Part shown: positions 1-64,000 of the stretch, one piece after another
Layout of the letters: each line of letters opens with the position of its first letter
How positions within the stretch are numbered: the first letter of the stretch is position 1
DNA from: Desulfovibrionaceae bacterium
GTDB lineage: Bacteria > Desulfobacterota > Desulfovibrionia > Desulfovibrionales > Desulfovibrionaceae
Direction of reading: 5' to 3'
Assembly: GCA_963665495.1 (NCBI GenBank)
Contig: OY762289.1
Location: 1,189,909 to 1,253,908, forward strand
Length of the DNA: 64,000 nt
The notes under the pieces: generated by a model
The model's database searches: none
Told to the model about the DNA's origin: nothing
What the model saw: only the letters and a program-made list of their open reading frames with translations
Program-made: the position numbers and the translations under genes

Positions 1-2923
1 GGAAGAAATCAAACTGCTGAAATCCACTTCCAGAGCATCCATCTCCGTCATCATTATTGAATTGCGAGACACGGTCCGCAACCCCAAGGCTGTCTGGGCA
101 CGCGTACGGGACCGCTTGGGCAATGTAGAAACCGATTTGCCCTCGGGTGCGGAACAGCCCGAACTCAATGAAGAAGACAGCAAAGTCGACGCGTATTCGC
201 TCATTGCGGGCTTGTCCTGGGAGCAGGATACGCCGGTTTCTTACGCGATACTCAGACGGCTTGGCGAAGAACTGGAAGACAGGCTGCGTTCCGTGCCGGG
301 CACCGGAGACAGCAAGTTGTTTGGCGAGCCCGATGAAGAGATAGTGGTCAGCGTGGACGGCGCCAGACTGGCTGATTACGGTCTCAGCGCCAAAGCACTT
401 TCCGAGCGTATCGCTGCGGCTGATTCCAAATATCCGGCTGGTGAAATGCACGGATCGGCCAATTCCATGTTTTTGGAAATATCCGGGGAACTGGATTCCC
501 TGGACCGCATTCGCGAACTGCCTGTTCTTGAAGGGCAGGACGGAAAGGTGGTCCGCGTCGCGGATCTGGCTTCCGTACGCAAGGGAATCAAAGAGCCCCC
601 CAGCGAGCTGGCCTTTATCAACGGCAAGCCGGGCATAACCGTGGCGGTACGCATGCTGGAGGGCCAGCGCATTGATTCCTGGAGTGCAAACGCCCGGGAA
701 ACAGTGCAGCGGTTTTTCGCCGGGCTTCCGCGCGGCGTAAAAGGTACGGTCCTTTATGATCAGAGTGTGTACACCAGCGAACGCCTTGACGGGTTGGAGC
801 GTAATCTGATCCAGGGAACTTTGTTCGTGCTGTTGATTACCATGCTGATGATGGGAGTGCGCTCGGCCTTGCTGGTCGGTCTGGCTCTGCCTTTGTCTGT
901 TTTGATGGTACTTGCCGGACTCGGATTTCTCGGCATCCCTTTGCATCAGATTTCCGTAACCGGTTTGATAGTGGCGTTAGGGCTGCTTATTGATACGGCC
1001 ATCATTACGGTGCATGAGGTACAGACGCGTGCCAGTGTATCGGGATCCGGCCGCAAGGCCGTGGCCGAAAGCCTCGCACATCTTGCGGTACCGCTTCTGG
1101 GGTCGACATTCACCACTATTCTGGCGTTCATGCCGCTGATACTGATGCCCGGCCCTACGGGGGAATTCGTCGGCTCCATTTCGGTCAGCGTAATTTTGGC
1201 CCTGTGCAGTTCGCTTTTTGTTTCTCTGGCCATCATCGCTCCTTTGTCTGGTTTGCTGTACGCGCATCAGGTCGGCAAGGACTCCTGGTTATTGTGGTCC
1301 CGCGGCATCAGTCATTCGCGTCTGGGGGCCTGGTACGGGCGGACGCTGCGGCTGCTGTTCCGGCGACCGGTATTGGGCATAGTGTTGGCGTTGATTTTTC
1401 CGATTATGGGATTTTGGGGGGGCGCGCAGCTGCCGGAACTGTTTTTTCCTCCCAGCGAGCGTGACCAGCTGCAAATAAAGGTGACGCTTCCCTCGCAGGC
1501 TCCTTTGGAGGAAACCCGGCGTACCGTGCTGGAGATGCGTGAGCGTCTGCTGCAAGACGCCGACGTACGGCGGGTTACCTGGTTTGTGGGAGGCACCTTT
1601 CCAAAATTTTATTATAATGTGTTGGGAGGGCAGAATAATTCGCCTTTCATGGGACAAGCCATGGTGCAGCTGGCCAAGGGAACGAAACCCCAACCCGTGG
1701 CTCTGCGCCTGCAGCGGAAACTGGACGAGGAGTTTCCCGAGGCCCAGTGTATCGTCAAACAACTGGAGCAGGGGCCGCCTTATGATGCGCCCGTGGAATT
1801 TCATATCTTTGGTCCGGATCTGGAAACCTTGCGCGGACTTGGAGAGCAGCTGCGCGGAGTGATGGCCCGTACGCCGGACGTCATCCATACGTCGGTCAGC
1901 ATCAAAAAAGACCGGCCCACGATTCATTTTGCTCTCAACGAAGAAGACGCCCGTATGGCTGGGTTAAGTAATACGGATATTGCCGGGCAGCTGCGCAATG
2001 AGCTGGATGGAACGGAAGGCGGGTCCTTATTGGAGGATACCGAGGAACTACCGGTGCGGGTGCGGCTTGCCGATGATTTGCGCGGACAGCTGGATACGGT
2101 CGCTTCGCTGGATTTGCTGGCAAGCGGCACGGACGGCAGCGTACGCAGCGTGCCTTTGGAAGCGGTGGGAACAGTGGGCATAGCACCGGATTTCGCCAGC
2201 ATCACCCATCGTGACGGACAACGCTGCATGACCGTGCAATCCTACATTACGGCTGGGGTTCTGCCGGCCAAAGTTCTTCATGCGGTTCAGAAGGAGCTGC
2301 AGCGTACGGGATTTACACTGCCTGCGGGGTACCGGATGAAAGTGGGCGGCGAGTCGGAAAAAAGAGACGAGTCCGTCAACAAACTGGTGGGATCCATGGG
2401 ACTGCTTGTACTGCTGCTGTTGGCGACTTTAGTCCTTTCCTTCAACTCTTTCAGGTCCGCGGCGATCATCACGCTGGTCGGGGCGCTGTCCGTGGGACTC
2501 GGACAACTTTCGCTGTTTCTTTTTGGCTATCCCTTCGGGTTTATGGCTATAATCGGAATTATGGGGCTGGTCGGAGTGGCGGTTAATGATTCCATAGTGG
2601 TCCTTGCGGCCCTGCGGGAAAATCAGCAGGTACGCGCGGGCGACAGAGAAGCCGTGGTCCAGGTGGTCACGCATTGCACCCGGCATGTGATCTCCACTTC
2701 CCTGACCACGGTGGCCGGATTTCTCCCCTTGATTCTGGCCGGTGGGTCGTTCTGGCCACCGCTGGCCGTGTCCATCGCGGGAGGCGTTCTGGGATCAACC
2801 CTGCTGGGGCTCTATTTTACGCCCTGTGCCTACCTGCTGCTGTGTGGAAAACGGCTTAGGAATACAAAACGCGTCGGTGTTGCCGCGTCGAATGCCCTGG
2901 AACAGCAGCTTTCTGCACCCTGA
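1..2923 (+). CDS. RND efflux transporter permease subunit (AcrB/HAE1-like), 5'-partial; the reading frame is open to the window edge
   Basis: 953-aa ORF plus an open frame back to nt 1. Multi-TM protein with AcrB-type TM-bundle signatures (…GLLIDTAIITVHEV…, …VAVNDSIVVLAAL…). About 60-70 N-terminal residues lie outside the window. Confidence 0.85.
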   Translation, partial: EEIKLLKSTSRASISVIIIELRDTVRNPKAVWARVRDRLGNVETDLPSGAEQPELNEEDSKVDAYSLIAGLSWEQDTPVSYAILRRLGEELEDRLRSVPGTGDSKLFGEPDEEIVVSVDGARLADYGLSAKALSERIAAADSKYPAGEMHGSANSMFLEISGELDSLDRIRELPVLEGQDGKVVRVADLASVRKGIKEPPSELAFINGKPGITVAVRMLEGQRIDSWSANARETVQRFFAGLPRGVKGTVLYDQSVYTSERLDGLERNLIQGTLFVLLITMLMMGVRSALLVGLALPLSVLMVLAGLGFLGIPLHQISVTGLIVALGLLIDTAIITVHEVQTRASVSGSGRKAVAESLAHLAVPLLGSTFTTILAFMPLILMPGPTGEFVGSISVSVILALCSSLFVSLAIIAPLSGLLYAHQVGKDSWLLWSRGISHSRLGAWYGRTLRLLFRRPVLGIVLALIFPIMGFWGGAQLPELFFPPSERDQLQIKVTLPSQAPLEETRRTVLEMRERLLQDADVRRVTWFVGGTFPKFYYNVLGGQNNSPFMGQAMVQLAKGTKPQPVALRLQRKLDEEFPEAQCIVKQLEQGPPYDAPVEFHIFGPDLETLRGLGEQLRGVMARTPDVIHTSVSIKKDRPTIHFALNEEDARMAGLSNTDIAGQLRNELDGTEGGSLLEDTEELPVRVRLADDLRGQLDTVASLDLLASGTDGSVRSVPLEAVGTVGIAPDFASITHRDGQRCMTVQSYITAGVLPAKVLHAVQKELQRTGFTLPAGYRMKVGGESEKRDESVNKLVGSMGLLVLLLLATLVLSFNSFRSAAIITLVGALSVGLGQLSLFLFGYPFGFMAIIGIMGLVGVAVNDSIVVLAALRENQQVRAGDREAVVQVVTHCTRHVISTSLTTVAGFLPLILAGGSFWPPLAVSIAGGVLGSTLLGLYFTPCAYLLLCGKRLRNTKRVGVAASNALEQQLSAP

Positions 2924-2924
2924 T

Positions 2925-2958
2925 GCGTTTGGACGCCGGAGATTTTTTTTCTTTTTGT
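2925..2958 (+). terminator. Possible weak rho-independent terminator after the RND gene
   Basis: Short GC stem GCGT…ACGC followed by a T-run (gattttttttctttttg) immediately after the stop codon. The stem is only 4 bp. Confidence 0.3.
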
Positions 2959-3043
2959 TGTTCGTGCTTGCCTCTGATGCTAAATCGTGTATGTTGCTCG
3001 CCTCCAGTCAACAATTGAGCAACAACCACTTGGGGAGCGTAGC

Positions 3044-4519
3044 ATGAACACCGATACGCTGTGCGAGTACAGCGAGAAGAACAACACGGAAGCACAGCAG
3101 CCCGAGCCGGGTAATACGCGCTGGAGCCGCCCCAATGGCTATCGGGATGTGCTCTCCATCAGCATGCCCCTGGTGCTGTCCATGATGTCAAACACGGTGA
3201 TGGCCTTTACGGATCGCCTTTTTCTGGGCTGGTATTCCATTTCGGCGCTTTCAGCGGCAACTCCCGCTTTTCTGGCCGTTTTTGTTTTTCAGTCGTTTTT
3301 CATGGGCGTGGGTGAATATCTCAACGTATTTGTCGCCCAATACACGGGGGCCGGACAATCGCGGAAAGTGGGAGCCATTATCTGGCAGGGCATTTATTTT
3401 GCTCTGGCGGCGTGGGTTCTGATGTCGGGGTTGTATGTTGCCGCTCCTTCCATCTTTTCACTGGCCGGTCATCCGCCGGCAGTGCGGGAGCTGGAGATTA
3501 TTTACTTCCGGATTCTGACTTTGGGCAGTGGATTCGTGCTGCTGGCCGTATCCCTGTCCGGATTTTATTCCGGCCGCGGGTTGACACGGGTGTTGATGTT
3601 CGTGCATCTGGCCGGGGCGCTGATCAATATTCCGCTGGATTATGTCCTTATCAACGGTGTCCGTTATGGGGACAAAGTGCTGGTGCCTGAGATGGGTATC
3701 GCAGGGGCGGCCATTGCCACGGTATTCGGAGGCATGTTCATCGCCGGAATTCTCTGTGTGCTGGTGTTTCGTAAAAAAAACGAGCAGTGTTTTGCCATCC
3801 GCAGCGCCTGGCCCCTGCGGCCCGGACTGTTCGTGCGTTTTTTCAAATACGGTCTGCCCAGCGGCCTGCAGTTTTGTCTGGATATTCTGGCTGTGGCCTG
3901 TTTTTCCTTTATGGTCGGACGATTGGGAGAACTGGAGCTGGCAGCAACGAATATTGTTTTTTCACTGCATTCGGTAATTTTTTTGCCCATGGTAGGCATG
4001 CATATCGGCGTCAGTGTCCTCACCGGGCAGGCCATAGGCCGCGAGCGGCCCGCTGAGGCGCGCCAGGTGGCTCGCAGTGCGCTGGAACTTACCCTGTGTT
4101 ATGTCGTATTCATCGGCATCTTTTTTCTGCTTTTTCCGGAAACACTGGTGGGCTGGTTCAAAACCAATGCTGTTTCCGACAAGGATTTTGCCCCGATTCT
4201 TACCATGGGCGTGGTCCTGCTGCGTTTTCTGGTCTTTTTCACGCTTTTCGATGCGCTGACCATGATCTATGCGGGGGTGCTCAAAGGCGCGGGAGATATT
4301 TATTATGTGATGCGCGTCATCGGGGTATGCGCGATTTTTGTGCTGGGGCTGCCGTCCTGGATCGGGGTCACCTATCTGGGCTTTGGCATCTATGCGGCCT
4401 GGACGGTTATCACCGTGTACGCCTGTTCCCTGGGGATCTGGTTCTATCTGCGTTTCCGCCAGGACGGCTGGATGAGTAAAAGCGTTATCCGCGAGGTTCC
4501 TGGTCAAAGTGCTGATTGA
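3044..4519 (+). CDS. MATE family efflux transporter
   Basis: 12-TM-like hydrophobic profile with MATE-type N-terminal motif (…SMMSNTVMAFTDRLFLGWYS…). RBS GGGGAG lies 5 nt before ATG 3044. The longer track ORF from 2987 has no RBS. Confidence 0.8.
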   Translation: MNTDTLCEYSEKNNTEAQQPEPGNTRWSRPNGYRDVLSISMPLVLSMMSNTVMAFTDRLFLGWYSISALSAATPAFLAVFVFQSFFMGVGEYLNVFVAQYTGAGQSRKVGAIIWQGIYFALAAWVLMSGLYVAAPSIFSLAGHPPAVRELEIIYFRILTLGSGFVLLAVSLSGFYSGRGLTRVLMFVHLAGALINIPLDYVLINGVRYGDKVLVPEMGIAGAAIATVFGGMFIAGILCVLVFRKKNEQCFAIRSAWPLRPGLFVRFFKYGLPSGLQFCLDILAVACFSFMVGRLGELELAATNIVFSLHSVIFLPMVGMHIGVSVLTGQAIGRERPAEARQVARSALELTLCYVVFIGIFFLLFPETLVGWFKTNAVSDKDFAPILTMGVVLLRFLVFFTLFDALTMIYAGVLKGAGDIYYVMRVIGVCAIFVLGLPSWIGVTYLGFGIYAAWTVITVYACSLGIWFYLRFRQDGWMSKSVIREVPGQSAD

Positions 4520-7079
4520 TTTTAATCAGCGAAAAATACAGGGGATCCAGGTCCGGAACAATGGCTTTGAGCATGGCCAGAGGGTTGAGATAGATTTCGC
4601 TCCAGTCCAGACGAAGTCGGAGGCAATTGTCCGATACCTGGAGCAATTCGGTGAAAAGCGGGCGGATGTCGCGGTTGCGCAAGCCCTTTTTCGTCATTCT
4701 GGTCCAGACGAAGCTCTCCTGCTCCATGAATTTTTCAAGCGCCCGGACGATGGTCCGGCATTGTTCACCGTCGTCAGCCAGCCGCAGTTCGTATGTTTCC
4801 GCTACGGATTGCGGCTGTTTTTTCTTCATTTCCAGCGGTTCGACGCGCAGCAGCTCGACTCCTTTGGGTAATTGCGGATTCAGGGCTTCCAGGATCTGCT
4901 CCGGAGACAGCGCCCGGCGTAGAAAAATGTCGACATGTTCTTCCAGGCTTTCCACGCCCACGGGCAGCGCTCTGGCAAAAGAGAGCAGAGGGAGCGGATG
5001 GAATCCCTGAGAAAAGCTCATGGGCATTTTGGCGCGGCGCATGGCGCGTTCGAGTATGGCCTGCAGTTCGAGCTGGCTTATAAAGGCTGCCACGTCGGTT
5101 TTGGAATACCAGAGCCGGTAATGGGCGGCTTTGATGCCGAGTTTTTCCGCGGCCTGGTCGGTTTCCTCCGCAGGGCTGGCCTCGGCGCGTTGGGCCTGGT
5201 TCAAACGCGGGCGGATTTCCAGGGTTTCGGCCTGTGCGGCCAGGCGCGAGCGTTTGCCGTCATGGTTGCAGATGCCGCAGCCTGCGCAGTTTTCAAAGCG
5301 GCAATCCGGCGTAAGTTCGCCCTCCAGGGCGCGCCGGCGTTCCAGCTTGAGGAAGGCTTTGCTGACGCCTGTCTCCAGGTGGTCCCAAGGCAGCGGAAGG
5401 TCAGGATCACGCGGACCGATGAGCGCCAGGTAGTCAGCTTCACTCCAGCCGCATTCCGCGAAGGCTTCGAACCAGGGGGCCAGATCGAGCTGGTCGTTCC
5501 ACGAACAGAACAGCGCGCCTTTGCGATATGCGCTTTCCACCACCTTTGCCAGGCGACGGTCAGCCCGTGAAAATAGCCCTTCCAGAAAACTCATTTCCGG
5601 CAGATGCCAGCGGAGTTTCAGACGTTTGAAGGGCCGGAAAATTTCCCTCAGATAGGCAACGCGGTTGCTGATTTCTTCCAGAGTGATCTGCGGTTCCCAT
5701 TGAAATGGCGTATGGGGTTTGGGCACAAAGGGCGAGATGGCCGCTGTGACCTGCAGCCGCCGTGGTCCTTTTTCGCCGGGAGTAAAGGCCGCGCGTTCGA
5801 CTTTGCGGCAGAGATCGAGAATGGCGTCCAGGTCTTCCTGCTGTTCCGTGGGCAGGCCGATCATGAAATAGAGTTTGACCGAGTTCCAGCCGTTTTCAAA
5901 CAGCCGGCCCACATGCTCCATGAGCTGTTCCTCGGTGATGCCTTTGTTGATGACGTCCCGCATACGCTGGCTTCCCGCTTCCGGGGCCAGGGTTGCGCCC
6001 GTACGGCGGATGCCTGCGATCTGGCGCATGATGTTTTCATCCACGGAACCGACACGAAGCGAGGGCAGCGAAATGGATACGAGTTCCTGGCGGCAGTGGT
6101 TGACGCTTTGGGCGAACAATCCTTCGAGGTTGGAAAAATCACCGGTGCTCAGGGATAAAAAGGAAACTTCCTCGTAGCCTGTGGACTCCAGGCCTTTGTA
6201 GAGGATGTCCTTGAGCACGGGCAGGCTGCGTTCGCGTACGGGCCGGTAAACCATGCCCGCATGGCAGAAGCGGCAGCCGCGCGTGCAGCCTCGGGCTATT
6301 TCAATAGTGTATCGGTCGTGTACGGCGCCGATGGCCTGGGGCTGTATAAAAGGATAGGGGGCCGCGTCCAGGTCAGGCAGCACGCATTTTTCCACACGTT
6401 CGTATCCCGGCAGCAGCGGTTCCAGAGCTGTGCCCGGACCGTGGTCTTTGAAAAGGGCCGGAACATAAATTCCAGGAAGCCTGGTCAGGTCGACCAGGAT
6501 TTCGCGCCGGGTCAGGCCTTGTTCCTTGGCCTCGGCGATTCGTTCGAGGATTTGCGGCAGGATGCTTTCGCCGTCCCCCAGAACCATAAAATCCATGAAA
6601 GGCGCTAAGGCTTCTGAGTTGAAAGTGCAGCCGCCGCCGGCCAGAATCAGCGGTGGAGCGGACGGATCCGCAAGGCTGCGGTCCAGGTCCCTGTCCGCGG
6701 CATGCAGCGGAATGGCTGCCAGATCCAGCATGTACAGAACGTTGGTATAACAAAGCTCGTGGGTGATGTGAAAGCCGACGGCATCCAGATCATAAAGAGG
6801 GGTATCTGATTCGAGCGTGGCGAGACGGCAGCCGCGTTCGCGCATCAGCTCCGCGGCTTCCCGAGTGGGGGCATAAGCCCGTTCGGCCCAGAACTGCGGG
6901 ATCTGGTTGACCGCATGGTACAGCAAGGCCTGGCCCGTATAGGACATGCCGACTTCATAGAGATCAGGAAAGGCCAGGGCCAGACGCGCCCGGACAGTGC
7001 CCGGTTCTTTACGCACGCAGCCATGTTCGCAGCCGGTGTAGTGGCTGGGACGTTGTATCAGGGGAAGCAATTCACGCAT
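4485..7079 (-). CDS. Fused radical SAM protein: TIGR03960-like B12-binding/radical SAM core plus a C-terminal DUF2344 (TIGR03936-like) domain
   Basis: 864 aa. N-terminus …LPLIQRPSHYTGCEHG… and a CxxxCxxC cluster motif (ARGCTRGCRFCHAG) match the rSAM_fuse_unch family. The C-terminal ~250 aa resemble the partner domain that is encoded separately in many genomes. Confidence 0.75.
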   Translation of the reverse strand: MRELLPLIQRPSHYTGCEHGCVRKEPGTVRARLALAFPDLYEVGMSYTGQALLYHAVNQIPQFWAERAYAPTREAAELMRERGCRLATLESDTPLYDLDAVGFHITHELCYTNVLYMLDLAAIPLHAADRDLDRSLADPSAPPLILAGGGCTFNSEALAPFMDFMVLGDGESILPQILERIAEAKEQGLTRREILVDLTRLPGIYVPALFKDHGPGTALEPLLPGYERVEKCVLPDLDAAPYPFIQPQAIGAVHDRYTIEIARGCTRGCRFCHAGMVYRPVRERSLPVLKDILYKGLESTGYEEVSFLSLSTGDFSNLEGLFAQSVNHCRQELVSISLPSLRVGSVDENIMRQIAGIRRTGATLAPEAGSQRMRDVINKGITEEQLMEHVGRLFENGWNSVKLYFMIGLPTEQQEDLDAILDLCRKVERAAFTPGEKGPRRLQVTAAISPFVPKPHTPFQWEPQITLEEISNRVAYLREIFRPFKRLKLRWHLPEMSFLEGLFSRADRRLAKVVESAYRKGALFCSWNDQLDLAPWFEAFAECGWSEADYLALIGPRDPDLPLPWDHLETGVSKAFLKLERRRALEGELTPDCRFENCAGCGICNHDGKRSRLAAQAETLEIRPRLNQAQRAEASPAEETDQAAEKLGIKAAHYRLWYSKTDVAAFISQLELQAILERAMRRAKMPMSFSQGFHPLPLLSFARALPVGVESLEEHVDIFLRRALSPEQILEALNPQLPKGVELLRVEPLEMKKKQPQSVAETYELRLADDGEQCRTIVRALEKFMEQESFVWTRMTKKGLRNRDIRPLFTELLQVSDNCLRLRLDWSEIYLNPLAMLKAIVPDLDPLYFSLIKINQHFDQEPRG

Positions 7080-7103
7080 TGGAGGATTCCTGGCTAGTGG
7101 CGC

Positions 7104-7136
7104 AAAAAAAGAAAAAGGAGCGTCAGGCGACGCCCC
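7104..7136 (-). terminator. Rho-independent terminator of the 7165-7512 gene
   Basis: On the minus strand: GGGGCGTCGCCTGACGCTCC hairpin followed by TTTTTCTTTTTTT, 28 nt after the stop. Confidence 0.6.
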
Positions 7137-7164
7137 TCGTTTACTGCGTCAGAAAGGTGCTGCA

Positions 7165-7512
7165 CTATTTTTTGAAAAGATTCGAGATATTACCGCCGCC
7201 ACCGCCGGTCAGGTCCAGGTTTTTGAGACTGCCCGAGGTGGAAAGAGTCAGATTGCTGGTAGCTTCGAGGTACTTGGTCTTGAGTTCTTCAGGGCAGTTT
7301 TTGTACTGGTAGAGCACGTGCTTCATGGCAATTTCACCATCGACTTCCGTATCGAACGGATACCCGAAAGGCAGAATCATCATTTGCGCGCCCTGCTGCG
7401 TGGGAACGGTCTGGAGCAGCGCTACATCTTTGAGCATATCCGTCTCAGCATCGAATTTGCCCAGAACCATTTCACCGTTGATGAGCTTCACCAGTTTGAT
7501 ATCGTATGCCAT
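7165..7512 (-). CDS. Hypothetical protein (115 aa)
   Basis: ORF with RBS AAGGAGA 9 nt before ATG 7512 and its own terminator. C-terminal Gly-run (TGGGGGN). No family recognised. Confidence 0.5.
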   Translation of the reverse strand: MAYDIKLVKLINGEMVLGKFDAETDMLKDVALLQTVPTQQGAQMMILPFGYPFDTEVDGEIAMKHVLYQYKNCPEELKTKYLEATSNLTLSTSGSLKNLDLTGGGGGNISNLFKK

Positions 7513-7683
7513 TTTGGGAGTCTCCTTTGTTTCTGGCAGGTTTTGGCCCGCCTCTGTCGCCGGACCCGGAATAGAACTAGAGTCTGAACCGTCAGCTGTC
7601 AAGGGAAGGATACAAGAGATTTACAGAAAGGCAAGAAGTTGAGCGGGACAGCTGCACAGGTTGCAAGGTATTTGGAATTAGAA

Positions 7684-8889
7684 TTATTTATTTCTTTTAG
7701 AAGGCCGCACCCGGCGGGCAAGAGATGCTCTTGAGCGAAGGGCTTTGACAGGCCGCGTTGCAGAAGGAGAAACGTATTCCTCTCCGTTATCTTTGGTATC
7801 GAGTATCTGGCTGAATTCTTCTTCGTAAATGGAGAGCATGATCATGGCGAACGCGATACTGAGGGGGCCGTAGAGCAGGCCTGCGAAACCGAAAATCTGT
7901 ACGCCGCCGAGGATGGCCAGCAGTACCCAGAAGACGGACATGCCTGATCCGCCCTGAACAAACAGCGGACGAATCAGATTGTCGGTCAGTGAAGCGAGAA
8001 CGGCATTCCAGATGAAGACGAACAAAGCGGCTTCCCAGCGGCCTTGCAGGCCGAGATAGGCCGCCGCCGGGATGTAAATGACCGTGACGCCGACGATGGG
8101 GATCAAAGAGGCAAAAGCCATCATCGTTCCCCAGAATATGCCCGGCAGCCCGACCATGGAAAGGCTGAATCCACCCACAAGCCCCTGGACAATACCGGTC
8201 AGGATGGTGCCCATGAACACCGAACGGGCGACACTGCGGATTTTATGCAACAGCCGGTTTTCCTGATGCTCCCGCAACGGAGAGAGATGTTTGATAACGC
8301 GGACAAACTGTTCGCCGTCGCGCAGTAGAAAAAACAGGATAAAAATCATTATGATGAAGTAAGCCAGAATGACGGCAATATTTCCAATGATCCCGGCGCC
8401 ATGAGTGATAAAGAATTCGCTGATGGTACGAGCAGCGTTGAGAATGTTGGATTGCAGGTCAAAGGTGTTGGCATTGAAGAAGGGAATGTGCTCGTGCAGA
8501 AACGCTTTGACGACTTCAATGTTTTCATTACTGAGCCAGTCCTGCAGCGTACCGCTTTTTATCCAGACTATCACTGAGTTCGTGAATTGGATGCCTTGCT
8601 GCACCATGGCCAGTGTGACGAAGAAAAGGGGCAGTACAATTAAAATGGAGATGATCATCACGTTGATCAACGCGCTGAGATTTTTATTCTGGATGGTGGC
8701 TTCCAGTTTTTTTTGCAAAGGGAAAAAAAGACCTGCAAAGACAACGGCCAGAATAATGGCATTGATCAGAGGCAGAAGAATGCGAAAAGCGAGAATCAGA
8801 GAAAAAATCAGAAGCAGCAACAAAAAGGATCTGACGGCAAAACGTCCCGATTTGTCTTGTATGGTAAGGTTGTTCGACTTATCCGGCAT
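7684..8889 (-). CDS. AI-2E family transporter (PerM/UPF0118-type permease)
   Basis: 401 aa, 7-8 TM. Conserved …GLVGGFSLSMVGLPGIFWGTMMAFASLIPIVG… block typical of the AI-2E family. Confidence 0.8.
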   Translation of the reverse strand: MPDKSNNLTIQDKSGRFAVRSFLLLLLIFSLILAFRILLPLINAIILAVVFAGLFFPLQKKLEATIQNKNLSALINVMIISILIVLPLFFVTLAMVQQGIQFTNSVIVWIKSGTLQDWLSNENIEVVKAFLHEHIPFFNANTFDLQSNILNAARTISEFFITHGAGIIGNIAVILAYFIIMIFILFFLLRDGEQFVRVIKHLSPLREHQENRLLHKIRSVARSVFMGTILTGIVQGLVGGFSLSMVGLPGIFWGTMMAFASLIPIVGVTVIYIPAAAYLGLQGRWEAALFVFIWNAVLASLTDNLIRPLFVQGGSGMSVFWVLLAILGGVQIFGFAGLLYGPLSIAFAMIMLSIYEEEFSQILDTKDNGEEYVSPSATRPVKALRSRASLARRVRPSKRNK

Positions 8890-9100
8890 GTTTTATTAGT
8901 ATTGAGGAAATTAAAATGTTCCGGCGTTTTGACAGCCATTTACAATGTCGTAACATGTATTACGCTTACACTTAGTATGGAGTTGCCCCGGAAGGCAACT
9001 TTTTTTCTTGTGTTTTCTGGTGGAAGCGAACTCTCGTCGACACAAGAGTATAAATCCGACAGTGTGTTGTCGATCAGCAGGCAGCAGATAAGGAGAAGAT

Positions 9101-9301
9101 ATGTCCGGAAAGCGGAAGGTCACGTTTGACCTGGGTGATTGCAATCGTTGCCAGGGGTGTCTGGAGATGGCGAAAGACTATGTGGAGTGGGAGGATTCTC
9201 TGGATATGCCCGTCCTCAGGGAGGAGATGATCCCTGAGGACGTGGCGCAGGAATTGATTGCAATGTGCCCGAATGATTGTTTTTCCTACGATGATGAGTA
9301 G
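9101..9301 (+). CDS. Small single-cluster [4Fe-4S] ferredoxin-like protein
   Basis: 66 aa. CxxCxxC…CP spacing (CNRCQGC … MCPNDC) as in Desulfovibrio-type ferredoxins. RBS AAGGAGAAG directly upstream. Confidence 0.55.
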   Translation: MSGKRKVTFDLGDCNRCQGCLEMAKDYVEWEDSLDMPVLREEMIPEDVAQELIAMCPNDCFSYDDE

Positions 9302-9337
9302 GTAGTGCGCTCCAGGCTTAAGGCGTCGGCGGATTGA

Positions 9338-10669
9338 TTATTCGATCCAGGCGCCTTTTGCATAGCGAAAAATCTCCGTCACATTGGTGCTTTTCTGGAC
9401 GCGATAAGAACCGTTGACGGCAGCCTCTGGGGAATCTCCCAGAGATTCATAGATTTTTTCCGAATACTTCATAAAGCCGACAAAGGGCGTATGCTCGTAT
9501 TTTGACTGCTTGATTTTCAGGTCAACGGAAACCTTGTCGAGCTGGGTATATCTGGCTTTGTATTTGCCATTCTCCTTAACTATTTCAGGATTTCCAGGAG
9601 TATGGAGATAGCTTCGATTGATCTTTGCGATGAAGTCCGAAGCGAAATTTTTAAATTTTTCTTTGGCCTCGTTCAGCTTGGCCATATTCGGGCCTTCCGC
9701 TGTAGTCGGCAGAAATTCCACGTTTTTTGCATGAATATCAGCGGTACGTGCGAACAATTTCTTTTTCGGCGCCTGTGCCGCGAGCTTTGCTTTTTCTCTG
9801 GCTTCTTCGCGTTTGCGCGCTTCTTCCCGCGCATTTTCCAGTTTGGCTCTTTCAGCGGCTTTGTTCGCTTCTTCAGCGGCTTTTTTGGCCTCTTCGGCAG
9901 CCTGCTGTGCCTCTTTGGCAGCCTGCTTGGCGGCGGCATCCTCTTCTACCTGCTCAGGAGCCGGCTCCGGCGTTGCGATGCCGAAGGAGGAACTCAATTT
10001 TACAGGCTTTTTTTCTTCCGCTGCTTTCTGTTTTGAGGCTTCGGGAGTTTTTTTAGCCACGTGCAACTGTTCAACACCAAATGAACTCTGAACACTGGCT
10101 TCTGTTTCAGGAACCTGGGGGGTTGCCGGATAATTGGGAGACTTGGCGGTGTCGGCTGTCAGGGTTTCCGGAAGGGAATAACCGGGGGTAGCCTCGAGCT
10201 TTGGTGGTTCAGGAGTTTCTATTTTTTCTTCAACAACCACGGTTTCTTCAACAGTGGAAGTCGCGTTGCCTTCAGAAGTGGTAGTGGTAACTGTGGCGGT
10301 TTCTGTAATCTCTGCAGCTTCAGTTGCTTTCTCAGACTCAGCAACAGGTTGTTCCGGAGGTGTCTGTTCTTGCGAGGGAGATTCAGTGATGATTTCCTCT
10401 TCTGCTGCGACGGGTGCGGCGGCCTGGCTGTCCTGCTCAGGAGATGCCTGCTCTGTGGTAGCCTTTTCCTGCGCCGGCTCCTCGGAAGGGGGAGCGGCTT
10501 CTTCCTGCGGAGATGATTGCTCCGATGCGGCTGCAGGGGCCTGTTCCTGTGCCGGTTGTTCGGTTTGAACTGCAGGTTCCGAACTTTTTTGTTCGGAATC
10601 ATCGTTCGAAGAGCACCCGGCAAGGGGGCTGATAACGGCCAGCAAGAGTAAGAGCAGAAGAATTCTCAT
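9338..10669 (-). CDS. Lipoprotein with a long disordered E/P/A/Q-rich region, a KA/E-rich coiled-coil and a C-terminal globular domain
   Basis: Signal peptide MRILLLLLLLAVISPLAGC (lipobox LAGC). About 250 aa of low-complexity acidic/proline-rich sequence, then a TolA-domain-II-like AAKQAAKEAQQAAEEAKKAAEE stretch, then ~110 aa C-terminal domain. Confidence 0.65.
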   Translation of the reverse strand: MRILLLLLLLAVISPLAGCSSNDDSEQKSSEPAVQTEQPAQEQAPAAASEQSSPQEEAAPPSEEPAQEKATTEQASPEQDSQAAAPVAAEEEIITESPSQEQTPPEQPVAESEKATEAAEITETATVTTTTSEGNATSTVEETVVVEEKIETPEPPKLEATPGYSLPETLTADTAKSPNYPATPQVPETEASVQSSFGVEQLHVAKKTPEASKQKAAEEKKPVKLSSSFGIATPEPAPEQVEEDAAAKQAAKEAQQAAEEAKKAAEEANKAAERAKLENAREEARKREEAREKAKLAAQAPKKKLFARTADIHAKNVEFLPTTAEGPNMAKLNEAKEKFKNFASDFIAKINRSYLHTPGNPEIVKENGKYKARYTQLDKVSVDLKIKQSKYEHTPFVGFMKYSEKIYESLGDSPEAAVNGSYRVQKSTNVTEIFRYAKGAWIE

Positions 10670-10855
10670 GGCGTGTTCCCGAGCTTCCAAACTTTGGAGG
10701 GTCTTGACCTTGAACAGGGGTCCAGGTCCGTATGCTTTTGTTGAGATACGCTGATCTCATTGCAATTCTTCGTTATATGAAAATGCCTCAAATGAAAATC
10801 CCGGCGGCGCCGGAAGCGCCGCCGGGAAGGAATGGCTAGTTATCCGCAGGTGAAA

Positions 10856-11890
10856 TTAGTCACCCTGTACGCGGATTTCAACGCGACGGTTGAGGGCACG
10901 GCCTTCAGCAGTGGCGTTGTCGGCAACGGGGCGGAGCTTGCCGTAACCGATGGTGTTCAGCTTACAGGCGCTGGCGGCACCGTTCTTGAGCAGGTAGTCG
11001 TAGACGGACTGCGCACGGCGTTCGGACAGCTTCTGGTTGTACTTGATGGAGCCAATGGCGTCAGTGTGACCTTCGATGAGGTAGCAGCATTCGTTTTCGT
11101 TGATGATGCCAACAGCTTCGTCCAGCAGAGGCTTCATGTCGTCACGGATGTTGTACTTGTTGAAGTCGAAATGAATGGTGCGGAAACGGATCATTTCAGC
11201 TTCACAGGCAGGCACGAGGTCGTAAGCAACACACTTGATGAAATCATCAATGGTGGTGCCGTTTTCGAGCATCAGGGTACCGTCAACCAGCGGGCAGGAG
11301 CAGTTGCTCAGCGCAGCGATGGCATCCAGAACGGACTTGCCGTAAGCGTTGTCAGCAAAGGAGATGATGTGAAAGCAAACATTGGGGTAGCTGGCGTAGA
11401 TGGCTTTGGCCTGCTCTACGGGGTCGATACCCTGGTTCTGCTTGCCGTCAGACAGCATGATGATAGCGGTTTTGCCGGACAGGGTGTCCAGAACGGGCCG
11501 CAGATCCATGATGCCGTAACCCATGGGGGTCTTGCGCTGGAAGATACCGTAAGAGGTCTTAACCTGACCGATACCGGCAGCAACAGCAGCCTGGTCGTAA
11601 GGAGCAACAGCAGCCAGCTCAGCGAAAGGAGCGAAGGTGTAAACACCAACGTTGTAGCTCAGAGCAGGCAGTTTTTCATTCAGGGCGTACATCAGGTTTT
11701 TGGACATGGCGATTTTCTTGGAAGCATACGTAGCATGCCCCATAGCCATGGAACCGGAATAGTCCTGGAAGAAAATGATGTTATCAACCTTGGGGACCAT
11801 CTTCATCTTCTTGGCCTGGGCAGGAATAGCCATGACCAGAACCATGAGGACGAGAACCGTCAACACAGTAAGTTTTTTTCCAAATCTCAT
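10856..11890 (-). CDS. vWA domain-containing OmpA family protein
   Basis: Signal peptide. vWA domain with MIDAS DxSxS (FFQDYSGSM). C-terminal OmpA_C domain (…GHTDAIGSIKYNQKLSERRAQSV…). RBS GGAGGTG 8 nt before ATG 11890. Confidence 0.8.
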   Translation of the reverse strand: MRFGKKLTVLTVLVLMVLVMAIPAQAKKMKMVPKVDNIIFFQDYSGSMAMGHATYASKKIAMSKNLMYALNEKLPALSYNVGVYTFAPFAELAAVAPYDQAAVAAGIGQVKTSYGIFQRKTPMGYGIMDLRPVLDTLSGKTAIIMLSDGKQNQGIDPVEQAKAIYASYPNVCFHIISFADNAYGKSVLDAIAALSNCSCPLVDGTLMLENGTTIDDFIKCVAYDLVPACEAEMIRFRTIHFDFNKYNIRDDMKPLLDEAVGIINENECCYLIEGHTDAIGSIKYNQKLSERRAQSVYDYLLKNGAASACKLNTIGYGKLRPVADNATAEGRALNRRVEIRVQGD

Positions 11891-12151
11891 ACCAATACAC
11901 CTCCACTCTTTTGTTACCGGATAAGCACTCCGACCTGGACCACCCACTGTGATCCAAAGGCCTCTCCACATGCCCGAAACAAAGATTGTTTCCGAAGGTT
12001 AGTCCTGCTTCAGGAGATTCCTTGCAGGTGGTTAATAATACAAATTATAACCAAAACCCCAGCCTAATGGGAATTTTATAATCCCTTTTAAGAATGGACG
12101 CAAGGAAAAATTAAAAAAAATTCATCTTTTCTTTGCAGGTCGCCGGACGGC

Positions 12152-13534
12152 CTAAGGAGTCGTATTTTGAGCCAGCAAAGCTTCGCAAAGAGCCTCATCC
12201 AGCGTCGGGTGGGCAAACATGATTTCTTCCACCGCACTGCGTGTCGGCGCAAAGGAAATCAGCAGCGAAGCCTGCATCACCAGGCTTGTGACTCCATGCC
12301 CCGCAGCGCAGACGCCACGCAGCGTGTTTTCTGACCAGATCGCTTTTACGAAGCCCATGGACGAACCATGGGACTGGGTTATGGCATTGGCGGCAAGAGG
12401 CGCCTGGCTGACGCTTATGCTCTGACCGGCGGCTGCGAGTTCCTCTGCTGTCGGTCCCACGCGCATGGCTTCGCATGAACCATACATGCAAAGCGGAATG
12501 GGCCCCGGATCATAGCTGTCATGCCGGGTTCCGGCCGCATGGTCTGCCGCATATTTTGCCTGATGGGTAGCCGTATGGGCCAGAAGCACCTGTCCATTGC
12601 AGTCTCCCACAGCGTAAATATCCGGGGCTGCGCGGAGTGATTCATCGGTAATGATCCAGCCCGGCCCCTTGGTACGGATGCCAGTCTGTTCCAGGTGCAT
12701 ACCAGAAATACGCGGACTGCGGCCTACGGCAACCAGAGCTTTATCCGCCTCTAGTGACGTGCCGTCGACAAAAGTAAGAAGAGCGCGGCCGTCAGCGGTG
12801 GCAAGTGTTGCGACTTTGGCTCCAGTGAGAACGCTCCACTTGGAGCGTTTGAAGTGGCTGGCCAGTGTCTTGCCGATTTCGGGGTCCTCTCTGGGAGCGA
12901 GACGGTCCATGGCTTCAACCAGGATTATTTTGGAGCCCATTCGGGACCAGAACTCGCCGAGTTCGAGTCCTATGGCTCCACTGCCGATGACGATGAGGCT
13001 TTCCGGCACTGTTTTCAAGTCCAGCAAAGACGTGGAATCGTGGATTGCCTGACCATCGGGGCGCAACCCGGGCAGAACGGTATTCTGCGACCCCACAGCC
13101 AGAATAAGCTTTTCGAATCCGAGGGTCCGACTCCCGGTTTCACCTGTAATTTCGATGGTGTTTTGTCCTGACAGGCAACCGCGGCCGGCAAGTTTCGCCA
13201 CACCGGATTTTTCCAAAGTGGCGGCGATGGCCTTGCGGTTGCCGGCAAGCACGCGTTCTTTGCGCGTCTGCAGCGCGGCAAGATCCAATTGCGGCGGGGT
13301 GTAGTCCTGGGGCAGCAGCTTCAGCCGCGCCTGGGCTTCCAGCTCGGGAATGGCCGCTGTGGCACCGAGAAAAAGTTTGGTCGGGATACAACCACGGTTA
13401 AGGCAGGTACCGCCTAAGAGTTCTTCTTCGATGAGGACGGTTTTTTTTCCAAGGGCGGCGGCCCTGAGGGCGGCTGTATAGCCGGCCGGGCCGCCGCCCA
13501 AAACGGCGATTTCAGCAGTGTCGTTACATGTCAT
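12152..13534 (-). CDS. lpd: Dihydrolipoyl dehydrogenase (L-protein of the glycine cleavage system)
   Basis: FAD-binding GGGPAGY and redox-active GGTCLNRGCIPTK. Last gene of the gcvH-PA-PB operon. Start at MTCNDT (ATG 13534) gives an N-terminus typical of the family. Confidence 0.85.
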   Translation of the reverse strand: MTCNDTAEIAVLGGGPAGYTAALRAAALGKKTVLIEEELLGGTCLNRGCIPTKLFLGATAAIPELEAQARLKLLPQDYTPPQLDLAALQTRKERVLAGNRKAIAATLEKSGVAKLAGRGCLSGQNTIEITGETGSRTLGFEKLILAVGSQNTVLPGLRPDGQAIHDSTSLLDLKTVPESLIVIGSGAIGLELGEFWSRMGSKIILVEAMDRLAPREDPEIGKTLASHFKRSKWSVLTGAKVATLATADGRALLTFVDGTSLEADKALVAVGRSPRISGMHLEQTGIRTKGPGWIITDESLRAAPDIYAVGDCNGQVLLAHTATHQAKYAADHAAGTRHDSYDPGPIPLCMYGSCEAMRVGPTAEELAAAGQSISVSQAPLAANAITQSHGSSMGFVKAIWSENTLRGVCAAGHGVTSLVMQASLLISFAPTRSAVEEIMFAHPTLDEALCEALLAQNTTP

Positions 13535-14972
13535 CGGTAAGCACCATACAGCGTGCGGCTTTGGTTTCATCCAGTCTGCGTACCGGGGTGGTGACAGGAG
13601 CCGCATGTACGGCGGACGGATTTTTAACCGCCTCATCCAGAATGGCGCGCAGGTCTTCTACAAACACATCAAGCATTTCCACACTTTCGGTTTCGGTGGG
13701 TTCAACCATCAGACATTCTTTGACAATCAAGGGGAAGTAGATGGTAGGTGCGTGATGGCCCTTGTCCAGCAGAGCTTTGGCGATGTCCAGAGCCCGGATG
13801 CCAGATTTCTCTGCAAGGTCTTCAGCCGAGGCCACGAATTCGTGCATGCAGGTGCGGTTGAAGGGAATTTCCAGGATGTCCTCAAGCCGCTTGCGCAGGT
13901 AATTGGCATTCAATACGGCGTTTTCAGAGACCCGGATCAGGCCTTCGCGTCCAAGGCGCAGAATGTAGGCATAGGCCTTCAGGACCACGCCGAAATTCCC
14001 GTAAAACGGCGCCATGTAGCCGATGGACTTGGGGAAGTTGTAATCAAGGAAAAAACGACCATCTTCCAGCCTGGCGACGCGGGATATCGGCAGGAAAGGG
14101 TTGAGCTTTTCGCTGACGCCAACCGGTCCGGCACCGGGTCCGCCGCCGCCATGGGGCGTAGCGAAGGTTTTGTGCAGATTGAGATGCACCACGTCGAAGC
14201 CCACATCGCCAACACGAAGTTTGCCAAGAATGGCGTTGAGGTTGGCGCCGTCATAATACAGCAGGGCGTCTTTTTTGTGGACCATTTCGACAATGGCCTC
14301 GAGGTTGTTCTCAAAAAGTCCCAGAGTGTTGGGGCAGGTCATCATCAAAGCCGCAGTCTCGTCGTCCAGGGCTTTTTCCAGCGCAACGGGGTCGATGACG
14401 CCGTTGCAGGAATCAATGTTAACGACATCGAAACCGGCCAGGGTGGCAGAAGCCGGGTTGGTGCCATGCGCCGAGTCCGGGCAGATGATTTTGGTTTTTT
14501 TGTTGCCTTTATCCTTATGATAGGCCGCGATGAGCATGGCGCCCGTCAGCTCGCCATGCGCGCCCGCCATGGGATGCAGGGTAAAGGCGCTCATTCCGGT
14601 TATTTCACTGAGCAATTGCTCGGTTTCGTAGATGACTTCCAATGCTCCCTGAGTGTAATGGCCGGCGCCCTTGAGCTGGGCCATGAGCGGGTGCAGGTTG
14701 GTGAATCCGGGGATGGCGGCCACTGCTTCCATGAATTTCGGATTATATTTCATGGTGCAGGAACCCAATGGATAAAAATTTCCGTCCACGCCGAAGTTGA
14801 GCCGGGAGAGTTCCGTGAAGTGGCGAACAACATCCAGTTCGCTCAGTTCCGGAAGCTTGGGTTTGTTGGCCCGCAGCAGTTCCTGGGGCAGCAAGACGTC
14901 CGCCCGTGTGCCGGGCTTGGATGGTAACGCTCCCGTACGGTTGGAAACGGATTTTTTAAATACGGTTTTCAT
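13524..14972 (-). CDS. gcvPB: Glycine dehydrogenase (aminomethyl-transferring) subunit 2
   Basis: 482 aa. PLP-dependent fold with NLHKTF…H lysine motif (VVHLNLHKTFATPHGGGGPG). The start overlaps the gcvPA stop (ATGA). Confidence 0.9.
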   Translation of the reverse strand: MKTVFKKSVSNRTGALPSKPGTRADVLLPQELLRANKPKLPELSELDVVRHFTELSRLNFGVDGNFYPLGSCTMKYNPKFMEAVAAIPGFTNLHPLMAQLKGAGHYTQGALEVIYETEQLLSEITGMSAFTLHPMAGAHGELTGAMLIAAYHKDKGNKKTKIICPDSAHGTNPASATLAGFDVVNIDSCNGVIDPVALEKALDDETAALMMTCPNTLGLFENNLEAIVEMVHKKDALLYYDGANLNAILGKLRVGDVGFDVVHLNLHKTFATPHGGGGPGAGPVGVSEKLNPFLPISRVARLEDGRFFLDYNFPKSIGYMAPFYGNFGVVLKAYAYILRLGREGLIRVSENAVLNANYLRKRLEDILEIPFNRTCMHEFVASAEDLAEKSGIRALDIAKALLDKGHHAPTIYFPLIVKECLMVEPTETESVEMLDVFVEDLRAILDEAVKNPSAVHAAPVTTPVRRLDETKAARCMVLTDDM

Positions 14973-16366
14973 AGCATGCCCCCTAACATTTCGGCCATGA
15001 TGCCGATGTCTTCGAAGCTGTGTTTTTCGGTGCAGGCCACGAGCAAGGCGTTTTCCATGCTCTTGTAGTAACGTCCCAGAGGGAATCCGGGGACAACGCC
15101 GCGTGATGTCAGCCGGTCGATGACGTCGTAGGCGTTCATGGGTAAACGGACGGCGAACTCATTGCCGAAAGGCGTATCGTTCAGACGCTCGACTCCCGGC
15201 AGTGCGCACAGTCTGTCCGCGGCGTAATGCGCCCGCTCAATGCTTAGTTCCGCCGTACGGATAAGTCCTTCCGGTCCGAGCAGACAAAGGCAGGTCAGCG
15301 CCCGCAAGGCGCAGAGCGCCTGGTTGGAGCAGATGTTGGATGTTGCCTTGGCCCGGCGGATGTGCTGTTCGCGAGCCTGGAGCGTAAGGACATATCCTTC
15401 CTTAAGTTCGCTCTGCGCGGGGCAGATATTGTCGCCTTGTTTTGCCTGGTCCGCATGTCCGTAGCTTTCGGGGGGCAGTTCGGTGGTTCGTCCGGCTATT
15501 CTGCCGGGAAGCTGGCGGACAAGGGCTTTTGTGCAAGTCATGATGCCGAGATAGGGGCCGCCGAAACTCAGCGGCAGGCCAAGGCTCTGTCCTTCGGCCA
15601 CGGCAATGTCAGCACCCATTTCGCCAGGTGTTTTCAACACGGACTGCAGCACAGGATAGACTGATATGACACCCAGGGCACCTTGCTTATGGGCATATTC
15701 AAACAAGTCGCTGAAATCGCCTATTGTGCCAAAAAAGTTGGGGCTTTGTACTACAACCGCAGCGCATTCCGAATCAATGGCCTTAATGAGTGCTTCCTGG
15801 TCGCTAACGCCGTTTTTGTGCGGAACCGTGACGAGATCGAGATGCAGGTTGGATGTGTACGAATTGAGCATGACCCGATGGATGGGGTTCACTGCCTCGC
15901 TGATGACCAGCTTTTTTCGTTTGGTCTTGCGTATCGCCATCATCATTGCTTCGAAAATGGCGGATCCTCCGTCATAAACGGAGGCGTTGGCGCAATCCAT
16001 TTCAAAAAGACGGCAGACAGCGGTCTGATATTCAAAAATGGCCTGCAGCGTACCTTGCGAGGCTTCCGGCTGGTACGGAGTATATGCTGTGTAAAATTCT
16101 CCGCGGTTCAGCAACCCGTCTATGGCTTTAGGAATGTGGTGGTCATAGAAGCCGGCTCCCAGAAAACTGATCAGATCCGTTTTATTTTTTGCAGCCAGTG
16201 ATTCAATGTGGCGGCAGACTTCCATTTCGCTCAATCCCGGTGGCAGATCAAAGCTTTTTGGACGCATGCTCTCTGGAATGTCTGCAAACAGAGCTTCCAT
16301 GGAAGGTACGTCGACGGCGTCAAGCATGGACCGAATTTGTTCATCGGTATTTGGGACGAATGGCAT
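14969..16366 (-). CDS. gcvPA: Glycine dehydrogenase (aminomethyl-transferring) subunit 1
   Basis: About 465 aa. N-terminus MPFVPNTDEQIRSMLDAV… typical of GcvPA. Operon context between gcvH and gcvPB. Confidence 0.9.
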   Translation of the reverse strand: MPFVPNTDEQIRSMLDAVDVPSMEALFADIPESMRPKSFDLPPGLSEMEVCRHIESLAAKNKTDLISFLGAGFYDHHIPKAIDGLLNRGEFYTAYTPYQPEASQGTLQAIFEYQTAVCRLFEMDCANASVYDGGSAIFEAMMMAIRKTKRKKLVISEAVNPIHRVMLNSYTSNLHLDLVTVPHKNGVSDQEALIKAIDSECAAVVVQSPNFFGTIGDFSDLFEYAHKQGALGVISVYPVLQSVLKTPGEMGADIAVAEGQSLGLPLSFGGPYLGIMTCTKALVRQLPGRIAGRTTELPPESYGHADQAKQGDNICPAQSELKEGYVLTLQAREQHIRRAKATSNICSNQALCALRALTCLCLLGPEGLIRTAELSIERAHYAADRLCALPGVERLNDTPFGNEFAVRLPMNAYDVIDRLTSRGVVPGFPLGRYYKSMENALLVACTEKHSFEDIGIMAEMLGGML

Positions 16367-16479
16367 TTTCGCAACCTTTTTTAATGATAACAAACTTGAA
16401 GCGTTTCACGCTTATTCTGGAAAATACACACCTGGCCAGCCAGCCAGCCAGCCAGACAGTGGAAAAAAGCAATGCAGTG

Positions 16480-16860
16480 TCAATGCGCTTCGGATTCGGT
16501 CAATTTTTTATACTCTTCGGCATTGAGCAGTCCTTCAGGGTCGTTGCTCAGTGTGACCTTGATCATCCAGCCTTTCTCGTAGGGTTCATCATTTACCAAT
16601 TCCGGGCTGTCTTCGAGTTCTTCGTTGATTTCGAGGACTTCACCGGTCACGGGTGAATAAATTTCACTAGCGGCTTTAACTGATTCAACTGTGCCCATTT
16701 CCTGGCCTGCTTCGACCAGATTCCCCGGAGAGGGGAGTTCGATAAATGTCAGGTCGCCGAGTTGTTCCTGTGCATAAAATGTGATGCCGATAATGGCGAT
16801 GTTATCCTCAATACGGACCCATTCGTGAGATTCAGTGTACAGCAGCTCTTCCGGAATCAT
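16480..16860 (-). CDS. gcvH: Glycine cleavage system H protein
   Basis: 126 aa. Lipoyl-lysine motif region …[20 protein letters not shown]… RBS GGGAGG directly upstream. Confidence 0.9.
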
Positions 16861-17154
16861 TAACTTTCAGCCTCCCGTTCGATACCATTTATACGATGAT
16901 AAAAACAAATACTGTCTCATCAATACGGCCCAAAGGCATGCTTGTCAAAAGGCAGAGTGGTTGCGGAGAGAAAAAAGTTGGTCTGAAAAGGGCAGTAAGT
17001 TTGCCGGCAAGGGCAGAAGTATGATTGCCGGAGGGGAAGTTGCCAGGGGGGGCTGGCTGCGGATTATTGGTGGTTTTTTGCGTATAGAATAGAAAAGCGC
17101 CAGTGTTGGCGATAAACATGTTGGTGCAGGGGGTGTTGGTAATGCGCAGTCAGC
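16861..17154 (-). promoter_or_regulatory. ~290-nt leader/promoter region upstream of gcvH; possible structured RNA (glycine-riboswitch-like motifs, unresolved)
   Basis: Unusually long non-coding gap before gcvH. Contains GGAGAG, GCCGGAGGGGAAG, TCTGAAAAGGGCAG and duplicated CTGCCCTT / GCCGGCAA blocks resembling pieces of the gcvT-motif consensus. The order and strand are not canonical. Confidence 0.25.
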
Positions 17155-17553
17155 TTATATGTCGAGTCCCAGTGAGCGAATTTCTTCGATTAAAATTTGT
17201 TTGCGAATGGGTTTGACAATATATGAAGTGGCATCCCCCAGGAAAAAGGCGTCATGAACCTCCTGAGAATCGTCAAGACCGGTAATCATGACGACTTTTA
17301 CCACTTTGTCATTGGCTACGCCCAGTTCTTTTTCAATTTCTCTGATTTCCCGCAGGCATTGTTGCCCGTCCATATTGGGCATAAGGATGTCCATGGAAAT
17401 TAGATCATAGGGATCATTTTCCTTGAGTGCGGCTTTAAAGGCTTCCACGCCTTCTTCGCCATCAACGGCAACGTCACATTCGCCATAAGGCCGGAGAATT
17501 TTTTGTAACAGTTTTCGACTGTCAAAGTCGTCGTCAACAATAAGAAATTTCAT
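17155..17553 (-). CDS. Single-domain response regulator (CheY-like receiver)
   Basis: 132 aa. MKFLIVDDD…D54-equivalent …LISMDILMPNMDG… …KPI… receiver signature. RBS GGAGGA 8 nt upstream. Confidence 0.85.
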   Translation of the reverse strand: MKFLIVDDDFDSRKLLQKILRPYGECDVAVDGEEGVEAFKAALKENDPYDLISMDILMPNMDGQQCLREIREIEKELGVANDKVVKVVMITGLDDSQEVHDAFFLGDATSYIVKPIRKQILIEEIRSLGLDI

Positions 17554-17868
17554 TCAGATAATCCTCCACGTACCCAATTTTCAATGAAATGCCCAAGCAA
17601 TTATAACCTGAGCCGCAGGTGTAAGCTCTGCTGAATAAGGATGTTAATATAGCTTGTGCGGTTTTGCTGACAAGCATTATTTTCTTAGTAATCCATTCTC
17701 ATAAAAAATGCAAAGGGGGACGGCTTGCATGTCTCCGGTCCTGGGGCTAAGAAGTGACAAAAAAAGAGTGGCCCCGGCTGCCTTTTCGAAAGGATTTTGT
17801 AAGTGATTTTAAATTTATTTGTATCCGCCTTGTGGAATGGAAATTTGCCTTCTGCCAGAGGGCAATGG

Positions 17869-18129
17869 ATGGCCTGGCCGTTTACTGATTACGGCTGGAC
17901 AGCCGGCTTCTGGCCGATAGTCACGAAAATACTGTTTATGGGAGTGCTGTTCGCAGCCATTGCCCTGGTGCTGCGTTTGCTTTTCGGACCCAAAGGGCCT
18001 TTACGCGGGACTGATTGGGAGACAATGCAGGAAGCACGTGAACGGGAAGAGCGCGAAAACAATGGTGGAGCTGGACCCATGACCCCTGAACAGGAAGAAA
18101 TGCGGAAGAACAACAATGTGCAAAAATGA
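17869..18129 (+). CDS. Hypothetical small membrane protein
   Basis: One or two TM segments (…ILFMGVLFAAIALVLRLLF…), charged C-terminal tail. RBS AGAGGG 6 nt before ATG 17869. Overlaps the next gene's start by 14 nt. Confidence 0.35.
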   Translation: MAWPFTDYGWTAGFWPIVTKILFMGVLFAAIALVLRLLFGPKGPLRGTDWETMQEAREREERENNGGAGPMTPEQEEMRKNNNVQK

Positions 18130-18895
18130 GTTGGAAGAAAGCAAGCAGTTATTTATCGCTTTTTCCGACAGCCATTTGAATGGCAATTCGGATGATGCGT
18201 ATCATATAAAATTGAAAAAGCAGCATTCGCTGGACGTGCTGGAAAATGCCAATGAAATCGTCAACAGCCTTGATATGTCTTTCCAGGACCAGCGGTTGAC
18301 TTTGTTTGCGGCGTTGTTTCACGACGTCGGCCGTTTTCCGCAGTATGTTCGCTATAAGACCTTTCTTGACCGTGAATCCAAAGACCATGGCATATTGGGA
18401 TCTATTGTGCTCGGGAAGGAGAACCTGTTGCCATCCTTGACACAAGACGAATTTCGTCTGGTACGGGCTGCTGTTGTGATACACAATCGCAAGAAAGTGC
18501 CGGAAGGGATAAGCAGTCGGTTACGACAAATTGTCGACGTGGTCCGTGACGCCGATAAACTCGATATCTATCGTGTTATGGTGGCACACTTTACTCGTGC
18601 TCCCGGTGATTTTCCCGTTGTCACTTTGCACGCGAAGGACAACCCGGATGCCTATACACGGGGGGTGTTTGACGACGCACTCAATGGAGTCCAGGGGGAT
18701 TATAAAAAAATAGTTTACGTTAATGATTTCAAATTGCTACTCTGCGGATGGGTCAATGATTTTAATTTCATGGTTAGCAGACGAATCGCTCACAAGCGAG
18801 GTCTGGTGCAGGATCTCCTGAATACGCTTCCGGACTACCCGGAAATGCGGGAATTGGGTGGGGTCGTATACAAGCGATTAATTCAGGATCTTTGA
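18116..18895 (+). CDS. HD domain-containing phosphohydrolase
   Basis: 259 aa with HD motif (…FAALFHDVGRF… …DADKLD…). Confidence 0.7.
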   Translation: MCKNELEESKQLFIAFSDSHLNGNSDDAYHIKLKKQHSLDVLENANEIVNSLDMSFQDQRLTLFAALFHDVGRFPQYVRYKTFLDRESKDHGILGSIVLGKENLLPSLTQDEFRLVRAAVVIHNRKKVPEGISSRLRQIVDVVRDADKLDIYRVMVAHFTRAPGDFPVVTLHAKDNPDAYTRGVFDDALNGVQGDYKKIVYVNDFKLLLCGWVNDFNFMVSRRIAHKRGLVQDLLNTLPDYPEMRELGGVVYKRLIQDL

Positions 18896-18979
18896 TAGTC
18901 CACAGAGAATGTTGATAAGTGCCGGACTGTTCTTTTACAATGGGAGCAGACCCGTTTTTCGAAAATGAGGAGATAATGA

Positions 18980-20125
18980 GTGGAAACCAGTAAAACAGCC
19001 GCAATCAAACCATTTTACGCCATGGATGTGTTGGAGCGCGCCGAAGCCATGGAGCGCGAGGGCGTACACATCATCCATATGGAAGTGGGGCAGCCGGATT
19101 TTGAAACCCCGCACCCCATCAAAGATGCCTGCGTCAAGGCTCTTGAAAAAGGGCATACGTCCTATACGCACAGCCTTGGAATTATTGAGCTGCGTGAGGC
19201 TATTTGCGCCCATTACTACGACAAGTACGGCGTCATTGTACATCCGGACCAGATTGCCGTGACCAACGGGACATCACCGGCCATGCATCTGGTGTTTTCC
19301 GCCTTGCTGGAAAACAATGACGAGGTGATTATTTCGGACCCGCATTACGCCTGCTACCCCAACTTCGTACGTATCGGCTGCGGCGAGCCGGTTGCTGTTC
19401 GGGTGGAAGAAGCCGACGCTTTCCAGTTTCGCATAGACGCTGTCCGGGCTGCCATGACAGAATGGACCAAAGGAATTTTTATTAATTCTCCTGCCAACCC
19501 CACAGGCACGGTAATGAGCGGCGAACGTATGGCGCAACTGGCGGAGTTGGATGTGCCGATTATTTCAGACGAGATTTACCACGGGCTGGTATATGAGGGA
19601 GAGGAACACACGATTCTCGAATATACGGACAATGCCTTTGTGTTGAATGGTTTTTCTAAGGCATACGCCATGACGGGCCTCAGGCTCGGATATCTGATCG
19701 CACCTAAGGCGTATATGAAGGCCATCCGGAAGCTCACACAGACGCTGTATATTTCGACTAATTCCATCACACAATGGGCCGGAGTCGCGGCGTTGACCCA
19801 ATGCCAGGACGACGTACGCCGGATGCGGGAAATCTTCAACAAGCGCCGCCGGTTCATCATAGATCGGGTCAAGGAACTTGGCCTGGGCCTGCTGACGGAA
19901 CCCACGGGCGCTTTTTATGTGTTGGCCAACTGCAAACACATAAATGAGGATTCCTACAAACTGGCTTTTGAAATCCTGGAGAAAGCGCACGTAGGCGTTA
20001 CGCCCGGCATAGATTTCGGACCCGGCGCAGAAGGCTATATTCGTTTTTCCTACGCCAACTCCCTGGAAAATATCGCCGAAGCAATGAACCGGCTGGAGAC
20101 CTTTCTGAAACAGCGTGAAGCTTAA
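18980..20125 (+). CDS. Pyridoxal-phosphate-dependent aminotransferase, class I/II (aspartate-aminotransferase-like)
   Basis: 381 aa. …LNGFSKAYAMTGLRLGYLI… PLP-lysine region. GTG start 6 nt after GAGGAGA. Confidence 0.8.
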   Translation: METSKTAAIKPFYAMDVLERAEAMEREGVHIIHMEVGQPDFETPHPIKDACVKALEKGHTSYTHSLGIIELREAICAHYYDKYGVIVHPDQIAVTNGTSPAMHLVFSALLENNDEVIISDPHYACYPNFVRIGCGEPVAVRVEEADAFQFRIDAVRAAMTEWTKGIFINSPANPTGTVMSGERMAQLAELDVPIISDEIYHGLVYEGEEHTILEYTDNAFVLNGFSKAYAMTGLRLGYLIAPKAYMKAIRKLTQTLYISTNSITQWAGVAALTQCQDDVRRMREIFNKRRRFIIDRVKELGLGLLTEPTGAFYVLANCKHINEDSYKLAFEILEKAHVGVTPGIDFGPGAEGYIRFSYANSLENIAEAMNRLETFLKQREA

Positions 20126-20502
20126 TCAGACTTGACGGCCACACATTCGATTTCCACCAGGGCATCGAGCGGTAATTTATTGACGGCAATGGTGGTGCGC
20201 GCCGGTTTGTGTTCTCCGAAAAAGCTGGCGTACACCTTGTTCATGCCCTGGAAATCGTCCATGTCTTTGAGGTAGACCGTGGTTTTGACCACGGCGTCAG
20301 GAGTCATGCCCATTCCCTGGAGCACGATGGCGATGTTTTTCAAAACACGACGCGTCTGTTCCTGAATTTCCGTACCTTCCAGTTGCATCGTCTCCGGATT
20401 CAAAGGGGTCTGGCCTGAGCAGAAGATGAGTTTGCCGATACTGACGGCATGGCTGTAAGGACCGATGGCTTCGGGGGCTCCGTCTACGTTGTGCGTACGC
20501 AT
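20122..20502 (-). CDS. ridA: RidA family protein (YjgF/TdcF reactive-intermediate deaminase)
   Basis: 126 aa. …APEAIGPYSHAV… …ARTTIAVNKLPLDALVEIECVA… family signature. Its 3' end overlaps the aminotransferase 3' end (convergent). Confidence 0.85.
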   Translation of the reverse strand: MRTHNVDGAPEAIGPYSHAVSIGKLIFCSGQTPLNPETMQLEGTEIQEQTRRVLKNIAIVLQGMGMTPDAVVKTTVYLKDMDDFQGMNKVYASFFGEHKPARTTIAVNKLPLDALVEIECVAVKSD

Positions 20503-20677
20503 GGTAGTCTCCTTTTGGGTTCGAGTGTCGCCTGGCTGGGTACGTTCAAATCGACCAGGGCTGTTTCCATCGTCCTGGTACTGCGAAAACGATTAAAACA
20601 GCTGCAATTTGGCCATTTAACGCAAAAAAACACTCTTTGCCAAGGAAAATTGCCGCGTATCTGCGGGAAAAACGACG

Positions 20678-21832
20678 CTAAACCGTGTTGTTCTGGGTGA
20701 GACGTCTGTATTTTCTTGAGTAGAGCAGAGCGCCGATTATGGCTGTAAACGGAGCCACTGTGACCAGTCCGAAGCTTCCAACCAGGGTTTTGAGTACTTC
20801 CGCGGCCACGTAGATCAGGTTGAAGGTGTTGATCAGCGGGACTCCCTGAGCCATGAAGGCCATCAACAGAGTAATATAGCCGCCCGAATAAGCCAGCAGC
20901 AGGGTGGTGGTCATGGTGCCGACCACGGCGCGTCCGACGCTGAGGCCCGAACGCAGCGCTTCCCAGAAATTCATGTCGGGTTTTTTATCAAAAACTTCCT
21001 TCATGCTGGCGGCAACATCCATGGCCAGGTCCATGACCGCTCCGGAAGCGGCCAGGAAAACCGCTGCCATATATATTCGCGTAATATTCAGATGTGCGAA
21101 TCCCGAATACAACAGGGTTTCTGAAAAGGGCATCACCGCGCCATGTACGTGCAGCAGGCTGGTGAAGAGGATTGAAAGCAGGCAACTGGTCATGACTCCG
21201 AGAAATGCTCCCAGAAAAGCGACGACGCCCAAGAGCGTCGGACCGGCCACCAGAAAAATGATTGCAAAGCAGAGCAAGGCCACCAGACCTATCCCCAGCC
21301 AGATGGGATCGTAGCCGTCCAGCATCATGGGGACGGCGATACGCCACAACAGCATTCCTGTAAAAAGAAATGAAACAAGGGCCTTGAGTCCGGTCCAGCC
21401 GCCGAAAGCCAGCAGCAGCACAATGAACATTCCCAGCAGGACAAGCTCCCAACCTATCCGGTAGTGGGCCTGCGGGTTGGTGTAGAGCAGCTCGCCCTTG
21501 GGGCTCACCGTAAGAACCACGAGCGCGGTGTCGCCTGGGGAAAAGACCTTGTCCTTGTCCATCATGCCCAGCAGCGAGTTGGTGCCTTCAAGTTTGCGGC
21601 CTTTATACGGGCCGTCCAGAATTTCGAGAGAAACGGTTTGTTCGCCTTGTTTAACAATGCCGAACTGCTGAATCTCACTGTTGTCGACGGACAGCACTTT
21701 GCCGCGGCATTGCACTGCCATTGAGTCGACGCGGTCTTCGTAACCGGTGGGAACAAAATATACAGCTATGGTCAGAAGGAGAAAAATCAGCGTGAACAGA
21801 GCGTCACGTCTGGAAGGCCGGGGTGCGTACAT
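20678..21832 (-). CDS. YibE/F family membrane protein
   Basis: 384 aa, N-terminal TM + soluble loop + ~6 TM C-terminal bundle. Overall architecture and motifs consistent with YibE/F (assignment from pattern recall). Confidence 0.5.
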   Translation of the reverse strand: MYAPRPSRRDALFTLIFLLLTIAVYFVPTGYEDRVDSMAVQCRGKVLSVDNSEIQQFGIVKQGEQTVSLEILDGPYKGRKLEGTNSLLGMMDKDKVFSPGDTALVVLTVSPKGELLYTNPQAHYRIGWELVLLGMFIVLLLAFGGWTGLKALVSFLFTGMLLWRIAVPMMLDGYDPIWLGIGLVALLCFAIIFLVAGPTLLGVVAFLGAFLGVMTSCLLSILFTSLLHVHGAVMPFSETLLYSGFAHLNITRIYMAAVFLAASGAVMDLAMDVAASMKEVFDKKPDMNFWEALRSGLSVGRAVVGTMTTTLLLAYSGGYITLLMAFMAQGVPLINTFNLIYVAAEVLKTLVGSFGLVTVAPFTAIIGALLYSRKYRRLTQNNTV

Positions 21833-21910
21833 GGTGTTTTCCTTGGAAAAAGCGACCCGGCCGTAAAGGCCGGGTCGTTTGAAACGTATTGAGGATAAAC
21901 GGAAGACGAC

Positions 21911-23431
21911 TTAGTTGGAAGCGACTTTGTCCATGGTAAAGGGGTAGACTTTGGGGTCGACGCCCATGACGGCCATGATTTTCTTGGCGATGTCGGTGTT
22001 GTCATAGAAACCGTTGAAGGTTTCCTGACCAACGCCCATGGCGGAAGTGCCGACGGGGACACCGGTGTGTTTGTAAGAGGTCCAGGCCATTCCTGCATTG
22101 TTGTTCAAAGCATGGGTGATCTCAACAGTCAAGGGGTCGTATTCGCCGTAGAGCAGGGCGGTCATGGGATCTTCGGACTTGACCTTGTCGCCCAGCATGG
22201 ACTGCTCGAAACCCTTTTTCAGCGCTGCGATCTGGTAAGGTCTCAGCACCGACTGGTCGGCTTTGGGATCGCCCTCGAACTTGAGACCGAAGTATTCGGT
22301 GATAATGGGCTTGATGTCTTCGAAAGTGGCTTTGTCGCCGTGAGTTTTTTTGAAATCAGCCATGACTACGTCCGTGAACTTCTGGAAGGAGATCTTCTGA
22401 CCGTCGAGGATGGTGAAGTAGGTGTCGTAGTTAGTGCCGGCAAAACCCATGGTCAAACCACCACACTCGTGGTCGCCGGTTACGACGATCAGAGTTTCAT
22501 TGGGGTGTTTTTCGGCGAAATCCAGAGCGACCTGGATGGACTCGTCAAAAGAAATAGTGTTTCCAATGGAAGTAACGGCGTCGTTGGCGTGGCAGGCCCA
22601 GTCAATTTTACCGCCTTCGAGCATGATGAAAAAGCCTTTGTCGTTGTCCAGCAGTTCGATGCCCTTGCTGAGGAATTCGTCCAGGCGGATATCTTCAGGA
22701 GTCATGTCGATGACGTAAGGAAGCGCCTTGCCGTCGGGGAGGTTTTTATTCCAGGCCAGAACTTTACCGCTGTCTTTGTTCAGCTTTTCGAAGTCAGTCT
22801 TGTTGTCGACAACAGTGAAACCGTTCTTTTTGGCGACGTCGATGACATTGCCTTTGGGTGCTTTGGATTTTTTGCCGTCCGGATCCTTGATGCCGCCGCC
22901 GGCGAAGTAGTCGAAGTCGCTGTTGGCCAGCTGCAGGGCGATTTCATAGTACATTTTGCGGGTGGGAACATGGGAGTAGAAAGCGGCCGGGGTGGCGTGG
23001 TCAATGGACACGCTGGAGATGATGCCTACTTTTTTACCCTGCTCTTTGGCCAGTTCGGCAACGCTCTTGATGGGCGTGTTATCGGGGAGCATGCCGATAA
23101 AGTTGATGTTGGTCTTTTGTCCGCAACCGATAGCCGTTGCGGATGCAGCCGAACCCGTGATGAAGCGGTTGGCGGCGGAAGTCGTTGTAACACCCTGGGC
23201 CGGCAGTTTATCCATGGCCATGATGTTGAATTTTCCGGACTTCATTTCAGCGGCCATTTTCTGGGGAAAGCCCATGCCGTCGCCGATGAACAGAAAGACG
23301 TATTTGGCGGGATTGCCTTTGTACAAACTGGACCCCTGGGTCTCGGCAGCGAACAGCTGGCTGCCGGACAGCACCATCAATAACAAGAGCGCAAGGACAA
23401 GCGCCAATTGTTTGCGTGAACAACGGATCAT
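21911..23431 (-). CDS. Alkaline phosphatase family protein (PhoA-like), secreted
   Basis: Signal peptide. Nucleophile-loop …FITGSAASATAIG… (canonical D-S-A-A-S-A-T with G in place of D). Metal-ligand blocks …EGGKIDWACHAND… and …VVTGDHECGG… RBS GAGGAGG upstream. Confidence 0.8.
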   Translation of the reverse strand: MIRCSRKQLALVLALLLLMVLSGSQLFAAETQGSSLYKGNPAKYVFLFIGDGMGFPQKMAAEMKSGKFNIMAMDKLPAQGVTTTSAANRFITGSAASATAIGCGQKTNINFIGMLPDNTPIKSVAELAKEQGKKVGIISSVSIDHATPAAFYSHVPTRKMYYEIALQLANSDFDYFAGGGIKDPDGKKSKAPKGNVIDVAKKNGFTVVDNKTDFEKLNKDSGKVLAWNKNLPDGKALPYVIDMTPEDIRLDEFLSKGIELLDNDKGFFIMLEGGKIDWACHANDAVTSIGNTISFDESIQVALDFAEKHPNETLIVVTGDHECGGLTMGFAGTNYDTYFTILDGQKISFQKFTDVVMADFKKTHGDKATFEDIKPIITEYFGLKFEGDPKADQSVLRPYQIAALKKGFEQSMLGDKVKSEDPMTALLYGEYDPLTVEITHALNNNAGMAWTSYKHTGVPVGTSAMGVGQETFNGFYDNTDIAKKIMAVMGVDPKVYPFTMDKVASN

Positions 23432-23707
23432 CGTTTTTCCTCCTCATAGGAAAGTTTTTGGTTCCCCAGTTAATGCATGTTGTTATGTTACATTTTAGAG
23501 ACGAAGATGTGAAAGATATGATTCGACAGGGAGTTAACACAGACGCTTTGTTCGTTGACTTGTACTTGAGATTAGCACATTTTTTTCACCAATTTCGTAC
23601 GCTTCCGGCTGTCGCCTGCTTGCCTTGTTTATCCTGGCCGCGCGTGGCATAGTGGGGAAGCAAAATAACCTTCCTTTATGGGAAGAAAAACAGCAAGGAA
23701 TTACGTT

Positions 23708-24070
23708 ATGGATATCTCCGCTGCCATTGCAGCAATGAAAAAAGAACCTGGTTTTGCCGAAAAAGTCGGCATGGTATTGGTGCACAATGGCGTGGCAAGG
23801 GCAACTTCCCGAGCGGGTGCCCCTGTGGCTTCATTGGATGTAACGGTGGACCAGAAACGAGTTGAGGATTTGCGTGAGGAATACGAACAGCATCCCGGAA
23901 TCTTTAAAATCGTCATTGAGGCCAGATCAGGCCATGTGGAGCCCACAGACGACCTGCTTTTTATCATAGTGGCGGGAGATCTGCGGGAGAACGTCAAGGC
24001 GGTGCTGGCCGAGCTGCTCGACCGGGTCAAATCCGAGGCCATTTCCAAAAAAGAATACGCTCCGGAGTAG
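23708..24070 (+). CDS. MoaE-like protein (molybdopterin synthase catalytic-subunit fold)
   Basis: About 120 aa. Collinear similarity to MoaE blocks (GMVLVHNGVAR ~ GAVVTFTGKVR; …FKIVIEARSGHVEPTDDLLFIIVAGDLRENV… ~ …IHRIGELWPGDEIVFVGVTSAHR…). Confidence 0.45.
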   Translation: MDISAAIAAMKKEPGFAEKVGMVLVHNGVARATSRAGAPVASLDVTVDQKRVEDLREEYEQHPGIFKIVIEARSGHVEPTDDLLFIIVAGDLRENVKAVLAELLDRVKSEAISKKEYAPE

Positions 24071-24144
24071 GTAATAAAAAAGCCGGATTGTTTTTCAGTC
24101 CGGCTTTCATTCCAGGGCTCCCGCCGGGAGCCCGCAGGCTAGCC

Positions 24145-24354
24145 TCAGGAAAAACTGCTGGAACCGCAACTACTGGCGGAGGGCATTGTTCCTGAGAATG
24201 CGGTGCTTGAAGAGCGTAGGCTTGGGGCGCTTATGCATCGCTCCACCTCGTCGCTTCCGCAGGACGGGCATTTGGGAGCTTCGGGATCGGATCCCATGAT
24301 GAGTTCCTCAAACTTCTGACCGCAGTGTTTGCAGACATACTCGAATAACGGCAT
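24145..24354 (-). CDS. FmdB family zinc-ribbon protein
   Basis: 69 aa. MPLFEYVCKHCGQKFE … CPSCGS (two CxxC knuckles; canonical FmdB N-terminus MPxYEYxC). Low-complexity Ser-rich tail. Confidence 0.75.
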   Translation of the reverse strand: MPLFEYVCKHCGQKFEELIMGSDPEAPKCPSCGSDEVERCISAPSLRSSSTAFSGTMPSASSCGSSSFS

Positions 24355-24748
24355 TGTCTTCTCCTGGGTTTAGTGGACACGCGTTATTTGGGGCTGTCAT
24401 CGTTGTCTTCTTCCTTTTCCGGCTCCTTGGGCTGCCAACTGCAGCTTTTTGCCGCGCCTCAGCCAATGCCCAGCTTAGGAAAGACAAAACGCACCAGCGC
24501 AATATAGACGACTACCAGGGCGATGATCGCTAGGGTATCATGCATTCAGTTACCTCCACATTCGCCGAATTCCTTGGAACAGAACTGTTCGTCGGGAAAA
24601 TAAAGGTAAGATCTATATATAGGTCTGGCAAGTGCCAGATTTTTCTATAGTAAGGATTGGCTCTGCGACAATTGACAGACTTGTTGCGCCAATCTAATTA
24701 TTGCTCCATACGTATGAAAATGGAATTGAATCAGTACAGGAGATGGAG

Positions 24749-25240
24749 ATGAGCACGGAAACAACTATTCCTGAACAGGGACAGTCCGCTCCGGAGTTTT
24801 GCCTGCCGGACACTTTTGGAGAGCAGTTTTGTCTCAAGGATCTGACCGGGAAGTGGGTGGTCCTGTATTTCTACCCCAAAGACAACACTTCCGGTTGTAC
24901 TACGGAAGCACTTGAATTCACGGCGTTGAAGGGGGAATTCGATGCTTTGAACGCGGTGGTCCTGGGCGTGAGCAAGGATTCGGAAGCATCGCACCGGAAA
25001 TTCATGGAAACGCACGGCCTGACCATCAGACTACTTGCAGACCCGGAAAAAACAGTTCTGCAACAGTACGGCGCCTGGCGGATGAAGAAAATGTACGGCA
25101 AGGAAAGTATGGGCGTGGTGCGCTCCACTTTTCTGATCGGTCCGGATCAACAGATCCGCAAGGCTTGGCCTAGAGTGGCCAAGGCAGCCGGCCACGCGTC
25201 AAAAGTGCTTGAAACCTTGCGCGAACTGGCCGGTGCGTAA
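24749..25240 (+). CDS. bcp: Peroxiredoxin Bcp (thioredoxin-dependent thiol peroxidase)
   Basis: …WVVLYFYPKDNTSGCTTEA… peroxidatic-Cys motif of the AhpC/TSA-Bcp family. RBS CAGGAG 7 nt before ATG 24749. Confidence 0.85.
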   Translation: MSTETTIPEQGQSAPEFCLPDTFGEQFCLKDLTGKWVVLYFYPKDNTSGCTTEALEFTALKGEFDALNAVVLGVSKDSEASHRKFMETHGLTIRLLADPEKTVLQQYGAWRMKKMYGKESMGVVRSTFLIGPDQQIRKAWPRVAKAAGHASKVLETLRELAGA

Positions 25241-25263
25241 AAAACGCTGAAACTGAAAACGTG

Positions 25264-26385
25264 TCATGTATCCTGATGCGTACGTAAAAGTAGTTCTCCA
25301 TCAAAATCAAAGACAAAAATCTCCAGTTCGGGCCCTGATCCGAGAAAAGCGCGGGCCTGCCGCAGGGCCTGGTTGATGGCCAGCGACCAGACACGGGCTG
25401 ACAGAGGGCCTTTTCCCAAAAGATCCGCGACCCGCCGTACCGTGATGGCCGTACGGACTTCGTGAATCAAGGCGCTATCCGCGCCTGCGCTTTCGCACCA
25501 GGAGGCCAGCAGTTCGCCGTCCACAGGACCGCTTTTGGCGTGCGTATAGGGAAGTCCCTGGGCCATTTTGACGAGTTTGCCCGGATAGCAGCCCCAGACC
25601 ACCCGTGAGAATTTCCGGGCGGCGGCCTGCTGCAGGCTGAAGGCAAAAAAATCCGCAATCTGGATGAAGCACCGTTCCGAAAGTTCGGGGAAGCAGGCCT
25701 GCAACAAGCGTTCGCTCCTGCGGCCTGTTGAAAAACAAACCGTGGGCAGTTCGAGCGCCTGGGCCACGTCCAGGGCTTCGGCTATGGACGCCTGCCAGGC
25801 TTCGTGGCTGAAGGGACGGACAATGCCGCTGGTGCCGAGAATGGAAATGCCGCCTACAATGCCCAAGCGCGGATTCATGGTCCGCTCGGCGATTTTTTCG
25901 CCGTTTTCAACACTGACGAGCACGTCCGCGCCGCCAGGGTAGCCTGCCAGGGCGAATGCTTCAGCAACCGCGTCCTGAATTTGTTTGAGGGGAGCCGGAT
26001 TGATGGCAGCCTCTCCCGGCTGGCGCGGTAGTCCGGGCAGCGTGACGCGGCCCACCCCCGGGCCGCCCTCCACTTCAATGGTTCCCGGCTTGCGGGGAAA
26101 GAGCCGGACCTCTGCCCAGAGCCTGGCGCCGTGGGTTGCATCGGGATCATCTCCGCCGTCTTTGATAACGGCCGCGCGTACGGCTGTTCCCAGAATCTGC
26201 AACTGCTCGATGAAAATCTCGAGTCGTCCCCCCATGGGCAACGGCACGTGACAACGATCGCAACGGGCGGCGCCCAGCAGAATCAGAGCGGCGGCTTTGG
26301 CCGCTGCCGCAACTGCAGAGCCCGTGGTAAACCCCTCGCGGAGTGCTGGCTTAGTGCTCGGTGCCCGAGTGGCTGCTGGTGACAT
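25264..26385 (-). CDS. cbiD: Cobalt-precorrin-5B (C1)-methyltransferase
   Basis: 373 aa. N-terminal …LREGFTTGSAVAAAAKAAALIL… is the CbiD hallmark. Confidence 0.85.
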   Translation of the reverse strand: MSPAATRAPSTKPALREGFTTGSAVAAAAKAAALILLGAARCDRCHVPLPMGGRLEIFIEQLQILGTAVRAAVIKDGGDDPDATHGARLWAEVRLFPRKPGTIEVEGGPGVGRVTLPGLPRQPGEAAINPAPLKQIQDAVAEAFALAGYPGGADVLVSVENGEKIAERTMNPRLGIVGGISILGTSGIVRPFSHEAWQASIAEALDVAQALELPTVCFSTGRRSERLLQACFPELSERCFIQIADFFAFSLQQAAARKFSRVVWGCYPGKLVKMAQGLPYTHAKSGPVDGELLASWCESAGADSALIHEVRTAITVRRVADLLGKGPLSARVWSLAINQALRQARAFLGSGPELEIFVFDFDGELLLRTHQDT

Positions 26386-26776
26386 TATCCACCAGATCTT
26401 CTTTTAAGGCCTTCTTTAAGGCTTCAGCGTATTTTTCCACGTCTTTGGCTTGCATACCTTTCACAAGATCCTCGGCGGAGGTGATATCAGCGAATTTTTG
26501 TTGTATCGCGCACAGCAGAAACACCCCGACAGGTTTTCCTCCCAACACGATGGCAGCCATGATGTTGCTGTCCCGCAAACGTTTGCGAAAGGATTCTGGC
26601 ATGCCCGGGGCGCCGTCCACCATGTGTTTTGGATAAAAGGAATAGGTGATTGTCATATTGGCGGTGGCCAGGGGTTGGTTGCTGAAACCGTCGTCAAGGT
26701 CGAGTTTGGCGCTCAACGCGGACTGAATGACATTGAACAGGTCTCCGGCAAGGGAAATCGCGTAACTATCGTCCAT
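26351..26776 (-). CDS. Hypothetical protein (141 aa), upstream of and overlapping cbiD
   Basis: ORF with coding-like composition, 35-nt overlap with the cbiD start. No family recognised. Confidence 0.45.
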   Translation of the reverse strand: MDDSYAISLAGDLFNVIQSALSAKLDLDDGFSNQPLATANMTITYSFYPKHMVDGAPGMPESFRKRLRDSNIMAAIVLGGKPVGVFLLCAIQQKFADITSAEDLVKGMQAKDVEKYAEALKKALKEDLVDNVTSSHSGTEH

Positions 26777-27465
26777 AACTAGTATCTGCCTCGCAAAAAA
26801 ATGTCCGCCATCCGGGCGGCGAAGTAAAGGTTATCCCAGGAAAATGCCGAGGGCAAATGCCCACCGAAGTCCCTGGGGAGAGCCGCTAAATGCGCCACGA
26901 GACTGCCGGGTGATTCCCAAAGCAATACGCCGATAGTTTGTTCATTGGCCTGTTGCTTGAAAATACAGGTTGTTCTACAGAGCAGTCGTGGGGAGCTGAT
27001 AAGCCTGTAATGCGGCGTATCGACCTCATCTGCTTCTTTCTCTTAAGCGGCTTGGTGCGCTTTTTGATTATTTTTCGATTTATATCAAGGAATTTTTCGT
27101 ATCAAGACTCTGCCCGCCTGAAACCGGCTGGTTTATCAAAATGAGTGCGTATAAAAAAGAGTGGCTGTGTACTATGGGAGTAAAATTTTACGATTTGATA
27201 AATAACTGGTTCAGGTATCGGTACAGCTTTTTAAAATATAATGGTATAAGGAAACACAGGCGGGTAGTCTTCGAATACCCGCTTTGATGCGCAGGAGTGA
27301 TTTTTCGGCGATTTTCGAATAAAGTGGTCGGAATAAGCCATAGTCCCCGGACTGTCTTAGGAAAGCGTAGAGTACCATTGACTGTTTACGTTGATTGATA
27401 TTCAAATTTTTATTTTGTTGTGATAGAAAGTAAAGATACTTCTACTGTATATCCCAGGAAACCTT

Positions 27466-30222
27466 ATGCCAAATTATGCTGTTATGACAAAAGAAGCGCT
27501 TGTTGCTGCATTACAGCAAGCCGAAGAAAAAACATCACGACTCCAATATCGCTTCAATGAACTTGAGTCCTTTGGCAATACAGGTATTTTTGATTTTGAC
27601 TTGGTAAATATGGTGAATTTCTGGAGCGATGGAATGTATCGGCTCTGGGGCTACATTCCTGGTGAAATTACGCCGGAGTTTTCCTTCATACTAACTCATG
27701 CGCATGACGCGGACAGAGAATCAGTCGAGCAACAAATCGCATCTTTATATGAGGGTAATGATTCAATTGAACTTCAGTTTCGACGCATTTTGAAGAACGG
27801 AGATACGGCTCATGGATTGTGCAAAATAAAAATGGAACGAGGCCCTTTGGGCCAGCCTCTGCGAATATCAGGCGTTTTATTGGATAGTTCCGAGCGGCAG
27901 GCTCTGGAAGAAGAGCGATTGCGCGATAAAAATCTCCTGAATGAAACACAAATGCTCAGCGGTACCAGTGGCTGGGAATTAAATCTTGAAACGGGCGTAT
28001 GCCACTGGACTGATAACCTTGCACGGATGTTTGGCTACGAACTCAAGGAACTCCCTGACGATAAGAACCTTTTTTTTCTTGAGAGCGTTTTGCACCCTGA
28101 CGATCAGGAGCTTTTTAAGCAAACCATGCAGCGGGTTGCGGAAGAAAATATTTTTCAATCCATTGAATTCAGAGCCAAATGTAAAAACGGCGACATAAAA
28201 TATCTGCATAGTCTCATCAAACCCGGTAAAAATATGGACGGTATTGTGTCCAGGATTCTGGGCGCCAATCTCGACGTCACATCAAGAAAACTCTTTATTG
28301 ATTCGCTCAGGCGGAGTGAAGAAAAATTCCGCATTATTTTTGAGCGCGCCCCCATTGGTATTGTGTTGTTTAATGAAAAGGGTGAAGTTCTCGAATGCAA
28401 TCCGCATTTTTTGAAAATTTTTGATGTAGTCTCTGCGGAAGCGTATGCCGGTTTCAACTTTTTCACCGCTGGCGTAGACGCTGCGCTGTTAAAGTCTTTT
28501 TCAGATGCCATAACTAAGGGAAAAGGCGAGTTCGAAGGGTATTATACATCGGTAATATCACAGAAAACCGTATACTTGCAGACTGTTAATGTTGAAGTTG
28601 CCTCAAATTTGTTTTTGAGCGTCATGGCGGACCTCTCCGAGCGTAAACATGCCGAAGAAGCTTTGATTGAAAGTGAAGAGCGCTACTCCCTGGTTGTCCA
28701 GGGAAGCAGGGACGGCATTTGGGACGTGGATCTGCGTACGAGTGAATTTTACCATTCCCCCAGGTTCCTGCAAATGCTCGGATATCAGGCGGATGAGTTC
28801 GCTAAAATTTCCCGTGACTGGAGGGAAAGGGTGCATCCGGAAGACCGGAAGCGCATATTTGAAGTGGTGCAGCAATGCCTTTGCGGTCAAAAGGATACTT
28901 TTTCAGAGGAATACCGGATCCGGAAAAAAGATGGTTCGTATTTATGGGTTCACGCCCAGGGAATGTGCGCAAAAGGCACGGATGGTATGGTACACCGGCT
29001 TGCGGGCGCCTATTCGGATATTTCCAAACGAAAGAAAGCGGAAGCGGAATTGATCAAAGCCAAAGAGGTCGCTGAAAACGCCAGTAAGGCCAAAAATGCT
29101 TTTCTGGCTAATATGAGCCATGAAATACGGACCCCTTTAAACGGCATCATTGGTCTTGTGCAGCTTCTGCGCGACTCCAGGTTGAACAAGGAGCAGAAGG
29201 CTCTGGTCGCCATGATCCATGATACCGGCACAAATTTGCTTCAGATTTTAAACGACATCCTGGATCTTTCCCGTATCGAAGCCGGGCATCTGGATATTCT
29301 TCCCGAACCGTTTTTTATGGATTCCGTGGTCCGTTCGATTTTCGGAGCCTTTGCCAACGAAGCCAAAGCTAAAGGACTCGGCTTCGACTGTGAGGTCGCA
29401 CCGGATGTTCCTCCGGCCCTTGTCGGGGACGTCACCCGTATTAGGCAGGTTTTGTACAATCTAGTCGGCAACTCCGTGAAATATACGGAAAATGGCTTTG
29501 TTAGGCTGGAAATTTATTCTCTGCCTAAAGCCGGAGTTGAAGATAAGATACTGCTGCATTTTGCCGTAATCGATACGGGCATTGGAATATCAGATGATAC
29601 GCTGGAGAGCGTATTTGAAACATTTACCCAGGTAAAAAACATTTATACCAAACAATACGGGGGATCCGGCCTTGGGTTGTCCATTGTCAAAAACTTGATT
29701 CAGCGGATGGGGGGGAATCTCGCCATATCCAGTGAGCTTGGCAACGGCACGGAAGTTCATGTTTCCCTTGAGCTGTCTCTGGCTGAAGAGCGGGAAGAGC
29801 CGGCACCGCAGGTTGTGGCTCCCAGCGAAACGGCTTACCATGAGTGCTCGGTGCTCCTGGTCGAGGATGATCCGGTCAATCGCGTAATGGCAGGCCGGTT
29901 GCTTCAAAAGATGGGGTGCCACGTAACCATCGCCACCAACGGTAAAGAAGCGCTCGAGATGCTCCCGAGAGTGTCTGTTGATTGTATTTTGATGGATATT
30001 CAGATGCCTGTGATGGATGGGGTGGAAGCAACCCGACGCATCCGGTCTGACAAAACCGGTGCGTTCGACCCTGACATCCCCATTGTGGCCATTACCGCCT
30101 ATGCCATGGAGGGGGACAAACAGAAATTCCTTGATGCGGGCATGAGCGCATACCTTTCAAAGCCAGTGGATGTTCAAGCCCTGAAGAATGTGCTAAAACA
30201 AATATTGGGGACACCCCCTTGA
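27466..30222 (+). CDS. Hybrid sensor histidine kinase/response regulator with multiple PAS domains
   Basis: 918 aa. Several PAS/PAC blocks. HisKA H-box (…[13 protein letters not shown]…). HATPase_c N/G1/G2 boxes (…[10 protein letters not shown]… …DTGIGI… …[10 protein letters not shown]…). C-terminal receiver (…[11 protein letters not shown]… …[12 protein letters not shown]… …SKP…). Confidence 0.9.
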
Positions 30223-30418
30223 TAGCCGAACCTGACCGGTTCCCATCCGGAATTGCAGGTTTATTTTGTTATGGTTTCTGTCTGGAAAAGCAGCTGCCGC
30301 AACAGATGACCAGATTGCGGCAGTCGCCCGAGTGGTGGCCACGTATTCTGCGTAACGATCAGGTCCTGATCTTCGAGCAAGCTGGGTATCTTAGGACGTT
30401 TATTTCGCAGGAGGTAAC

Positions 30419-31108
30419 ATGGCTCTTTTCTCTTCCGTACTCGCCTATCTGGAGATTCTGGGACCAGGCTCCGGATATTTGATATTGCTACTTGCATCAG
30501 GATTTGTCTTCATCTGCATGGGGGTGCTTTCCTTTGTCGGTGGCGATACGCATGGCGGTCCCGACAGCATTTCGGATGGTGATCTGAGTGACTCGGGGCC
30601 TCCTGAACAGCTAGATGACGCTACAGGGCACGAGGATGTTTCTTCTGCAGCCACGATTGATTCTGATCAGGGTATCGATTTTTTCAAATATCTCAGCTTC
30701 AGAAATTGTATCAATTATTTGCTGGGATTCAGTTTTTGCGGTTTTCTGGCCGCCCAGAGCGGACTGCATCCTTTTTTAAGTGCGCTGCTGGCGCTATCTG
30801 GCGGTTTCATCAGTGCGCTTATCATGTATAAACTGATGTCGGCGCTGTATGCGCTTTCGGATGTACAGCCTTTATTGAAACAGGAGGCGTTCGGCTCTAT
30901 CGCAAAAGTCTATATTCAAATCGGAGCAAAACGTTCGGGCCGGGGAAAAATCATGCTCAGGGTCAAAGGGGCGCAGCGGGAGTTCTGCGCTGTTACCGAC
31001 TGTCTGGTGAGCTTGCGCGCCGGCACAGTCGTACGTGTGACCGGCATGGTGGATGAATGCTATCTGGTGGAACCCGCGGCAGGGGAGGCTGTGCAACCAG
31101 TGGCTTGA
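30419..31108 (+). CDS. NfeD family membrane protein (flotillin/stomatin-operon partner)
   Basis: 229 aa. N-terminal TM segments, acidic linker, C-terminal OB-fold-like segment (…GKIMLRVKGAQREFCAVTD…GTVVRVTGMVDECYLVEP…). Directly upstream of a flotillin gene. RBS GCAGGAGG. Confidence 0.7.
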   Translation: MALFSSVLAYLEILGPGSGYLILLLASGFVFICMGVLSFVGGDTHGGPDSISDGDLSDSGPPEQLDDATGHEDVSSAATIDSDQGIDFFKYLSFRNCINYLLGFSFCGFLAAQSGLHPFLSALLALSGGFISALIMYKLMSALYALSDVQPLLKQEAFGSIAKVYIQIGAKRSGRGKIMLRVKGAQREFCAVTDCLVSLRAGTVVRVTGMVDECYLVEPAAGEAVQPVA

Positions 31109-31174
31109 AAAAAGAACTAGGAACTCGGCTGTTCAGGGGCTGAAAACAGTCTTACACCAAGGGGAGAGAAGCGA

Positions 31175-32827
31175 ATGTTCAACCTGGCGGATATTTTTAC
31201 GGGAATATCTTTTTTTGTGGCAATGCTGGTGGTTATTGGATTTTTCACCTTCATTGCGGTGGTTCGCTACTACCGGCGTTGTCCTCCGGACAAGATTCTC
31301 GTGGTTTTCGGTAAGATCGGCAAAGATAAAGCAGGAGAAGCCAGGAGCGCCAAATGCGTTCATGGCGGTGCAACCTTTGTCATTCCGGTATTCCAGGATT
31401 TCAAATATCTGGATTTGACGCCTCTGACCATAGACATTGATTTGAAAAGCGCGCTGTCCAAAGAAAACATCCGCGTCAACGCGCCGTCCACCTTTACGGT
31501 TGGGATTTCGTCCGATCCGGACATCATGCTCAACGCGGCGGAACGTTTGCTTGGGCTGTCCATGTCCCAGATAGAGCAGACGGCCTCGGATATTATCTTC
31601 GGACAGTTCCGCGCCACCATAGCCACCATGCAGATTGAAGAGATTAACGCGGACAGAGAAAAATTCCAGCAGACTGTCATGGTTAATGTTGAAGACGAAC
31701 TTGCCAAAATCGGTCTGCGTCTGATCAACGTCAACATCAAGGACGTAACGGACGAAAGCGATTACCTGCAGGCGCTGGGCAAACGGGCAGCTGCGGAAGC
31801 GACCAACAAGGCGAAGATCGACGTGGCCGAACAGGAACGCAACGGCGCTGTGGGTGAAGCGAACGCTCATAAAGAGCGTGATATCAGCGTGGCCGAGGCG
31901 GATCGCGATACGCGCGTGGCCAGAGCCCATGCCGACGCGGAAGCCATTCGGGGCGAACGCAAAGCCCAGGAAATCGAGGCGCAGGCTGACTCCGAACTGC
32001 GTATCAGGCAGGCTGAAGTCAGTGCCCAGGCCGTAAGTGGAGAGAAAAAAGCCAAGGAAGTGGAAGCCGAAGCAGAAAGCCGGCTGCGTATCAAGCAAGC
32101 AGATGTCAACGCCAAGGCCGTTGAGGCGGAACGTACGCGCAATGCTTCGGCCGAAACCGCCTCGCTGCAGGCTGAAAAAATTACCGAAGAAGCCCGTAAG
32201 GAGCGTGAAATAGCCGCTCATCTGGCCAGCATTGTGCCCGGAGCCGAAGCCGACAAGCGCAAACGGATTATCGATGCGGAAGCCGAGCGGGAGAAGGTGA
32301 TTATTGCGGCGGAAGGTGAGAAAGAGGCTGCGCAGAGACGCGGTGAAGGGCAGGGATTGGAGATCAAGGCGCGGATGACTAATGAAGCCCAGGGCCTGAA
32401 AGCGTTGCTTGAGGCTCAGGCCGAAGGTTTGAATAAAATTGTCGCCGCGGCAGGTGGTGATCCTGGTCAGGCCTTTGTACTGATGATGGCCGACAAGATG
32501 ACCGAACTTTTCAAAATGCAGACCGAAGCTTTGCAGAATCTCAAAATAGATAAGGTCCTGGTCATGGATGGCGGGGATGGCGAGGGCGTGCCGCAATTCA
32601 TCCGTGGTTTTGCCAAAAGCCTGCCTTTTGCGCATGAACTGGCCGAGCTTGGCGGGGTGAAGCTCCCCGGCCTGTTTATGGGAGAAAAGGAGCCGGAGAC
32701 GATGGGAAATGAGAAAGCCGCTGATGGCACATCTGCGGCAGCTCAGGACGGACGGGAAGAAACCGGAAAATCCGCACAAGCGGCGAAAGATGCGCAGAAT
32801 GAGTTCGAATTTGGTGAAGACGCCTGA
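31175..32827 (+). CDS. Flotillin family (SPFH/band-7) protein
   Basis: 550 aa. N-terminal TM, SPFH domain, long EA-rich coiled-coil (…EAEAIRGERKAQEIEAQADSELRIRQAEVSAQ…). RBS GGGGAGAGAAG. Confidence 0.85.
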   Translation: MFNLADIFTGISFFVAMLVVIGFFTFIAVVRYYRRCPPDKILVVFGKIGKDKAGEARSAKCVHGGATFVIPVFQDFKYLDLTPLTIDIDLKSALSKENIRVNAPSTFTVGISSDPDIMLNAAERLLGLSMSQIEQTASDIIFGQFRATIATMQIEEINADREKFQQTVMVNVEDELAKIGLRLINVNIKDVTDESDYLQALGKRAAAEATNKAKIDVAEQERNGAVGEANAHKERDISVAEADRDTRVARAHADAEAIRGERKAQEIEAQADSELRIRQAEVSAQAVSGEKKAKEVEAEAESRLRIKQADVNAKAVEAERTRNASAETASLQAEKITEEARKEREIAAHLASIVPGAEADKRKRIIDAEAEREKVIIAAEGEKEAAQRRGEGQGLEIKARMTNEAQGLKALLEAQAEGLNKIVAAAGGDPGQAFVLMMADKMTELFKMQTEALQNLKIDKVLVMDGGDGEGVPQFIRGFAKSLPFAHELAELGGVKLPGLFMGEKEPETMGNEKAADGTSAAAQDGREETGKSAQAAKDAQNEFEFGEDA

Positions 32828-32850
32828 CGCGTTTTCACGTGAAAAGCAAC

Positions 32851-32883
32851 AAAAAAAGCGCCCTGAAAAAGGCGCTTTTTTTG
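32851..32883. terminator. Bidirectional rho-independent terminator between flotillin (+) and the IscA-like gene (-)
   Basis: AAAAAAAGCGCC-CTGAAAAA-GGCGCTTTTTTT: a 7-bp GC stem flanked by an A-run and a T-run. Confidence 0.75.
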
Positions 32884-32902
32884 TTTGTGTGGACTGAATA
32901 TG

Positions 32903-33223
32903 TTAACAGCTGCAGCTGCCGCAACAGGAAGAACAGCCACCACTGTCGGACTCGCCGAGTTCAAGACTGGATTGGATGGAAAAGCCCATGCCGCCCAGGT
33001 CGATGACCAGGGGTTTGGCGTCCTCAAATAATTTTTTTTCGATGATGAATTCAAAGTTGCCGACGGTGTGAACATCGTCGGTTTCATTGGCATCGTCCAG
33101 GGCCAGGGCCAGGCGAGGGCCGGAACAGCCGCCGGGGGCAAGAAATATGCGAATTTGGGAAACTTCTTTATCCGCAAAATAAGCCTCGAATTCCTTCATC
33201 GCTCTGTCTGTAACTTCAAGCAT
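32903..33223 (-). CDS. HesB/IscA-like iron-sulfur cluster insertion family protein with a Cys-rich C-terminal tail
   Basis: About 106 aa. …IRIFLAPGGCSGPRLALALDD… and …VIDLGGMGFSIQSS… parallel IscA blocks. Unusual C-terminus GGCSSCCGSCSC. RBS GAGAGGAGG 7 nt before ATG 33223. Confidence 0.5.
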   Translation of the reverse strand: MLEVTDRAMKEFEAYFADKEVSQIRIFLAPGGCSGPRLALALDDANETDDVHTVGNFEFIIEKKLFEDAKPLVIDLGGMGFSIQSSLELGESDSGGCSSCCGSCSC

Positions 33224-33348
33224 TATCATGCCTCCTCTCAAGTTGTCATAACGGATATAAAACGCCGATTGTGAAAGTCAAATATTTCCTGTCAATATAT
33301 GAGGAAATTTTTTTGTGTAAAAAATAATAGAAGAATTATTTTAGGTTG

Positions 33349-33855
33349 TTAAAATTCAATTCCCCGTTGCGCTTTGATGCCTTTTTCAAAAGGATGTTTG
33401 ATCAAACGCATTTCAGTGACCAGATCGGCGCGATCTTGCAGCCAGTCCGGTATGCCGCGGCCGGTGAGAACCAGATGCGTGTCGGTTGCCCGTGCAAGAT
33501 CAATCACCTGCAATACGCTTTGTTTATTCAGGAGTTTTGCACCGATGGCGTAGAGAATTTCATCCAGAACGAGCAGGTCCAGGCCTTGCTCCAGTTGTTC
33601 CACAGCCCAGCCGAGCACCTTGGCTGCAGCCAGTTCATGGGTTTCACGCGCGGACTCTTGTCTGAAAAAACCTTCGCCTCCGGCAAGGAAGTTATCCCCG
33701 AGCAGCTGTGACAGCAGTTTTTGTTCCCCTGCCTGCCCGTCCCGTTTCATGAATTGGGCAAACCCCACTTTCAATCCCGAGCCGAGAGCACGAATGCATT
33801 GGCCTGTGGCAGCGGTGGTCTTGCCTTTGCCGTCCCCGGTGTAAATAATAAGCAT
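33349..33855 (-). CDS. cobO: Cob(I)yrinic acid a,c-diamide adenosyltransferase (CobO/BtuR/CobA type)
   Basis: …MLIIYTGDGKGKTTAATGQ… P-loop and …LLVLDEILYAI… of the CobA family. RBS AAGGAGA. 9 nt after the preceding radical SAM gene's stop. Confidence 0.85.
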   Translation of the reverse strand: MLIIYTGDGKGKTTAATGQCIRALGSGLKVGFAQFMKRDGQAGEQKLLSQLLGDNFLAGGEGFFRQESARETHELAAAKVLGWAVEQLEQGLDLLVLDEILYAIGAKLLNKQSVLQVIDLARATDTHLVLTGRGIPDWLQDRADLVTEMRLIKHPFEKGIKAQRGIEF

Positions 33856-33863
33856 GGATCTCC

Positions 33864-34901
33864 TTAAGTCAGAGAAAAGCCGATGTCCACTCCGGCAAGA
33901 GTATGCCCGCATTCCGGACAGGCCGTCCGGACCGCGTCGATCATGAAACCGTGGCGGGAAATGAGCACAGCACCGCACTGCGGGCAGTAGGTATTGTTTT
34001 TCGCGTGTCCGGGCACATTCCCGATATAAACGTAGTGCAGCCCGGCAGCATGAGCGATTTTCCAGGCGCGTTCCAGAGTCTGCACATGTGTGGGCTTGCG
34101 GTCAAGCATCCGGTAATCGGGATGGAACCGGCTGAGGTGCCAGGGGGTTTCCGGTCCGAGTTTTTCTGCGATGAACCTGGCCATTTCTGCCAGCTCCTCG
34201 GGAGAGTCGTTCAGACCCGGAATCAGCAGAGTGGTCACTTCGAGCCACCAGCCCAGCTTTTTGATGCGGATCAGGTTTTCTTTTACCGGTTCGAGCCGGG
34301 CTCCGCATTCGCGGTAAAAGGCTTCGGTGTAGGCTTTGAGGTCGATATTGGCCGCATCGACAAAGGGAGCGAGTTCTTCCAGGCACTCGGGGCTCATAAA
34401 ACCGTTGGACACTATGATATTTTTCAGACTGCGGGTCCGGGCAAGCCTTGCGGTTTCGTAAAGCAATTCAAAAAAAACCGTAGGTTCGGAATACGTATAG
34501 GCAATGCTCTGCGACTTGTATAATATTGCCTGGTCAACCAGAACATCCGGTGTAATGCGCTTGCCTTCAACCGGTTCGCCCAGAGCCGGGGGTTGGGACA
34601 GGCTGTAATTCTGGCAGAACGAACATTGCAGATTGCAGCCCATGGTTCCAACGGAAAAAGTTTTACTGCCCGGTTGGAAGTGATATAAGGGTTTTTTTTC
34701 CACAGGATCCACATTGATGGCAGCGACCTTATCCGCCACCAGCGAGTAGAGTTTGCCTCCCTTATTGACGCGTACGCCGCAGCGTCCGCCTGCTCCGGGA
34801 GCAATGCGGCAGAAATGGCAGCAGAGCCTGCATTGTACGGAATTTTCTATCTCGGCGTTGTCTTGCGTCGTCAGCGACTTCCAGAGCTTTGCCGGTTGCA
34901 T
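33864..34901 (-). CDS. AmmeMemoRadiSam system radical SAM enzyme (PflA-like activase fold)
   Basis: Radical SAM motif CNLQCSFCQN. N-terminal CxxC/CHFC cluster and overall block order typical of TIGR04337. RBS AGGAGG 7 nt before ATG 34901. Confidence 0.7.
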   Translation of the reverse strand: MQPAKLWKSLTTQDNAEIENSVQCRLCCHFCRIAPGAGGRCGVRVNKGGKLYSLVADKVAAINVDPVEKKPLYHFQPGSKTFSVGTMGCNLQCSFCQNYSLSQPPALGEPVEGKRITPDVLVDQAILYKSQSIAYTYSEPTVFFELLYETARLARTRSLKNIIVSNGFMSPECLEELAPFVDAANIDLKAYTEAFYRECGARLEPVKENLIRIKKLGWWLEVTTLLIPGLNDSPEELAEMARFIAEKLGPETPWHLSRFHPDYRMLDRKPTHVQTLERAWKIAHAAGLHYVYIGNVPGHAKNNTYCPQCGAVLISRHGFMIDAVRTACPECGHTLAGVDIGFSLT

Positions 34902-34928
34902 GTCAATTCCTCCTGACAAAGTTGACAG

Positions 34929-35294
34929 TTATTTCGAGTTGATTTTGATCTCCGGGCTAATAACATAGGTATTGTCGGAGTTGGAATTTTTTTCTTTTTC
35001 AGGAGGCGGAGTGACCTGAATGATTCTTGTTCCGGTCTGCGGATCGGTTTCCATCACAATACCCTCATGAAAGGTTCCGTAGTAATTATCCTGCCGAGGC
35101 TCCTGGTTTTGTGGTTGCTGCTGGCTGCCGTTTGTCGGTGCGCCGGATGCGGGTTGCTGCATGCTGGAAGGGCTATTGTCTGTTCCTGAGGTTTGCGTCT
35201 GAGCATCGAGCCGGCTTTCGTTGCAAAGAATACAGAAGAAGAGTAGTGCAGGCAGGCACATAAACAGAAATACCTTTGTCCATTTTTTATTCAT
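34929..35294 (-). CDS. Hypothetical secreted protein with a Q/P/S-rich low-complexity region
   Basis: Signal peptide MNKKWTKVFLFMCLPALLFFCILC. About 120 aa. No family recognised. Confidence 0.45.
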   Translation of the reverse strand: MNKKWTKVFLFMCLPALLFFCILCNESRLDAQTQTSGTDNSPSSMQQPASGAPTNGSQQQPQNQEPRQDNYYGTFHEGIVMETDPQTGTRIIQVTPPPEKEKNSNSDNTYVISPEIKINSK

Positions 35295-35375
35295 TATACT
35301 CCCCTTGCGCAATATTTGTTAAAAGTCTAAATTTCACCGTTACGAAATCTCCGCTTTCGAAAAGGAGCAAAACAC

Positions 35376-36452
35376 ATGCCGGATCGCAGGAAGGCTTACT
35401 CCGATGCAGGAGTTAATCTGGATGCAGCAGATCAAGTTGTATCGCGAATCAAAAAAATCGCCAATACCGCCCTTACCAGAAATGTGCTGTCGCACATCGG
35501 GAGTTTCGGCGGACTGTTCAAACTTGATCTTGAAAATATGAAAGAGCCGCTTTTGGTGGCCGCCACCGATGGCGTTGGGACAAAAATCAAGCTCGCCGTC
35601 GCTTTCAACAAGCACGATGGCATCGGTATCGACCTGGTGGCCATGAGCGTCAATGATATTCTGGTTCAGGGAGCCACTCCGCTTTTCTTTCTGGATTATT
35701 TTGCCTCGGGCAAAATGGATGTGGATCAGGTGGAAGCCGTGGTTGACAGTGTGGCCAGAGGCTGCGTGGAATCCAAGTGCGCTCTGCTTGGGGGAGAAAC
35801 CGCCGAGATGCCCGGCATGTACGGAGAAGGTGAATACGATCTGGCAGGATTCTGCGTGGGAATGGTGGACCGGAGCAAAGTCGTTGACGGGTCGGGCATG
35901 CGCGACGGAGACGCCATCATCGGCCTTGCCTCCAGTGGTTTTCATTCCAACGGGTATTCCCTGGTCCGCAAAGTCGTCACAGAGTCGGGGATTGATCCTG
36001 ACAAGCCCTTGCCCTTTCCGGAAAACTTCGAGCCCATGTCCCCAGGTATCCCTGCCAGGGACCTCTTGCTTGAACCGACCATCATCTATACGAAACCCGT
36101 GCTGAATTTGCTGCGTGATTTCGAAATCAAAGGCATGGCCCACATAACGGGCGGTGGATTCTACGACAATATTCCGCGTATTCTTCCCAATGGCGTACGC
36201 GCCAATATTAACTTCGGAGCCTGGAAAGTGCCGGATGTTTTTCATTGGCTGAAAAATACTGCAGGGTTGGATTGGCCGGAGATGCTTCAGGTTTTTAACT
36301 GTGGAATCGGATATGTTCTCATTGTGGATAAAAAAGTCGCCGGGGAGATCATCGAACGATTAAACCGGGCTTTCCAACTGCGGGCCTGGCGTATCGGAGA
36401 AATGGCCAAGGCTGCCGCTGGCGCGGACCCCGTGGTGGAAATTATTTTTTAA
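35376..36452 (+). CDS. purM: Phosphoribosylformylglycinamidine cyclo-ligase (AIR synthetase)
   Basis: 358 aa. …YSDAGVNLDAADQ… … …GGLFKLD… …AATDGVGTK… PurM signatures. RBS AAGGAG. Confidence 0.9.
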   Translation: MPDRRKAYSDAGVNLDAADQVVSRIKKIANTALTRNVLSHIGSFGGLFKLDLENMKEPLLVAATDGVGTKIKLAVAFNKHDGIGIDLVAMSVNDILVQGATPLFFLDYFASGKMDVDQVEAVVDSVARGCVESKCALLGGETAEMPGMYGEGEYDLAGFCVGMVDRSKVVDGSGMRDGDAIIGLASSGFHSNGYSLVRKVVTESGIDPDKPLPFPENFEPMSPGIPARDLLLEPTIIYTKPVLNLLRDFEIKGMAHITGGGFYDNIPRILPNGVRANINFGAWKVPDVFHWLKNTAGLDWPEMLQVFNCGIGYVLIVDKKVAGEIIERLNRAFQLRAWRIGEMAKAAAGADPVVEIIF

Positions 36453-36530
36453 TACGCAGCCATTTCAATTCATAGCACTTATTCGGCGCATGGTTTTTTC
36501 CACGCGGCGAGTTCGGAAATACCCTATCGT

Positions 36531-37898
36531 ATGCCAGAGGTGTCCAGACAAGCTGAATTGCGGCCATGGCTCATCGCCACTGTGATATTGAGTATTGCGG
36601 CGAGCTATTATTTTCTGCACATTACGTACGTTCCGACTAATTCGGATGATGCCTGGACCACATCGTTCACCTATAATTATTTTTATCGGGGAGAACTTCA
36701 GGACACGGTCTTCGGACGTCCCGCCGGAACACTTATCTCTTTTGGTTACAGCTATGCGGTACTTCAAAAGTTGGTGTTGGATACTTTTGGCTGGACCCGT
36801 TCGAATTCGATTATACTTTCTACCTGCCTCTTTTTTTTATCGCTGCCGTTCTGGTGGCGTATCAGTCGATCTTTCGGGTGTTCGCAATCTGCTTCGCTAC
36901 TGTATGTTCTGCTTTTGCCGTTATGGGAACCGCTATTTCGTATTGCCAACACTGCCAGACCGGATTCCTGTTGTCTGTTATTTGTAAGCATTGCTCTTTT
37001 CCTTGCGCAACAGAGACGGTATGTTTTAGCGGGCGTGGCGTCCGGAATAGCCTTCGAAACGCATCAAATGGGAATTCTGGCATTTTTTCTTGTTGGTATT
37101 CATGCGTTATTTGAAATCTATTCAGACTATAAGATAAAAAAATCTTTTTATATTCTTGTAGTTAAATGGATTAGCGGTATTGGTTTAGCGGTTTGCTATT
37201 ATTTGATTTTACATCTTCATTATCTACTTGCAACACTGCATTCGGTTTCAGCAATGCACAGCTGGAACGGAAATTTTATTTTGGACTTTTTTTTCCTTAC
37301 GCGTACCTATCGTCAGATTCCCATACTTGTTTTTATCTGTCTGCTGATCGTGGCATCTGTTAAGCGGAGGTTGGTAACAGAGTTTGGGGAGCTGTATGCT
37401 ATTACCTTTGCCATCTTGCTCTTCAGCTTTGTTTTTCCTCGTCCTAACGTATATTATTCGGCCTATTTTTTTGTATTTATCGCTTTAATCACTTCGGTTG
37501 TTGTTGTTAAATATAAAAAAGCTAATCTTTTTATTGTTATTTTTCTATTGTTTGTATTGCTTCAGTATTGTTATATCTATAATAAAAATAGTTATTTTGA
37601 TATGAATAGGTTTACGATGTCCATGGAACAGGAGGTCCCCAATAGTTGTAGTACGCTTGTCGGTCCGTTCAACGCCTGGTTTGCCTTTAAGGATCGACAA
37701 TTTCTTGGATCTTTGCCAGATATGTTCCCTGCAGTTCGTAATATTCTTAAAAAACGTCCTATCTGCTACCTTCAACGTTTGGATAGCGATGATACCCGTG
37801 ATTTAATAAAAAATAACTTTGCGATGAGCCCTTTAGTTAAAGAGTTTGATGCCGGAGGGCAGCGATACGGTCTTTATTACCTGCGTGCAGATCCTTAA
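36531..37898 (+). CDS. Polytopic membrane protein (possible glycosyltransferase/ligase-like); its 3' half lies in AT-rich DNA
   Basis: 455 aa, >10 predicted TM. The first ~190 codons have typical genomic GC, while the remaining ~265 codons are strongly AT-rich. Followed by a strong terminator. Confidence 0.5.
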   Translation: MPEVSRQAELRPWLIATVILSIAASYYFLHITYVPTNSDDAWTTSFTYNYFYRGELQDTVFGRPAGTLISFGYSYAVLQKLVLDTFGWTRSNSIILSTCLFFLSLPFWWRISRSFGCSQSASLLYVLLLPLWEPLFRIANTARPDSCCLLFVSIALFLAQQRRYVLAGVASGIAFETHQMGILAFFLVGIHALFEIYSDYKIKKSFYILVVKWISGIGLAVCYYLILHLHYLLATLHSVSAMHSWNGNFILDFFFLTRTYRQIPILVFICLLIVASVKRRLVTEFGELYAITFAILLFSFVFPRPNVYYSAYFFVFIALITSVVVVKYKKANLFIVIFLLFVLLQYCYIYNKNSYFDMNRFTMSMEQEVPNSCSTLVGPFNAWFAFKDRQFLGSLPDMFPAVRNILKKRPICYLQRLDSDDTRDLIKNNFAMSPLVKEFDAGGQRYGLYYLRADP

Positions 37899-37950
37899 GA
37901 AGTCTTAGAATAAGTAAATTTTACCCAAAATATAAATTTAGTGAAGTGAA

Positions 37951-37991
37951 ATCCCAAATGCAACGTGTGTTGCATTTGGGATTTTTATTTT
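37951..37991 (+). terminator. Rho-independent terminator
   Basis: Perfect 13-bp inverted repeat TCCCAAATGCAAC-gtgt-GTTGCATTTGGGA followed by TTTTTATTTT. Confidence 0.8.
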
Positions 37992-38427
37992 GCAACTGAA
38001 ATATTGGGATAGTTATATTAAAAAATAACTTCGTAACTTCATAAGAAGATAGTGTTTAACTGTTAATTTAGAAGAGTATTTAAACTATTTGAAGAATATT
38101 TGTATTTTATAGTGAAAATACTATCATTTTTATAAATCTAAAAAAACAAATTTTTAGCGCTGGAGATGATTATTTGTTCTAGAGAAAATGTATAAAAAGA
38201 GAATTAACGTTGCCAGAATGATTTAGATCGTGTAGGATATTATTGAATTATTAAAAAATATAATTATATCAGTATTTTATGTGTAAAAATGCTTATTAGT
38301 GAATGTAGTGGCTACTTTTTTAGATATAATATTTTTTGCTTGAGATTAAAATATATCAATTAAAATCTTAACTATCCTGTAAAATTAGATTATTTTTATT
38401 CTATATTTTTTAGGTAGTAATCATAAT

Positions 38428-38634
38428 ATGGGTATTGCAGTCAAAATTAATTTTCATACCGTTTTAGGAATGGAAAATAAGAATATGCATCATTTTGGTG
38501 CGTTGAGTGTGGAGTATGCATTCTGTATGATTTTAGCGGCTATATTTCTGGAAGGGGTACTTGCATTGTTTACGGATATGTCGACAGACATACTTGGGGA
38601 GTTTATGGAGTGGATTTCAAGTCCATACCCATAA
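38428..38634 (+). CDS. Flp family type IVb prepilin (divergent); true start may be the internal ATG 38470 or 38485
   Basis: Processing-site-like motif …HHFG/ALSVEYAFCMILAAIF… (G/A-x-x-V-E-Y plus a hydrophobic helix) as in Flp/Fap pilins. AT-rich gene in the island. Confidence 0.55.
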   Translation: MGIAVKINFHTVLGMENKNMHHFGALSVEYAFCMILAAIFLEGVLALFTDMSTDILGEFMEWISSPYP

Positions 38635-38652
38635 AAAAATTGGGAGTTTGCC

Positions 38653-38910
38653 ATGAAAGAGTTTTTTCGTTCGCTTTGCGCCAGGATCTATAGTGAAATC
38701 GACTCACTGCATCAGAAGTATTATGTCAACAAACTTGGCAGCCAATCGGGCGCAACTACAGTTGAATACGCGCTTCTTATCGCCGTCATAGTTACCATGG
38801 TGATCGCAGCCGCCACCTTTATGTATGAGGATTTGAAAACATTTTTTACTAAGGTAGTTGAAAAAATAACCAACATGGCCACGGACAAAAAAGCTGATAC
38901 TGCTTTTTAA
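38653..38910 (+). CDS. Flp family type IVb prepilin
   Basis: …LGSQSG/ATTVEYALLIAVIVTMVIAAATF… is the classical Flp motif. RBS TGGGAG 6 nt upstream. Followed by a terminator hairpin. Confidence 0.75.
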   Translation: MKEFFRSLCARIYSEIDSLHQKYYVNKLGSQSGATTVEYALLIAVIVTMVIAAATFMYEDLKTFFTKVVEKITNMATDKKADTAF

Positions 38911-38931
38911 AGGCTATGCTTTTTTTACAAT

Positions 38932-38969
38932 GGAGCCTGTGTTGATACACAGGCTCTGTCAATTTTTTT
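38932..38969 (+). terminator. Rho-independent terminator/attenuator after the pilin genes
   Basis: GGAGCCTGTG-ttgata-CACAGGCTC stem-loop followed by gtcaaTTTTTTT. Sits between flp and the downstream pseudopilin genes. Confidence 0.65.
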
Positions 38970-39084
38970 GTTGTAGTAGAAAAATTAACAATATTCTGTT
39001 TGTAATTACTATTATTTATATGTGAAATAAAAATAAATTTTTACGATGATTACAAAAAATTTTACCGCCTATTTTAGTTAGATA

Positions 39085-39477
39085 ATGAGTAATAAAAGAC
39101 AAAATTCTAAATATGAATCAGGCGCAACAACTGTTGAATTTGCCTTTGCCATGATTTGGGTTTTTTTCTTTTTCATAGCCTACTATCAGATTATTGAGAT
39201 TTTTTTAGTGCACGAACGCGTCTCGTACGCGACTTTTATCGCTTCCCGAGCACATCAGGTGCATGGTGATGCATCCACGGCTGCTGGTGCCGTATTGAAC
39301 GAATATGAAATTAAAACCCGTAAAAAATCCGTTACAATAAGCAAAACCATTCGCGTTCCTATTGATTTCAAAAATCCATTTGACGGTAATGATTTCAGAA
39401 CCGGCGGCGCCAGATTCGAGGTGGCGGAAACGGTTCCCACGTTTTCCGAACCGGGCGAAGGGTCTGGAGATAACTGA
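39085..39477 (+). CDS. TadE-like pseudopilin
   Basis: N-terminus …KYESG/ATTVEFAFAMIWVFFFF… matches the TadE/TadF-type prepilin-like N-terminal domain. Confidence 0.65.
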   Translation: MSNKRQNSKYESGATTVEFAFAMIWVFFFFIAYYQIIEIFLVHERVSYATFIASRAHQVHGDASTAAGAVLNEYEIKTRKKSVTISKTIRVPIDFKNPFDGNDFRTGGARFEVAETVPTFSEPGEGSGDN

Positions 39478-39478
39478 A

Positions 39479-40390
39479 ATGATTCCGCGGGACACGACCA
39501 CAGAGCGTCAGAACGCACAATGCGGATCCGTCACCGTTCTGGTGGTTTTTCTGCTGCCGGTTATGTGCATCATGCTGATGCTGATGGTGAACATCGGCCA
39601 GGCTGTTTTTGAAAAAATTCGTCTGCAGCAGACCGTGGATATGTGTGCGTTGTCCGCAGCGAATGTTCAGGCCATGGGGCTGAATGAGATAGCGGACCTG
39701 AACTTCGAGGCTGAATTTCAATATTGGTCAATGGCCCTGCAGCATGCGATTCCATTCTGGGCGTCGTTTTCGGATGGCAAAAATTGTACGGATTTTTTTA
39801 AAGATGTTTTTAAGGAAATTCTGGAAAAACAGGACGATGCCAATAGTGATTATGCTGAGGCGGCTTTGGACATTGCGGAGTACGTAAAAATGATCAATTT
39901 GCCAATGACCACTCTTGAGTCGGTAAATCCGGAAGATTCCAAGCTGATGAAATATAAAAAGGTAAGTCGTTTCTATTTCTTTTTATTTCTCTCCGAGTGT
40001 TCCTGTAAGTATTGCCCAAGCTTAACGTCCTTTACCTGGAATGGTAACATGGCTGGAAAAGCAGAAAAGTGGGGACTACATTTTGGTAAACAATCTGAAG
40101 GAACTAAGTGTTCAGTTTCAATCCCCATGTTTGGCAGCATAGACTATAAAATCAAGAAAAAGAAAAATCCGACAACATATTCTGCATTCAAAATAACCCA
40201 GCGCCCTAAACGATTTATTCTTGCTTCAGGTATTTTTGGAAAGCTCGATGAACTTGTGGCCTATGCTGCAGCCAAGCCTGTTGGTGGTTCCATCTACAAC
40301 GGAAAACCACAATATAAGGGTGTTCTGTGGCGGCTCAATGATCTTGAGCCAGCGCCAGATGTCGATGACCTCAGCGAGTTTGAGCATTAA
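39479..40390 (+). CDS. TadG-like protein (putative Flp pilus-assembly TadE/G-like N-terminal domain)
   Basis: …ERQNAQCGSVTVLVVFLLPVMCIMLMLMVNIGQAVFEKIRLQQTVDMCALSAA… fits the TadE/G-like N-terminal pattern (…ALxLPxLL…VD…R…LQxAAD…AA). The start 39479 abuts the previous stop. The 3' half is AT-rich. Confidence 0.6.
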   Translation: MIPRDTTTERQNAQCGSVTVLVVFLLPVMCIMLMLMVNIGQAVFEKIRLQQTVDMCALSAANVQAMGLNEIADLNFEAEFQYWSMALQHAIPFWASFSDGKNCTDFFKDVFKEILEKQDDANSDYAEAALDIAEYVKMINLPMTTLESVNPEDSKLMKYKKVSRFYFFLFLSECSCKYCPSLTSFTWNGNMAGKAEKWGLHFGKQSEGTKCSVSIPMFGSIDYKIKKKKNPTTYSAFKITQRPKRFILASGIFGKLDELVAYAAAKPVGGSIYNGKPQYKGVLWRLNDLEPAPDVDDLSEFEH

Positions 40391-40391
40391 C

Positions 40392-40805
40392 ATGTTGCAG
40401 TGCAAAACGATGGATAAATTTGTTTCCAAAAGAGTGGAACGATCAAAAAGCAGTGAAAGCGGCCAGATGATGATAGAGTTTGGTTTTATGCTCTTCATGA
40501 TGCTCGCGCCTATGCTGGTTACTCTTCTTGTTTTCTATGAGGTTATCAATGAACTCATTACCGTTCAGGAGCAGATTTATTACGACCTGCGTGAAAAAAT
40601 TGACGACAGGGCTGCCGGCCCCTTTTTTCCGGTTTACAAAAAAGAGACCGCACGGGTGGAACTGCCAGTCAAAATGCATGGATTTATCGGCGTTGACAAA
40701 GTGGAGGTTGATTTGGAGCTCAGAGCCTTTGCCGGTTGTTGGCAAGGGAACAATTTGAATAGCTATAAATTGGGAAGACGGTTGCGAACAACAGGGATGG
40801 AGTGA
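40392..40805 (+). CDS. TadE-like pseudopilin (second copy)
   Basis: …KSSESG/QMMIEFGFMLFMMLAPMLVTLLVFY… prepilin-like N-terminus. The start (40392 or 40410) is ambiguous. Confidence 0.55.
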   Translation: MLQCKTMDKFVSKRVERSKSSESGQMMIEFGFMLFMMLAPMLVTLLVFYEVINELITVQEQIYYDLREKIDDRAAGPFFPVYKKETARVELPVKMHGFIGVDKVEVDLELRAFAGCWQGNNLNSYKLGRRLRTTGME

Positions 40806-40807
40806 AT

Positions 40808-41671
40808 ATGAAGGGGAGCAGAGTACTGGTCATTTCGCTGGTGGGAGCGCTAATCGCCCTGATGCTGGTCTACGGCTACATCTCCAGCAGGGAAAAAGCC
40901 CTGATGCGCGGAGAGACTCCCATCAAGGTTGTGGTGGCGTTGCGGGACATCCCGGAAGATACGCGTCTGGACGACACCATGGTGGAAGTGCGCGAAGTGC
41001 CCAAGGCCTTTGTGCAGCCTGGCGCGGTGTCCGACGTCACGGACGTCTACGACCGGGTGCTGCAGATAGGAGTGATGTCCGGAGCGCAGATTCTTGAAGA
41101 CATGGTTCGTCCCAGTGAAGGCGAAACCCTTGCTAAGAAGATTCCCAGCGGCATGCGCGCCGTGAGCATTTCCGCCAACGAAGTGACGGCGGTTGCCGGT
41201 TTGATTCAGCCGGGGAACTTTGTGGACGTGCTGCTGACCGTGGAAACCGGCGTTTATGACGAGCGAGGTGTCATGCAGCCCGAGCAGACCATCACAAAAA
41301 CCGTGCTGCAGAATATTCTGGTGCTCGCCGCCAATCAATTTTCATCCAAACGGGATTATCAACGCTCGAAATTCAAAAATACGCAGAAAGTTCCGGGGAC
41401 GTACTATTCCGTACCTTCCGCCAAAGGGGAGGGCGGCAATCAGCTGCGGACATTGACTCTGGCACTGAGTCCTGAAGATGCGCAAAAGATCACTCTGGCG
41501 CAGGAAGTGGGGTCCGTGACCGTGGCGCTACGCAGTTCGTGGTCCGAAGATAAAAGCGTGTCCTTGCCGTTTTTATCCGCAAATCAGCTTATGGGCGTGG
41601 ACAAAAAGATCATGCGCAGATCAATGCCCTCCTGGGTGGAAATTCGCGGATCGCAGATGGTCAACCCCTGA
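40808..41671 (+). CDS. cpaB: Flp pilus assembly protein CpaB/RcpC
   Basis: N-terminal TM, SAF-like domain then RcpC region (…IKVVVALRDIPEDTRLDDTMVEVREVPKAFVQPGAVSD… …GNFVDVLLT…). Confidence 0.8.
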   Translation: MKGSRVLVISLVGALIALMLVYGYISSREKALMRGETPIKVVVALRDIPEDTRLDDTMVEVREVPKAFVQPGAVSDVTDVYDRVLQIGVMSGAQILEDMVRPSEGETLAKKIPSGMRAVSISANEVTAVAGLIQPGNFVDVLLTVETGVYDERGVMQPEQTITKTVLQNILVLAANQFSSKRDYQRSKFKNTQKVPGTYYSVPSAKGEGGNQLRTLTLALSPEDAQKITLAQEVGSVTVALRSSWSEDKSVSLPFLSANQLMGVDKKIMRRSMPSWVEIRGSQMVNP

Positions 41672-41797
41672 GGCCGAACGACAGATATTTTTCACACTGG
41701 ATCGGAAATTCAGGCTTCAAGCCGAAGCCATCGGTACAAGCGGCGGAGCGAGCCGGTTCGGCGGATTCGCTCCAGTAATTCATAAGGGAGACAGGTG

Positions 41798-43300
41798 ATG
41801 CATCGTTCCAAGGGTAGTGGTGTGGCAAGGGTTCTCGCCGTACTTATGCTGGTTCTTTTACTGCCGGTGGCGGCATTCACGCAGAAACCGCCGGACGATG
41901 TCGTCAAAGTCATGGCAGGCAACAGCGTGGTTTATGCCGTGGACTTCAAGATCGAAAAGGTGGCCACCGGCGATCCCAAAGTCTTCGGCGTTGTGCAGAC
42001 CGGCGACAATGAAATGATCATCAATGCTGTTGCCGAGGGTGCGAGCAATCTGATTATTTTCGGCCCTAACGACGAACGCAGGGAAGTGTTCATCAACGTG
42101 CTGACTCCCGAGTTGATGCTCAAAGCCGAAGAACTCCGGGGCATGCTTTCGGATATCGAAGGCGTTGAAGTCAAGATCATCGGCAAGAAAATCATTGTCG
42201 ACGGCCTGGTTTTCAAGAGCAAGGATTTCGGCAAGATCAATCAGCTTCTTGCCAGTATGCCTGAGGTGGTCAACCTCGTACGCATGAGCCCGTTCATGAA
42301 AAAGATCGTGGCCCAGGAGATCGAACGCAGCATCGGGCGTCCGGGCATCACCGTTCGCGTCGCCAAAAACGCCTTTTTGATTGAAGGCGTGGTCCCCAAC
42401 GAAGAAGAAGGACAGCGCGCGGAAAAGATCGCCCTGGCCTACAGCCCCAACGTGGTCAACGCGCTGCTCAGCACCGCCTCGCAGGAACGGCCCGCACCCT
42501 ATTCCAAGCCGAATATCATCGAAGTCAATTTGACTATCATGGAAGTGACCAAGACCGCGTTGAAACAGTTCGGCATCTATTGGAACCCAACCATCTCGAC
42601 CACTGGCAACGCCGGATTCGACCATGAAAGCAACTTCGAGTGGTTCCCTTTCAGCACGTCCATGGCGGAAAATCTGGTCTACAGCCTCTCCGGTACCATT
42701 TCCTCCTTTTTCCCCACCATGCAGCGAATCAATGAAACCGGCAACGGGCGTTCGTTGATGCAGCAGACTCTGATTACCAAGGAGGGCGGGGCGGCCAAAT
42801 TCTTTGCAGGATCCGAAGAGCCCATCCCCGTGGCTCAGGACGGCGGGACCATGTCCGTGGAGTACAAGAAAGTGGGTATGACGCTTAATGTGACGCCCAA
42901 CCTGGACGAACTTGGGAATATCGACTCCATGCTGGAGATGGAGTCCAGCACAGTGACGGGCACCAGCAGCGGTGCGCCCATCGTGAATACCAACAGCGTC
43001 ACCACCGCCATCAATGTGGCTCAGGGCACCACCATCGTCATCGGCGGTCTGGCAGGGCAGCGCGAGCTGAAAAATCTGGCCAACAGCAACCCCAACGACG
43101 AGGGTACCGGAAGCCTGTTTGAAGCCAACTACGACAAAGCGCGCCAGAAAAGCCAGACCGAAGTCGTGGTCTTCATCACGCCGCGTATTGTGGAAGACGC
43201 TAAAGATGCCGGCAAAGACATGAAAGTCAACACCAAGCGCTCGATCAAAAAAGTGGAACTCGACAACCTGCGCGAAGTGTTTGACGGCTATTACAAATAA
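41798..43300 (+). CDS. cpaC: Tad/Cpa secretin CpaC/RcpA (type II/III secretion-system secretin family)
   Basis: Signal peptide. N-terminal β-domains and C-terminal secretin domain (…GTTIVIGGLAGQRELKNLAN… …VVVFITPRIVED…). RBS AAGGGAG 7 nt before ATG 41798. Confidence 0.85.
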   Translation: MHRSKGSGVARVLAVLMLVLLLPVAAFTQKPPDDVVKVMAGNSVVYAVDFKIEKVATGDPKVFGVVQTGDNEMIINAVAEGASNLIIFGPNDERREVFINVLTPELMLKAEELRGMLSDIEGVEVKIIGKKIIVDGLVFKSKDFGKINQLLASMPEVVNLVRMSPFMKKIVAQEIERSIGRPGITVRVAKNAFLIEGVVPNEEEGQRAEKIALAYSPNVVNALLSTASQERPAPYSKPNIIEVNLTIMEVTKTALKQFGIYWNPTISTTGNAGFDHESNFEWFPFSTSMAENLVYSLSGTISSFFPTMQRINETGNGRSLMQQTLITKEGGAAKFFAGSEEPIPVAQDGGTMSVEYKKVGMTLNVTPNLDELGNIDSMLEMESSTVTGTSSGAPIVNTNSVTTAINVAQGTTIVIGGLAGQRELKNLANSNPNDEGTGSLFEANYDKARQKSQTEVVVFITPRIVEDAKDAGKDMKVNTKRSIKKVELDNLREVFDGYYK

Positions 43301-43323
43301 CAGGTCGCGCCGGGGATTGCTTT

Positions 43324-45399
43324 ATGGGGAGAATGCTTAGCGTCTATGCCACCAAGGGTGGCGTCGGCAAAAGCTTTTTGGCAGTGAACCTGGCGGTAAA
43401 CCTGCATTTGGAAACCAGGGAAAATGTGCTGCTCGTTGATTTCGGCCAGCCTTTTTCCATTGATGTGGCAACGTATCTGGAACTCAAAAAGGTCAATACA
43501 CTGGACAAGATGCTCCCGACTGCCATGAAGCTGAATCCGGCAATACTGAAAAGTTTTGTCACCCGCCACGATTCGGGCGTGGATGTCCTGAGCCTGAGCC
43601 AGAGTCTTGCCCCGCTGGGGCCGGAAGTCCTTTCCGCCGGGAATCTGGAGGCCGTGCTCGGCAAGCTCATGCCTTCCTACGGCTGGCTCGTGGCAGATGT
43701 GGGCATGGCCTATGGTCCGGCCGTGGATACGTTGCTTGAGGTCTCGGACCTGGTGATGCTTGTCTGCGAACCCTCAATTCTCGGACTGAAGCATACGTTT
43801 CAGGATCTGGCGTTTCTGCAGGCCCAGAATTTTCCTCAGGAAAAGATCAAGCTGGTCCTGAACAGAGACGGCCTGAATGAAAGCATTTCTGCTGAACTGG
43901 TGCAACAGCGGACCAACAAGGAGGTTTTTGGTTCTCTGCCCAACGATCCGCAGGCCGAACAGAAGCTGGCCGACGGAAAGCTCTATGCCAGGGATTTTCA
44001 CCGTCATGAAGTCACCAAGGCGCTGGACGCCCTGACCGCGCAGGTCGTCCGGAGCGCAGGCGCAATGCAGAACCGCTTGAGCGTGCCCTCTGTCGGGTCC
44101 GAGGAGCAGACCGCCGAACCGGATATCGACGTACTGAAGATGGGCATCCATCAGCGGTTGCTGGAAACTTTTGATATGAAGTACGCGGATTTTGAGGTGG
44201 AAAACGATCCGGAGAAATACAGGGAGCTGGAAGAAGACGTCACCCGCCGGATCGTTGAATTGCTGGATGCGGAATCCCGCATCGCTTCCCGTCAGCGCCG
44301 GGCTGAAATCGTGAAGGAAATCAAGCAGGATGTGCTGGGACTCGGGCCGTTGGAGGACATGCTGGATGATGCGGATGTCAGCGAGATCATGATCAACCGC
44401 TGGGATCAGATTTATGTGGAGCAGAAAGGGCGTCTGAGCGTGAGCCCCAAGAAATTTCACAACGAGCAACACCTGATGCGGGTCATCGAGCGTATCGTGG
44501 CACCGCTGGGCAGGAAAATCGACACCAGTACGCCCATGGTCGACGCCCGGCTCAAGGACGGTTCGCGCGTCAATGCCATCATCCCTCCGCTGGCAATCAA
44601 CGGCGCGGCCATGACCATCCGCAAGTTTCCCAAACACCGGCTGGGTGTGGATGATCTCATCAAATACAATACGCTGAACCGGCAGATAGCTGAATTCATT
44701 CAGGCTGCTGTCAAAGCCCGTTTGAACGTGCTTGTTTCCGGCGGTACGGGTTCGGGAAAAACGACTCTGCTGAATATTCTTTCCGCTTTTATTCCTTCGG
44801 ACGAACGGATCATCACGGTGGAGGATTCGGCCGAGCTGAAGCTGCAGCAGCCCCATGTGGTCACACTGGAATCCAGGCCGCCCAATATCGAGGGCACGGG
44901 CGAGGTTTCCATCAGGGATCTGGTCAAGAATACGCTGCGTATGCGGCCCGACAGAATAGTGGTGGGCGAATGTCGCGGAGCGGAAGCCCTGGATATGCTT
45001 CAGGCCATGAATACGGGGCACGACGGCTCTTTGACCACGGTGCATGCCAATACGTCCCGCGAAGCCATTGCGCGGCTGGAAACGCTGGTCATGTTCGCGG
45101 GGTTCGATCTTTCCCCCAAGGCGATCAAAGAGCAGATCGTGGGCGCGGTGGATCTGATCATCCAGATCAAACGCTTCAAGGATGGAAGCAGACACATCGT
45201 TCAGGTTTCCGAGATTACCGGCATGGAAGGCGATGTGGTCACCATGGGGGATGTTTTCGAGTTCAAGGTATCCGGTACGGATGCCCAGGGGATCGTGCAG
45301 GGGACTTTTGTCTCCACCGGCTACGTGCCCCATTGCCTGAAGGCTTTTGAGGAAAAAGGCATTTCCATACCGAGGGAAATTTTCTGGACGGCGGATTAA
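43324..45399 (+). CDS. Fused TadZ/CpaE-like (ParA/MinD-type) ATPase plus TadA/CpaF secretion ATPase
   Basis: Residues 1-~260: deviant Walker A SVYATKGGVGKSFLAVNLA (MinD/ParA class), no N-terminal receiver-like domain. Residues ~280-691: CpaF-type ATPase (Walker A GGTGSGKTTLLN, …RIVVGECRGAEALDMLQAMNTGHDGSLTTVHANT…). Single uninterrupted ORF. Confidence 0.85.
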   Translation: MGRMLSVYATKGGVGKSFLAVNLAVNLHLETRENVLLVDFGQPFSIDVATYLELKKVNTLDKMLPTAMKLNPAILKSFVTRHDSGVDVLSLSQSLAPLGPEVLSAGNLEAVLGKLMPSYGWLVADVGMAYGPAVDTLLEVSDLVMLVCEPSILGLKHTFQDLAFLQAQNFPQEKIKLVLNRDGLNESISAELVQQRTNKEVFGSLPNDPQAEQKLADGKLYARDFHRHEVTKALDALTAQVVRSAGAMQNRLSVPSVGSEEQTAEPDIDVLKMGIHQRLLETFDMKYADFEVENDPEKYRELEEDVTRRIVELLDAESRIASRQRRAEIVKEIKQDVLGLGPLEDMLDDADVSEIMINRWDQIYVEQKGRLSVSPKKFHNEQHLMRVIERIVAPLGRKIDTSTPMVDARLKDGSRVNAIIPPLAINGAAMTIRKFPKHRLGVDDLIKYNTLNRQIAEFIQAAVKARLNVLVSGGTGSGKTTLLNILSAFIPSDERIITVEDSAELKLQQPHVVTLESRPPNIEGTGEVSIRDLVKNTLRMRPDRIVVGECRGAEALDMLQAMNTGHDGSLTTVHANTSREAIARLETLVMFAGFDLSPKAIKEQIVGAVDLIIQIKRFKDGSRHIVQVSEITGMEGDVVTMGDVFEFKVSGTDAQGIVQGTFVSTGYVPHCLKAFEEKGISIPREIFWTAD

Positions 45400-45427
45400 G
45401 CTGAGGAAGGAAGCGCTTGTGGATAAC

Positions 45428-46663
45428 ATGATGGTATACCTGCTGACGGCCTGTTTTTTGCCGCCGTTCTGGGGCATCTGCTACTGGCTGGCGCAGCTAG
45501 TGCTGGGAGACCGCAAAAAGGACGGGCATGGCAGCTCGTTCGGGCGGTATGTCTCCTGGATCAGTAATACGCTGGACCAGATGTTCTACCAGGTGCCTGA
45601 AAAGAAAATCCGCACTTTTCTGCTGGCGTCCATGCTTGTGGCTGGACTTGCCGGGTTCCTGTTGCCGTCTTCTTTGTCCGGCATCAGCAAGAATTCTCTG
45701 CATACGGCCATGGAGCTGAACCGTAAGGGGCACTACAAGGAAGCGCGGAACGCTTTGCTTGGCTACGAATCGTCGAAATCGCCTCTGATTCTGAACGAAC
45801 TGGGTGTCGCCTTTCTGGGTATGGGAGATTACGACGAGGCCATGGACTATTTCCGGGCGGCGCTCTCCATGCAGCCTTACTACGGCGTGGCCCATGCCAA
45901 TCTGGCAACGGCCTACCTGCACAAGGAAAATCTCGAACGCTGGCGTTTCGAGCGGGCCCGTTCCATAGAAGTGGGCAAATATCCTCTTTCCACCTCCGAA
46001 ATATATAACCTGGAAACATCCATCGTCAGCCAGCTGTTACTGCGTCTGTTCGTGGCCGCGATATTCATGCTGGCCGTCTACAACCTGCCCCGGCTGATCA
46101 TCCGGGTTTTGCGTTCACGCAGGATCAAACGCTACGAAGAACAGATGCCCGACGCTTTGTTGATGGCGTCCAACGGGTTGAAGGCCGGATTCAGTCTGAT
46201 GCAGGCCCTGGAGGTGGTGGCCTCGGAAATGACGCCTCCTTTGAGCCAGGAGTTCCGTCTGGTGCTCAAGGAGCATCAGCTTGGCTCGGAATTGGATGAA
46301 GCTCTCGAACATCTGGCCCAGCGAATGCCTACTTTAGATACGCGTATTTTTGTCAATTCACTCGCCATATTGCGTGAAACCGGCGGTAATCTGACGGAAA
46401 TATTCGACACCATGGCCGAGACCATCAAAGAGCGTAAACGCGTTCTGCAGAAAATCAAAACCATGACAGCCGAAGGAGAAACGCAGGCGTATATTCTTTC
46501 GGCCCTGCCCCTGGTCCTGGGGTTGATCATGTACAAACTCAATCCGGAAAATATGGAGCTGATGTTCGGCACGCCCCTGGGATGGATGATCGTGCTGCTG
46601 GTCGTTTTGCTGGAAGCCGTGGGGATTTTCTGGATGTTGAAAATGGTCAAAGTAAAAGTATAG
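45428..46663 (+). CDS. TadB-like platform protein (T2SSF domain) with an N-terminal TM plus TPR-repeat extension
   Basis: TPR-like repeats (…NELGVAFLGMGDYDEAMDYFRAALSMQPYYGVAHANLATAYLH…) precede a T2SSF domain (…MPDALLMASNGLKAGFSLMQALEVVA… …ETQAYILSALPLVLGL…). An alternative GTG start at 45419 is possible. Confidence 0.75.
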   Translation: MMVYLLTACFLPPFWGICYWLAQLVLGDRKKDGHGSSFGRYVSWISNTLDQMFYQVPEKKIRTFLLASMLVAGLAGFLLPSSLSGISKNSLHTAMELNRKGHYKEARNALLGYESSKSPLILNELGVAFLGMGDYDEAMDYFRAALSMQPYYGVAHANLATAYLHKENLERWRFERARSIEVGKYPLSTSEIYNLETSIVSQLLLRLFVAAIFMLAVYNLPRLIIRVLRSRRIKRYEEQMPDALLMASNGLKAGFSLMQALEVVASEMTPPLSQEFRLVLKEHQLGSELDEALEHLAQRMPTLDTRIFVNSLAILRETGGNLTEIFDTMAETIKERKRVLQKIKTMTAEGETQAYILSALPLVLGLIMYKLNPENMELMFGTPLGWMIVLLVVLLEAVGIFWMLKMVKVKV

Positions 46664-46731
46664 CGGTCGAATTCGCGGACTGCTTTGAGGAAAACTGGAA
46701 AAACGTTTGCCGTGTTGAAAAGGAGATTATT

Positions 46732-47280
46732 ATGGGCTTGCGCGCGCGTCTTGTACTACTGCTTTTTCTTTTTGCCTTGCCGTTGACCACATCATGTTCG
46801 ATGCGCCCCAAAGTGGAAGGGGTGCTTCCCAAAGGCATCGTTCAGGTGGACAAGAACAATTACAACGCCATGGTCTTACGAAGCAAAGGCCCCTGCATGG
46901 TGTTGTTCTATGACGAAGGCATCGAATCCACCGCGTTGCACCGCCTTTACATCGCGTATGCCGACCGCTACGGCAAACACGCCAAATTCTGCCGCTACCA
47001 GTGGGACGGTACCGATAACCCCGGCGATTACCGCCTCGAGGTCCGGCCCACCATCATTTTGTACCGCGACGGCATTGAAGTGGACCGTCTGCGCGGCATT
47101 CCCCCGCGTACGCCCGATTATGTGGACTGGAACGAGGACGTGGAACTCTGGATCCTGCGTACCGCCATTCAGGTAAAAAGCGACAAATACACGGCCACCT
47201 TCAATTGTTTCTTTAACAACACCTATGACCTGGAGTTCACCAATCTGGGCATGGACGATAAACGGGATGTCGAGGATTAG
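46732..47280 (+). CDS. Lipoprotein with a thioredoxin-like fold lacking the CxxC active site
   Basis: Signal peptide + lipobox (LPLTTSC). …CMVLFYDEGIEST… …RPTIILYRDGIEVDRLRG… has thioredoxin-fold topology without redox cysteines. RBS AAGGAG. Confidence 0.55.
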   Translation: MGLRARLVLLLFLFALPLTTSCSMRPKVEGVLPKGIVQVDKNNYNAMVLRSKGPCMVLFYDEGIESTALHRLYIAYADRYGKHAKFCRYQWDGTDNPGDYRLEVRPTIILYRDGIEVDRLRGIPPRTPDYVDWNEDVELWILRTAIQVKSDKYTATFNCFFNNTYDLEFTNLGMDDKRDVED

Positions 47281-47487
47281 ATACTGAGAAGGTATGCTTC
47301 AGGCTGTGTAAGCCCCTGTGTTGTAAAAGAGGACTGAGAATCTCTAACGACTTTAAAGCGTTAGTGAAGACAACAGCTATACAGAGCAATTTGAGCGCGT
47401 CCAGGGCCGCTGCCCTGGCGAGGGGTGTGGGGACGAGGAGCCCCCGCGGTGTTTTCTAATTTTTCAGCTGATCGGGGGAGTCCTGCA

Positions 47488-49209
47488 ATGAACGACGCAC
47501 TTGCCGCCATGAATCAGAAGCTGTTGCGCGCGTTCGAGCTGCGCGGGCTTGTGCCTGCGGGCATGCCGCCGCCAAAGGATCAGCTGCTGTCTGACCTGCT
47601 GGTCAAGACCGGACGCGTCAGCCCGTCCGACGTCAACCAGGTGCTGGAAGAGGTCACGGGGTGTCAGTCCGTGGATCCGACCATGGTTTCCTTCACGCCC
47701 GAATATCTGACTCATGCGCAGGCGCTGATCCCCAAGGCCATCGCTGTAGAAGAAGCCGTATTCCCCATCCGGCACGAACAGAATTTCGTCCACCTGGTTA
47801 TGAGCCGCCCGGAAGATACGCGCTGCCTCAAACGTATGGAATTCCTCACCGGATCGCGGATCAAGCCCTACGCCTGCCACACGGGCCGGATTCTTGAAGC
47901 GCTGGAAACACACTACAGCCCGGATGAAAACTGGCCGGACCCTGAGGCACACAACGAGCAGGCTCTGCTGGACCGCGCGACCAAGGCCGTGAATCTGCTC
48001 AAGGCCAACCTCGCTCCATTGGACGATGTGATCATCAACGTCCATGTCATCAAATTGCTGCGCTATGTTCTCAACGAACTGGTGGACCGTGGATCCAGCG
48101 ATCTGCATTTCGAGCCTCTGGAAGACTGCTACCGTATCCGCTACCGCAAGGACGGCGTGATGGTCACGGCCTGGCGTTTTCCCAATCTGATCAAGGAGGC
48201 GCTGACCGCGCGGTTGAAATTGCTGTCCGGTCTGAAGCTGGACATCACCAGGGCGCCCCAGGACGGCAGCATTGCTTACCACATCATTGAAAACCGCGAG
48301 ATAGACGTACGCGTCAGCACCTTGCCGTCATTGTACGGTGAAAAAATAGTCTTGCGCGTTTTGGATAAAAGCGCCGACCGTCTGAAACTTTCCGACCTGG
48401 GGCTGGAGAAGTGCGACGAAGATCTGTTGTTCGCTTCCATTCGCCGACCCAACGGGTTGTTGCTGGTCACCGGTCCGACAGGCAGCGGAAAGTCCACCAC
48501 GCTGTACGCGGCGTTGACCGAAATGAACAGCGACGAGGTGAATATCGTCACCGCCGAAGATCCGGTGGAGTACAAACTCAACGGTTTGACGCAGGTAAAC
48601 TGTTCGGCCGAGGAGGGCACCAGCTTCAATGCCGTGATCCGTTCTTTCTTACGCCAGGATCCGGACATCATCATGGTGGGCGAAATACGCGACGCCGAGA
48701 CAGCCGATTTTGCGGTAAAGGCCGCCATGACCGGCCACCTCGTGCTTTCCACTTTGCATACCAATGATGCGCCCAGCGCCATCAACCGTCTGGTGAATAT
48801 GGGCCTGCCGCCGTTTCTGGTGGCCTCCGCGCAGATTACCGTAGTGGCGCAGCGCCTTGTCCGCAGGATCTGCGGTAACTGTAAAAGCGCGTATACGCCC
48901 TCGGAAGAAGATCTGCTGCGCGTGCCCGAACTGGCGTCGGAAGCCGCCGACGGGTCTTTGACATTTTTTCGGGGAGACGGTTGCGAACATTGCGCCGGCA
49001 CCGGATATTCCGGACGCGTGGGGGTGTATGAAATTATGCTGGTTACCGACCGGCTGGAAGAAATGATTTTGAATCAGGAATCCTCAGGCGCGCTCAAAAA
49101 CGCCGCGGTGGAGGGAGGAATGCGCCCGCTGCGGCAGGCCGCTTACGATAAACTGCGCCAGGGCGTAACCACCCTGGATGAGGTGTTGCGCGTCACTTTG
49201 GACGCCTGA
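47488..49209 (+). CDS. GspE/PilB-type secretion ATPase with a T2SS-E N-terminal (MshEN-like) domain
   Basis: N-terminal ~190 aa GspE_N-like. Walker A LVTGPTGSGKSTTL, Asp box, Walker B DPDIIMVGEIRD, His box TGHLVLSTLHTNDA. Tetracysteine CGNC…CEHC. RBS GGGGAG 5 nt before ATG 47488. Confidence 0.85.
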   Translation: MNDALAAMNQKLLRAFELRGLVPAGMPPPKDQLLSDLLVKTGRVSPSDVNQVLEEVTGCQSVDPTMVSFTPEYLTHAQALIPKAIAVEEAVFPIRHEQNFVHLVMSRPEDTRCLKRMEFLTGSRIKPYACHTGRILEALETHYSPDENWPDPEAHNEQALLDRATKAVNLLKANLAPLDDVIINVHVIKLLRYVLNELVDRGSSDLHFEPLEDCYRIRYRKDGVMVTAWRFPNLIKEALTARLKLLSGLKLDITRAPQDGSIAYHIIENREIDVRVSTLPSLYGEKIVLRVLDKSADRLKLSDLGLEKCDEDLLFASIRRPNGLLLVTGPTGSGKSTTLYAALTEMNSDEVNIVTAEDPVEYKLNGLTQVNCSAEEGTSFNAVIRSFLRQDPDIIMVGEIRDAETADFAVKAAMTGHLVLSTLHTNDAPSAINRLVNMGLPPFLVASAQITVVAQRLVRRICGNCKSAYTPSEEDLLRVPELASEAADGSLTFFRGDGCEHCAGTGYSGRVGVYEIMLVTDRLEEMILNQESSGALKNAAVEGGMRPLRQAAYDKLRQGVTTLDEVLRVTLDA

Positions 49210-49252
49210 GTAGGGATCTCGCAAAACTGTGTTGCTCTACAAGGAGCGGGGT

Positions 49253-50131
49253 ATGGACCTAGCATTGAAAGCAGGCGGATTGTTGTTGCTGTTTCTCAGC
49301 ATATTCGCGTTTTTGTACGCGCTGTTGCCTGGAGAAAAAGAACAGAAGGCCCGCAAGCAATTTGAAGAAGAGGCTGCGCCTGGCGAATCCACGGGCTTCA
49401 TCAATTTGTTTCGCCCGTTCTTCACTTTTTTTAAACCATTGGCCGTGCGGCTGGCCTGGCCAGGCTATCAACGGCGGATTCAGAAAATGCTGGTCAATGC
49501 GGGGCTGGACCGCGAGCTGAATGTCAGTGATTTTGTCGCCTTTCAATTCCTGTTGCTGGTGCTTTTCGTGCTGATGGGCCTGGTGTTGTGGTATAGCCTT
49601 GGGGCCGCGATTTTCGTGGGGATGCTCGGGCTTGGCTATCCGTATTTCTGGTTGTGGGACAAGAAACGCAATCGTCAGCGGGACATTGCTTTGTCCATGC
49701 CCGACGTGGTGGATATGCTTTCGCTCTCGGTGGAAGCCGGCCTGGATCTGCTGGCGGGCATCAAGCGGATTTGCGATGTGAATGCCACTGCCAGGGATCC
49801 GTTTATTCAGGAACTCGGCTACATGTACCACAACATCAAACTGGGCATGAGCACGGAAGAGGCTTTGAACTCCATGGCCGAGCGGGTGGATGTTCAGGAT
49901 GTCTATTCGTTCACGTCCATTTTGATTCAGGCCCAGAAAATGGGCTCCAGCATCTCGCAGGTACTGAAATCCCAGGCCGTACGAATGCGGCAGCAGCGCT
50001 TCATGAAAGCGGAGCGTGTCGGCGCCGTGGCTTCGCAAAAGCTGCTGATTCCAATGATGCTCTGTATTTTTCCCGTGTTGTTTATTGTGATTTTTGCCCC
50101 GTATTTACTCAAATATATCTATGGCCAATAG
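49253..50131 (+). CDS. tadC: TadC-like platform protein (T2SSF domain)
   Basis: …LSMPDVVDMLSLSVEAGLDLLAGIKRI… …SFTSILIQAQKMGSSISQVLKSQA… T2SSF signatures. RBS AAGGAG 6 nt before ATG 49253. Confidence 0.8.
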   Translation: MDLALKAGGLLLLFLSIFAFLYALLPGEKEQKARKQFEEEAAPGESTGFINLFRPFFTFFKPLAVRLAWPGYQRRIQKMLVNAGLDRELNVSDFVAFQFLLLVLFVLMGLVLWYSLGAAIFVGMLGLGYPYFWLWDKKRNRQRDIALSMPDVVDMLSLSVEAGLDLLAGIKRICDVNATARDPFIQELGYMYHNIKLGMSTEEALNSMAERVDVQDVYSFTSILIQAQKMGSSISQVLKSQAVRMRQQRFMKAERVGAVASQKLLIPMMLCIFPVLFIVIFAPYLLKYIYGQ

Positions 50132-50140
50132 GTGCGGCGC

Positions 50141-51784
50141 ATGAAATGCAGCCTCGAGATACGCAAAGGTGCGGAAACCGTGCTTTCCCGTGAGCTTGTT
50201 CCCGGAGAGTACGCCGTTGGTAGAAAAGACGGAAATGACATTGTGCTTGCCGACAAAAGTATTTCCGGAAAACACGCGGTAATTACTGTCAGCAAGAAAA
50301 AAGTCGTTATTACCGATCCCGGAAGCCGTAACGGCGTTTTGCTTCAGGGGAAACGGATCAAAAAACAGTCCTTTGCCAAGGATTTTTCCGTGCAGCTCGG
50401 ACCTTTTTTGCTGCACTTTGCTCTGGGAGCTGCGGATGCCGGACAACAAACCAGTAAAACCAAAGAGGCCAAAAAGGCCGTACAGGCCTCGAAAAGCCTG
50501 TTCGCCTCGCTTAATCCACGGGTTCTGGTCTGCTGCGTTGTGTTTTGTTTCGCGCTGTTCATGGCAGTGGTTTATTACGCGCCCCTCAAGGCTGCTTTGG
50601 AATCCGGGCGCGAACGCGAGGCTTTGGCGCGCGGCTTTCTCCTGGCCCGCTATCTGGGCGCCGTGAATCAGCTTCCGTTGGAAGAAAAACGCATGGATGT
50701 TCTGCGTACGGATCCGAGCAACACGGAAGAGGGCGTACGCTATGCCTACGTCGTTGACCCCTACGGAAAGGTCCTGGCCCCTGCCCAGGAAATGGGCAAG
50801 TTTCTGAAGCTGCGCAAGATCGACAAGGCTCTGGCGGATCCGAAGTTGCGCGCCTGGGACGGCGATGACGGCGAGCAGATCATTTTTTACCCCATCAAGG
50901 AATTCGACAAGCTGCTGGGTGCGGCCATCATCGGCTATGACCTGGAACGCGCCGTTGCCGTGCAGGGGAGCGGATACGGAGGCACAGCGGCGATGCTGTT
51001 TCTTGTTTCTCTGTTCGTCGCCGGACTGTGCTGTTTCGTGCTGCTACGCGGACTTCTTTCCCCCTTGCGGGCGCTGGCGGAAGATGCGGGCGTCAGCCTG
51101 AAGCAGCGGCAGGACCATGTGGGGTTCAAGGCAGCGTACGCCGAATTGCAGGCTCTGGTGGAAGCCATAAACAGAATGCTTTTGCTGATTGCCAAAACAG
51201 CGGACGCTGTGCCGCCAGTCAGACACGAGGAGACAGCTCCCCCCGCTACTCCTTCGGAAGAACAACCCCCTCCGGATGAAGCTGAATCTCCGCTTGATAT
51301 GGATGCCACAATTATCTCCGACAAAGCACCTGAAAGCTCTGCGCCGCGCGAGTCTGCGGCACCAGAGTTTGTACAAAGTCTGTCGGAGGCTGCGGATATT
51401 GCAGATGCCGGCCCGGCCGGCGATTCCATTGATTTGAGCAGGGAACCGGCCCCTGAAACAGGTGGGGCCGCGAACGTGGGTACGGACATCGGTTCCGTGG
51501 AACTGCCCGCCTGCCACATTGATCTGCAGCTGTATACCATCGTGTCGTTCAATACGGCATTTTGCAGCTTTTTTCCTGTCGGCGAGAAAAAGGAAGGCAT
51601 GCATATGCTCGAGGCGTTTCCTGATCCCGAATTGATCAGCGCTATTTCCACGTTGATTGATGATGCGCAGCTCGAGGCGGAGTCCGTGGTCAGGGGCGAA
51701 CGCGTAATGTGCGTACGCAAGGAAGTCTTGCCGGGGGGCGCATGGACCGCCTTGTTTACTTTTAAGGAGACTGCAGATGGCTGA
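50141..51784 (+). CDS. FHA domain membrane protein: FHA - TM - Cache-like periplasmic domain - TM - HAMP-like region - acidic/Pro-rich linker - C-terminal domain
   Basis: N-terminal FHA (…GRKDGNDIVLADKSISGKHAVI… …GSRNGVLLQG…). TM about aa 130-150. Periplasmic segment with Cache-like …YAYVVDPYGKVLA… …GAAIIGYD… TM about aa 285-310. Begins 1-10 nt after the tadC stop. Confidence 0.75.
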   Translation: MKCSLEIRKGAETVLSRELVPGEYAVGRKDGNDIVLADKSISGKHAVITVSKKKVVITDPGSRNGVLLQGKRIKKQSFAKDFSVQLGPFLLHFALGAADAGQQTSKTKEAKKAVQASKSLFASLNPRVLVCCVVFCFALFMAVVYYAPLKAALESGREREALARGFLLARYLGAVNQLPLEEKRMDVLRTDPSNTEEGVRYAYVVDPYGKVLAPAQEMGKFLKLRKIDKALADPKLRAWDGDDGEQIIFYPIKEFDKLLGAAIIGYDLERAVAVQGSGYGGTAAMLFLVSLFVAGLCCFVLLRGLLSPLRALAEDAGVSLKQRQDHVGFKAAYAELQALVEAINRMLLLIAKTADAVPPVRHEETAPPATPSEEQPPPDEAESPLDMDATIISDKAPESSAPRESAAPEFVQSLSEAADIADAGPAGDSIDLSREPAPETGGAANVGTDIGSVELPACHIDLQLYTIVSFNTAFCSFFPVGEKKEGMHMLEAFPDPELISAISTLIDDAQLEAESVVRGERVMCVRKEVLPGGAWTALFTFKETADG

Positions 51785-52796
51785 TGCCTTTTCCGAAACC
51801 GTCGTCGAGGAAACACCGGGAACGATGACTCTGAAGGTGATTCAAGGCAAAGGCGAAGGGAAAAAATACGCGTTGGCAGAGGGTCGGGGCATGGTCATCG
51901 GCCGGATGCAGGATAGCGATATTCACATTGACCCCGCTGACAAGCTGGCGTCTCGCCACCACGCCCGGATAACGCGTCAGGGAGATGCGGCCCTGCTGGA
52001 AGACCTGGGGAGTGGCAACGGCACTTTTGTGGGGGATGAAAAAATTTCGCAACAGTCATTGCAGCCGGGGGCAGTATTCCGAATCGGCGGCACGACCTTT
52101 GTGCTCGAACTCCAGAGTCCGCAGGAAGCGACCAATGTCACCATGTATCTGGACTCCGAAAAACCAGTCAAAAAAGGCGGCAGCAAAGTCAGGGTGATTT
52201 TGCTGGGGGCGCTGCTGGTCTGCATGCTGGGCGTGCTTTTCATCCTGTTTTCCGGAGACAAGGATCCGGAAAAGGCCGAACAGCAGGTGGAACCGCCGTT
52301 GAAGCAGACGGAGCAGGCCGTACCGGCTGCGGTTCCGACTCCGGCAGCCCAGCCCGCCGGACCAGAACCCGCCGGACCAGAGCCTGCGGCTGCAAAGCAA
52401 GTTGAAACAGAGGCTCCCCAAGAAGCGTCGCCGGACAAGGCTGGCTCTGACGTTTCTGAAATCAGCGGCACGCAAAAAAAAGAGTCGCAGGATCATTTTC
52501 GCCAGGGGAGATTTTTTTATAACACGGGCAATCTGGAAAAGGCCGTGGACGAATGGGATCAGGCCTACAAATTGGATCCGGACAATCAGGCGGCCAAAAA
52601 ATGGCTGCTGCGAGCGGAACAGGAACTGGACGAGCAGATAGACACCCATTACCGGCTCGGATTGAAAGCGAAAAAGTATATGCGCTATACCGACGCGTGC
52701 AATGAATTCAAACTGGTCGTGAAGTGGAGTCGTGACAAAGAGGACGAGCGTTATCTGGACGCGTTGAAGCAACTAGAAGAGTTGAAGGATAAATGA
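51777..52796 (+). CDS. FHA domain membrane protein with a Pro/Ala-rich linker and TPR-like C-terminus
   Basis: FHA (…GRMQDSDIHIDPADKLASRHHARI… …GSGNGTFV…). TM (…VILLGALLVCMLGVLFILF…). RBS AAGGAGA 6 nt before ATG. The start overlaps the upstream stop (ATGGCTGA). Confidence 0.8.
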   Translation: MADAFSETVVEETPGTMTLKVIQGKGEGKKYALAEGRGMVIGRMQDSDIHIDPADKLASRHHARITRQGDAALLEDLGSGNGTFVGDEKISQQSLQPGAVFRIGGTTFVLELQSPQEATNVTMYLDSEKPVKKGGSKVRVILLGALLVCMLGVLFILFSGDKDPEKAEQQVEPPLKQTEQAVPAAVPTPAAQPAGPEPAGPEPAAAKQVETEAPQEASPDKAGSDVSEISGTQKKESQDHFRQGRFFYNTGNLEKAVDEWDQAYKLDPDNQAAKKWLLRAEQELDEQIDTHYRLGLKAKKYMRYTDACNEFKLVVKWSRDKEDERYLDALKQLEELKDK

Positions 52797-52798
52797 TC

Positions 52799-54265
52799 AT
52801 GCCTGAAGAAGAACGAACGCAGCTGCAGCAGACCGGCGAATGGGCCGATTCCACAATGGATTACACCCAGCACGGCTTTCAGGTCGAACAGCAGAATACA
52901 CTGGTTGTCATTGAAGGACCGTCCAGTGGATTGAGCAGATCATTCGGCGACGGCATTCTGGTCGGCCGGCAACCCAATTGCGATTTGCAACTTGATGACA
53001 GCAGCGTATCCCGCGAGCATCTGCGTATTGAGCGTAAGGGTAAAAAGTTGATTGCCAACAACCTGAACAGTAAGAATTTTACGTTGGTAAACGGCAAAAA
53101 AGTTACTACCGCCACACTGCGCGACGGTGATGTCCTGAGCCTGGGCAATTCCAAGCTGCGTCTGAGTCTGAAGGGAGCAGGCGGTGGGAGTGCCGGTTCT
53201 CCTCAAAAGAGCAGCCGCGTACGTATTCTGTTGTTGCTTCTGTTGCTGCTGCTCATGCTGATAGTGCTGTTCGTCGCCCTGGGGTCCAAGGACGATGGAT
53301 CCCGGAAAACTGAGACGTCCGTGCTGGAACAGGAACGCGAAAAAGAGGCCGCAGTCGAGGATGCCAGCGTCAAGCGGGCCATAGCCGTTCATTTGAATAA
53401 CGGAAAGCGCTTCATGGAAGAAGGAAACTACCCGCAGGCGCTGGAGCGATTTGAAGCCGTGCTGCAGCTTGTCGCAAAGCATCCGCAAGCAGAAAAACTG
53501 GCCGCAGAGTGCAGGGAGCGCATTCAGAAAAAACAGCAGGCCGAGGCGAAGAGAGAGCAGGAAGTACTGGAAAGAAAACAAAAAGTGGCGCCAATGCTCA
53601 CGGAGGCCAACGTACTGTACAGTACGAAGGATTACGCAGGTGCGATTTCCGTCTTGAAACAGGCTCTGGAAATATCACCCCACGACCAGGATCTGCAGGA
53701 GTTGCAGGTCAAGGTGCAGGAGGCCTATCAGCTCGAGCAGGATACCCTGAACAAGCAGCAAAAGCGGACTGAGCGAGTTTTGAAGCGTATCCAGAGCAGC
53801 AAGGCCAAGGCCGAGGAATATGAGGCCAAAGGGCAGCATTACCGCGCTCTCAAGGAGTACGAGTTTATTCTGAGCATGAACGCCAAAGGGCCGGAGATTG
53901 AGGCCATAAAAGGCAAGGCTAGCGAACAGCGAAAAATCCTTGAAGAACAGACCCGAAGTGATTTGGAGGCCGGACAACAACTGGCCGAACAGGAAAAATA
54001 TGAAGAAGCCATGCTGGAATGGCGCAAGGTGCTGGAGGTTTATCCGGATCATCCGGGCGCGTTGAGCGCGATGCAGCAACTTCTGCCCACGCTGGAAAAA
54101 AAGGCCAAGGAATTGTATCAGCAGGGGCTGGTTTACGAAGATCTGGGCCAGACCGCCAAGGCGGTGGAAAGTTATGAGCAGGCCATGGAAGTTTTAGAAA
54201 TCAATCCCAAACACGAGTATTATCTCAAATCAAAGAAAAAGTTGAAAGAGCACGGGGCATTGTAG
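52799..54265 (+). CDS. FHA domain membrane protein with a coiled-coil/TPR-rich C-terminal region
   Basis: FHA (…GRQPNCDLQLDDSSVSREHLRI… …NSKNFTLVNG…). Leu-rich TM (…RILLLLLLLLMLIVLFVAL…). Long helical repeat region. The start overlaps the upstream stop. Confidence 0.8.
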   Translation: MPEEERTQLQQTGEWADSTMDYTQHGFQVEQQNTLVVIEGPSSGLSRSFGDGILVGRQPNCDLQLDDSSVSREHLRIERKGKKLIANNLNSKNFTLVNGKKVTTATLRDGDVLSLGNSKLRLSLKGAGGGSAGSPQKSSRVRILLLLLLLLLMLIVLFVALGSKDDGSRKTETSVLEQEREKEAAVEDASVKRAIAVHLNNGKRFMEEGNYPQALERFEAVLQLVAKHPQAEKLAAECRERIQKKQQAEAKREQEVLERKQKVAPMLTEANVLYSTKDYAGAISVLKQALEISPHDQDLQELQVKVQEAYQLEQDTLNKQQKRTERVLKRIQSSKAKAEEYEAKGQHYRALKEYEFILSMNAKGPEIEAIKGKASEQRKILEEQTRSDLEAGQQLAEQEKYEEAMLEWRKVLEVYPDHPGALSAMQQLLPTLEKKAKELYQQGLVYEDLGQTAKAVESYEQAMEVLEINPKHEYYLKSKKKLKEHGAL

Positions 54266-54378
54266 TCCTGAAGGCTTTTGAAGCCGGAAAGCAAATTTTT
54301 CGGAAGATGCAATACTGGAGCCTCTGCGCCGCGAGCGTACGGGCTCTTTGCTTTTTCCGGGGAGGCGGCGGAAAGAGC

Positions 54379-56061
54379 TTAGCGCCGCCAGTTGTCCATC
54401 GTACGCCTGCTGTTCAGAAAGGTTATGACCGTGGAACAGCCGTCGCAGAGATTGTTCACTTTGAGCAGAGGAAAACTGTATTCTTTGCTCTGTGCATTCC
54501 AGGACAGGGCGATTTGTTCTTTTGCTGTGACAGGCGTGATGTTTCGTGCGCTTTTCCGCAAGATTTTTCGTAAAATATAGCGGTTGATTATTTCGAATTT
54601 TTTATTTCCATAATTAACTGTAGTATGCAGTAGGCTGTATTTTCTTTCCAGTTCCGTATTGCGCGTGTTGCTGGCCATGAAGTAGATGGAAACTGTTTCT
54701 TTAGGACCGAGAACATAGGGTGTCGTACGGGATGGCAGCACGTATGTCCGGCCTTTAGTAACCGGATTATTCAAATTTTCAGCTTTTGTTAAAAAACCGG
54801 ATGATGGGAAAAGCTGGTTCACATAAAGTTCATTGACAATGGTAAAAATATACACATAACAGTCCTGGTCCGGAGTAAAACATATTTTATAGGTGTCCCT
54901 TGGATTCAATTCCTCATTGTTGCGTAATTTTCTGATGCTTTCGGAGCCATCCGGCTGAAAAAAGTAGTTGAGCTGAAATGAAAGGTTGGCAGGTGTAGCA
55001 TTTTGGGGCTGTCCGGTGGCTGCCGGTTTATCCTGCTGGGAGACGGGGGGCTGGCCGGGGGAGGGACCATAACGCAGCAGAGCCAGGCCGCCGAAGACTG
55101 CCAGTAGAACAAGCGCTGCCGTGAGCGCGGATTTACGAATCATCGAACTGCGACGGGCGTTTTGGGATCTGACGGAGCTGCCCAGCTGCAATTCGCGCAG
55201 GGCGGTGATGATCTCCTGGCAGTTCTGAAAACGGTGCTCAGGAGTTTTATTCATGCAGTTTTCAATGATCTCGTCGAGTTGCACCGGCAGAAGGGGATTG
55301 ATTTTTGAGGGGGGCGCCGGGGCCGAATGCGTAATTTTATAGGCGACGGATGAAAACGTTTCTCCTGAAAAGGCTTTTTCTCCAGTCAGGAAGAGGTAAA
55401 ACACCGCCCCGAGGGAGAAAATATCTGATTGGAGCGTTCCCCGGATACCACCGACCTGTTCGGGAGACATATAGCTCGGCGTACCGATGATCTGTTCCGT
55501 ACGCGTCAATTCGGAATCCTGCGTATGTACGGTGCCGAAATCCATGATCTTGATCACGCCCTGGTGCGTCACCATGATGTTGGTCGGCTTGATGTCTCTG
55601 TGAACGAGTCCGGATTCGTGAATCACATCCAGTCCTTCGCACATCTGAATCATGTATTGCAGTTTTGTCTGCAGCGGAAGTTCCACCGGGGATTTGCACA
55701 GTTCCATGAGCGTCTGGCCTTCCACATACTCCATGGCAATGTACAAGGTGTTTTCATGGCGCCCGATGGCGTATACTTTGATGATGTTGTTGTGGTTTAT
55801 TTTCGCAAGTGATTTGGCTTCTCTGAGAAAACGCTGCACCAGTTGCCTGCGGTTTTCATGGGACATGGATGGCGGCGGCGCATGCAGGGTTTTGATTGCT
55901 GCCAGACGGTCCAGCATGGGGTCCTTGCCCAGATACACAGTCCCCATGCCGCCTTTTCCCAACATGCGGATGATGGTGAATTTACCAATTCTGGGCGGCA
56001 GATCTTGCGTATCGCAGTCGTCTACAAGGACTAGGGTCAGATCATCCTGGCTATCCGGCAC
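54379..56061 (-). CDS. Transmembrane Ser/Thr protein kinase (Hanks-type) with a ~230-aa extracytoplasmic C-terminal domain
   Basis: GxGxxG (LGKGGMGTV), VAIK (LAAIKTL), catalytic loop HRDIKPTNIMV, DFG, SPE. TM at about aa 305-325. RBS GAAGGAGG 6 nt before a GTG start. Confidence 0.85.
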   Translation of the reverse strand: MPDSQDDLTLVLVDDCDTQDLPPRIGKFTIIRMLGKGGMGTVYLGKDPMLDRLAAIKTLHAPPPSMSHENRRQLVQRFLREAKSLAKINHNNIIKVYAIGRHENTLYIAMEYVEGQTLMELCKSPVELPLQTKLQYMIQMCEGLDVIHESGLVHRDIKPTNIMVTHQGVIKIMDFGTVHTQDSELTRTEQIIGTPSYMSPEQVGGIRGTLQSDIFSLGAVFYLFLTGEKAFSGETFSSVAYKITHSAPAPPSKINPLLPVQLDEIIENCMNKTPEHRFQNCQEIITALRELQLGSSVRSQNARRSSMIRKSALTAALVLLAVFGGLALLRYGPSPGQPPVSQQDKPAATGQPQNATPANLSFQLNYFFQPDGSESIRKLRNNEELNPRDTYKICFTPDQDCYVYIFTIVNELYVNQLFPSSGFLTKAENLNNPVTKGRTYVLPSRTTPYVLGPKETVSIYFMASNTRNTELERKYSLLHTTVNYGNKKFEIINRYILRKILRKSARNITPVTAKEQIALSWNAQSKEYSFPLLKVNNLCDGCSTVITFLNSRRTMDNWRR

Positions 56062-56285
56062 AATTGCCTCCTTCGGCTGATTGAAAATAACAGCTTAAAG
56101 GAACATGGAAAAAAGACGGGGCATACCGCTTTTCCCCTGTGACCATCCCGTATCTTCATAAGAGATAATAGGGCCGTACGCAAACAATTTGCATCGTGCT
56201 GGATCATGAACCATTTGGTTGAGCAGCGGACAACTGTCTGCGGCATCTGTCAGGACAGGTTGTTGCGGGGGGCCGGCCTTTTCCG

Positions 56286-57443
56286 TCAGTCTGTGGGCGG
56301 CGCGATGGTTTCGTAAATTTCGTCGGAGGCCATCATGATGTCCACAGGCGGATCGTAGCCGATGATTTCCGCCACTTTGAGGTTCATGGCGATTTTTTGG
56401 GGAGCCTGCCAGCATTGGTTGATGTCGCGCGGTTTTGCTCCGTTGAGGATTTTGGCCAGGACTTCCGCATTGAATTTCCCCTCGTGTTCGTAATTGGCCT
56501 GGGCAATGCTCATCAGTACGCCGTGTCTGACCTGTTTTGAGCCCAGCATGGAGAATGTCGGCAAGTGATGCGCGTAGAGCGGGGCAAGCAGATTGGGGAG
56601 GTTTTTGACCGTTACGCCCCGGTGTTCCGTAATGTATACGGCATCGACCTTAGGGGCTATTTCCTCATAGCATTTAGCGACGAGAGTTTCAGCTTCCTGC
56701 AACGAAACGTTGTTGAAGGGCGCATTGCAACTGATAACCTTGAAGCCGCGCTCTTTGGCGATGGCGTTGATGGCGTCCAGTGCGGCAAAGGTGGCTCCTT
56801 CAGCGGAGTTCTCGTATACGATCCCCAAACGTTTGAACCCCACAATATTGTGGAAAAGACGGAGCTGTCTTTCATACCGTTCGGGTTCAACCAATGCGTG
56901 GATGTTGTCCCGGCCGGAATCTTCCATGCTTTTTACAATACCCGAACCGATGGGATCGCTGCAGGAGGCCACCATTGTGGGTATCGTATTGGCGTCAACG
57001 GCCAGGTCTTGCCCTGCCCAGGTGCCCAAAGCGAGAATGAGATCAAGGTCTTTTTGTGAATTGGCGCGTTTGAGAAAAGTTGCCTGCGTATTGTGCCTCA
57101 GGTCGGCATCAAAATCGCCAGGCGAGTAGAACGCATCAGCAACAAACTCCAGGTAGTCGCTTTGCGCATTGGCGGAGAGCCATTGCCAGAATTTCTGATC
57201 GTGCATTTTCCCCGGGGGAAAATTTACTTTGAGCCAGCCCAGGTCCTGCAAGCCGAGAAGCGTGTTTCGCAAAATAATCTGGTAATTGGGATATTGTCCG
57301 CCTTCGTAAAAACCAATACGCCATTTTTTTCCATGGTTTGTCACCGGTGAAGTCGGAAAAGCGTCTCCGGGTTTAGCGAATCCGGGGACGGCGAATCCCA
57401 TGGCCAGAACGCAGGTAAGAACGAAAAAGGCGAGCTTCCGCAT
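56286..57443 (-). CDS. Periplasmic substrate-binding protein of the uncharacterised 'ABC transporter substrate-binding' family commonly paired with signalling proteins
   Basis: Signal peptide. 385 aa periplasmic binding-protein fold. Placed between the phosphatase and kinase genes on the same strand. RBS GGGGAG. Confidence 0.55.
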   Translation of the reverse strand: MRKLAFFVLTCVLAMGFAVPGFAKPGDAFPTSPVTNHGKKWRIGFYEGGQYPNYQIILRNTLLGLQDLGWLKVNFPPGKMHDQKFWQWLSANAQSDYLEFVADAFYSPGDFDADLRHNTQATFLKRANSQKDLDLILALGTWAGQDLAVDANTIPTMVASCSDPIGSGIVKSMEDSGRDNIHALVEPERYERQLRLFHNIVGFKRLGIVYENSAEGATFAALDAINAIAKERGFKVISCNAPFNNVSLQEAETLVAKCYEEIAPKVDAVYITEHRGVTVKNLPNLLAPLYAHHLPTFSMLGSKQVRHGVLMSIAQANYEHEGKFNAEVLAKILNGAKPRDINQCWQAPQKIAMNLKVAEIIGYDPPVDIMMASDEIYETIAPPTD

Positions 57444-57593
57444 TTACTACTCCCCTGAGCTTAAGAAAGATAGAATCCTCTAGATATCACAGCTTCTGAT
57501 AGCTGATCAAGAAAGTTTGCAAATCGGGTCAAAAGCTTCCGTTTCGAAAAATGGGTCCGGATAGCTGTATCGATGTTGTAACTACAAGTTGTT

Positions 57594-59633
57594 TCAATCG
57601 TCAGTTGGACCGTTGTATTTGATGCACAGCATGGTGATGTCATCCCATTGCATAAACCCAGCAGCATGTTCGTTGATAGCATCCATGACGCCGCTGATGA
57701 CATCCTTGGGGGTTTTGGTGTTCAGCTTGTCGGTTACCTGCAGTAACCGTTCGTCCGAGAAAAGTTCACGTTCGCAGTTTGCGGCTTCCGTAACGCCGTC
57801 CGTGTACAAAAAGAGGGTTTCGCCCGGCTTGAGCTCCGTATACAGGGTAACATAGGGCATATCCTCCATGGCTCCGGCGATGGGGCCGCTGATGCCTTCG
57901 ACAAATGCGGACTTCCTGGTGGGGCTGAAAATAACGGGAAGATTATGGCCGGCATTGCAATAGCGTATGGCTCCCGTCTGCATGTCCAGCATACCGATGA
58001 TCATGGTGACGAACATGGAGTTCGGATTGTCCGTGCTGAGCGCGTTGTTCACTTTAGACATGATCTCGGCCGGATCGTCATAGGTTTCGGCCATGAGCTT
58101 AACCAGTGTTTTGGTGATGGCCATGAACAGGGCAGCGGGAACGCCTTTGTCCGAGACATCGCCTACGGAAAAAAAGAGCTGTTTTTCATTGATGAAAAAG
58201 AAATCGTACAAATCGCCGCCGACCTGTTTGGCAGGTTCGAGAAAAGCGTACAGCTGTACTTCTTTCAATTCGTCCGAAGGAGGCGGAGGAAATACCTTGG
58301 GCAACAAGCCCATCTGAATACTGCGGGCGATGTGCAGTTCATGCTCGATACGCTGTTTGGAAGCGGTGACGTCCATGAGTTCGCGAATTTTGGTCCGCAG
58401 GGAGGTTTCCATGGACATGAAGGTTTCCGCCAGATGACCCACCTCGTCCTTGTACAATTCCGGCAGGTCTTGGATGGGCGGCGCTTCTTTTCGTTCTTCT
58501 GTGAGATCTGCCTCGGAAAGGCTTTTCGCGTATGCGGAAAGGCGAACGAGCGGCCGGGAAATTTTGTTGGCGAACAACAGTCCGATTATCAGGCTCAGGG
58601 CCAGGGCTGCGGATGTGATCATGCTTTGGCGCGTCAGAAGCTCGCGGGCGGGTTTGTGAACTTCCTCTGTGGAAACATTGGTGCAGATATACCATTTCAG
58701 CGGCTTGAAATAGGTGACATAGGATTCCATCTCTTCGGAACCAGGGACGTTACTTTGATGATAAACAGGTCGGTTTTCGCCGGCATGCGCCGCGTCTATC
58801 AGATCATCCAACAGGTTCTTGTTGTCGAGAACGTTGACGGAAGTTGCGAGCTGCTCTTTGTCTTTTTCAGGAGCAAGGAGAATTTTTTTATTTGCATTGA
58901 AAATAAAGACATAGCCCGTGTCGGCAAAATGAACGTTGGCGATGGTCTCTTTTAGTGTGGCGAAATGCTCCTCGAGCTTGCGTTGCATTTCGATTTCCAC
59001 GTCTCCCACGTAATTGGAAGCGCCGACGGTCCAGCCCCATTTAGGGAAATATCGGAAATGGGCGAACTTTTTAATCGGATCCTCACTTCCGTTCACATCC
59101 CAGATAAATGTGCTGAAGGCGTGTCCTTTTTTTCTGGCCTCTTCTCTGGCAGCGTCAAACAGCGGGCGCCCTTTGATATCCCGTAAATGGGACATATTGC
59201 GTCCGATGAGTTCTTTTTCCGGGTAATAGAGAATGGCGTTGTCTTCGCCGTATATGATGCCGTGTTGCTGATCTTCACCATCCATACGGGCAATCCATTT
59301 CAACGCCATGTTTTTAGCCACATCTTGATCCAGAACGCCTTGATCCGTGAGATTGGCATATTCCTCTATGCCAGCAAGAAAGACATCCGAAAGGGCCTTC
59401 GTATCTCCCTTACGGCGTTTGATGGTTGCCATTTTATCCCAAATCAGATTTTCATAGCTGGCGTCAATGTTCAGGGTTACCAGTTGCAGCACATTCTGGG
59501 CGGAACGTTCTTCTGCAGCGAGCATGGCATTTTCAACGTTGCGTTTACTGAAAATCATGAAAGTGAACGCGACCAGGGAAAGAATGCAGATGACGAGAAA
59601 TAATATTTTTTGTTTCAGGGAGCGCAGTTTCAC
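57594..59633 (-). CDS. Sensor PP2C-family Ser/Thr phosphatase (N-terminal TM - extracytoplasmic Cache-like sensor - TM - HAMP - SpoIIE/PP2C domain)
   Basis: C-terminal PP2C/SpoIIE motifs (…GGDLYDFF… …FSVGDVSDKGVPAALFMAI… …LFLYTDGVTEA…). HAMP-like …LVRLSAYAKSLSEADLTE… RBS AAGGAG 6 nt before GTG 59633. Confidence 0.8.
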   Translation of the reverse strand: MKLRSLKQKILFLVICILSLVAFTFMIFSKRNVENAMLAAEERSAQNVLQLVTLNIDASYENLIWDKMATIKRRKGDTKALSDVFLAGIEEYANLTDQGVLDQDVAKNMALKWIARMDGEDQQHGIIYGEDNAILYYPEKELIGRNMSHLRDIKGRPLFDAAREEARKKGHAFSTFIWDVNGSEDPIKKFAHFRYFPKWGWTVGASNYVGDVEIEMQRKLEEHFATLKETIANVHFADTGYVFIFNANKKILLAPEKDKEQLATSVNVLDNKNLLDDLIDAAHAGENRPVYHQSNVPGSEEMESYVTYFKPLKWYICTNVSTEEVHKPARELLTRQSMITSAALALSLIIGLLFANKISRPLVRLSAYAKSLSEADLTEERKEAPPIQDLPELYKDEVGHLAETFMSMETSLRTKIRELMDVTASKQRIEHELHIARSIQMGLLPKVFPPPPSDELKEVQLYAFLEPAKQVGGDLYDFFFINEKQLFFSVGDVSDKGVPAALFMAITKTLVKLMAETYDDPAEIMSKVNNALSTDNPNSMFVTMIIGMLDMQTGAIRYCNAGHNLPVIFSPTRKSAFVEGISGPIAGAMEDMPYVTLYTELKPGETLFLYTDGVTEAANCERELFSDERLLQVTDKLNTKTPKDVISGVMDAINEHAAGFMQWDDITMLCIKYNGPTDD

Positions 59634-59976
59634 AGGGACTCCTTGTTTTAGGGATGCGCCGGCTGGTTGGATTTTTATTGAATCGAAGCGAAAGGTACCA
59701 GATCGGCTGTTAAAAAACCAGAGCGGGAACATGTCGTTACTGCTGTCCGGCCGGCGAATTCAGTTTAGCAAAATGGCAGGAGAGGAGGATACATTAATGG
59801 GAATTTATTACCAGTGATCTTGTGAAACCCAGGCGATCAGTATAATTCTAACCTGGGTCCTTCTTCTTGTGTTTTGGAGCGTGAGAACGGAAAACCGTGC
59901 GGGATGCAAGGACCCATTTTGACGATTCTGTGACTTTTTGGATTGGCCGGACGAATCGCGCTTGGATGGTGCTTTT

Positions 59977-60663
59977 TTAAAAATATCCCATGCTGCGAAG
60001 CTGTTCGAGGGCCTGTTCTTTGCGCTGTGAGCGTCCCTCGCGTTCTGCTGCTTGCTTATGAGTGGTCAATGCCGGGTTGTTGGTGCAGGGTTCGCAGCCC
60101 AGCGAGCGGTAGCCCCGCGTATAGAGTTCGCAATAGGGCAGGTTGCGACTGGTGATGTAAGCCCAGATATCCATTTCCGTAAATTCAAGCACCGGATGCA
60201 CAAAGCGGTGGACCGGATCGCTACGCTCCTCCAGCCAGGGCCTTTGAGCCCGGTCCGGGTGCTCGTCACGTCTCAGGCCGCTGAGCAACAGTGTGATGCC
60301 AAGTTTTTTCAAGCCCTTCTTGAGTGGCAGGATTTTGCGTACGTTGCAGCAGGCCACAGGATCCTCGGCAACGGGTACGGATTCCGCTTCAGGCCCCGGA
60401 CGCAGAATCTGAAGATCAAGATCCCACGTACGTGCCAGATCGTCTCTGAAACGGCAGATTTCGGCGAACTTCAATCCCGTGTCCAGATTGACTGCAAGAA
60501 CGCGTCCCTCGTGTCCGTGCTGCCGCAAATAGTTGCGCCAGATGTCCAGGGCTACCGTGGAATCCTTACCGCCTGTCCAGGCTACGGCCGCAGGTTTCGC
60601 GGCGGCTGCCTGAATCGTATCCAGACGTTCGTAAGCTTGTTTAATTTTTTCATCCAGAGTCAT
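59977..60663 (-). CDS. Phosphoadenosine phosphosulfate (PAPS) reductase family protein
   Basis: …AVAWTGGKDSTVALDIW… PP-loop-like SGGKDS motif and C-terminal Cys pair (…GCEPCT…) of the PAPS_reduct family. Confidence 0.6.
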   Translation of the reverse strand: MTLDEKIKQAYERLDTIQAAAAKPAAVAWTGGKDSTVALDIWRNYLRQHGHEGRVLAVNLDTGLKFAEICRFRDDLARTWDLDLQILRPGPEAESVPVAEDPVACCNVRKILPLKKGLKKLGITLLLSGLRRDEHPDRAQRPWLEERSDPVHRFVHPVLEFTEMDIWAYITSRNLPYCELYTRGYRSLGCEPCTNNPALTTHKQAAEREGRSQRKEQALEQLRSMGYF

Positions 60664-60752
60664 GACGGTCAGAAAGAGTGGAGGATATGCAGGAAGAGAT
60701 ACGGCAAGCACCGTATCTCTTCCTGTTTGTTGTTTTTTGGAAGCAGATTGCG

Positions 60753-62636
60753 CTATTCGATCGAGCGCAGGTCTTCAAACTTGACGTTGGAGGTTTCATA
60801 CAAGTTTTTAATGTATGCCTCGAACAACTGGTCTCGTTTGTTGTCTTCAATAATGGCGATGAAGTCTTCTTTGCCGGATTCCCATTCCTCGGCGGGGGGA
60901 GCGATGACATCCGAGACTTTGGCCAGCACATAGCTTGAACCAATTTCGTACGGACGTTTCAGCCAGCTGCCTTTTTTGGCTTCATACGCGGCCTGAGACA
61001 GTTCCGGCTCATAGCCGAGTTCCTGAATCAACCCCTGGCGATTGAACTTGGTGGAAGTTTTTACAGTATATCCATCGGGAGTTTCGCCTTTTTCCAGTTT
61101 AGCCAGCAGTGTTTCAGCCGCTTTTTTGGCGTCTTCCATGCTTTTCTGGTGGCGAAGTTTGCTTTCGATCCGTTCCCGGACTGTGTCCAGGGGCTGGTAG
61201 TCGGCCGGCTTTTTTTCCAGGACTTTGGCAAGAACATAGCCGTCCTTGATCTGCAGAGGATCGTCGGTAACGTCGCCCACTTCCATGCCAAAAAGCGTTT
61301 CGGAAGCTTCAGGCGTCAGTCCGAGAACTGCGGCAGCCTCTTTCTGAGCAAAGAACTCGCTGTCTTTCATGGGGATGTTCATGTCCTTTGCGACGATATC
61401 CAGCGTGGAGCCGGTGACAACTTTTTCCAGAGCCTGGTCCACGTTGTCGTGCAGAATGTCCGCGGCATTTTCTTCAGCCGCTTTTTGGCGCACTTCGTCT
61501 TTGACCTGATCCAGAGGGATCACTCCGGCTTCCTTGCGGTCTTCGGCCAGAATCAGATGCCAGCCGAACTGCGTACGGACCGGTTCGCTGATTTCGCCTT
61601 TTTTCAGGGCGAACAAGGCGGTTTCGAAAGGTTTGACCATGGTGCCGATTTTTACCCAGCCCAGGTCGCCGCCGTTGGGGCCTGTGGGCCCTTCGGAGTA
61701 TTCCTTGGCCAGCTCGGCGAAGTCGCCTCCGGATTTGAGTTTGGCCGCCACTTCGTCAATTTTGGATTTGGCCTCTGCGACCTTGTCGTCAGGAGCGTCC
61801 TTATCAACACGGACCAGGATGTGCCGGGCTTTGACTTCTTCCTGGCGGGTATAGTCGGTTTTCAGTTTGCGCTTGTAATAACTCTCAATGTCCGAATCCG
61901 TTACCGTGGTTTTGTCAGCCAGGGTTTCGGGGGAGAACAGCATATAGGCTATCTTGACCTGCGGATCGATTTTGAATTCTTCTTTGTTGTCTTTATAGTA
62001 AGCGTCGATTTCAGCCGGGGTTACGCTAACGCTTTTTGTGAAGTTGCCGGCTTCAATGGTGATGTAGTCTATTTTGCGCTCTTCATTGACGAATTCGTAG
62101 AGATCTTTGGCTTCAGGTTCGCTGACAAAAGCCGGCAGCGTTGCGTATTCCTTCATTTTCTGACGCATCAGGGTATTGCGAATGTCGTTTTCGAACGCTC
62201 CGGCAGAAATCTGCTGGCTGCTCAGGATGCGCTGGTACAGAGTTTTATCAAATTTGCCATCCGCGCCCTTGAAGGCGGGCACCTTTTTAATTTCGTTGAT
62301 GATTTCGTATTGCGAAGGGATGACGTTGAGTTTTGAGGCTTCTTTTTCGAGCAGCATGGATTCGATCATCTGGGTCAGATATTGTTTTTTCAGTCCCATC
62401 TGATTGATCTGCTCCCAGGTCAAATCAGGACGGCTCATACGGACGTTGTGGATATACCGCTCGAAAGCCATCATGAAGTCCTTTTCCATGATCGGTTCGT
62501 CATCCACATAGGCGATTACTGCCGCTTTGTTTCCGGTCATGGAGCCCACACCCCAGAAAGCGAAAACGATGATGATCAGGCCGAAGAGGATTTTAACGCC
62601 CCAGGATTCGGCGCTTCTGCGTATCATCTCTAACAT
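60753..62636 (-). CDS. ppiD: Periplasmic chaperone/peptidyl-prolyl isomerase PpiD (SurA-like, membrane-anchored)
   Basis: N-terminal TM (…WGVKILFGLIIIVFAFWGV…). SurA-like chaperone regions and parvulin domain (…GGDLGWVKIGTMVKPFETALFALKKGEISEPVRTQFGWHLIL…). RBS AGGAGA 5 nt before ATG 62636. Confidence 0.8.
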   Translation of the reverse strand: MLEMIRRSAESWGVKILFGLIIIVFAFWGVGSMTGNKAAVIAYVDDEPIMEKDFMMAFERYIHNVRMSRPDLTWEQINQMGLKKQYLTQMIESMLLEKEASKLNVIPSQYEIINEIKKVPAFKGADGKFDKTLYQRILSSQQISAGAFENDIRNTLMRQKMKEYATLPAFVSEPEAKDLYEFVNEERKIDYITIEAGNFTKSVSVTPAEIDAYYKDNKEEFKIDPQVKIAYMLFSPETLADKTTVTDSDIESYYKRKLKTDYTRQEEVKARHILVRVDKDAPDDKVAEAKSKIDEVAAKLKSGGDFAELAKEYSEGPTGPNGGDLGWVKIGTMVKPFETALFALKKGEISEPVRTQFGWHLILAEDRKEAGVIPLDQVKDEVRQKAAEENAADILHDNVDQALEKVVTGSTLDIVAKDMNIPMKDSEFFAQKEAAAVLGLTPEASETLFGMEVGDVTDDPLQIKDGYVLAKVLEKKPADYQPLDTVRERIESKLRHQKSMEDAKKAAETLLAKLEKGETPDGYTVKTSTKFNRQGLIQELGYEPELSQAAYEAKKGSWLKRPYEIGSSYVLAKVSDVIAPPAEEWESGKEDFIAIIEDNKRDQLFEAYIKNLYETSNVKFEDLRSIE

Positions 62637-62716
62637 AATTTCTCCTGGCAATCGGCCGGAGGGCTGCCCCTCCGGCCTTCAGTTTTGTGTTCGAATTTCG
62701 AAGCCCTGGTACAGAC

Positions 62717-64000
62717 TCAGGCTTTTTTGGATTCGCGTACGTAGTTGAGCAGACCGCCGGCACGAATGATGGCCAACTCGTTTTCAGTCAGGTCGTTGGA
62801 AACGGCAATGCTTTTCCCGTTGTTCAGCTTGAGCTGTACCACGCCGCCGGCCGTGATTTCCGAAGCCGGGATTTCCAGGCCCTGTCCCTGGTCGATGGCA
62901 TCGTAGTCGCTTTTATCTACAAGAAGAAGCGGGAGGATGCCGAAGTTGACAAGATTGGCGCGGTGAATGCGGGCCAGGGATTTGGCGATAACCGCCTTGA
63001 CGCCGAGATGGCGAGGTCCCAGGGCGGCATGTTCGCGGCTGGAGCCCTGTCCGTAGTTTTCGCCGCCAAGAATCACGCCGTGTCCCGCCTGTTTGATCCG
63101 GGGAACAAAGCCTTCATCCACACGGCTGAATATGTATTCGCTGATGGCCGGTACATTGGACCGCAGTGCGGTGATTTGCGCACCGGCGGGCAGGATATGG
63201 TCCGTGGTGATGTCGTCGCCCACTTTAAGCTGCACGCTGGTGTTAATGGTCACGGGCATCGCGTCGAACCGTTCCAGGGGAACGATGTTCGGTCCGCGGA
63301 TGATGCCCAGGCCCTCAGCGTCGTCCGACCCGGGTGTGGGCGGATAGATGAACAGGTGGCCGATGGTGGGCACGTTGCGCGGCAGAAAGGGTTTTACCAG
63401 CAAGGGTTCGCCCCATTCGGCCGGATCAACGAAAGCACCCATTTTGGCAGCCTGCGCCGCGGTCAGCGGGCTGACCAGGTATACCTGTCCGTCCTGGGTG
63501 CCGCTGCGTCCTTCAAAGTTGCGATTGAAGGTACGGGCGCTGACGCCTTTGGAGACGGGCGAACCGCCCATGCCGATGCACGGGCCACAGGCGCACTCCA
63601 GCAGGCGTGCGCCGGAATCGATCAGGCATTCGAGCAGTTCGTCCTGGGCCAGGAGTTTGAGCACCTGTTTGGAGCCAGGAGCGATCAGGACATCCGTATC
63701 TTCATGTACAGTGTGCTTTTTGAACAATTCGGCTACGGAAGCCAGGTCGGTGTACGAGGAGTTGGTGCAGGAGCCGATGCAGACCTGGTCAACCGGAAGG
63801 CCGTGCAGTTCGGCAACAGGAACGACCTTGTCCGGCATATGCGGTTGTGCGGCAAGGGGAACCAACGTGGACAGATCGATTTTGAATTCCTCGTCGTAGC
63901 TTGCATCAGGATCGGCTTCCAGCGCTTCGAAATCCGCCGGGCGCTCCATGGTACGCAGAAATTCCTTGGTCTGCTGGTCGCTGGGAAAAATCGACGTTGT
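62717..64000 (-). CDS. Aconitate hydratase family protein, N-terminus beyond the window edge
   Basis: Aconitase C-terminal catalytic and swivel-domain blocks (…CIGSCTNSSY…, …CGPCIGMGG…, …ILGGENYGQGSSREHAALGPRHLGVKAVIAKSLARIHRANL…). The ORF is open to nt 64000. Confidence 0.8.
   Translation of the reverse strand, partial: TTSIFPSDQQTKEFLRTMERPADFEALEADPDASYDEEFKIDLSTLVPLAAQPHMPDKVVPVAELHGLPVDQVCIGSCTNSSYTDLASVAELFKKHTVHEDTDVLIAPGSKQVLKLLAQDELLECLIDSGARLLECACGPCIGMGGSPVSKGVSARTFNRNFEGRSGTQDGQVYLVSPLTAAQAAKMGAFVDPAEWGEPLLVKPFLPRNVPTIGHLFIYPPTPGSDDAEGLGIIRGPNIVPLERFDAMPVTINTSVQLKVGDDITTDHILPAGAQITALRSNVPAISEYIFSRVDEGFVPRIKQAGHGVILGGENYGQGSSREHAALGPRHLGVKAVIAKSLARIHRANLVNFGILPLLLVDKSDYDAIDQGQGLEIPASEITAGGVVQLKLNNGKSIAVSNDLTENELAIIRAGGLLNYVRESKKA

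What the first reader, a model, noticed from the sequence alone, without database searches (positions are those of the whole stretch)
38428..54265. Tad/Flp-type locus with two ATPase classes and an operon-fused FHA triplet
Seen directly: two Flp prepilins (G/A-[TL]-[TS]-V-E-Y), three TadE/TadG pseudopilins, cpaB, the secretin cpaC, a TadZ::TadA fusion, a TPR::TadB fusion, a lipoprotein, an extra PilB/GspE-type ATPase and tadC. Three FHA-domain membrane proteins follow; the first starts 1-10 nt after the tadC stop, and the later two overlap their upstream stop codons (ATGGCTGA, AATGATCATG).

Canonical tad loci (flp-tadV-rcpCAB-tadZABCDEFG, or the Caulobacter cpa set) have one CpaF ATPase and no FHA proteins. 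The 3' operon fusion of three phosphothreonine-binding FHA modules to the platform genes argues that Thr phosphorylation controls this machine, much as the Fha1/PpkA/PppA pathway controls the P. aeruginosa type VI secretion system.

No tadV prepilin peptidase is present in the window. The locus could be an adhesive pilus, or a Tad-like contact-dependent secretion or killing device of the kind described in predatory deltaproteobacteria. My recollection of that literature is incomplete and should be checked.
Basis: partly seen in the sequence, partly recalled or inferred. Interest (0 to 1): 0.85.

Follow-up and report, generated by a model that had tools for sequence, protein, structure and literature searches.

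The report
Two-motor Tad pilus with phosphothreonine wiring
This is a real 15-gene Tad/Flp pilus operon of a sulfate-reducing Desulfovibrionaceae bacterium that carries a second, PilB-type motor ATPase and three phosphothreonine-reading (FHA) membrane proteins next to a protein kinase and phosphatase, a layout conserved across Desulfobacterota and apparently undescribed, but a variation on known FHA-linked Tad systems rather than a new kind of machine.

Summary
Window 38428-54265 (+) encodes two Flp prepilins, three minor-pilin-like proteins, CpaB, CpaC, a TadZ::CpaF fusion, TPR::TadB, a thioredoxin-fold lipoprotein, a PilB-class ATPase, TadC and three FHA membrane proteins, with the stated junctions. 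Three small pilin-like ORFs rest on motifs only. No prepilin peptidase was found in the window.

The layout is a conserved family, seen in 18 loci, all those with a named source in Desulfobacterota, including cultured isolates. PilB-like, TadC and the FHA trio co-occur in 18/18. A kinase or PP2C is next to or within about 3.5 kb of the trio in 16/16 loci with readable flanks. All three FHA domains keep the pThr-binding residues. The PilB-like ATPases group apart from type IVa PilB.

Thr-phosphorylation control is therefore well supported by comparative evidence, though still inferred. It is not unprecedented: Myxococcus Kil and Bdellovibrio Tad loci are FHA-rich, FHA::CpaF fusions are a recognised class, and Bdellovibrio has a TadZA fusion. 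The PilB-class second motor inside a tad operon is the new element. Kil membership fails on defining features.

Verdict: new variant of a known kind; interest about 0.55.

The parts
38428..38634 (+). Flp-like prepilin 1 (G/ALSVEY)
   Evidence: Motif plus a single hydrophobic helix at residues 31-49. Weak similarity to Flp2. No profile match.
38653..38910 (+). Flp prepilin 2 (G/ATTVEY), probable major pilin
   Evidence: Pfam Flp_Fap 1.4e-9, above cutoff.
38930..38959 (+). Terminator-like hairpin (13-bp stem plus T run) just after the pilin genes; possible attenuator setting pilin:machinery stoichiometry
   Evidence: The function is inferred.
39085..39477 (+). TadE/F-like minor pilin 1 (G/ATTVEF)
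   Evidence: Motif and N-terminal helix only. No profile match.
39479..40390 (+). TadG-like protein (Tad N-terminal domain)
   Evidence: PF13400 8e-11. The gene call in the identical contig L001 starts at the equivalent of 39479.
40410..40805 (+). TadE/F-like minor pilin 2 (G/QMMIEF)
   Evidence: Motif only. Position conserved in relatives.
40802..41671 (+). CpaB/RcpC
   Evidence: RcpC 2.7e-28, SAF. TIGR03177 170 bits against a cutoff of 71.
41795..43300 (+). CpaC/RcpA secretin
   Evidence: Secretin 2.6e-20, T2SS-T3SS_pil_N 4.4e-10, weak BON.
43324..45399 (+). TadZ::CpaF fusion: ParA/MinD-like TadZ without a receiver-like N-domain, a linker, then the CpaF motor
   Evidence: CbiA/AAA_31 at residues 3-219 and T2SSE 4.7e-61. 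Best solved match is Caulobacter CpaF, 2.7e-117. Deviant Walker A KGGVGKS at residue 11; Walker A, Asp box and His box intact. The fusion is conserved in the family.
45428..46663 (+). TPR::TadB platform protein (start uncertain, 45347-45428)
   Evidence: T2SSF 1.4e-17 plus TPR. The TPR lies between two predicted TM helices, so is probably periplasmic.
46732..47280 (+). Thioredoxin-fold lipoprotein without CxxC, co-conserved with the PilB-like gene
   Evidence: Weak thioredoxin matches. Conserved lipobox Cys. Lies immediately upstream of PilB-like in 15 of the 16 loci whose upstream flank is readable; absent in L009.
47488..49209 (+). PilB-class (extension-type) ATPase; ORF opens at 47425
   Evidence: T2SSE 4.4e-120 plus MshEN. 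NCBIfam PilB 553.7 bits (cutoff 675.65) and GspE 493.9. Geobacter and Myxococcus PilB 1e-121 to 1e-116 over the full length. Walker A/B, Asp and His boxes and the CxxC...CxxC Zn motif are intact and conserved. Groups apart from T4aP PilB.
49253..50131 (+). TadC platform protein (single T2SSF domain)
   Evidence: T2SSF 1.3e-15. Always follows PilB-like in the family.
50141..51784 (+). FHA1: FHA - TM - periplasmic Cache/PDC-like domain - TM - helical (HAMP-like) segment - disordered Pro-rich linker - PAS domain
   Evidence: FHA 4e-13. AF2 model and TM predictions. C-terminal domain model has pLDDT 85, and all of the 50 top matches listed from the PDB fold search are PAS domains. Weak sCache_3_2 match. 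The family is rare: 6 database hits.
51777..52796 (+). FHA2: N-terminal Thr tail (S-E-T-V-V) - FHA - TM - periplasmic TPR
   Evidence: FHA 2.7e-17, TPR_2. TM at residues 140-158. The Thr is conserved in 10/10 Desulfovibrionales orthologues.
52793..54265 (+). FHA3: FHA - TM - long periplasmic TPR region (the database orthologue starts at 52799)
   Evidence: FHA 2.4e-17 and many TPR families. TM at residues 145-163. A 488-aa identical protein is in the database.
54379..56061 (-). Hanks-type Ser/Thr kinase with TM and a periplasmic DUF4384 domain (convergent with FHA3)
   Evidence: Pkinase 9.2e-51, DUF4384. Gly loop, AAIK, HRD, DFG and SPE motifs intact. Orthologous kinases follow FHA3 co-directionally in L008-L010, L015 and L019 (L017 has a kinase without DUF4384).
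56286..57443 (-). Periplasmic ABC_sub_bind protein between the kinase and the phosphatase; possible co-sensor
   Evidence: PF04392 3e-19. Conserved in L002 and L004. The role is inferred.
57594..59732 (-). Receptor-type PP2C phosphatase (dCache - HAMP - SpoIIE/PP2C)
   Evidence: SpoIIE 6.4e-49, dCache_2 7.6e-43, HAMP. Conserved in L002 and L004. Other family members instead carry a soluble PP2C right after FHA3.

Best explanation
The locus encodes one envelope-spanning Tad (type IVc) pilus machine of a Desulfovibrionaceae bacterium. It belongs to a conserved Desulfobacterota subfamily built from three gene modules:
1. pilins (2 Flp, 2 TadE-like, 1 TadG-like);
2. cpaB-cpaC-tadZ::cpaF-TPR::tadB;
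3. Trx-lipoprotein - PilB-class ATPase - tadC - FHA1 - FHA2 - FHA3, always with a Hanks kinase and/or a PP2C phosphatase close by.

Proposed mechanism. Shown: gene content, conservation, intact catalytic and pThr-binding motifs. Inferred: everything else.
- The kinase has a periplasmic DUF4384 domain and the PP2C a periplasmic dCache sensor. Together they set the phosphorylation state of Thr sites. The best candidates are the conserved acidic-Thr-hydrophobic motifs in the cytoplasmic tails of FHA2 and FHA3.
- The three FHA domains read these pThr marks and assemble the FHA proteins into an inner-membrane scaffold. FHA2 and FHA3 are bitopic with periplasmic TPR domains. FHA1 is a sensor-like FHA-TM-Cache-TM-PAS protein.
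- The scaffold is functionally analogous to PilMNO/GspLM, which Tad systems lack. It recruits or licenses the PilB-class ATPase onto the TadB/TadC platform.
- The machine would thus have a constitutive CpaF-type motor positioned by its fused TadZ, plus a signal-gated PilB-type extension motor. This would give regulated pilus extension (surface attachment or aggregation) in response to envelope or extracellular cues.
- The prepilin peptidase is supplied from elsewhere in the genome.
For: Tad identity.

Both motors look catalytically competent.

The PilB-class ATPase sits between tadB and tadC, and there is only one tadB and one tadC in the locus.

PilB-like, TadC and FHA1-3 co-occur in 18/18 loci, across Desulfovibrionales, Desulfobacterales and Desulfosudaceae, at 30-96% identity.

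Module structure shows in L017, where cpaB-tadB is on the opposite strand to lipo-pilB-tadC-FHA-kinase. It also shows in L008 and L010, where module 3 stands without adjacent cpa genes.

A kinase or PP2C is adjacent in 16/16 loci with readable flanks: co-directional and directly after FHA3 in 13, and convergent in the window and its two closest relatives.

G-R, S-x-x-H and N of the pThr pocket are conserved in all three FHA domains in all 14 sequences aligned. The closest structural matches to the FHA1 domain are pThr-binding FHA domains: CT664, OdhI, GarA, Rv1747, and DgcB bound to its own phospho-tail.

A D-[DRK]-T-[IV]-[IVFY] motif recurs in FHA2 and FHA3 tails, and in one kinase juxtamembrane region, but not in the ATPases or platform proteins. 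It loosely resembles the acidic-upstream, hydrophobic-downstream preference of mycobacterial Hanks kinases (PMC7164672).

FHA1 has the sensory architecture of a histidine kinase without the kinase core.

Precedents for FHA-TM scaffolds in envelope machines are GltG and, from established knowledge, T3SS SctD and T6SS TagH/Fha.
Against: There are no experimental data for any member.

The substrate of the kinase is unknown, and the Thr motif was found post hoc. In the window's own subclade it is degenerate (S-E-T-V-V; A-D-S-T-M-D).

In the window the kinase is convergent and the PP2C is two genes further on, so co-transcription with the FHA genes is excluded there.

The recruitment of PilB by FHA proteins is pure inference. 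No complex prediction or co-evolution test was possible.

L008 and L010 show that module 3 can lie away from cpaB, cpaC and cpaF, so it might serve another filament system.

Whether CpaF and PilB act on the same platform is unknown.

The MshEN-like N-domain lacks the R/G/Q residues of the c-di-GMP motif, so that input is not supported.
Confidence: 0.5

Rival explanations
1. Kil-like weapon or secretion device. The machine is a contact-dependent killing or effector-delivery apparatus like Myxococcus Kil, with the PilB-class ATPase giving it T2SS-like secretion capacity and the FHA/kinase module sensing contact.
For: FHA-rich Tad-like loci with FHA/TPR proteins next to the platform genes are the hallmark of Kil. 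The TadZA fusion and absent TadV are shared with the predatory Bdellovibrio Tad. Relatives carry variable, cargo-like neighbours: caspase-like C14 peptidase with CsgG-like and GNA1162-like lipoproteins, a C11 peptidase, an RHS/WHH toxin, MopE-repeat and C-type-lectin proteins, and a transglutaminase-like protein.
Against: The window itself has no such cargo gene near the locus. KilF-type FHA::CpaF is absent and there are two ATPases, whereas Kil has one. The hosts are anaerobic sulfate reducers with no known predation. A profile search with FHA3 found no Myxococcus or Bdellovibrio homologue, although the tool's sensitivity is limited. The neighbours differ between loci, so they may be unrelated.
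Confidence: 0.13
2. Two juxtaposed systems. There is an ordinary single-motor Tad pilus (flp...tadB, tadC), plus an independent PilB-FHA-kinase unit that acts on another type IV filament or process and merely shares the neighbourhood.
For: Module 3 occurs without adjacent cpaB, cpaC or cpaF in L008 and L010, and on a separate strand in L017. The PilB-like ATPase descends from T4aP PilB, with nearest outgroups at 43-47% identity.
Against: tadC, an essential Tad platform gene, always travels with PilB-like and the FHA trio (18/18). No PilC, PilM, PilN, PilO, PilQ or type IVa pilin gene appears in any of the loci. In the window the PilB gene is embedded between tadB and tadC with short spacers.
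Confidence: 0.17
3. The FHA proteins are purely structural ring or scaffold subunits that do not read phosphothreonine (as in T3SS SctD/PrgH), and the nearby kinase and phosphatase serve other pathways.
For: All three match Pfam Yop-YscD_cpl (5e-14 to 9e-16). They share the FHA-TM-periplasmic-domain topology of SctD. In the window the kinase is not co-transcribed.
Against: The pThr-pocket residues are invariant across the family. To my knowledge (not checked here) SctD-type domains have lost them. TIGR02500 (SctD) scores 30.7 bits against a cutoff of 86. Adjacency of a kinase or PP2C in 16/16 loci, with three different tail architectures, is hard to explain without a functional link.
Confidence: 0.1

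Closest known systems
Bdellovibrio bacteriovorus HD100 Tad system with TadZA (bioRxiv 10.64898/2026.07.08.737194)
   Same: TadZ::TadA fusion lacking the receiver-like ARD. No TadV in the tad loci (PilD processes Flp). FHA- and TPR-domain genes next to tad genes. tadC can be genetically separate from tadZA-tadB.
   Different: No PilB-class ATPase is reported in the Bdellovibrio tad loci; the extra ATPases there are TadA paralogues. The genes are dispersed. The host is an obligate predator and the machine is controlled by the RomR polarity hub. Sequence-level orthology was not tested here.
Myxococcus xanthus Kil Tad-like system (Seef et al. 2021, PMC8460266)
   Same: Tad-derived machine with many FHA proteins, including FHA+TPR (MXAN_4648) and FHA (MXAN_4649) genes directly beside the two GspF-domain platform genes. 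The secretin has the same Pfam composition (pil_N, BON, Secretin). A phospho-signalling role has been proposed but not shown.
   Different: Kil has a single ATPase that is itself FHA::CpaF, a prepilin peptidase KilA, and two separate clusters. It is restricted to predatory Myxococcales, Bradymonadales and Bdellovibrionales. Here there is TadZ::CpaF plus a PilB-class ATPase, one contiguous operon, and Desulfobacterota hosts.
Canonical Tad/Cpa pilus (Caulobacter cpa, Aggregatibacter tad)
   Same: Flp pilin, TadE/F/G-like proteins, CpaB/RcpC, CpaC/RcpA, TadZ/CpaE, CpaF/TadA, TadB and TadC.
   Different: The canonical system uses one bifunctional motor (PMC6920026, PMC12019362), a separate TadZ with ARD, and TadV and TadD, and has no FHA trio.
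Class III CpaF (FHA::CpaF, mostly betaproteobacteria; PMC12019362)
   Same: Links a pThr-reading FHA module to a Tad motor.
   Different: There the FHA is fused to the motor. Here three FHA domains sit on separate membrane proteins, and the motor is fused to TadZ instead.
Type IVa pilus two-motor logic (PilB extension / PilT retraction)
   Same: A PilB-class, Zn-finger-bearing hexameric ATPase is present. The best solved matches are Geobacter and Myxococcus PilB.
   Different: There is no PilT/U, PilC, PilMNOP, PilQ or type IVa pilin. The second motor is CpaF-type.
T6SS threonine-phosphorylation pathway (PpkA/PppA/Fha1; Agrobacterium TssL-Fha)
   Same: A membrane Hanks kinase with a periplasmic domain, a PP2C phosphatase and FHA reader(s) are encoded with an envelope machine. 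A periplasmic binding protein lies between the kinase and the phosphatase, recalling the TagR/TagQST accessory sensors (a parallel from established knowledge).
   Different: No T6SS genes are present. There are three FHA readers, all membrane-anchored. The phosphatase is receptor-type (dCache-HAMP) in the window.
FHA-TM scaffolds of other envelope machines (T3SS SctD/PrgH; Myxococcus GltG)
   Same: Cytoplasmic FHA, a single TM and a periplasmic domain (Pfam Yop-YscD_cpl match; GltG).
   Different: The scores are far below the family cutoffs. The periplasmic parts are TPR or Cache-like rather than ring-building motifs or TonB-C. The pThr pocket is retained.

Membership tests
Tad/Flp (type IVc) pilus | Flp-type prepilin with G/xxxxEY processing motif | tested here: met
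   Flp2 matches Flp_Fap at 1.4e-9. Both ORFs carry G/A(T,L)(T,S)VEY.
Tad/Flp (type IVc) pilus | CpaF/TadA-type ATPase | tested here: met
   T2SSE 4.7e-61. Best solved match is Caulobacter CpaF, 2.7e-117.
Tad/Flp (type IVc) pilus | Two single-T2SSF-domain platform proteins (TadB, TadC) | tested here: met
   T2SSF 1.4e-17 and 1.3e-15, one domain each.
Tad/Flp (type IVc) pilus | RcpA/CpaC secretin and RcpC/CpaB | tested here: met
Tad/Flp (type IVc) pilus | TadZ/CpaE ParA-like protein | tested here: met
   Present as the N-terminal half of the CpaF fusion, without ARD.
Tad/Flp (type IVc) pilus | TadE/TadF minor pilins | tested here: inconclusive
   Motif and topology only. No profile match at E<=5.
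Tad/Flp (type IVc) pilus | TadV/CpaA prepilin peptidase in the locus | tested here: not met
   No Peptidase_A24 match in any of the 48 window ORFs scanned, nor in related loci. The rest of the genome was not searched.
Tad/Flp (type IVc) pilus | Single bifunctional motor ATPase | tested here: not met
   A second, PilB-class ATPase lies between tadB and tadC.
Myxococcus Kil system | Motor is FHA::CpaF (KilF) and is the only ATPase | tested here: not met
   The motor is TadZ::CpaF with no FHA domain, and there is an extra PilB-class ATPase.
Myxococcus Kil system | FHA-domain proteins encoded beside the platform genes | tested here: met
   FHA1-3 follow tadC.
Myxococcus Kil system | Clade membership of CpaF/TadB/TadC/CpaB with Kil proteins; restriction to predatory taxa | not tested
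   No Kil sequences could be fetched. All family members found whose source names a lineage are Desulfobacterota. The FHA3 profile search found no myxobacterial hit.
Myxococcus Kil system | Contact-dependent prey killing | not testable with these tools
   This is a phenotype.
Bdellovibrio-type TadZA Tad system | TadZ::TadA fusion lacking ARD; no TadV in tad loci | tested here: met
   Orthology itself was not tested.
Type IVa pilus | PilB equivalog plus PilC, PilMNOP, PilQ, PilT and a type IVa pilin | tested here: not met
   The PilB model scores 553.7 bits against a cutoff of 675.65. None of the other components is present in the locus.
Type II secretion system | GspE equivalog plus GspC, D, F, L, M and pseudopilins G-K | tested here: not met
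   The GspE model scores 493.9 bits against a cutoff of 630.25. No other Gsp components are present.
T6SS threonine-phosphorylation pathway | Hanks kinase, PP2C and a pThr-competent FHA reader | tested here: met
T6SS threonine-phosphorylation pathway | Association with T6SS core genes | tested here: not met
   No T6SS family matched among the window ORFs scanned. It resembles the pathway in logic but is not a member.
T3SS SctD/PrgH | SctD equivalog; FHA-like domain lacking the pThr pocket | tested here: not met
   TIGR02500 scores 30.7 bits against a cutoff of 86. The pThr residues are retained.

The most novel reading that the evidence does not exclude
A dual-motor Tad machine. In a whole clade of Desulfobacterota, a recruited PilB-class ATPase with 'its own' platform half (TadC), a Trx-fold lipoprotein and three pThr-reading membrane adaptors would form a signal-gated second drive on a Tad pilus. 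This would break the 'single bifunctional motor' rule of Tad systems. In some lineages it may turn the pilus into a contact- or signal-triggered delivery or secretion device for neighbouring clan-CD peptidases or RHS toxins, in bacteria not known as predators.
Probability: 0.2. Interest if true: 0.8.

Novelty: new variant of a known kind. Interest (0 to 1): 0.55.

Why it matters
Tad pili are currently defined by one bifunctional motor, CpaF, and how one motor both extends and retracts the pilus is an active question. A conserved natural variant pairs CpaF with a PilB-class extension motor and wires both to a kinase/phosphatase/FHA circuit. It offers a comparative handle on two things: motor specialisation, and the long-suspected but untested role of FHA domains in Tad-like machines (Kil, Bdellovibrio, class III CpaF).

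The family is present in culturable sulfate reducers: Desulfolutivibrio sulfoxidireducens, Desulfonatronovibrio magnus and Desulfovibrio sp. DV. The hypothesis is therefore experimentally testable.

It could also bear on surface attachment and aggregation of sulfate reducers, for example in biofilms. That link is speculative.

Tried and rejected
- **c-di-GMP control of the PilB-like ATPase through its MshEN-like N-domain.** Rejected as unsupported. The R, G and Q of the RLGxxLLxxGLLxxxxLxxxLxxQ motif (recalled from memory) are not conserved in the family.
- **FHA1 C-terminal domain as a STAS-type phospho-acceptor for the SpoIIE-family PP2C.** Rejected. The domain model (pLDDT 85) matches only PAS folds.
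- **Direct homology test against Kil or Bdellovibrio FHA proteins.** The FHA1 and FHA3 searches returned only 6 full-length orthologues each and no predator sequences. This tool pre-filters on shared words, so the result is weak negative evidence only.
- **Naming the taxa of other TadZ::CpaF fusions.** The representative search shows many full-length fusions at 40-46% identity. Cluster look-up named only one, a Spirochaetota MAG.
- **Looking up the window's own contig through the 100%-identical FHA3 protein.** It is not on record.
- **Foldseek on the full FHA1 model.** It was dominated by the FHA domain, so a domain-only model was needed.
- **Whether the 430-aa ORF upstream of the lipoprotein in L010 is a diverged TadB.** No similarity was found.
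- **Literature searches for a PilB-class ATPase within a tad locus, or for this locus in Desulfovibrio.** Nothing relevant turned up.

Full report
**1. Observation**

Window 38428-54265 carries 15 co-directional ORFs with short spacers or overlaps.

Profile searches confirm the following assignments:
- Flp2 (Flp_Fap).
- A TadG-like protein (PF13400).
- CpaB/RcpC and the CpaC secretin.
- A 691-aa protein whose N-terminal 220 residues are ParA/MinD-like and whose C-terminal 350 are CpaF.
- A TPR-bearing single-T2SSF protein (TadB).
- A full-length T2SSE ATPase with an MshEN-type N-domain.
- A second single-T2SSF protein (TadC).
[quoted passage not shown] Three small ORFs have no profile support even at E<=5: Flp1 and two TadE-like ORFs. 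They are accepted on three grounds. They carry the class-III signal motif G/(A,Q)xx(V,I)E(Y,F). Each has a single hydrophobic helix. Their positions are conserved in relatives.

The 'lipoprotein' has a conserved lipobox cysteine. It has a thioredoxin-like fold that lacks the CxxC motif.

No A24 prepilin peptidase matched any of the 48 window ORFs scanned. A few ORFs of 126 aa or less were not scanned.

**2.

Three genes lie immediately downstream on the minus strand:
- A Hanks-type Ser/Thr kinase at 54379-56061. Its catalytic motifs are intact, and it has a TM helix and a periplasmic DUF4384 domain.
- A periplasmic ABC_sub_bind protein at 56286-57443.
- A receptor-type PP2C phosphatase at 57594-59732, with dCache, HAMP and SpoIIE domains.

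A strong terminator-like hairpin follows the pilin genes at 38930-38959.

**3. The two ATPases**

The CpaF half is closest to Caulobacter CpaF (2.7e-117).

The extra ATPase aligns over its full length with Geobacter and Myxococcus PilB (1e-121 to 1e-116). It scores 553.7 bits on the PilB model and 493.9 on GspE. Both scores are below the equivalog cutoffs.

Both motors keep the Walker A, Asp-box, Walker B and His-box motifs. The PilB-like protein also keeps the CxxC...CxxC zinc motif in every family member.

Its N-terminal MshEN-like segment lacks the key residues of the c-di-GMP motif, so that input is not supported.

**4. A conserved family, not a one-off**

FHA1 is rare. It has 6 hits among 5.8 billion proteins and 10 loci among GTDB species genomes. 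Nine of the ten are titled Desulfobacterota lineages: Desulfovibrionaceae, Desulfovibrionales, Desulfovibrio sp. DV, Desulfobacterales and Desulfosudaceae. One is deposited only as 'Proteobacteria'.

The PilB-like protein has about 93 database clusters at 44-94% identity and full coverage. Nearly all the named ones are Desulfobacterota, including the isolates Desulfolutivibrio sulfoxidireducens and Desulfonatronovibrio magnus. A few carry only 'Deltaproteobacteria' or 'Pseudomonadota' labels.

UPGMA clustering separates these clusters cleanly from the next-best hits. Those are type IVa-type PilB proteins at 43-47% identity, with Deferribacter, Deferrisoma and Deltaproteobacteria among the named sources.

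In 18 distinct loci the order (lipo)-PilB-TadC-FHA1-FHA2-FHA3 is invariant. In most of them it follows cpaB-cpaC-tadZ::cpaF-TPR::tadB directly or after one or two inserted genes.

Two observations show that the operon is built of modules:
- In L017 the cpaB-to-tadB block is on the opposite strand.
- In L008 and L010 the PilB module has no cpa genes within 3-7 kb upstream.

tadC always travels with the PilB-class ATPase. tadB travels with CpaF.

**5. Phosphothreonine link**

A kinase or PP2C flanks the FHA trio in all 16 loci with readable downstream sequence. Three tail types occur:
- A: a convergent kinase, ABC_sub_bind and dCache-PP2C. This is the window and its two nearest relatives.
- B: a soluble PP2C immediately after an FHA3 that has two FHA domains.
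- C: a co-directional kinase with DUF4384, then a caspase-like C14 peptidase, a CsgG-like protein and (except in L019) a GNA1162-like lipoprotein.

All three FHA domains keep the G-R, S-x-x-H and N residues of the pThr pocket in all 14 sequences aligned.

The closest solved matches to the FHA1 domain are pThr-binding FHA domains. They include Bdellovibrio DgcB bound to its own phosphorylated tail.

A short acidic-Thr-hydrophobic motif, D-[DRK]-T-[IV]-[IVFY], recurs in three places:
- In the FHA2 N-terminal tail, where the Thr is conserved in 10/10 Desulfovibrionales sequences. The window has S-E-T-V-V.
- Upstream of the FHA domain of FHA3.
- As tandem copies after the FHA domain of FHA3 in the Desulfobacterales-type loci.

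I propose this motif as the phospho-acceptor and FHA ligand. That is an inference from a post hoc pattern.

**6. Architecture of the FHA proteins**

FHA2 and FHA3 are bitopic: cytoplasmic FHA, one TM helix, and a periplasmic TPR region.

FHA1 has a longer chain of domains:
- FHA domain.
- TM helix.
- Periplasmic helix plus beta-sheet domain, Cache/PDC-like, with only a weak sCache_3_2 match.
- Second TM helix.
- HAMP-like helix.
- Disordered Pro-rich linker.
- C-terminal domain whose model (pLDDT 85) matches only PAS folds.

FHA1 therefore looks like the sensory half of a histidine kinase, with an FHA domain in place of the catalytic core. The TPR of TadB is also probably periplasmic. No TadD-type TPR pilotin is encoded, so these TPR modules may substitute for it. 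That is also an inference.

**7. Mechanism proposed**

I read the locus as one Tad pilus machine with two motors.
- CpaF is positioned by its fused TadZ.
- The PilB-class ATPase is recruited or licensed by a scaffold of the three FHA proteins.
- Assembly of that scaffold depends on Thr phosphorylation, which is set by the membrane kinase and the PP2C in response to periplasmic or extracellular cues.

Shown here: gene content, conservation, intact motifs and predicted topologies. Everything else in the model is inferred.

Confidence by layer:
- About 0.9 that this is a functional Tad-type filament system.
- About 0.7 that the kinase/PP2C/FHA circuit acts on it.
- About 0.3 for the specific model in which the FHA scaffold recruits PilB.

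**8. Comparison with what is known**

FHA-Tad coupling has several precedents:
- Kil clusters are FHA-rich. They have FHA+TPR and FHA genes beside the platform genes, and KilF is FHA::CpaF.
- FHA::CpaF is the 'class III' CpaF architecture.
- Bdellovibrio tad loci have FHA and TPR neighbours, a TadZA fusion without ARD, and no TadV.

The window shares the TadZA fusion, the absent TadV and the FHA-beside-platform features with these systems. It fails the defining Kil features: no FHA::CpaF, a second ATPase, one contiguous operon, and non-predatory hosts. Orthology with Kil was not testable here.

TadZ::CpaF fusions are common among database representatives.

I found no description of a PilB-class ATPase embedded in a tad operon, nor of this FHA trio. 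The Tad literature treats a single bifunctional motor as the rule.

The logic resembles the T6SS PpkA/PppA/Fha pathway, and FHA-TM scaffolds such as SctD and GltG. The locus is a member of none of these families.

**9. Verdict**

The locus is a new variant of a known kind. Interest is about 0.55. The main value lies in the conserved second motor and the testable kinase/FHA wiring in culturable sulfate reducers.

The variable cargo-like neighbours in relatives keep a secretion or weapon reading alive at low probability. They include a caspase-like peptidase, a C11 peptidase, an RHS/WHH toxin, and lectin and MopE-repeat proteins.

Noticed in passing
window 38000-40400: The pilin/minor-pilin segment is strikingly AT-rich: GC 0.36 against about 0.55 for the rest of the operon. 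Where comparable with the closest relative L005, it also diverges faster. TadG is 70% identical over a 27-residue fragment and TadE3 is 76%, against 91-96% for CpaB, CpaC, CpaF and PilB. The FHA proteins (70-79%) also evolve faster than the motors.
   Followed up: partly
window 36531-37898 (+), hairpin 37948-37985: A 455-aa polytopic membrane protein with about 7 predicted TM helices lies just upstream of the pilin genes. It matches no Pfam or NCBIfam family. A 17-bp-stem terminator-like hairpin follows it. Any relation to the pilus, such as pilin modification, is unknown.
   Followed up: partly
L008, L009, L010, L015, L019 (downstream of FHA3): In Desulfobacterales-type loci the operon continues with a kinase carrying DUF4384, a caspase-like Peptidase_C14 with a Glucodextran_B domain, and a CsgG-like protein. 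A GNA1162-like lipoprotein follows in all of these loci except L019. This is a conserved tail of unknown role.
   Followed up: partly
L017 20339-21698; L014 17889-20783; L010 2-5302; L015 4794-9402 / L019 4647-9436: Variable cargo-like genes lie next to the module in relatives:
- an RHS/YD-shell toxin with a WHH nuclease domain;
- a 964-aa Peptidase_C11 with PPC domains;
- three MopE-repeat proteins, one with a C-type lectin domain;
- a transglutaminase-like protein plus a protein of about 1200 aa with no family match, inserted between tadB and the lipoprotein.
   Followed up: no
L003, L011, L014, L016, L018 (FHA3 orthologues; L017 also appears to carry two): In PP2C-type loci FHA3 carries two FHA domains in tandem. 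In D. sulfoxidireducens a fourth FHA protein (FHA plus Zn-ribbon) lies just upstream of the flp genes.
   Followed up: no
L001 (ENA contig ctg12504l): A metagenome contig carries the same locus at about 100% identity. There, TadB, PilB-like and FHA1 are split by frameshifts, most likely long-read assembly errors rather than pseudogenes.
   Followed up: partly
window 56286-57443 (-): An ABC-type periplasmic binding protein without adjacent transporter genes sits between the kinase and the dCache-PP2C. It is conserved there in the two closest relatives. It may be a co-sensor.
   Followed up: no
window 1-36500 and 60000-64000: The flanks are ordinary anaerobe housekeeping genes: an RND transporter, MatE, radical-SAM proteins, glycine cleavage P/H proteins, CbiD and CobO cobalamin genes, a PAS hybrid histidine kinase, an SPFH protein, an AIR-synthase-related protein and a SurA-like PPIase. 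There is no sign of a mobile element around the locus.
   Followed up: partly

Follow-up and report, generated by a model that had tools for sequence, protein, structure and literature searches.

Organization of the Flp/Tad gene cluster

The window, the whole 64-kb stretch of Desulfovibrionaceae DNA that was analyzed, contains a Flp/Tad operon whose genes all lie on the forward strand. A pair of small genes for Flp-type pilins (38428-38634 and 38653-38910; together 38428..38910), both conserved in related loci, precedes the other components, the second matching Pfam Flp_Fap with an E value of 1.4e-9. Next come orf130, a TadG-like gene (Tad/TadE domain) and one more conserved ORF, which together occupy 39085..40805 (start codons approximate) and were assigned from a Pfam Tad match (E value of 8e-11), gene calls and synteny. 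The next gene, cpaB/rcpC (40802..41671), was identified by Pfam RcpC (E value of 2.7e-28) and by NCBIfam pilus_cpaB (170 bits against a cut-off of 71). A secretin gene (cpaC/rcpA; 41795..43300), recognized by Pfam Secretin and T2SS-T3SS_pil_N, ends 23 nt before the gene studied here, tadZA (43324..45399). Downstream of tadZA lies a tadB orthologue with an inserted TPR segment (45419..46663; Pfam T2SSF and TPR), whose product shares 36% identity with TadB of a canonical locus, L002 (BLASTP E value of 1.7e-41). The tadC orthologue (49229..50131; Pfam T2SSF) likewise matched TadC of L002 by BLASTP, over near full length with 28% identity and an E value of 4.7e-35.

Between tadB and tadC is a gene for a second ATPase of the PilB/GspE type (47425..49209), assigned from Pfam T2SSE (E value of 4.4e-120), MshEN and conserved synteny; it scored 553 bits with NCBIfam type_IV_pilB, which is under that model's cut-off. 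The placement of this gene between tadB and tadC is more unusual than the fusion described below. Directly downstream of tadC are genes for three proteins with FHA domains, two of which also contain TPR (50132..54265; Pfam FHA and Yop-YscD_cpl), and genes for a Ser/Thr kinase and a PP2C phosphatase adjoin the operon.

A single open reading frame spans a TadZ/CpaE-type domain and a TadA/CpaF motor

The tadZA gene is a single ORF of 691 aa with an ATG start and a stop codon at 45397-45399. No internal stop was found across its 691 codons, and both the ORF list and the translation agree with the preliminary description of one uninterrupted frame. The first part (aa 1 to 253; 43324..44082) is a ParA/MinD-fold ATPase domain of the TadZ/CpaE type that no receiver-like domain precedes. 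It carries the deviant Walker A motif KGGVGKS (aa 11 to 17; 43354..43374), in which K11 is the signature lysine and K16 the P-loop lysine; the motif conforms to the variant K/RGGxGxS/T expected of TadZ/CpaE. A disordered and hypervariable linker (aa 254 to 266; 44083..44121), delimited from pLDDT and alignments, leads into the N-terminal helical bundle of TadA/CpaF (aa 267 to 338; 44122..44337), with helices at 268-282, 285-292, 296-317 and 323-338. The N- and C-terminal ATPase domains of TadA/CpaF make up the remainder (aa 339 to 691; 44338..45396; Pfam T2SSE) and contain the Walker A motif GGTGSGKTT (aa 473 to 481; 44740-44766), the Walker B/catalytic Glu segment RPDRIVVGECRG (44944-44979) and the His box TGHDGSLTTVHAN (aa 564 to 576; 45013-45051). 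Searches of Pfam, NCBIfam and the PDB thus agreed with the earlier reading of a KGGVGKS-containing ParA/MinD domain followed by a complete CpaF ATPase. The domain boundary, for which profile alignment had been suggested, lies between a CpaE-type match at aa 2 to 238 and the alignment with solved CpaF, which begins at aa 272.

In the structure model, pLDDT was below 50 at aa 253 to 266, consistent with a tether of about 14 residues. Two homologue alignments showed indels and zero sequence conservation in the linker, and the spacing between the equivalents of H228 and K272 ranged from 38 to 56 aa in 77 homologues.

We considered whether a frameshift or lost stop introduced during sequencing or assembly had merged neighboring tadZ and tadA genes. 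An ENA copy of the locus does have neighboring genes broken by indels, the PilB-like gene being split into 410 and 159 aa and tadB into 316 and 64 aa; however, in that same error-prone assembly tadZA is whole and identical, so that the identical protein is present in two independent assemblies. Alignment of the junction DNA with two related Desulfovibrionaceae genomes exhibited zero indels across the three genomes at a mean identity of 87%. In addition, the length of the linker varies by whole codons among the 77 homologues, and the fused architecture was found in more than 220 protein clusters (682 to 760 aa) from many sources and sequencing technologies. The preliminary description had asked whether relatives carry the same fusion at the orthologous locus, and these clusters and the indel-free junction indicate that they do. 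The conservation of the fused family, combined with the junction alignment, rules out a frameshift artefact, to which we assign a negligible probability.

We also looked at whether a separate TadA might be produced from an internal start at M273 (ATG at 44149). This was unsupported, as no suitably spaced Shine-Dalgarno-like motif was present, the only candidate being a GAGGAG about 42 nt upstream.

The C-terminal region is a TadA/CpaF-type motor

Pfam T2SSE matched aa 339 to 614 of the tadZA product with an E value of 4.7e-61. The best NCBIfam model, the TadA-family model TIGR03819, describes a conjugal-transfer-associated TadA subgroup and matched aa 313 to 628 (E value of 2e-100) at 336 bits, below its cut-off of 373; no CpaF-specific model matched in the NCBIfam profile search. 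The relationship to CpaF was evident from solved structures. A phmmer search of the PDB aligned aa 272 to 667 with residues 86 to 475 of 9e24 (E value of about 1e-117) and likewise matched 8rkd, and Foldseek comparison with the CpaF structures 9e24, 8rjf and 8rkd gave E values of about 1e-46, identities of 44 to 45% and target-normalized TM scores of 0.76 to 0.83. The C-terminal 425 residues, which superpose on solved CpaF, contain every TadA/CpaF catalytic motif, and the key residues of the Walker A, Walker B/catalytic Glu and His box motifs were invariant in the 77 homologues. Together with an operon that encodes Flp pilin, CpaB/RcpC, secretin, TadB and TadC, these data confirm, at the level of sequence, that tadZA encodes a single polypeptide comprising a receiver-less TadZ/CpaE-type ATPase and a complete TadA/CpaF motor. 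It is likely that the product is a TadZA-type protein serving as the sole TadA/CpaF motor of this Flp/Tad operon, with its TadZ/CpaE-type ATPase carried on a flexible N-terminal tether.

The N-terminal domain has a probable TadZ/CpaE ancestry but no receiver-like domain

The structure model and the sequence gave the N-terminal domain a MinD fold with a complete deviant Walker A motif. Pfam CbiA matched aa 6 to 219 (E value of 4.9e-11) and AAA_31 matched aa 3 to 156 (E value of 1.3e-8). The NCBIfam model CpaE_hom_Actino (TIGR03815) aligned aa 2 to 238 with profile positions 111 to 337 of 340, a match confined to the model's ATPase half. In the PDB sequence search, aa 4 to 222 matched 3ea0, a ParA-family ATPase of Chlorobium tepidum which, unlike the fused domain, is a stand-alone protein of 245 aa and of unknown function. 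The first beta-strand of the model starts at residue 3 and the secretin stop codon lies only 23 nt upstream of the ORF, leaving no room for a receiver-like domain; its absence, as first described, is therefore upheld. The same was seen more widely in a genome scan, where 14 or fewer residues lay upstream of the ParA domain in 25 of 25 fused genes compared with 100 to 188 in unfused TadZ genes.

An alternative is that the domain is a generic MinD/FleN-type ATPase that TadA gained independently, in which case the TadZ label would be an analogy only. Compared with MinD and FleN, the solved TadZ (3fkq) was not the closer relative of the domain. We consider such an independent origin very unlikely. 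In an exhaustive phmmer search of the N-terminal domain against 1.84 billion representatives, the best matches outside the family were proteins of 375 to 440 aa, aligned at about residues 140 to 385. These nearest unfused relatives consist of Response_reg and MinD-like domains, the layout typical of CpaE, and carry the JGI name "pilus assembly protein CpaE." The best of them, P0283, is encoded in a locus with the canonical order Flp-TadV-TadE-TadG-RcpC-secretin-[REC+ParA]-[T2SSE]-TadB-TadC, where it occupies the tadZ slot. In the window, tadZA fills the place of tadZ followed by tadA, between secretin and tadB. A separate tadZ was found neither in the 64-kb window nor at any of the related fused loci, and the KGGVGKS of tadZA was the sole ParA-type Walker A motif inside a ParA-like gene of the window. 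Because tadZ and tadA are normally adjacent, a simple fusion of the two is also the parsimonious route.

Caulobacter CpaE has a predicted C-terminal amphipathic membrane-targeting helix. When tadZA was tested for such a helix, the C terminus of its N-terminal domain was found to run into the polar disordered linker, and a scan of the hydrophobic moment was unremarkable, peaking at 0.50; the P0283 protein was also without a clear helix.

Distribution and variation of the fused proteins

Over 100 of the fused clusters cover 99 to 100% of the tadZA query at 47 to 100% identity. A profile of distant fused proteins added over 110 fused clusters, the majority of them from Omnitrophota; no Bdellovibrio-named protein was among the fused clusters from this search. 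Among 80 species-representative loci, 25 fused genes were detected by a scan that used the closer N-domain alignment and whose patterns ([STP]KGG[VT]GK[ST]F) bias the sample toward KGGVGK-type proteins. They came from Desulfobacterota, Omnitrophota and Planctomycetota, and all were without a receiver-like domain. One named protein of Vicinamibacteria (Acidobacteriota) was likewise fused. As judged from these sequences, the fusion is far commoner than published accounts suggest, and a design called atypical by a 2026 preprint (see below) is common in anaerobic and uncultured lineages.

In neighbor-joining trees that left out the unfused TadA proteins of diderm bacteria, the fused proteins formed one clade both for the TadA part and for the N-terminal domain, the latter with a bootstrap of only 15/30. 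Mean identity between fused groups (27.8%) was no higher than that between fused and unfused proteins (26 to 32%). These data are compatible with a single as well as with a repeated origin of the fusion. Longer matches of 783 to 998 aa were considered as candidate receiver-TadZ-TadA fusions, but the five examined proved to be TadA-TadA tandems, each containing two T2SSE stretches.

The residues of the deviant Walker A motif were not equally conserved. At the first (Lys11), 225 of the 228 fused homologues examined carry K or R. The sixth can be K, R, A, Q or T, and 24 of these homologues have A, Q or T in place of the P-loop Lys16, which suggests that hydrolysis by the N-terminal domain may be dispensable in the family. 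D39, D125 and N180 were conserved.

Comparison with Bdellovibrio TadZA and with separate TadZ and TadA

The preliminary description held that TadZ and TadA are separate proteins in described Tad systems. This is outdated, as a TadZA consisting of a receiver-less TadZ region, a flexible linker and TadA has been described from Bdellovibrio bacteriovorus, where experiments showed it to be essential (Tesseur, Denise, Santin, Laloux; bioRxiv 10.64898/2026.07.08.737194), and the same preprint cites an earlier prediction of a TadZ-TadA fusion (10.64898/2026.07.08.737194). Going by the published description, the window gene shares the receiver-less TadZ-linker-TadA design; the gene itself adds nothing beyond it, and the novelty implied earlier falls. 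The likeness extends to the surroundings. The main tad locus of B. bacteriovorus includes tadZA, is without TadV, has tadC apart from tadB, and has FHA and TPR proteins nearby (10.64898/2026.07.08.737194), and in the window, too, TadV is absent, tadC is apart from tadB and FHA and TPR proteins are near. The differences are that tadC of the window is in the same cluster, with a lipoprotein gene and the PilB-type ATPase gene between it and tadB, and that the host is a Desulfovibrionaceae bacterium not known as a predator.

With the canonical separate TadZ/CpaE and TadA/CpaF proteins (Caulobacter, Aggregatibacter and locus L002), the window shares the two activities, the ATPase folds and the order secretin-tadZ-tadA-tadB, but combines both in one polypeptide without the receiver-like domain of TadZ. 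The segment of about 85 residues that precedes the aligned region in Caulobacter CpaF (9e24_A) is replaced in tadZA by the TadZ domain and linker. For Caulobacter, six CpaE dimers surrounding a CpaF hexamer were fitted into in situ maps, and a contact of CpaE with CpaF is predicted by AF3 (PMC13170226). The dimers of this ring were modeled as joined through their receiver domains. The modeled stoichiometry is 12 CpaE to 6 CpaF, whereas the fusion fixes it at 1:1. The placement of CpaE around CpaF comes from fitting and AlphaFold prediction, since the entire machine is lost in cpaE mutants. A natural covalent TadZ-TadA fusion, strongly conserved across several phyla, is an independent line of support, of the Rosetta-stone type, for a functional and direct contact between the two proteins, and suggests that the receiver-like domain is dispensable once this contact is hard-wired.

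Proposed working of the fused machine

By analogy with CpaF, the TadA part would hexamerize under the TadB/TadC platform and power pilus extension, and possibly retraction. Six TadZ domains, one on each motor subunit, would replace the Caulobacter-type CpaE ring, and these six could form at most three ATP-sandwich dimers per hexamer. Such dimers fit the conservation of Lys11, D39, D125 and N180. The fusion would thereby hard-wire a contact that separate proteins must establish, and the localization role of the lost receiver presumably passes to a different partner bound by the TadZ domain and linker, comparable to RomR of Bdellovibrio.

It is also possible, though we favor it less, that the N-terminal domain is an ATP-gated clamp or regulator and not a positioning factor, for instance by dimerizing between TadA protomers and so gating hexamer assembly or the extension/retraction switch. 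The 1:1 stoichiometry and the short disordered tether of about 14 residues are in keeping with this, as is the loss from every fused gene of the receiver-like domain, the proposed localization module. Moreover, Lys11 is retained even where Lys16 is not, suggesting that dimerization weighs more than hydrolysis. However, B. bacteriovorus TadZA binds the polarity hub RomR through its TadZ-plus-linker region (10.64898/2026.07.08.737194), and its localization is RomR dependent, indicating that at least one fused protein retains a positioning role. Positioning and clamping could coexist.

The PilB-type second ATPase in the same gene cluster suggests that TadZA may not be the sole motor. A more far-reaching proposal, which we regard as rather unlikely, is that the fused proteins of Desulfobacterota, Omnitrophota, Planctomycetota, Acidobacteriota and Bdellovibrionota define a widespread, distinct Tad subclass in which tethered TadZ replaces the free CpaE ring, and that in Desulfobacterota the motor may cooperate with the PilB-type ATPase under FHA and Ser/Thr-kinase control. 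If true, these bacteria, although not known as predators, would possess a Kil-like Tad system with two motors; the Kil system has been reported only from predatory Myxococcales, Bdellovibrionales and Bradymonadales. KilF of Myxococcus xanthus is a TadA-family motor with an N-terminal FHA domain, and its locus encodes many FHA-domain proteins (PMC8460266). The window motor thus resembles KilF in having an extra N-terminal regulatory domain, but that domain is a TadZ ATPase instead of FHA. Like the Kil locus, the operon has an FHA context, with its three FHA proteins accompanied by the kinase and phosphatase.

A single open reading frame encodes a TadZ-type ATPase domain and the TadA motor

The tadZA gene (43324 to 45399, + strand) is a single ORF that starts with ATG and runs for 691 codons without an internal stop. 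The protein carries the motifs KGGVGKS (aa 11 to 17), GGTGSGKTT (aa 473 to 481), and TGHDGSLTTVHAN (aa 564 to 576), and Pfam defined two separate regions without overlap, of which residues 3 to 219 were matched in profile searches by the CbiA, AAA_31, and ParA models and residues 339 to 614 by T2SSE (E value of 4.7e-61). The NCBIfam TadA-family model covered residues 313 to 628 (E value of 2e-100), and residues 272 to 667 aligned with the solved Caulobacter CpaF (E value of ~1e-117). The NCBIfam model of an actinobacterial CpaE homolog matched residues 2 to 238 through its ATPase half only (profile positions 111 to 337 of 340). The claim of the preliminary description that one ORF joins a ParA-type ATPase to CpaF was therefore borne out in every detail by the ORF, the motifs, the profile matches, and the CpaF alignment. 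A receiver-like domain is part of canonical TadZ/CpaE proteins. Since tadZA starts 23 nt after the secretin stop codon and the first beta-strand of its MinD fold begins at residue 3 in the AlphaFold2 model, there is no space for such a domain, confirming its reported absence. These data show that tadZA encodes, as one chain, a TadZ-type ATPase domain and a TadA motor, both complete, and that it is the sole tadA and sole tadZ of the tad operon in the window. An antisense ORF of 567 codons (43774 to 45477, − strand) covers nearly the whole TadA part; it most likely just reflects opposite-strand codon usage and is not supported as a gene.

The possibility that an assembly artefact had merged tadZ and tadA was ruled out by independent copies, many fused clusters, and an indel-free junction. 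The identical protein is encoded on an NCBI contig of 6.3 Mb and again on a metagenome contig from an independent ENA assembly (L001, ERZ21831251 ctg12504l, which represents the window's own locus), where tadZA is intact although several adjoining genes are broken by indel errors. In L001, tadB is split into 316 plus 64 aa and the PilB-like gene into 410 plus 159 aa, both genes being intact in the window; the splits are probably long-read indel errors, and the gene calls around tadZA in this record are not trustworthy. More than 100 clusters (90% identity) of 686 to 714 aa cover 99 to 100% of TadZA at 47 to 100% identity, a profile built on more distant fused proteins produced >110 additional fused clusters, and both motif sets were present in 228 retrieved proteins of 682 to 760 aa. 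The junction DNA exhibited 0 indels at 87% mean identity relative to L016 and L004, which are the nearest two species representatives (MAG Desulfovibrionaceae).

Ancestry of the N-terminal domain

Residues 1 to 262 were searched exhaustively against 1.84 billion representatives with phmmer. Outside its own family, the N-domain matched two kinds of protein: fused representatives of 684 to 745 aa, with the architecture verified by Pfam, and proteins of 375 to 440 aa, matched at about residues 140 to 385. A word-indexed search revealed that the latter group has Response_reg plus MinD-like domains, the commonest source name, where named, being "pilus assembly protein CpaE." The best unfused match, P0283 (35% identity), belongs to a canonical tad operon encoding Flp, TadV, TadE, TadG, RcpC, secretin, a receiver-ParA protein of 395 aa, a T2SSE protein of 457 aa, TadB, and TadC, and the window has the same gene order with one gene in place of the two middle genes. 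Because the nearest relatives are CpaE-like and the operon slot matches, the N-domain is most plausibly a TadZ/CpaE ATPase domain. By profile it was nearer to 3ea0 (E value of 4.7e-39), MinD (2e-25), and FleN (4e-23) than to 3fkq (1.3e-4), the only solved TadZ, which is a Firmicute protein; the putative TadZ membership is drawn from nearest relatives and operon position rather than from a TadZ-specific curated model.

Distribution of the fusion

Scanning a single genome for each species, with a sample biased by the search patterns, gave 80 loci. Fused genes were present in 25 (687 to 728 aa, the ParA domain being preceded by no more than 14 residues), distributed among Desulfobacterota families (15), Planctomycetales (3), and Omnitrophota (7), and a receiver-like domain was found in none of these 25. 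The 55 unfused TadZ genes (342 to 430 aa, with N-terminal extensions of 100 to 188 residues) were from Bacillota, Actinomycetota, Dethiobacteria, and one Desulfovibrionaceae genome. A named Vicinamibacteria (Acidobacteriota) protein is likewise fused. The fusion occurs commonly in several phyla, and all fused genes in the scan are receiver-less; this provides comparative support for direct contact between TadZ/CpaE and TadA/CpaF. In neighbor-joining trees that left out the unfused systems of diderm bacteria, the fused proteins formed one clade for the TadA part and one for the N-domain (bootstrap of 15/30 for the latter); identity between the two fused groups was 27.8%, not above that of fused versus unfused proteins. 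Five database proteins from outside the window (P0011, P0029, P0084, P0099, and P0403; 792 to 998 aa) scored very high against TadZA queries and have two T2SSE stretches each. These are tandem TadA-TadA fusions, another covalent modification of the motor.

The preliminary description had also stated that TadZ and TadA are separate in described systems, which did not hold, as a TadZA from B. bacteriovorus, without the atypical receiver domain, has already been described by authors who credit the prediction of such a fusion to earlier work (10.64898/2026.07.08.737194). That gene resisted deletion, its repression stops predation, and the TadZ-plus-linker region binds the polarity hub RomR (10.64898/2026.07.08.737194). 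The window's tadZA is a real TadZ-TadA fusion, strongly conserved and of an already described design. It differs from KilF, the motor of the Tad-like Kil system of M. xanthus, in which the fused domain is FHA rather than TadZ (PMC8460266).

Predicted structure and conservation

An AlphaFold2 model from a 77-sequence alignment (mean pLDDT of 85.8) contained a confident MinD-like domain (residues 1 to 253), a stretch with pLDDT of <50 (253 to 266), helices forming a CpaF-type N-terminal bundle (268 to 338), and two ATPase domains (339 to 691). Foldseek matched the model to CpaF structures (E value of ~1e-46, 44 to 45% identity). In alignments the linker was hypervariable with indels, the equivalents of H228 and K272 being 38 to 56 residues apart in 77 homologs. 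N-domain residues G12, G13, G15, N22, D39, D125, N180, and P206 were invariant among 22 sequences; among 77, G15, N22, D39, D125, and N180 were still invariant and G12, G13, and P206 were at least 90% conserved. In all except 3 of 228 fused proteins the signature Lys11 was K or R, whereas at the position of the P-loop Lys16, 24 of them have A, Q, or T and 18 have R. This pattern fits the published TadZ consensus K/RGGxGxS/T (10.64898/2026.07.08.737194), and since Lys11 is kept even where Lys16 is not, it suggests that nucleotide-dependent dimerization outweighs hydrolysis in importance.

For Caulobacter, six CpaE dimers were fitted into in situ maps so as to surround a CpaF hexamer, receiver domains were modeled as dimer bridges, and a CpaE-CpaF contact was predicted by AF3 (PMC13170226). 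In TadZA, the TadA part would form a hexamer below TadB/TadC, powering the Flp pilus, and six tethered TadZ domains would stand in for the free CpaE ring at a ratio of 1:1, giving three ATP-sandwich dimers at most. TadZ-TadA recruitment would be hard-wired by the fusion, and another partner, comparable to RomR in Bdellovibrio, would supply the localization role of the missing receiver-like domain. The data are also compatible with the N-domain being mainly an ATP-gated regulator of the motor and less a positioning factor, and both roles can hold together.

Neighboring genes

The tadB ortholog (45419 to 46663, +) has a TPR segment inserted at ~aa 100 to 175, before the T2SSF domain, that is kept in 15/15 fused Desulfobacterota loci. 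Also inside the operon is a small putative lipoprotein gene (46732 to 47280, +), whose product begins with a hydrophobic leader that ends in LTTSC and weakly matches a thioredoxin fold (E value of 4.5e-3); tblastn matches to this region in L004, L016, and a further locus, L005, came from a query whose reading frame was off by one base and are a poor guide to its conservation. The most unusual feature near tadZA is a PilB/GspE-type ATPase gene (47425 to 49209, +; T2SSE and MshEN) between tadB and the tadC ortholog (49229 to 50131, +). Its product has a tetra-Cys motif and scored 553 bits with NCBIfam type_IV_pilB, under the model cut-off. Tad systems have been described with one bifunctional ATPase, so a conserved second motor gene inside the tadB/tadC pair is unusual and hints at a two-ATPase Tad system. 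The order TadZA-TadB-lipoprotein-PilB-like-TadC-FHA is repeated in ~10 related Desulfobacterota loci.

The operon is flanked by genes for three FHA-domain proteins, two with TPR (50132 to 54265, +), a convergent Ser/Thr protein kinase (54379 to 56061, −), and a Cache-HAMP-PP2C (SpoIIE) phosphatase (57594 to 59732, −). Similar signaling surroundings are known from the Kil system and from the Tad systems of Bdellovibrio, reports of which come from predatory bacteria only. As in the B. bacteriovorus tadZA locus, tadC is apart from tadB, TPR and FHA proteins are nearby, and TadV is missing: tblastn with TadV of a canonical locus found no TadV/Peptidase_A24 prepilin peptidase in the window (1 to 64000; best E value of 1.9). 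The B. bacteriovorus tad loci likewise lack TadV, and Flp is processed there by PilD. A 455-aa ORF at 36531 to 37898 had no Pfam match. In the Flp pilin genes and immediately before them (about 36000 to 40000), the GC content falls to 36 to 42%, versus ~55% elsewhere.

Follow-up and report, generated by a model that had tools for sequence, protein, structure and literature searches.

Tad pili serve as the textbook example of a type IV filament whose extension and retraction both depend on one bifunctional ATPase, and type IVa pili (T4aP) are the model for two motors on one shared platform. CpaF, which is archaeal-derived, and PilB, which is bacterial, represent two evolutionary origins. In the available text of two reports (PMC11300603, PMC12019362), canonical Tad/Flp systems are described with a single bifunctional ATPase, and in Caulobacter CpaF suffices for extension as well as for retraction. 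Bdellovibrio has the paralogous TadA-type ATPases tadA2 and tadA3, and the text of the corresponding preprint makes no mention of PilB (bioRxiv 10.64898/2026.07.08.737194). In the literature that our search covered, with most subscription journals outside its reach, we found no description of a Tad locus that contains a PilB-class ATPase. Such an enzyme is encoded in the window, that is, the whole stretch of 64,000 nucleotides analyzed here, to which all coordinates refer and which comes from a relative of the sulfate reducers. From this locus we suspect a two-ATPase variant, hitherto undescribed, of a machine considered to run on one motor.

A complete set of Tad/Flp parts (Flp prepilin, TadE/F minor pilins, RcpC, RcpA secretin, TadZ, CpaF/TadA, TadB and TadC) lies at 38653-50131 on the plus strand. 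The Flp prepilin (38653-38910, 85 aa; Pfam Flp_Fap, 38 bits) carries the cleavage motif G/ATTVEY, and a terminator- or attenuator-like hairpin of 13 bp followed by a T-run (38930-38959, plus strand) is found directly 3' of its gene. It is followed by a TadE/TadF-like pseudopilin of 130 aa with the motif G/ATTVEF (39085-39477), which is kept in the related loci L001, L004, L006, L007 and L013, and by a TadE/G-like protein (PF13400; 39362-40390; Pfam Tad, 42.5 bits), the real start of which is probably internal, at about 39482. The start of the next gene (40221-40805) is also probably internal; its product is a small pseudopilin-like protein with a hydrophobic segment after ...SG/QMMIEF, and its orthologues measure 109-137 aa (L001, L004, L013). 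Next come RcpC/CpaB (40802-41671; Pfam RcpC, 98.6 bits, and SAF) and a Tad-type secretin, RcpA/CpaC (41795-43300; Pfam Secretin, T2SS-T3SS_pil_N and BON). The first ATPase is a fusion of a ParA/MinD-like TadZ with CpaF/TadA (TadZ::CpaF, 43324-45399, 691 aa; Pfam CbiA/AAA_31 and T2SSE). Its CpaF part scores 396 bits against Caulobacter CpaF (8rkd), and its catalytic motifs are intact, with GGTGSGKTT as Walker A, GECRG as Walker B and TGHDGS...HAN as the His box. The TadB-like platform protein (45347-46663) consists of a transmembrane (TM) segment and a TPR region followed by one T2SSF domain (Pfam T2SSF, 64 bits, and TPR). A lipoprotein of thioredoxin fold without CxxC (46732-47280; weak Thioredoxin matches) has the lipobox LTTSC, and a lipobox is present in all seven of its seven orthologues. 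The PilB-like gene (47488-49209) separates it from the TadC-like platform protein (49229-50131), which has 300 aa, a single T2SSF domain (Pfam, 57.9 bits) and three TM segments.

These coordinates, together with the CpaF match, bear out the initial annotation in placing a PilB/GspE-type ATPase between the lipoprotein and tadC of a Tad locus that already has a CpaF-type ATPase. Its suggestion of a chimeric Tad/T4a-like machine holds for the ATPase, which is T4a-like, but not for the pilins, secretin, RcpC and split TadB/TadC, which are all of Tad type. The ORFs scanned in the window comprised every one of 150 aa or more in 1-39500 and those that flank the operon up to 60.7 kb; none among them was recognized as an A24 prepilin peptidase (TadV/CpaA), which may be encoded elsewhere, or as a T4aP or T2SS partner (PilT, PilC, PilM, gsp). 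We assume that the PilB-like gene is co-transcribed with the operon. The 207-bp gap at its 5' side contains no promoter-like or terminator-like site and has an RNA-fold z-score of -0.05. Rfam searches of the window and of the region ahead of flp found no riboswitch, including those for c-di-GMP.

The PilB-like gene lies on the plus strand within an ORF at 47425-49209. ATG 47488 is taken as its likely start because GGGGGAG precedes it by 7 nt and because the N-termini of all close homologues coincide with this methionine in the alignment. Judged by its sequence matches, the 573-aa product is a PilB/GspE-class traffic ATPase nearest to PilB, with a GSPII/MshEN-fold N-domain (about residues 1-145), an N2 domain and, at the C-terminus, an ATPase domain that carries a tetracysteine zinc site. 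It scores 401 bits against Pfam T2SSE (PF00437) and 42.6 bits against MshEN (PF05157; cut-off 23.1), and it stays below the equivalog cut-offs of both NCBIfam PilB (TIGR02538, 553.7 versus 675.65 bits) and GspE (TIGR02533, 493.9 versus 630.25 bits). The closest solved structures are those of Geobacter PilB (E 1e-121), Myxococcus PilB (1e-116) and Vibrio GspE (1e-103). The AF2 model (pLDDT 91.8) matches 5tsh, 5zfr and 5oiu in Foldseek with target TM-scores of 0.86-0.95, and its core aligns with Geobacter PilB at a TM-score of about 0.9 and 47-48% identity. Walker A (VTGPTGSGKSTT), the Asp box (VTAEDPVEY), Walker B (DPDIIMVGEIRD) and the His box (TGHLVLSTLHTN) are 89-100% conserved among 93 clade homologues, and the four zinc cysteines (CGNC...CEHC) are 100% conserved. 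The catalytic boxes, cysteine motifs and MshEN/GspE_N-type N-domain named by the initial annotation are all present. The intact motifs and the fold predict that the enzyme is catalytically competent, zinc-binding and, by family, hexameric. One operon encodes two traffic ATPases of different classes, both with intact catalytic motifs. Recent horizontal insertion of the PilB-like gene was also considered and is unlikely, since 44-52 kb shows no change in GC content; in base composition the gene resembles its neighbours.

Relatives of the PilB-like protein at 44-94% identity are found in a matching neighbourhood at 17 further distinct loci, in Desulfobacterota-like genomes. The shared gene order is lipoprotein-PilB-like-TadC followed by three FHA membrane proteins and usually a Ser/Thr kinase, with TadZ::CpaF and TadB upstream. 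The thioredoxin-fold lipoprotein precedes the PilB-like gene in 17/17 clade loci and TadC follows it in 16/16; FHA1-3 lie downstream in 14 of 15 loci, and TadZ::CpaF is found no more than 10 kb upstream in 12 of 13. PilT, PilC and PilM partners were found in none of the 17 related clade loci. Many of these loci also carry, between tadB and the lipoprotein gene, a transglutaminase-like protein and a protein of 1150-1270 aa without Pfam domains. In the divergent locus L019, the lipoprotein-PilB-like-TadC triad is accompanied by pilin genes, being directly followed by four small proteins and then flp. A sister group of 600-aa PilB-like proteins, one of which is labelled Terriglobia, occurs in Acidobacteriota-like loci; the Tad association is kept and the gene order is different (TadZA-TadB-TadC-FHAx3-PilB-like-TPR). 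One of these loci was also reached independently from a TadZ::CpaF homologue of 48% identity. A scan of a genome collection with a six-sequence N-domain alignment yielded eight genome loci and two metagenome loci; the evidence on context comes mostly from exact-protein look-ups. Two loci served as controls: the canonical Deferribacter PilB (L021) has PilT and PilC as its neighbours, and no PilB-like gene is present in a canonical Tad locus where TadZ is separate and FHA genes are absent. The PilB-like ATPase thus appears, from conserved gene context, to be a fixed component of a distinct Tad/Flp lineage rather than an orphan.

The phylogenetic placement proposed in the initial annotation puts the PilB-like proteins on a branch apart from known families: the clade and the sister group are each split from canonical PilB, GspE and HofB in 50/50 neighbour-joining bootstraps (unrooted bipartitions). 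In a core-domain tree rooted with PilT, 48/100 bootstraps unite the two Tad-associated groups and 0/100 favour an alternative, so that the core domain alone gives a weak indication of a single origin of Tad-associated PilB-like proteins. When the tree was rooted with the CpaF domain of the window, the root fell inside the clade beside its most divergent member; we treated this as long-branch attraction and discarded the rooting. N9, D36 and N50 of the N-domain are invariant and specific to the clade.

Downstream of tadC, three FHA proteins are encoded on the plus strand. The first (50132-51784; Pfam FHA/Yop-YscD_cpl) has an N-terminal FHA domain, two TM segments and a C-terminal part, whereas the second (51777-52796) and third (52793-54265) each combine an FHA domain, one TM segment and TPR. 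The pThr-binding residues GR/SxxH/NG are intact in the FHA domains of all three. On the minus strand follow a Hanks-type Ser/Thr kinase (54379-56061; Pfam Pkinase, 173 bits) with a TM segment, an extracytoplasmic DUF4384 domain and intact catalytic motifs (HRDIKPTN, DFG, SPE), and a dCache-HAMP-SpoIIE (PP2C-type) phosphatase (57594-59732; Pfam), which is a possible counterpart of the kinase. In most related loci, the kinase gene is tied to the lipoprotein-PilB-like-TadC/FHA module, and PP2C genes come after the module in L004, L015 and L020.

We estimate an even chance that the PilB-like ATPase is a second motor of this Tad lineage, acting on the TadB/TadC platform, probably in extension, and probably gated by threonine phosphorylation. 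The lineage would be marked by the TadZ::CpaF fusion, split TadB/TadC, three FHA proteins anchored in the membrane, a kinase of the Hanks type together with a PP2C phosphatase, and the PilB-like enzyme. The PilB-like hexamer would dock beneath the TadB/TadC platform and, by homology to extension ATPases, most likely drive Flp polymerization; TadZ::CpaF would supply an opposing or positioning activity. Threonine phosphorylation would decide which of the motors is engaged: the kinase would write the mark, the three membrane proteins would read it with their cytoplasmic FHA domains, and the PP2C phosphatase would erase it. The GSPII/MshEN-fold N-domain, with its c-di-GMP pocket lost, would probably serve as a protein-docking module. 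We infer that the PilB-like enzyme powers the Flp pilus, and likewise the direction in which it works, its partner in the platform and the phospho-gating; a division of labour between the two ATPases into extension and retraction is plausible. A broader proposal, which we put forward tentatively and regard as somewhat doubtful, is that this Desulfobacterota/Acidobacteriota Tad lineage independently evolved the two-motor logic of T4a pili: a captured PilB-family extension ATPase would share TadB/TadC with TadZ::CpaF, and a transmembrane Ser/Thr-kinase/FHA circuit, not c-di-GMP, would pick the motor.

Several observations count against a second motor. PilB-class enzymes usually partner two-domain PilC/GspF platforms, and the TadB/TadC platform proteins of this locus have no meaningful similarity to PilC/GspF. 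The TadB-like protein shows no significant similarity to GspF or HofC and only a weak match to PilC (E 7.5e-4). In sequence searches of solved structures, TadB gave only TPR matches and a non-significant match to PilC (E 0.046), and TadC gave none. The L019 triad has neither FHA genes nor TadZ::CpaF in the 10 kb seen, and the 48/100 core-domain support for a single origin likewise speaks against the proposal. The 207-bp gap ahead of the gene leaves its co-transcription an assumption. A second motor is, moreover, not required in principle, since CpaF alone does both extension and retraction in Caulobacter, according to the available text of the two reports cited above. The related Kil system is likewise described with one ATPase (PMC8460266), and the Bdellovibrio paralogues are of TadA type.

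Of the alternatives, an ordinary T4aP or T2SS ATPase that sits by chance in the tad operon, with its partner genes elsewhere, could draw on two observations: the window protein is as similar to a canonical PilB (47% pairwise identity) as to the sister group (43-44%), and clade members and canonical PilBs are not set apart by their full-length scores. Such an orphan, which the initial annotation had named as the refuting case, is nevertheless contradicted by the synteny kept in the loci examined across two phyla, by the separate branch with its clade-specific N-domain residues, and by the absence of T4aP/T2SS partners among the window ORFs scanned, and we give it next to no credence. Activation of the ATPase by c-di-GMP bound to the MshEN-like N-domain, as in MshE or Myxococcus PilB, is very improbable as well. 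The c-di-GMP motif of MshEN consists of two tandem 24-residue repeats, RLGxx(L/V/I)(L/V/I)xxG(L/V/I)(L/V/I)xxxxLxxxLxxQ, of which a relaxed pattern is also given by Wang et al. 2016 (PMC5013675). The initial annotation saw a loose resemblance to this motif and called c-di-GMP control speculative; for the window protein and the 94 clade homologues, our motif search gave no match to either the strict or the relaxed form (0/94), as against the relaxed motif in 20 of the 23 canonical PilBs listed in this motif search. L-[LI]-[ST] stands where the motif has RLG, and V/I where it has the terminal Q; one long helix followed by a loop takes the place of motif I and the first helix pair. The GSPII-A domain of PilF deviates less from the motif and yet fails to bind c-di-GMP (PMC12002112). 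With no such motif in the window protein or its clade homologues, control of the PilB-like ATPase by c-di-GMP is unlikely.

Two further readings keep the PilB-like ATPase within the machine. It may have a special task, either in priming or tip assembly by the TadE/F/G-like minor pilins or in T2SS-like secretion of large accessory proteins. GspE relatives power pseudopilus-based secretion in the T2SS, many related loci carry the genes for the transglutaminase-like and 1150-1270-aa proteins, and the L019 triad runs directly into the four small proteins and flp. However, the large accessory genes are missing from the window and from its closest relatives (L001, L006), which keep the ATPase all the same, and no sequence feature tells a special task from a general motor role; we consider this reading unlikely. 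The ATPase could also be regulatory or scaffolding, a checkpoint that recruits or releases TadZ::CpaF in the manner of the accessory ATPases TadZ or FlaH and moves no pilins itself. Its steady linkage to signalling genes (three FHA genes, kinase, PP2C) and its docking-type GSPII fold without ligand motif would fit such a role, but the strong conservation of all motor-type catalytic boxes and of the zinc site, and the high identity in sequence and fold to bona fide extension motors, make it quite improbable.

The proposed second motor on the TadB/TadC platform raises the questions of whether CpaF and PilB motors can share a split platform, of how motor exchange is controlled, and of whether the one-motor state is abandoned when tighter control is needed. 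The FHA, kinase and phosphatase genes that accompany the module would provide a switch amenable to genetics. Among cultured carriers are Desulfolutivibrio sulfoxidireducens and Desulfonatronovibrio magnus, in which single and double ATPase mutants are feasible. Annotation pipelines label proteins of the clade PilB, GspE or even TadA, which keeps the system out of sight of software for the classification of type IV filament systems.

The locus shares with the type IVc pili of Caulobacter (Cpa) and Aggregatibacter (Tad) the Flp prepilin with G/xxxxEY, TadE/F/G-like pilins, RcpC/CpaB, a Tad-type secretin, TadZ and CpaF modules, split TadB/TadC and the usual gene order. Unlike canonical Tad/Flp loci, it has TadZ fused to CpaF, an added PilB-class ATPase, a TPR region in TadB, and three attached FHA membrane proteins with a kinase, and no prepilin peptidase was recognized among the window ORFs scanned. 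With the PilB of T4aP (Geobacter, Myxococcus, Thermus PilF), the enzyme has in common the order of GSPII N-domain, N2 and ATPase domain with a tetracysteine site. It differs in falling below the PilB/GspE equivalog cut-offs, in having no PilT, PilC or PilM nearby (compare L021), and in an N-domain with the clade-specific N9, D36 and N50 and without the c-di-GMP motif. The MshE/MshEN receptor has tandem 24-residue motifs, whereas the N-domain of the window protein lacks them and has its first helix pair replaced. The Desulfovibrionaceae-like and Acidobacteriota-like carriers are not known to be predators, unlike Myxococcus and Bdellovibrio, with which the locus is compared next. Kil of Myxococcus xanthus is likewise a Tad-derived machine rich in FHA and TPR proteins; compared by description, its single ATPase KilF has an N-terminal FHA (FHA::CpaF) in place of TadZ::CpaF (PMC8460266). 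Bdellovibrio bacteriovorus shows, again by description, the same TadZ::TadA fusion (TadZA) architecture, and its tad loci are also without canonical TadV (bioRxiv 10.64898/2026.07.08.737194). A PilB-class ATPase is mentioned in neither paper (PMC8460266; bioRxiv 10.64898/2026.07.08.737194). The likeness to the PpkA-Fha1-PppA pathway of the type VI secretion system (T6SS), drawn for Kil (PMC8460266), extends to the window as a functional analogy: as in Pseudomonas, a Hanks kinase that has an extracytoplasmic domain stands, together with FHA and PP2C, beside a machine with a hexameric ATPase, but the machine is a different one, with three membrane-anchored FHA proteins versus one soluble FHA protein.

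The PilB-like ATPase is a 573-aa protein encoded by an intact ORF at window positions 47488-49209 of the forward strand. Mechanical ORF calling starts it earlier, at a GTG at 47425; a Shine-Dalgarno sequence (GGGGGAG) is found 7 nt 5' of the ATG at 47488, and the methionine encoded there is the aligned start of all close homologues. Pfam searches detect T2SSE (401 bits) and MshEN (42.6 bits) domains. The nearest NCBIfam model is type IVa PilB (TIGR02538, 553.7 bits), followed by GspE (TIGR02533, 493.9 bits), with scores under both curated equivalog cut-offs (675.65 and 630.25, respectively), and no NCBIfam model is specific to the clade of close homologues. Among solved proteins, PilBs of Geobacter and Myxococcus are nearest by sequence, then Thermus PilF and Vibrio GspE. 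An AlphaFold2 model built with 63 homologues as input has a mean pLDDT of 91.8, and the target TM-scores of its core against Geobacter PilB and Thermus PilF are 0.86-0.95, at 42-48% identity. Walker A, Asp box, Walker B, His box and the four zinc cysteines are all present and near-invariant across 93 homologues. The initial annotation, which described a full PilB/GspE-type enzyme with an MshEN-like N-domain, was right in every particular: the gene is as observed, and its product is a PilB-family traffic ATPase. Long antisense ORFs over the two ATPase genes of the locus (43774-45477, 47464-48282 and 48276-49001, all on the reverse strand) are interpreted as a side effect of GC-rich coding sequence rather than as genes.

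The gene is embedded in a single co-directional Tad/Flp operon (38653-54265). The operon opens with the Flp prepilin gene (motif G/ATTVEY), immediately followed by a strong, 13-bp, GC-rich hairpin with a T-run (38930-38959), typical of an attenuator, which would hold pilin transcripts above those of the machine components. Then come, in order, TadE/F/G-like minor pilins, RcpC, a Tad-type secretin, a 691-aa TadZ(ParA/MinD)::CpaF fusion (43324-45399; TadZ Walker A KGGVGKS), a TadB-like protein with a TPR region, and a thioredoxin-fold lipoprotein without CxxC (46732-47280), a possible pilotin or periplasmic adaptor. The PilB-like gene is next, followed by tadC and three genes for FHA proteins, each with an N-terminal FHA domain and then one or two TM segments. 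Beyond these are a Hanks kinase (Pkinase-TM-DUF4384) and then a Cache-HAMP-PP2C phosphatase, on the opposite strand. The pThr-binding residues of the three membrane FHA proteins and the catalytic motifs of the kinase are intact. TadB and TadC are single-T2SSF-domain proteins, neither with meaningful similarity to E. coli GspF, E. coli HofC or Deferribacter PilC. Since the CpaF module (396 bits against Caulobacter CpaF) also keeps its catalytic boxes, the locus seems to encode two active traffic ATPases of different classes. TadZ::CpaF fusions are widespread in Desulfobacterota-like genomes, and 703-aa versions occur in Acidobacteriota-like genomes. Base composition is even over 44-52 kb. At 36000-40000, GC falls to 0.36-0.43, versus ~0.55 in the flanks; this stretch takes in flp, the minor pilin genes and a 455-aa multi-TM ORF (36531-37898) without a Pfam match, a counterpart of which also lies 5' of flp in the related locus L001.

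The best 94 database matches to the PilB-like ATPase (44-94% identity) come from genomes or MAGs of Desulfovibrionaceae, Solidesulfovibrio, Desulfolutivibrio, Desulfonatronovibrio, Desulfobacteraceae, Desulfosalsimonadaceae and Desulfococcaceae, the nearest being a Desulfovibrionaceae MAG; databases name clade members PilB, GspE/PulE or TadA. We scored the DNA around homologues with the window's proteins at 17 distinct clade loci, counting for each gene the loci that could be judged. The lipoprotein gene is immediately 5' of the PilB-like gene in 17/17 and tadC immediately 3' in 16/16; the three FHA genes are next in line in 14 of 15, and TadZ::CpaF is encoded no more than 10 kb upstream in 12 of 13. 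At locus L012, the lipoprotein, PilB-like, TadC, FHA and kinase genes form their own operon, transcribed divergently from the secretin, TadZA and TadB genes. The pattern breaks in L019, which belongs to the most divergent clade member: there lipoprotein-PilB-like-TadC precedes four small proteins, a TPR protein, flp and the contig end, and the 10 kb upstream contain neither FHA genes nor CpaF. In L019 the PilB-like enzyme may serve a Tad-like system as sole motor, but the contig ends too soon to tell. A sister group of 600-612-aa proteins from Acidobacteriota-like loci (one cluster member is labelled Terriglobia) shares the N-domain signature LEE[VI][ST]G...DP with the clade and has the gene order TadZA-TadB-x-TadC-(DUF192)-FHAx3-PilB-like-TPR. 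A second locus of this type was found independently, via a TadZ::CpaF homologue of 48% identity. Controls behaved as expected: a canonical Deferribacter PilB gene is followed by pilT and pilC, and a canonical Tad locus with separate TadZ and without FHA genes has no PilB-like gene. Given the neighbourhood shared by clade and sister-group loci and both controls, we rejected an accidental guest in the Tad locus.

Other features of these loci vary. The tadB-lipoprotein interval holds a 355-397-aa protein in L002, L013, L014, L015 and L020; it gives weak transglutaminase-core matches only in L014 and L015. Apart from L013, the same loci also encode in this interval a 1150-1270-aa protein that has no Pfam domain. 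A caspase-like Peptidase_C14 and a CsgG protein are encoded 3' of the kinase in L002, L013 and L014, and a GNA1162-like lipoprotein in L002 and L013; in L015 the contig ends with Peptidase_C14, and none of the three occurs in L020. The window lacks all of these genes. One 7.36-Mb contig holds paralogous pairs of the PilB-like ATPase and TadZ::CpaF (protein matches P0019/P0036 and P0345/P0346), suggesting duplication of the entire system. A different route to multiple ATPases is found in L023 (10001-14146), a canonical Tad locus with separate REC-ParA TadZ, where a 937-aa protein with two tandem T2SSE domains precedes a 442-aa CpaF.

In an unrooted NJ tree of 122 sequences, the canonical set (PilBs, E. 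coli GspE and HofB) separates from the rest, and the clade from everything else, each in 50/50 bootstraps; these splits give three groups rather than their branching order. In pairwise comparison the window protein is no closer to the sister group (43-44% identity) than to a canonical PilB (47%). With a PilT outgroup (329 shared core columns), clade and sister group form one Tad-associated group in 48/100 bootstraps and the two alternative groupings in 0/100, so that a single capture event is favoured, without strong support. The family is rare: searched against 1.84 billion cluster representatives, the clade N-domain profile matches 16 proteins at E <= 1e-30, about nine of them over the whole N-domain.

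The initial annotation had raised, as speculative, c-di-GMP control through the N-domain. The ligand motif comprises two tandem RLGxx(L/V/I)(L/V/I)xxG(L/V/I)(L/V/I)xxxxLxxxLxxQ elements (PMC5013675). The window protein and the 94 clade homologues give no match to it, either in its strict form or in the relaxed form of that paper; the relaxed form is present in 20 of 23 canonical PilBs among the matches listed in the same search. In motif II of the clade, RLG is replaced by L-[LI]-[ST] and an invariant Asp, and the terminal Gln by Val or Ile; the motif I site is one long helix and a 15-residue loop. With the motif missing, canonical c-di-GMP control appears unlikely, and gating of this ATPase by c-di-GMP is very improbable. 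Instead, the clade is characterised by the invariant polar residues N9, D36 and N50 (47488-47700), which lie on the three N-terminal helices where canonical MshEN domains have the motif; a protein interface or another ligand site would be possible explanations.

An orphan enzyme is hardly credible, as its neighbourhood is conserved across clade loci and the other large window ORFs scanned, all of unrelated function, include no T4aP or T2SS partner. Gene content shows this active-looking ATPase to be a constant component of one Tad lineage, in which the CpaF motor is fused to TadZ and accompanied by three membrane FHA proteins, a kinase and a PP2C phosphatase. It is very probably an integral component of a Tad-type machine. 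The chimeric machine proposed at the outset is supported as far as conserved gene content goes; the suggested extension/retraction split between two motors is a plausible hypothesis. We give about even chances to a specific two-motor mechanism, in which the PilB-like enzyme would act as second motor on the TadB/TadC platform, most likely polymerising Flp because it belongs to an extension-ATPase family, and TadZ::CpaF would be left to retract and/or position the machine. Phosphorylation of Thr residues, recognised by the FHA proteins, may gate motor engagement. That the enzyme instead serves a specialised assembly or secretion task is rather unlikely, and a mainly regulatory ATPase is unlikely.

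We found no description of a PilB-class ATPase inside a Tad locus in the full-text literature searched, which leaves most subscription journals outside. The nearest described relatives are the FHA-rich Kil system of Myxococcus, which has a single ATPase, FHA::CpaF (PMC8460266), and the Bdellovibrio Tad system, in which TadZ and TadA are fused as TadZA, FHA and TPR proteins are neighbours, tadC is encoded separately and TadA has paralogues (bioRxiv 10.64898/2026.07.08.737194); neither paper mentions a PilB-class ATPase. The recently described atypical TadZA of Bdellovibrio has the same architecture as the 691-aa fusion. The PpkA-Fha1 pathway of T6SS, already likened to Kil (PMC8460266), would be an analogue for the putative Thr-phosphorylation gating. 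The finding should interest specialists, since it runs against the view of Tad pili as single-motor machines and brings with it an obvious control circuit that can be tested. Pilins, secretin, RcpC and platform mark the machine as a Tad/type IVc system, but it breaks the one-motor rule of that family.
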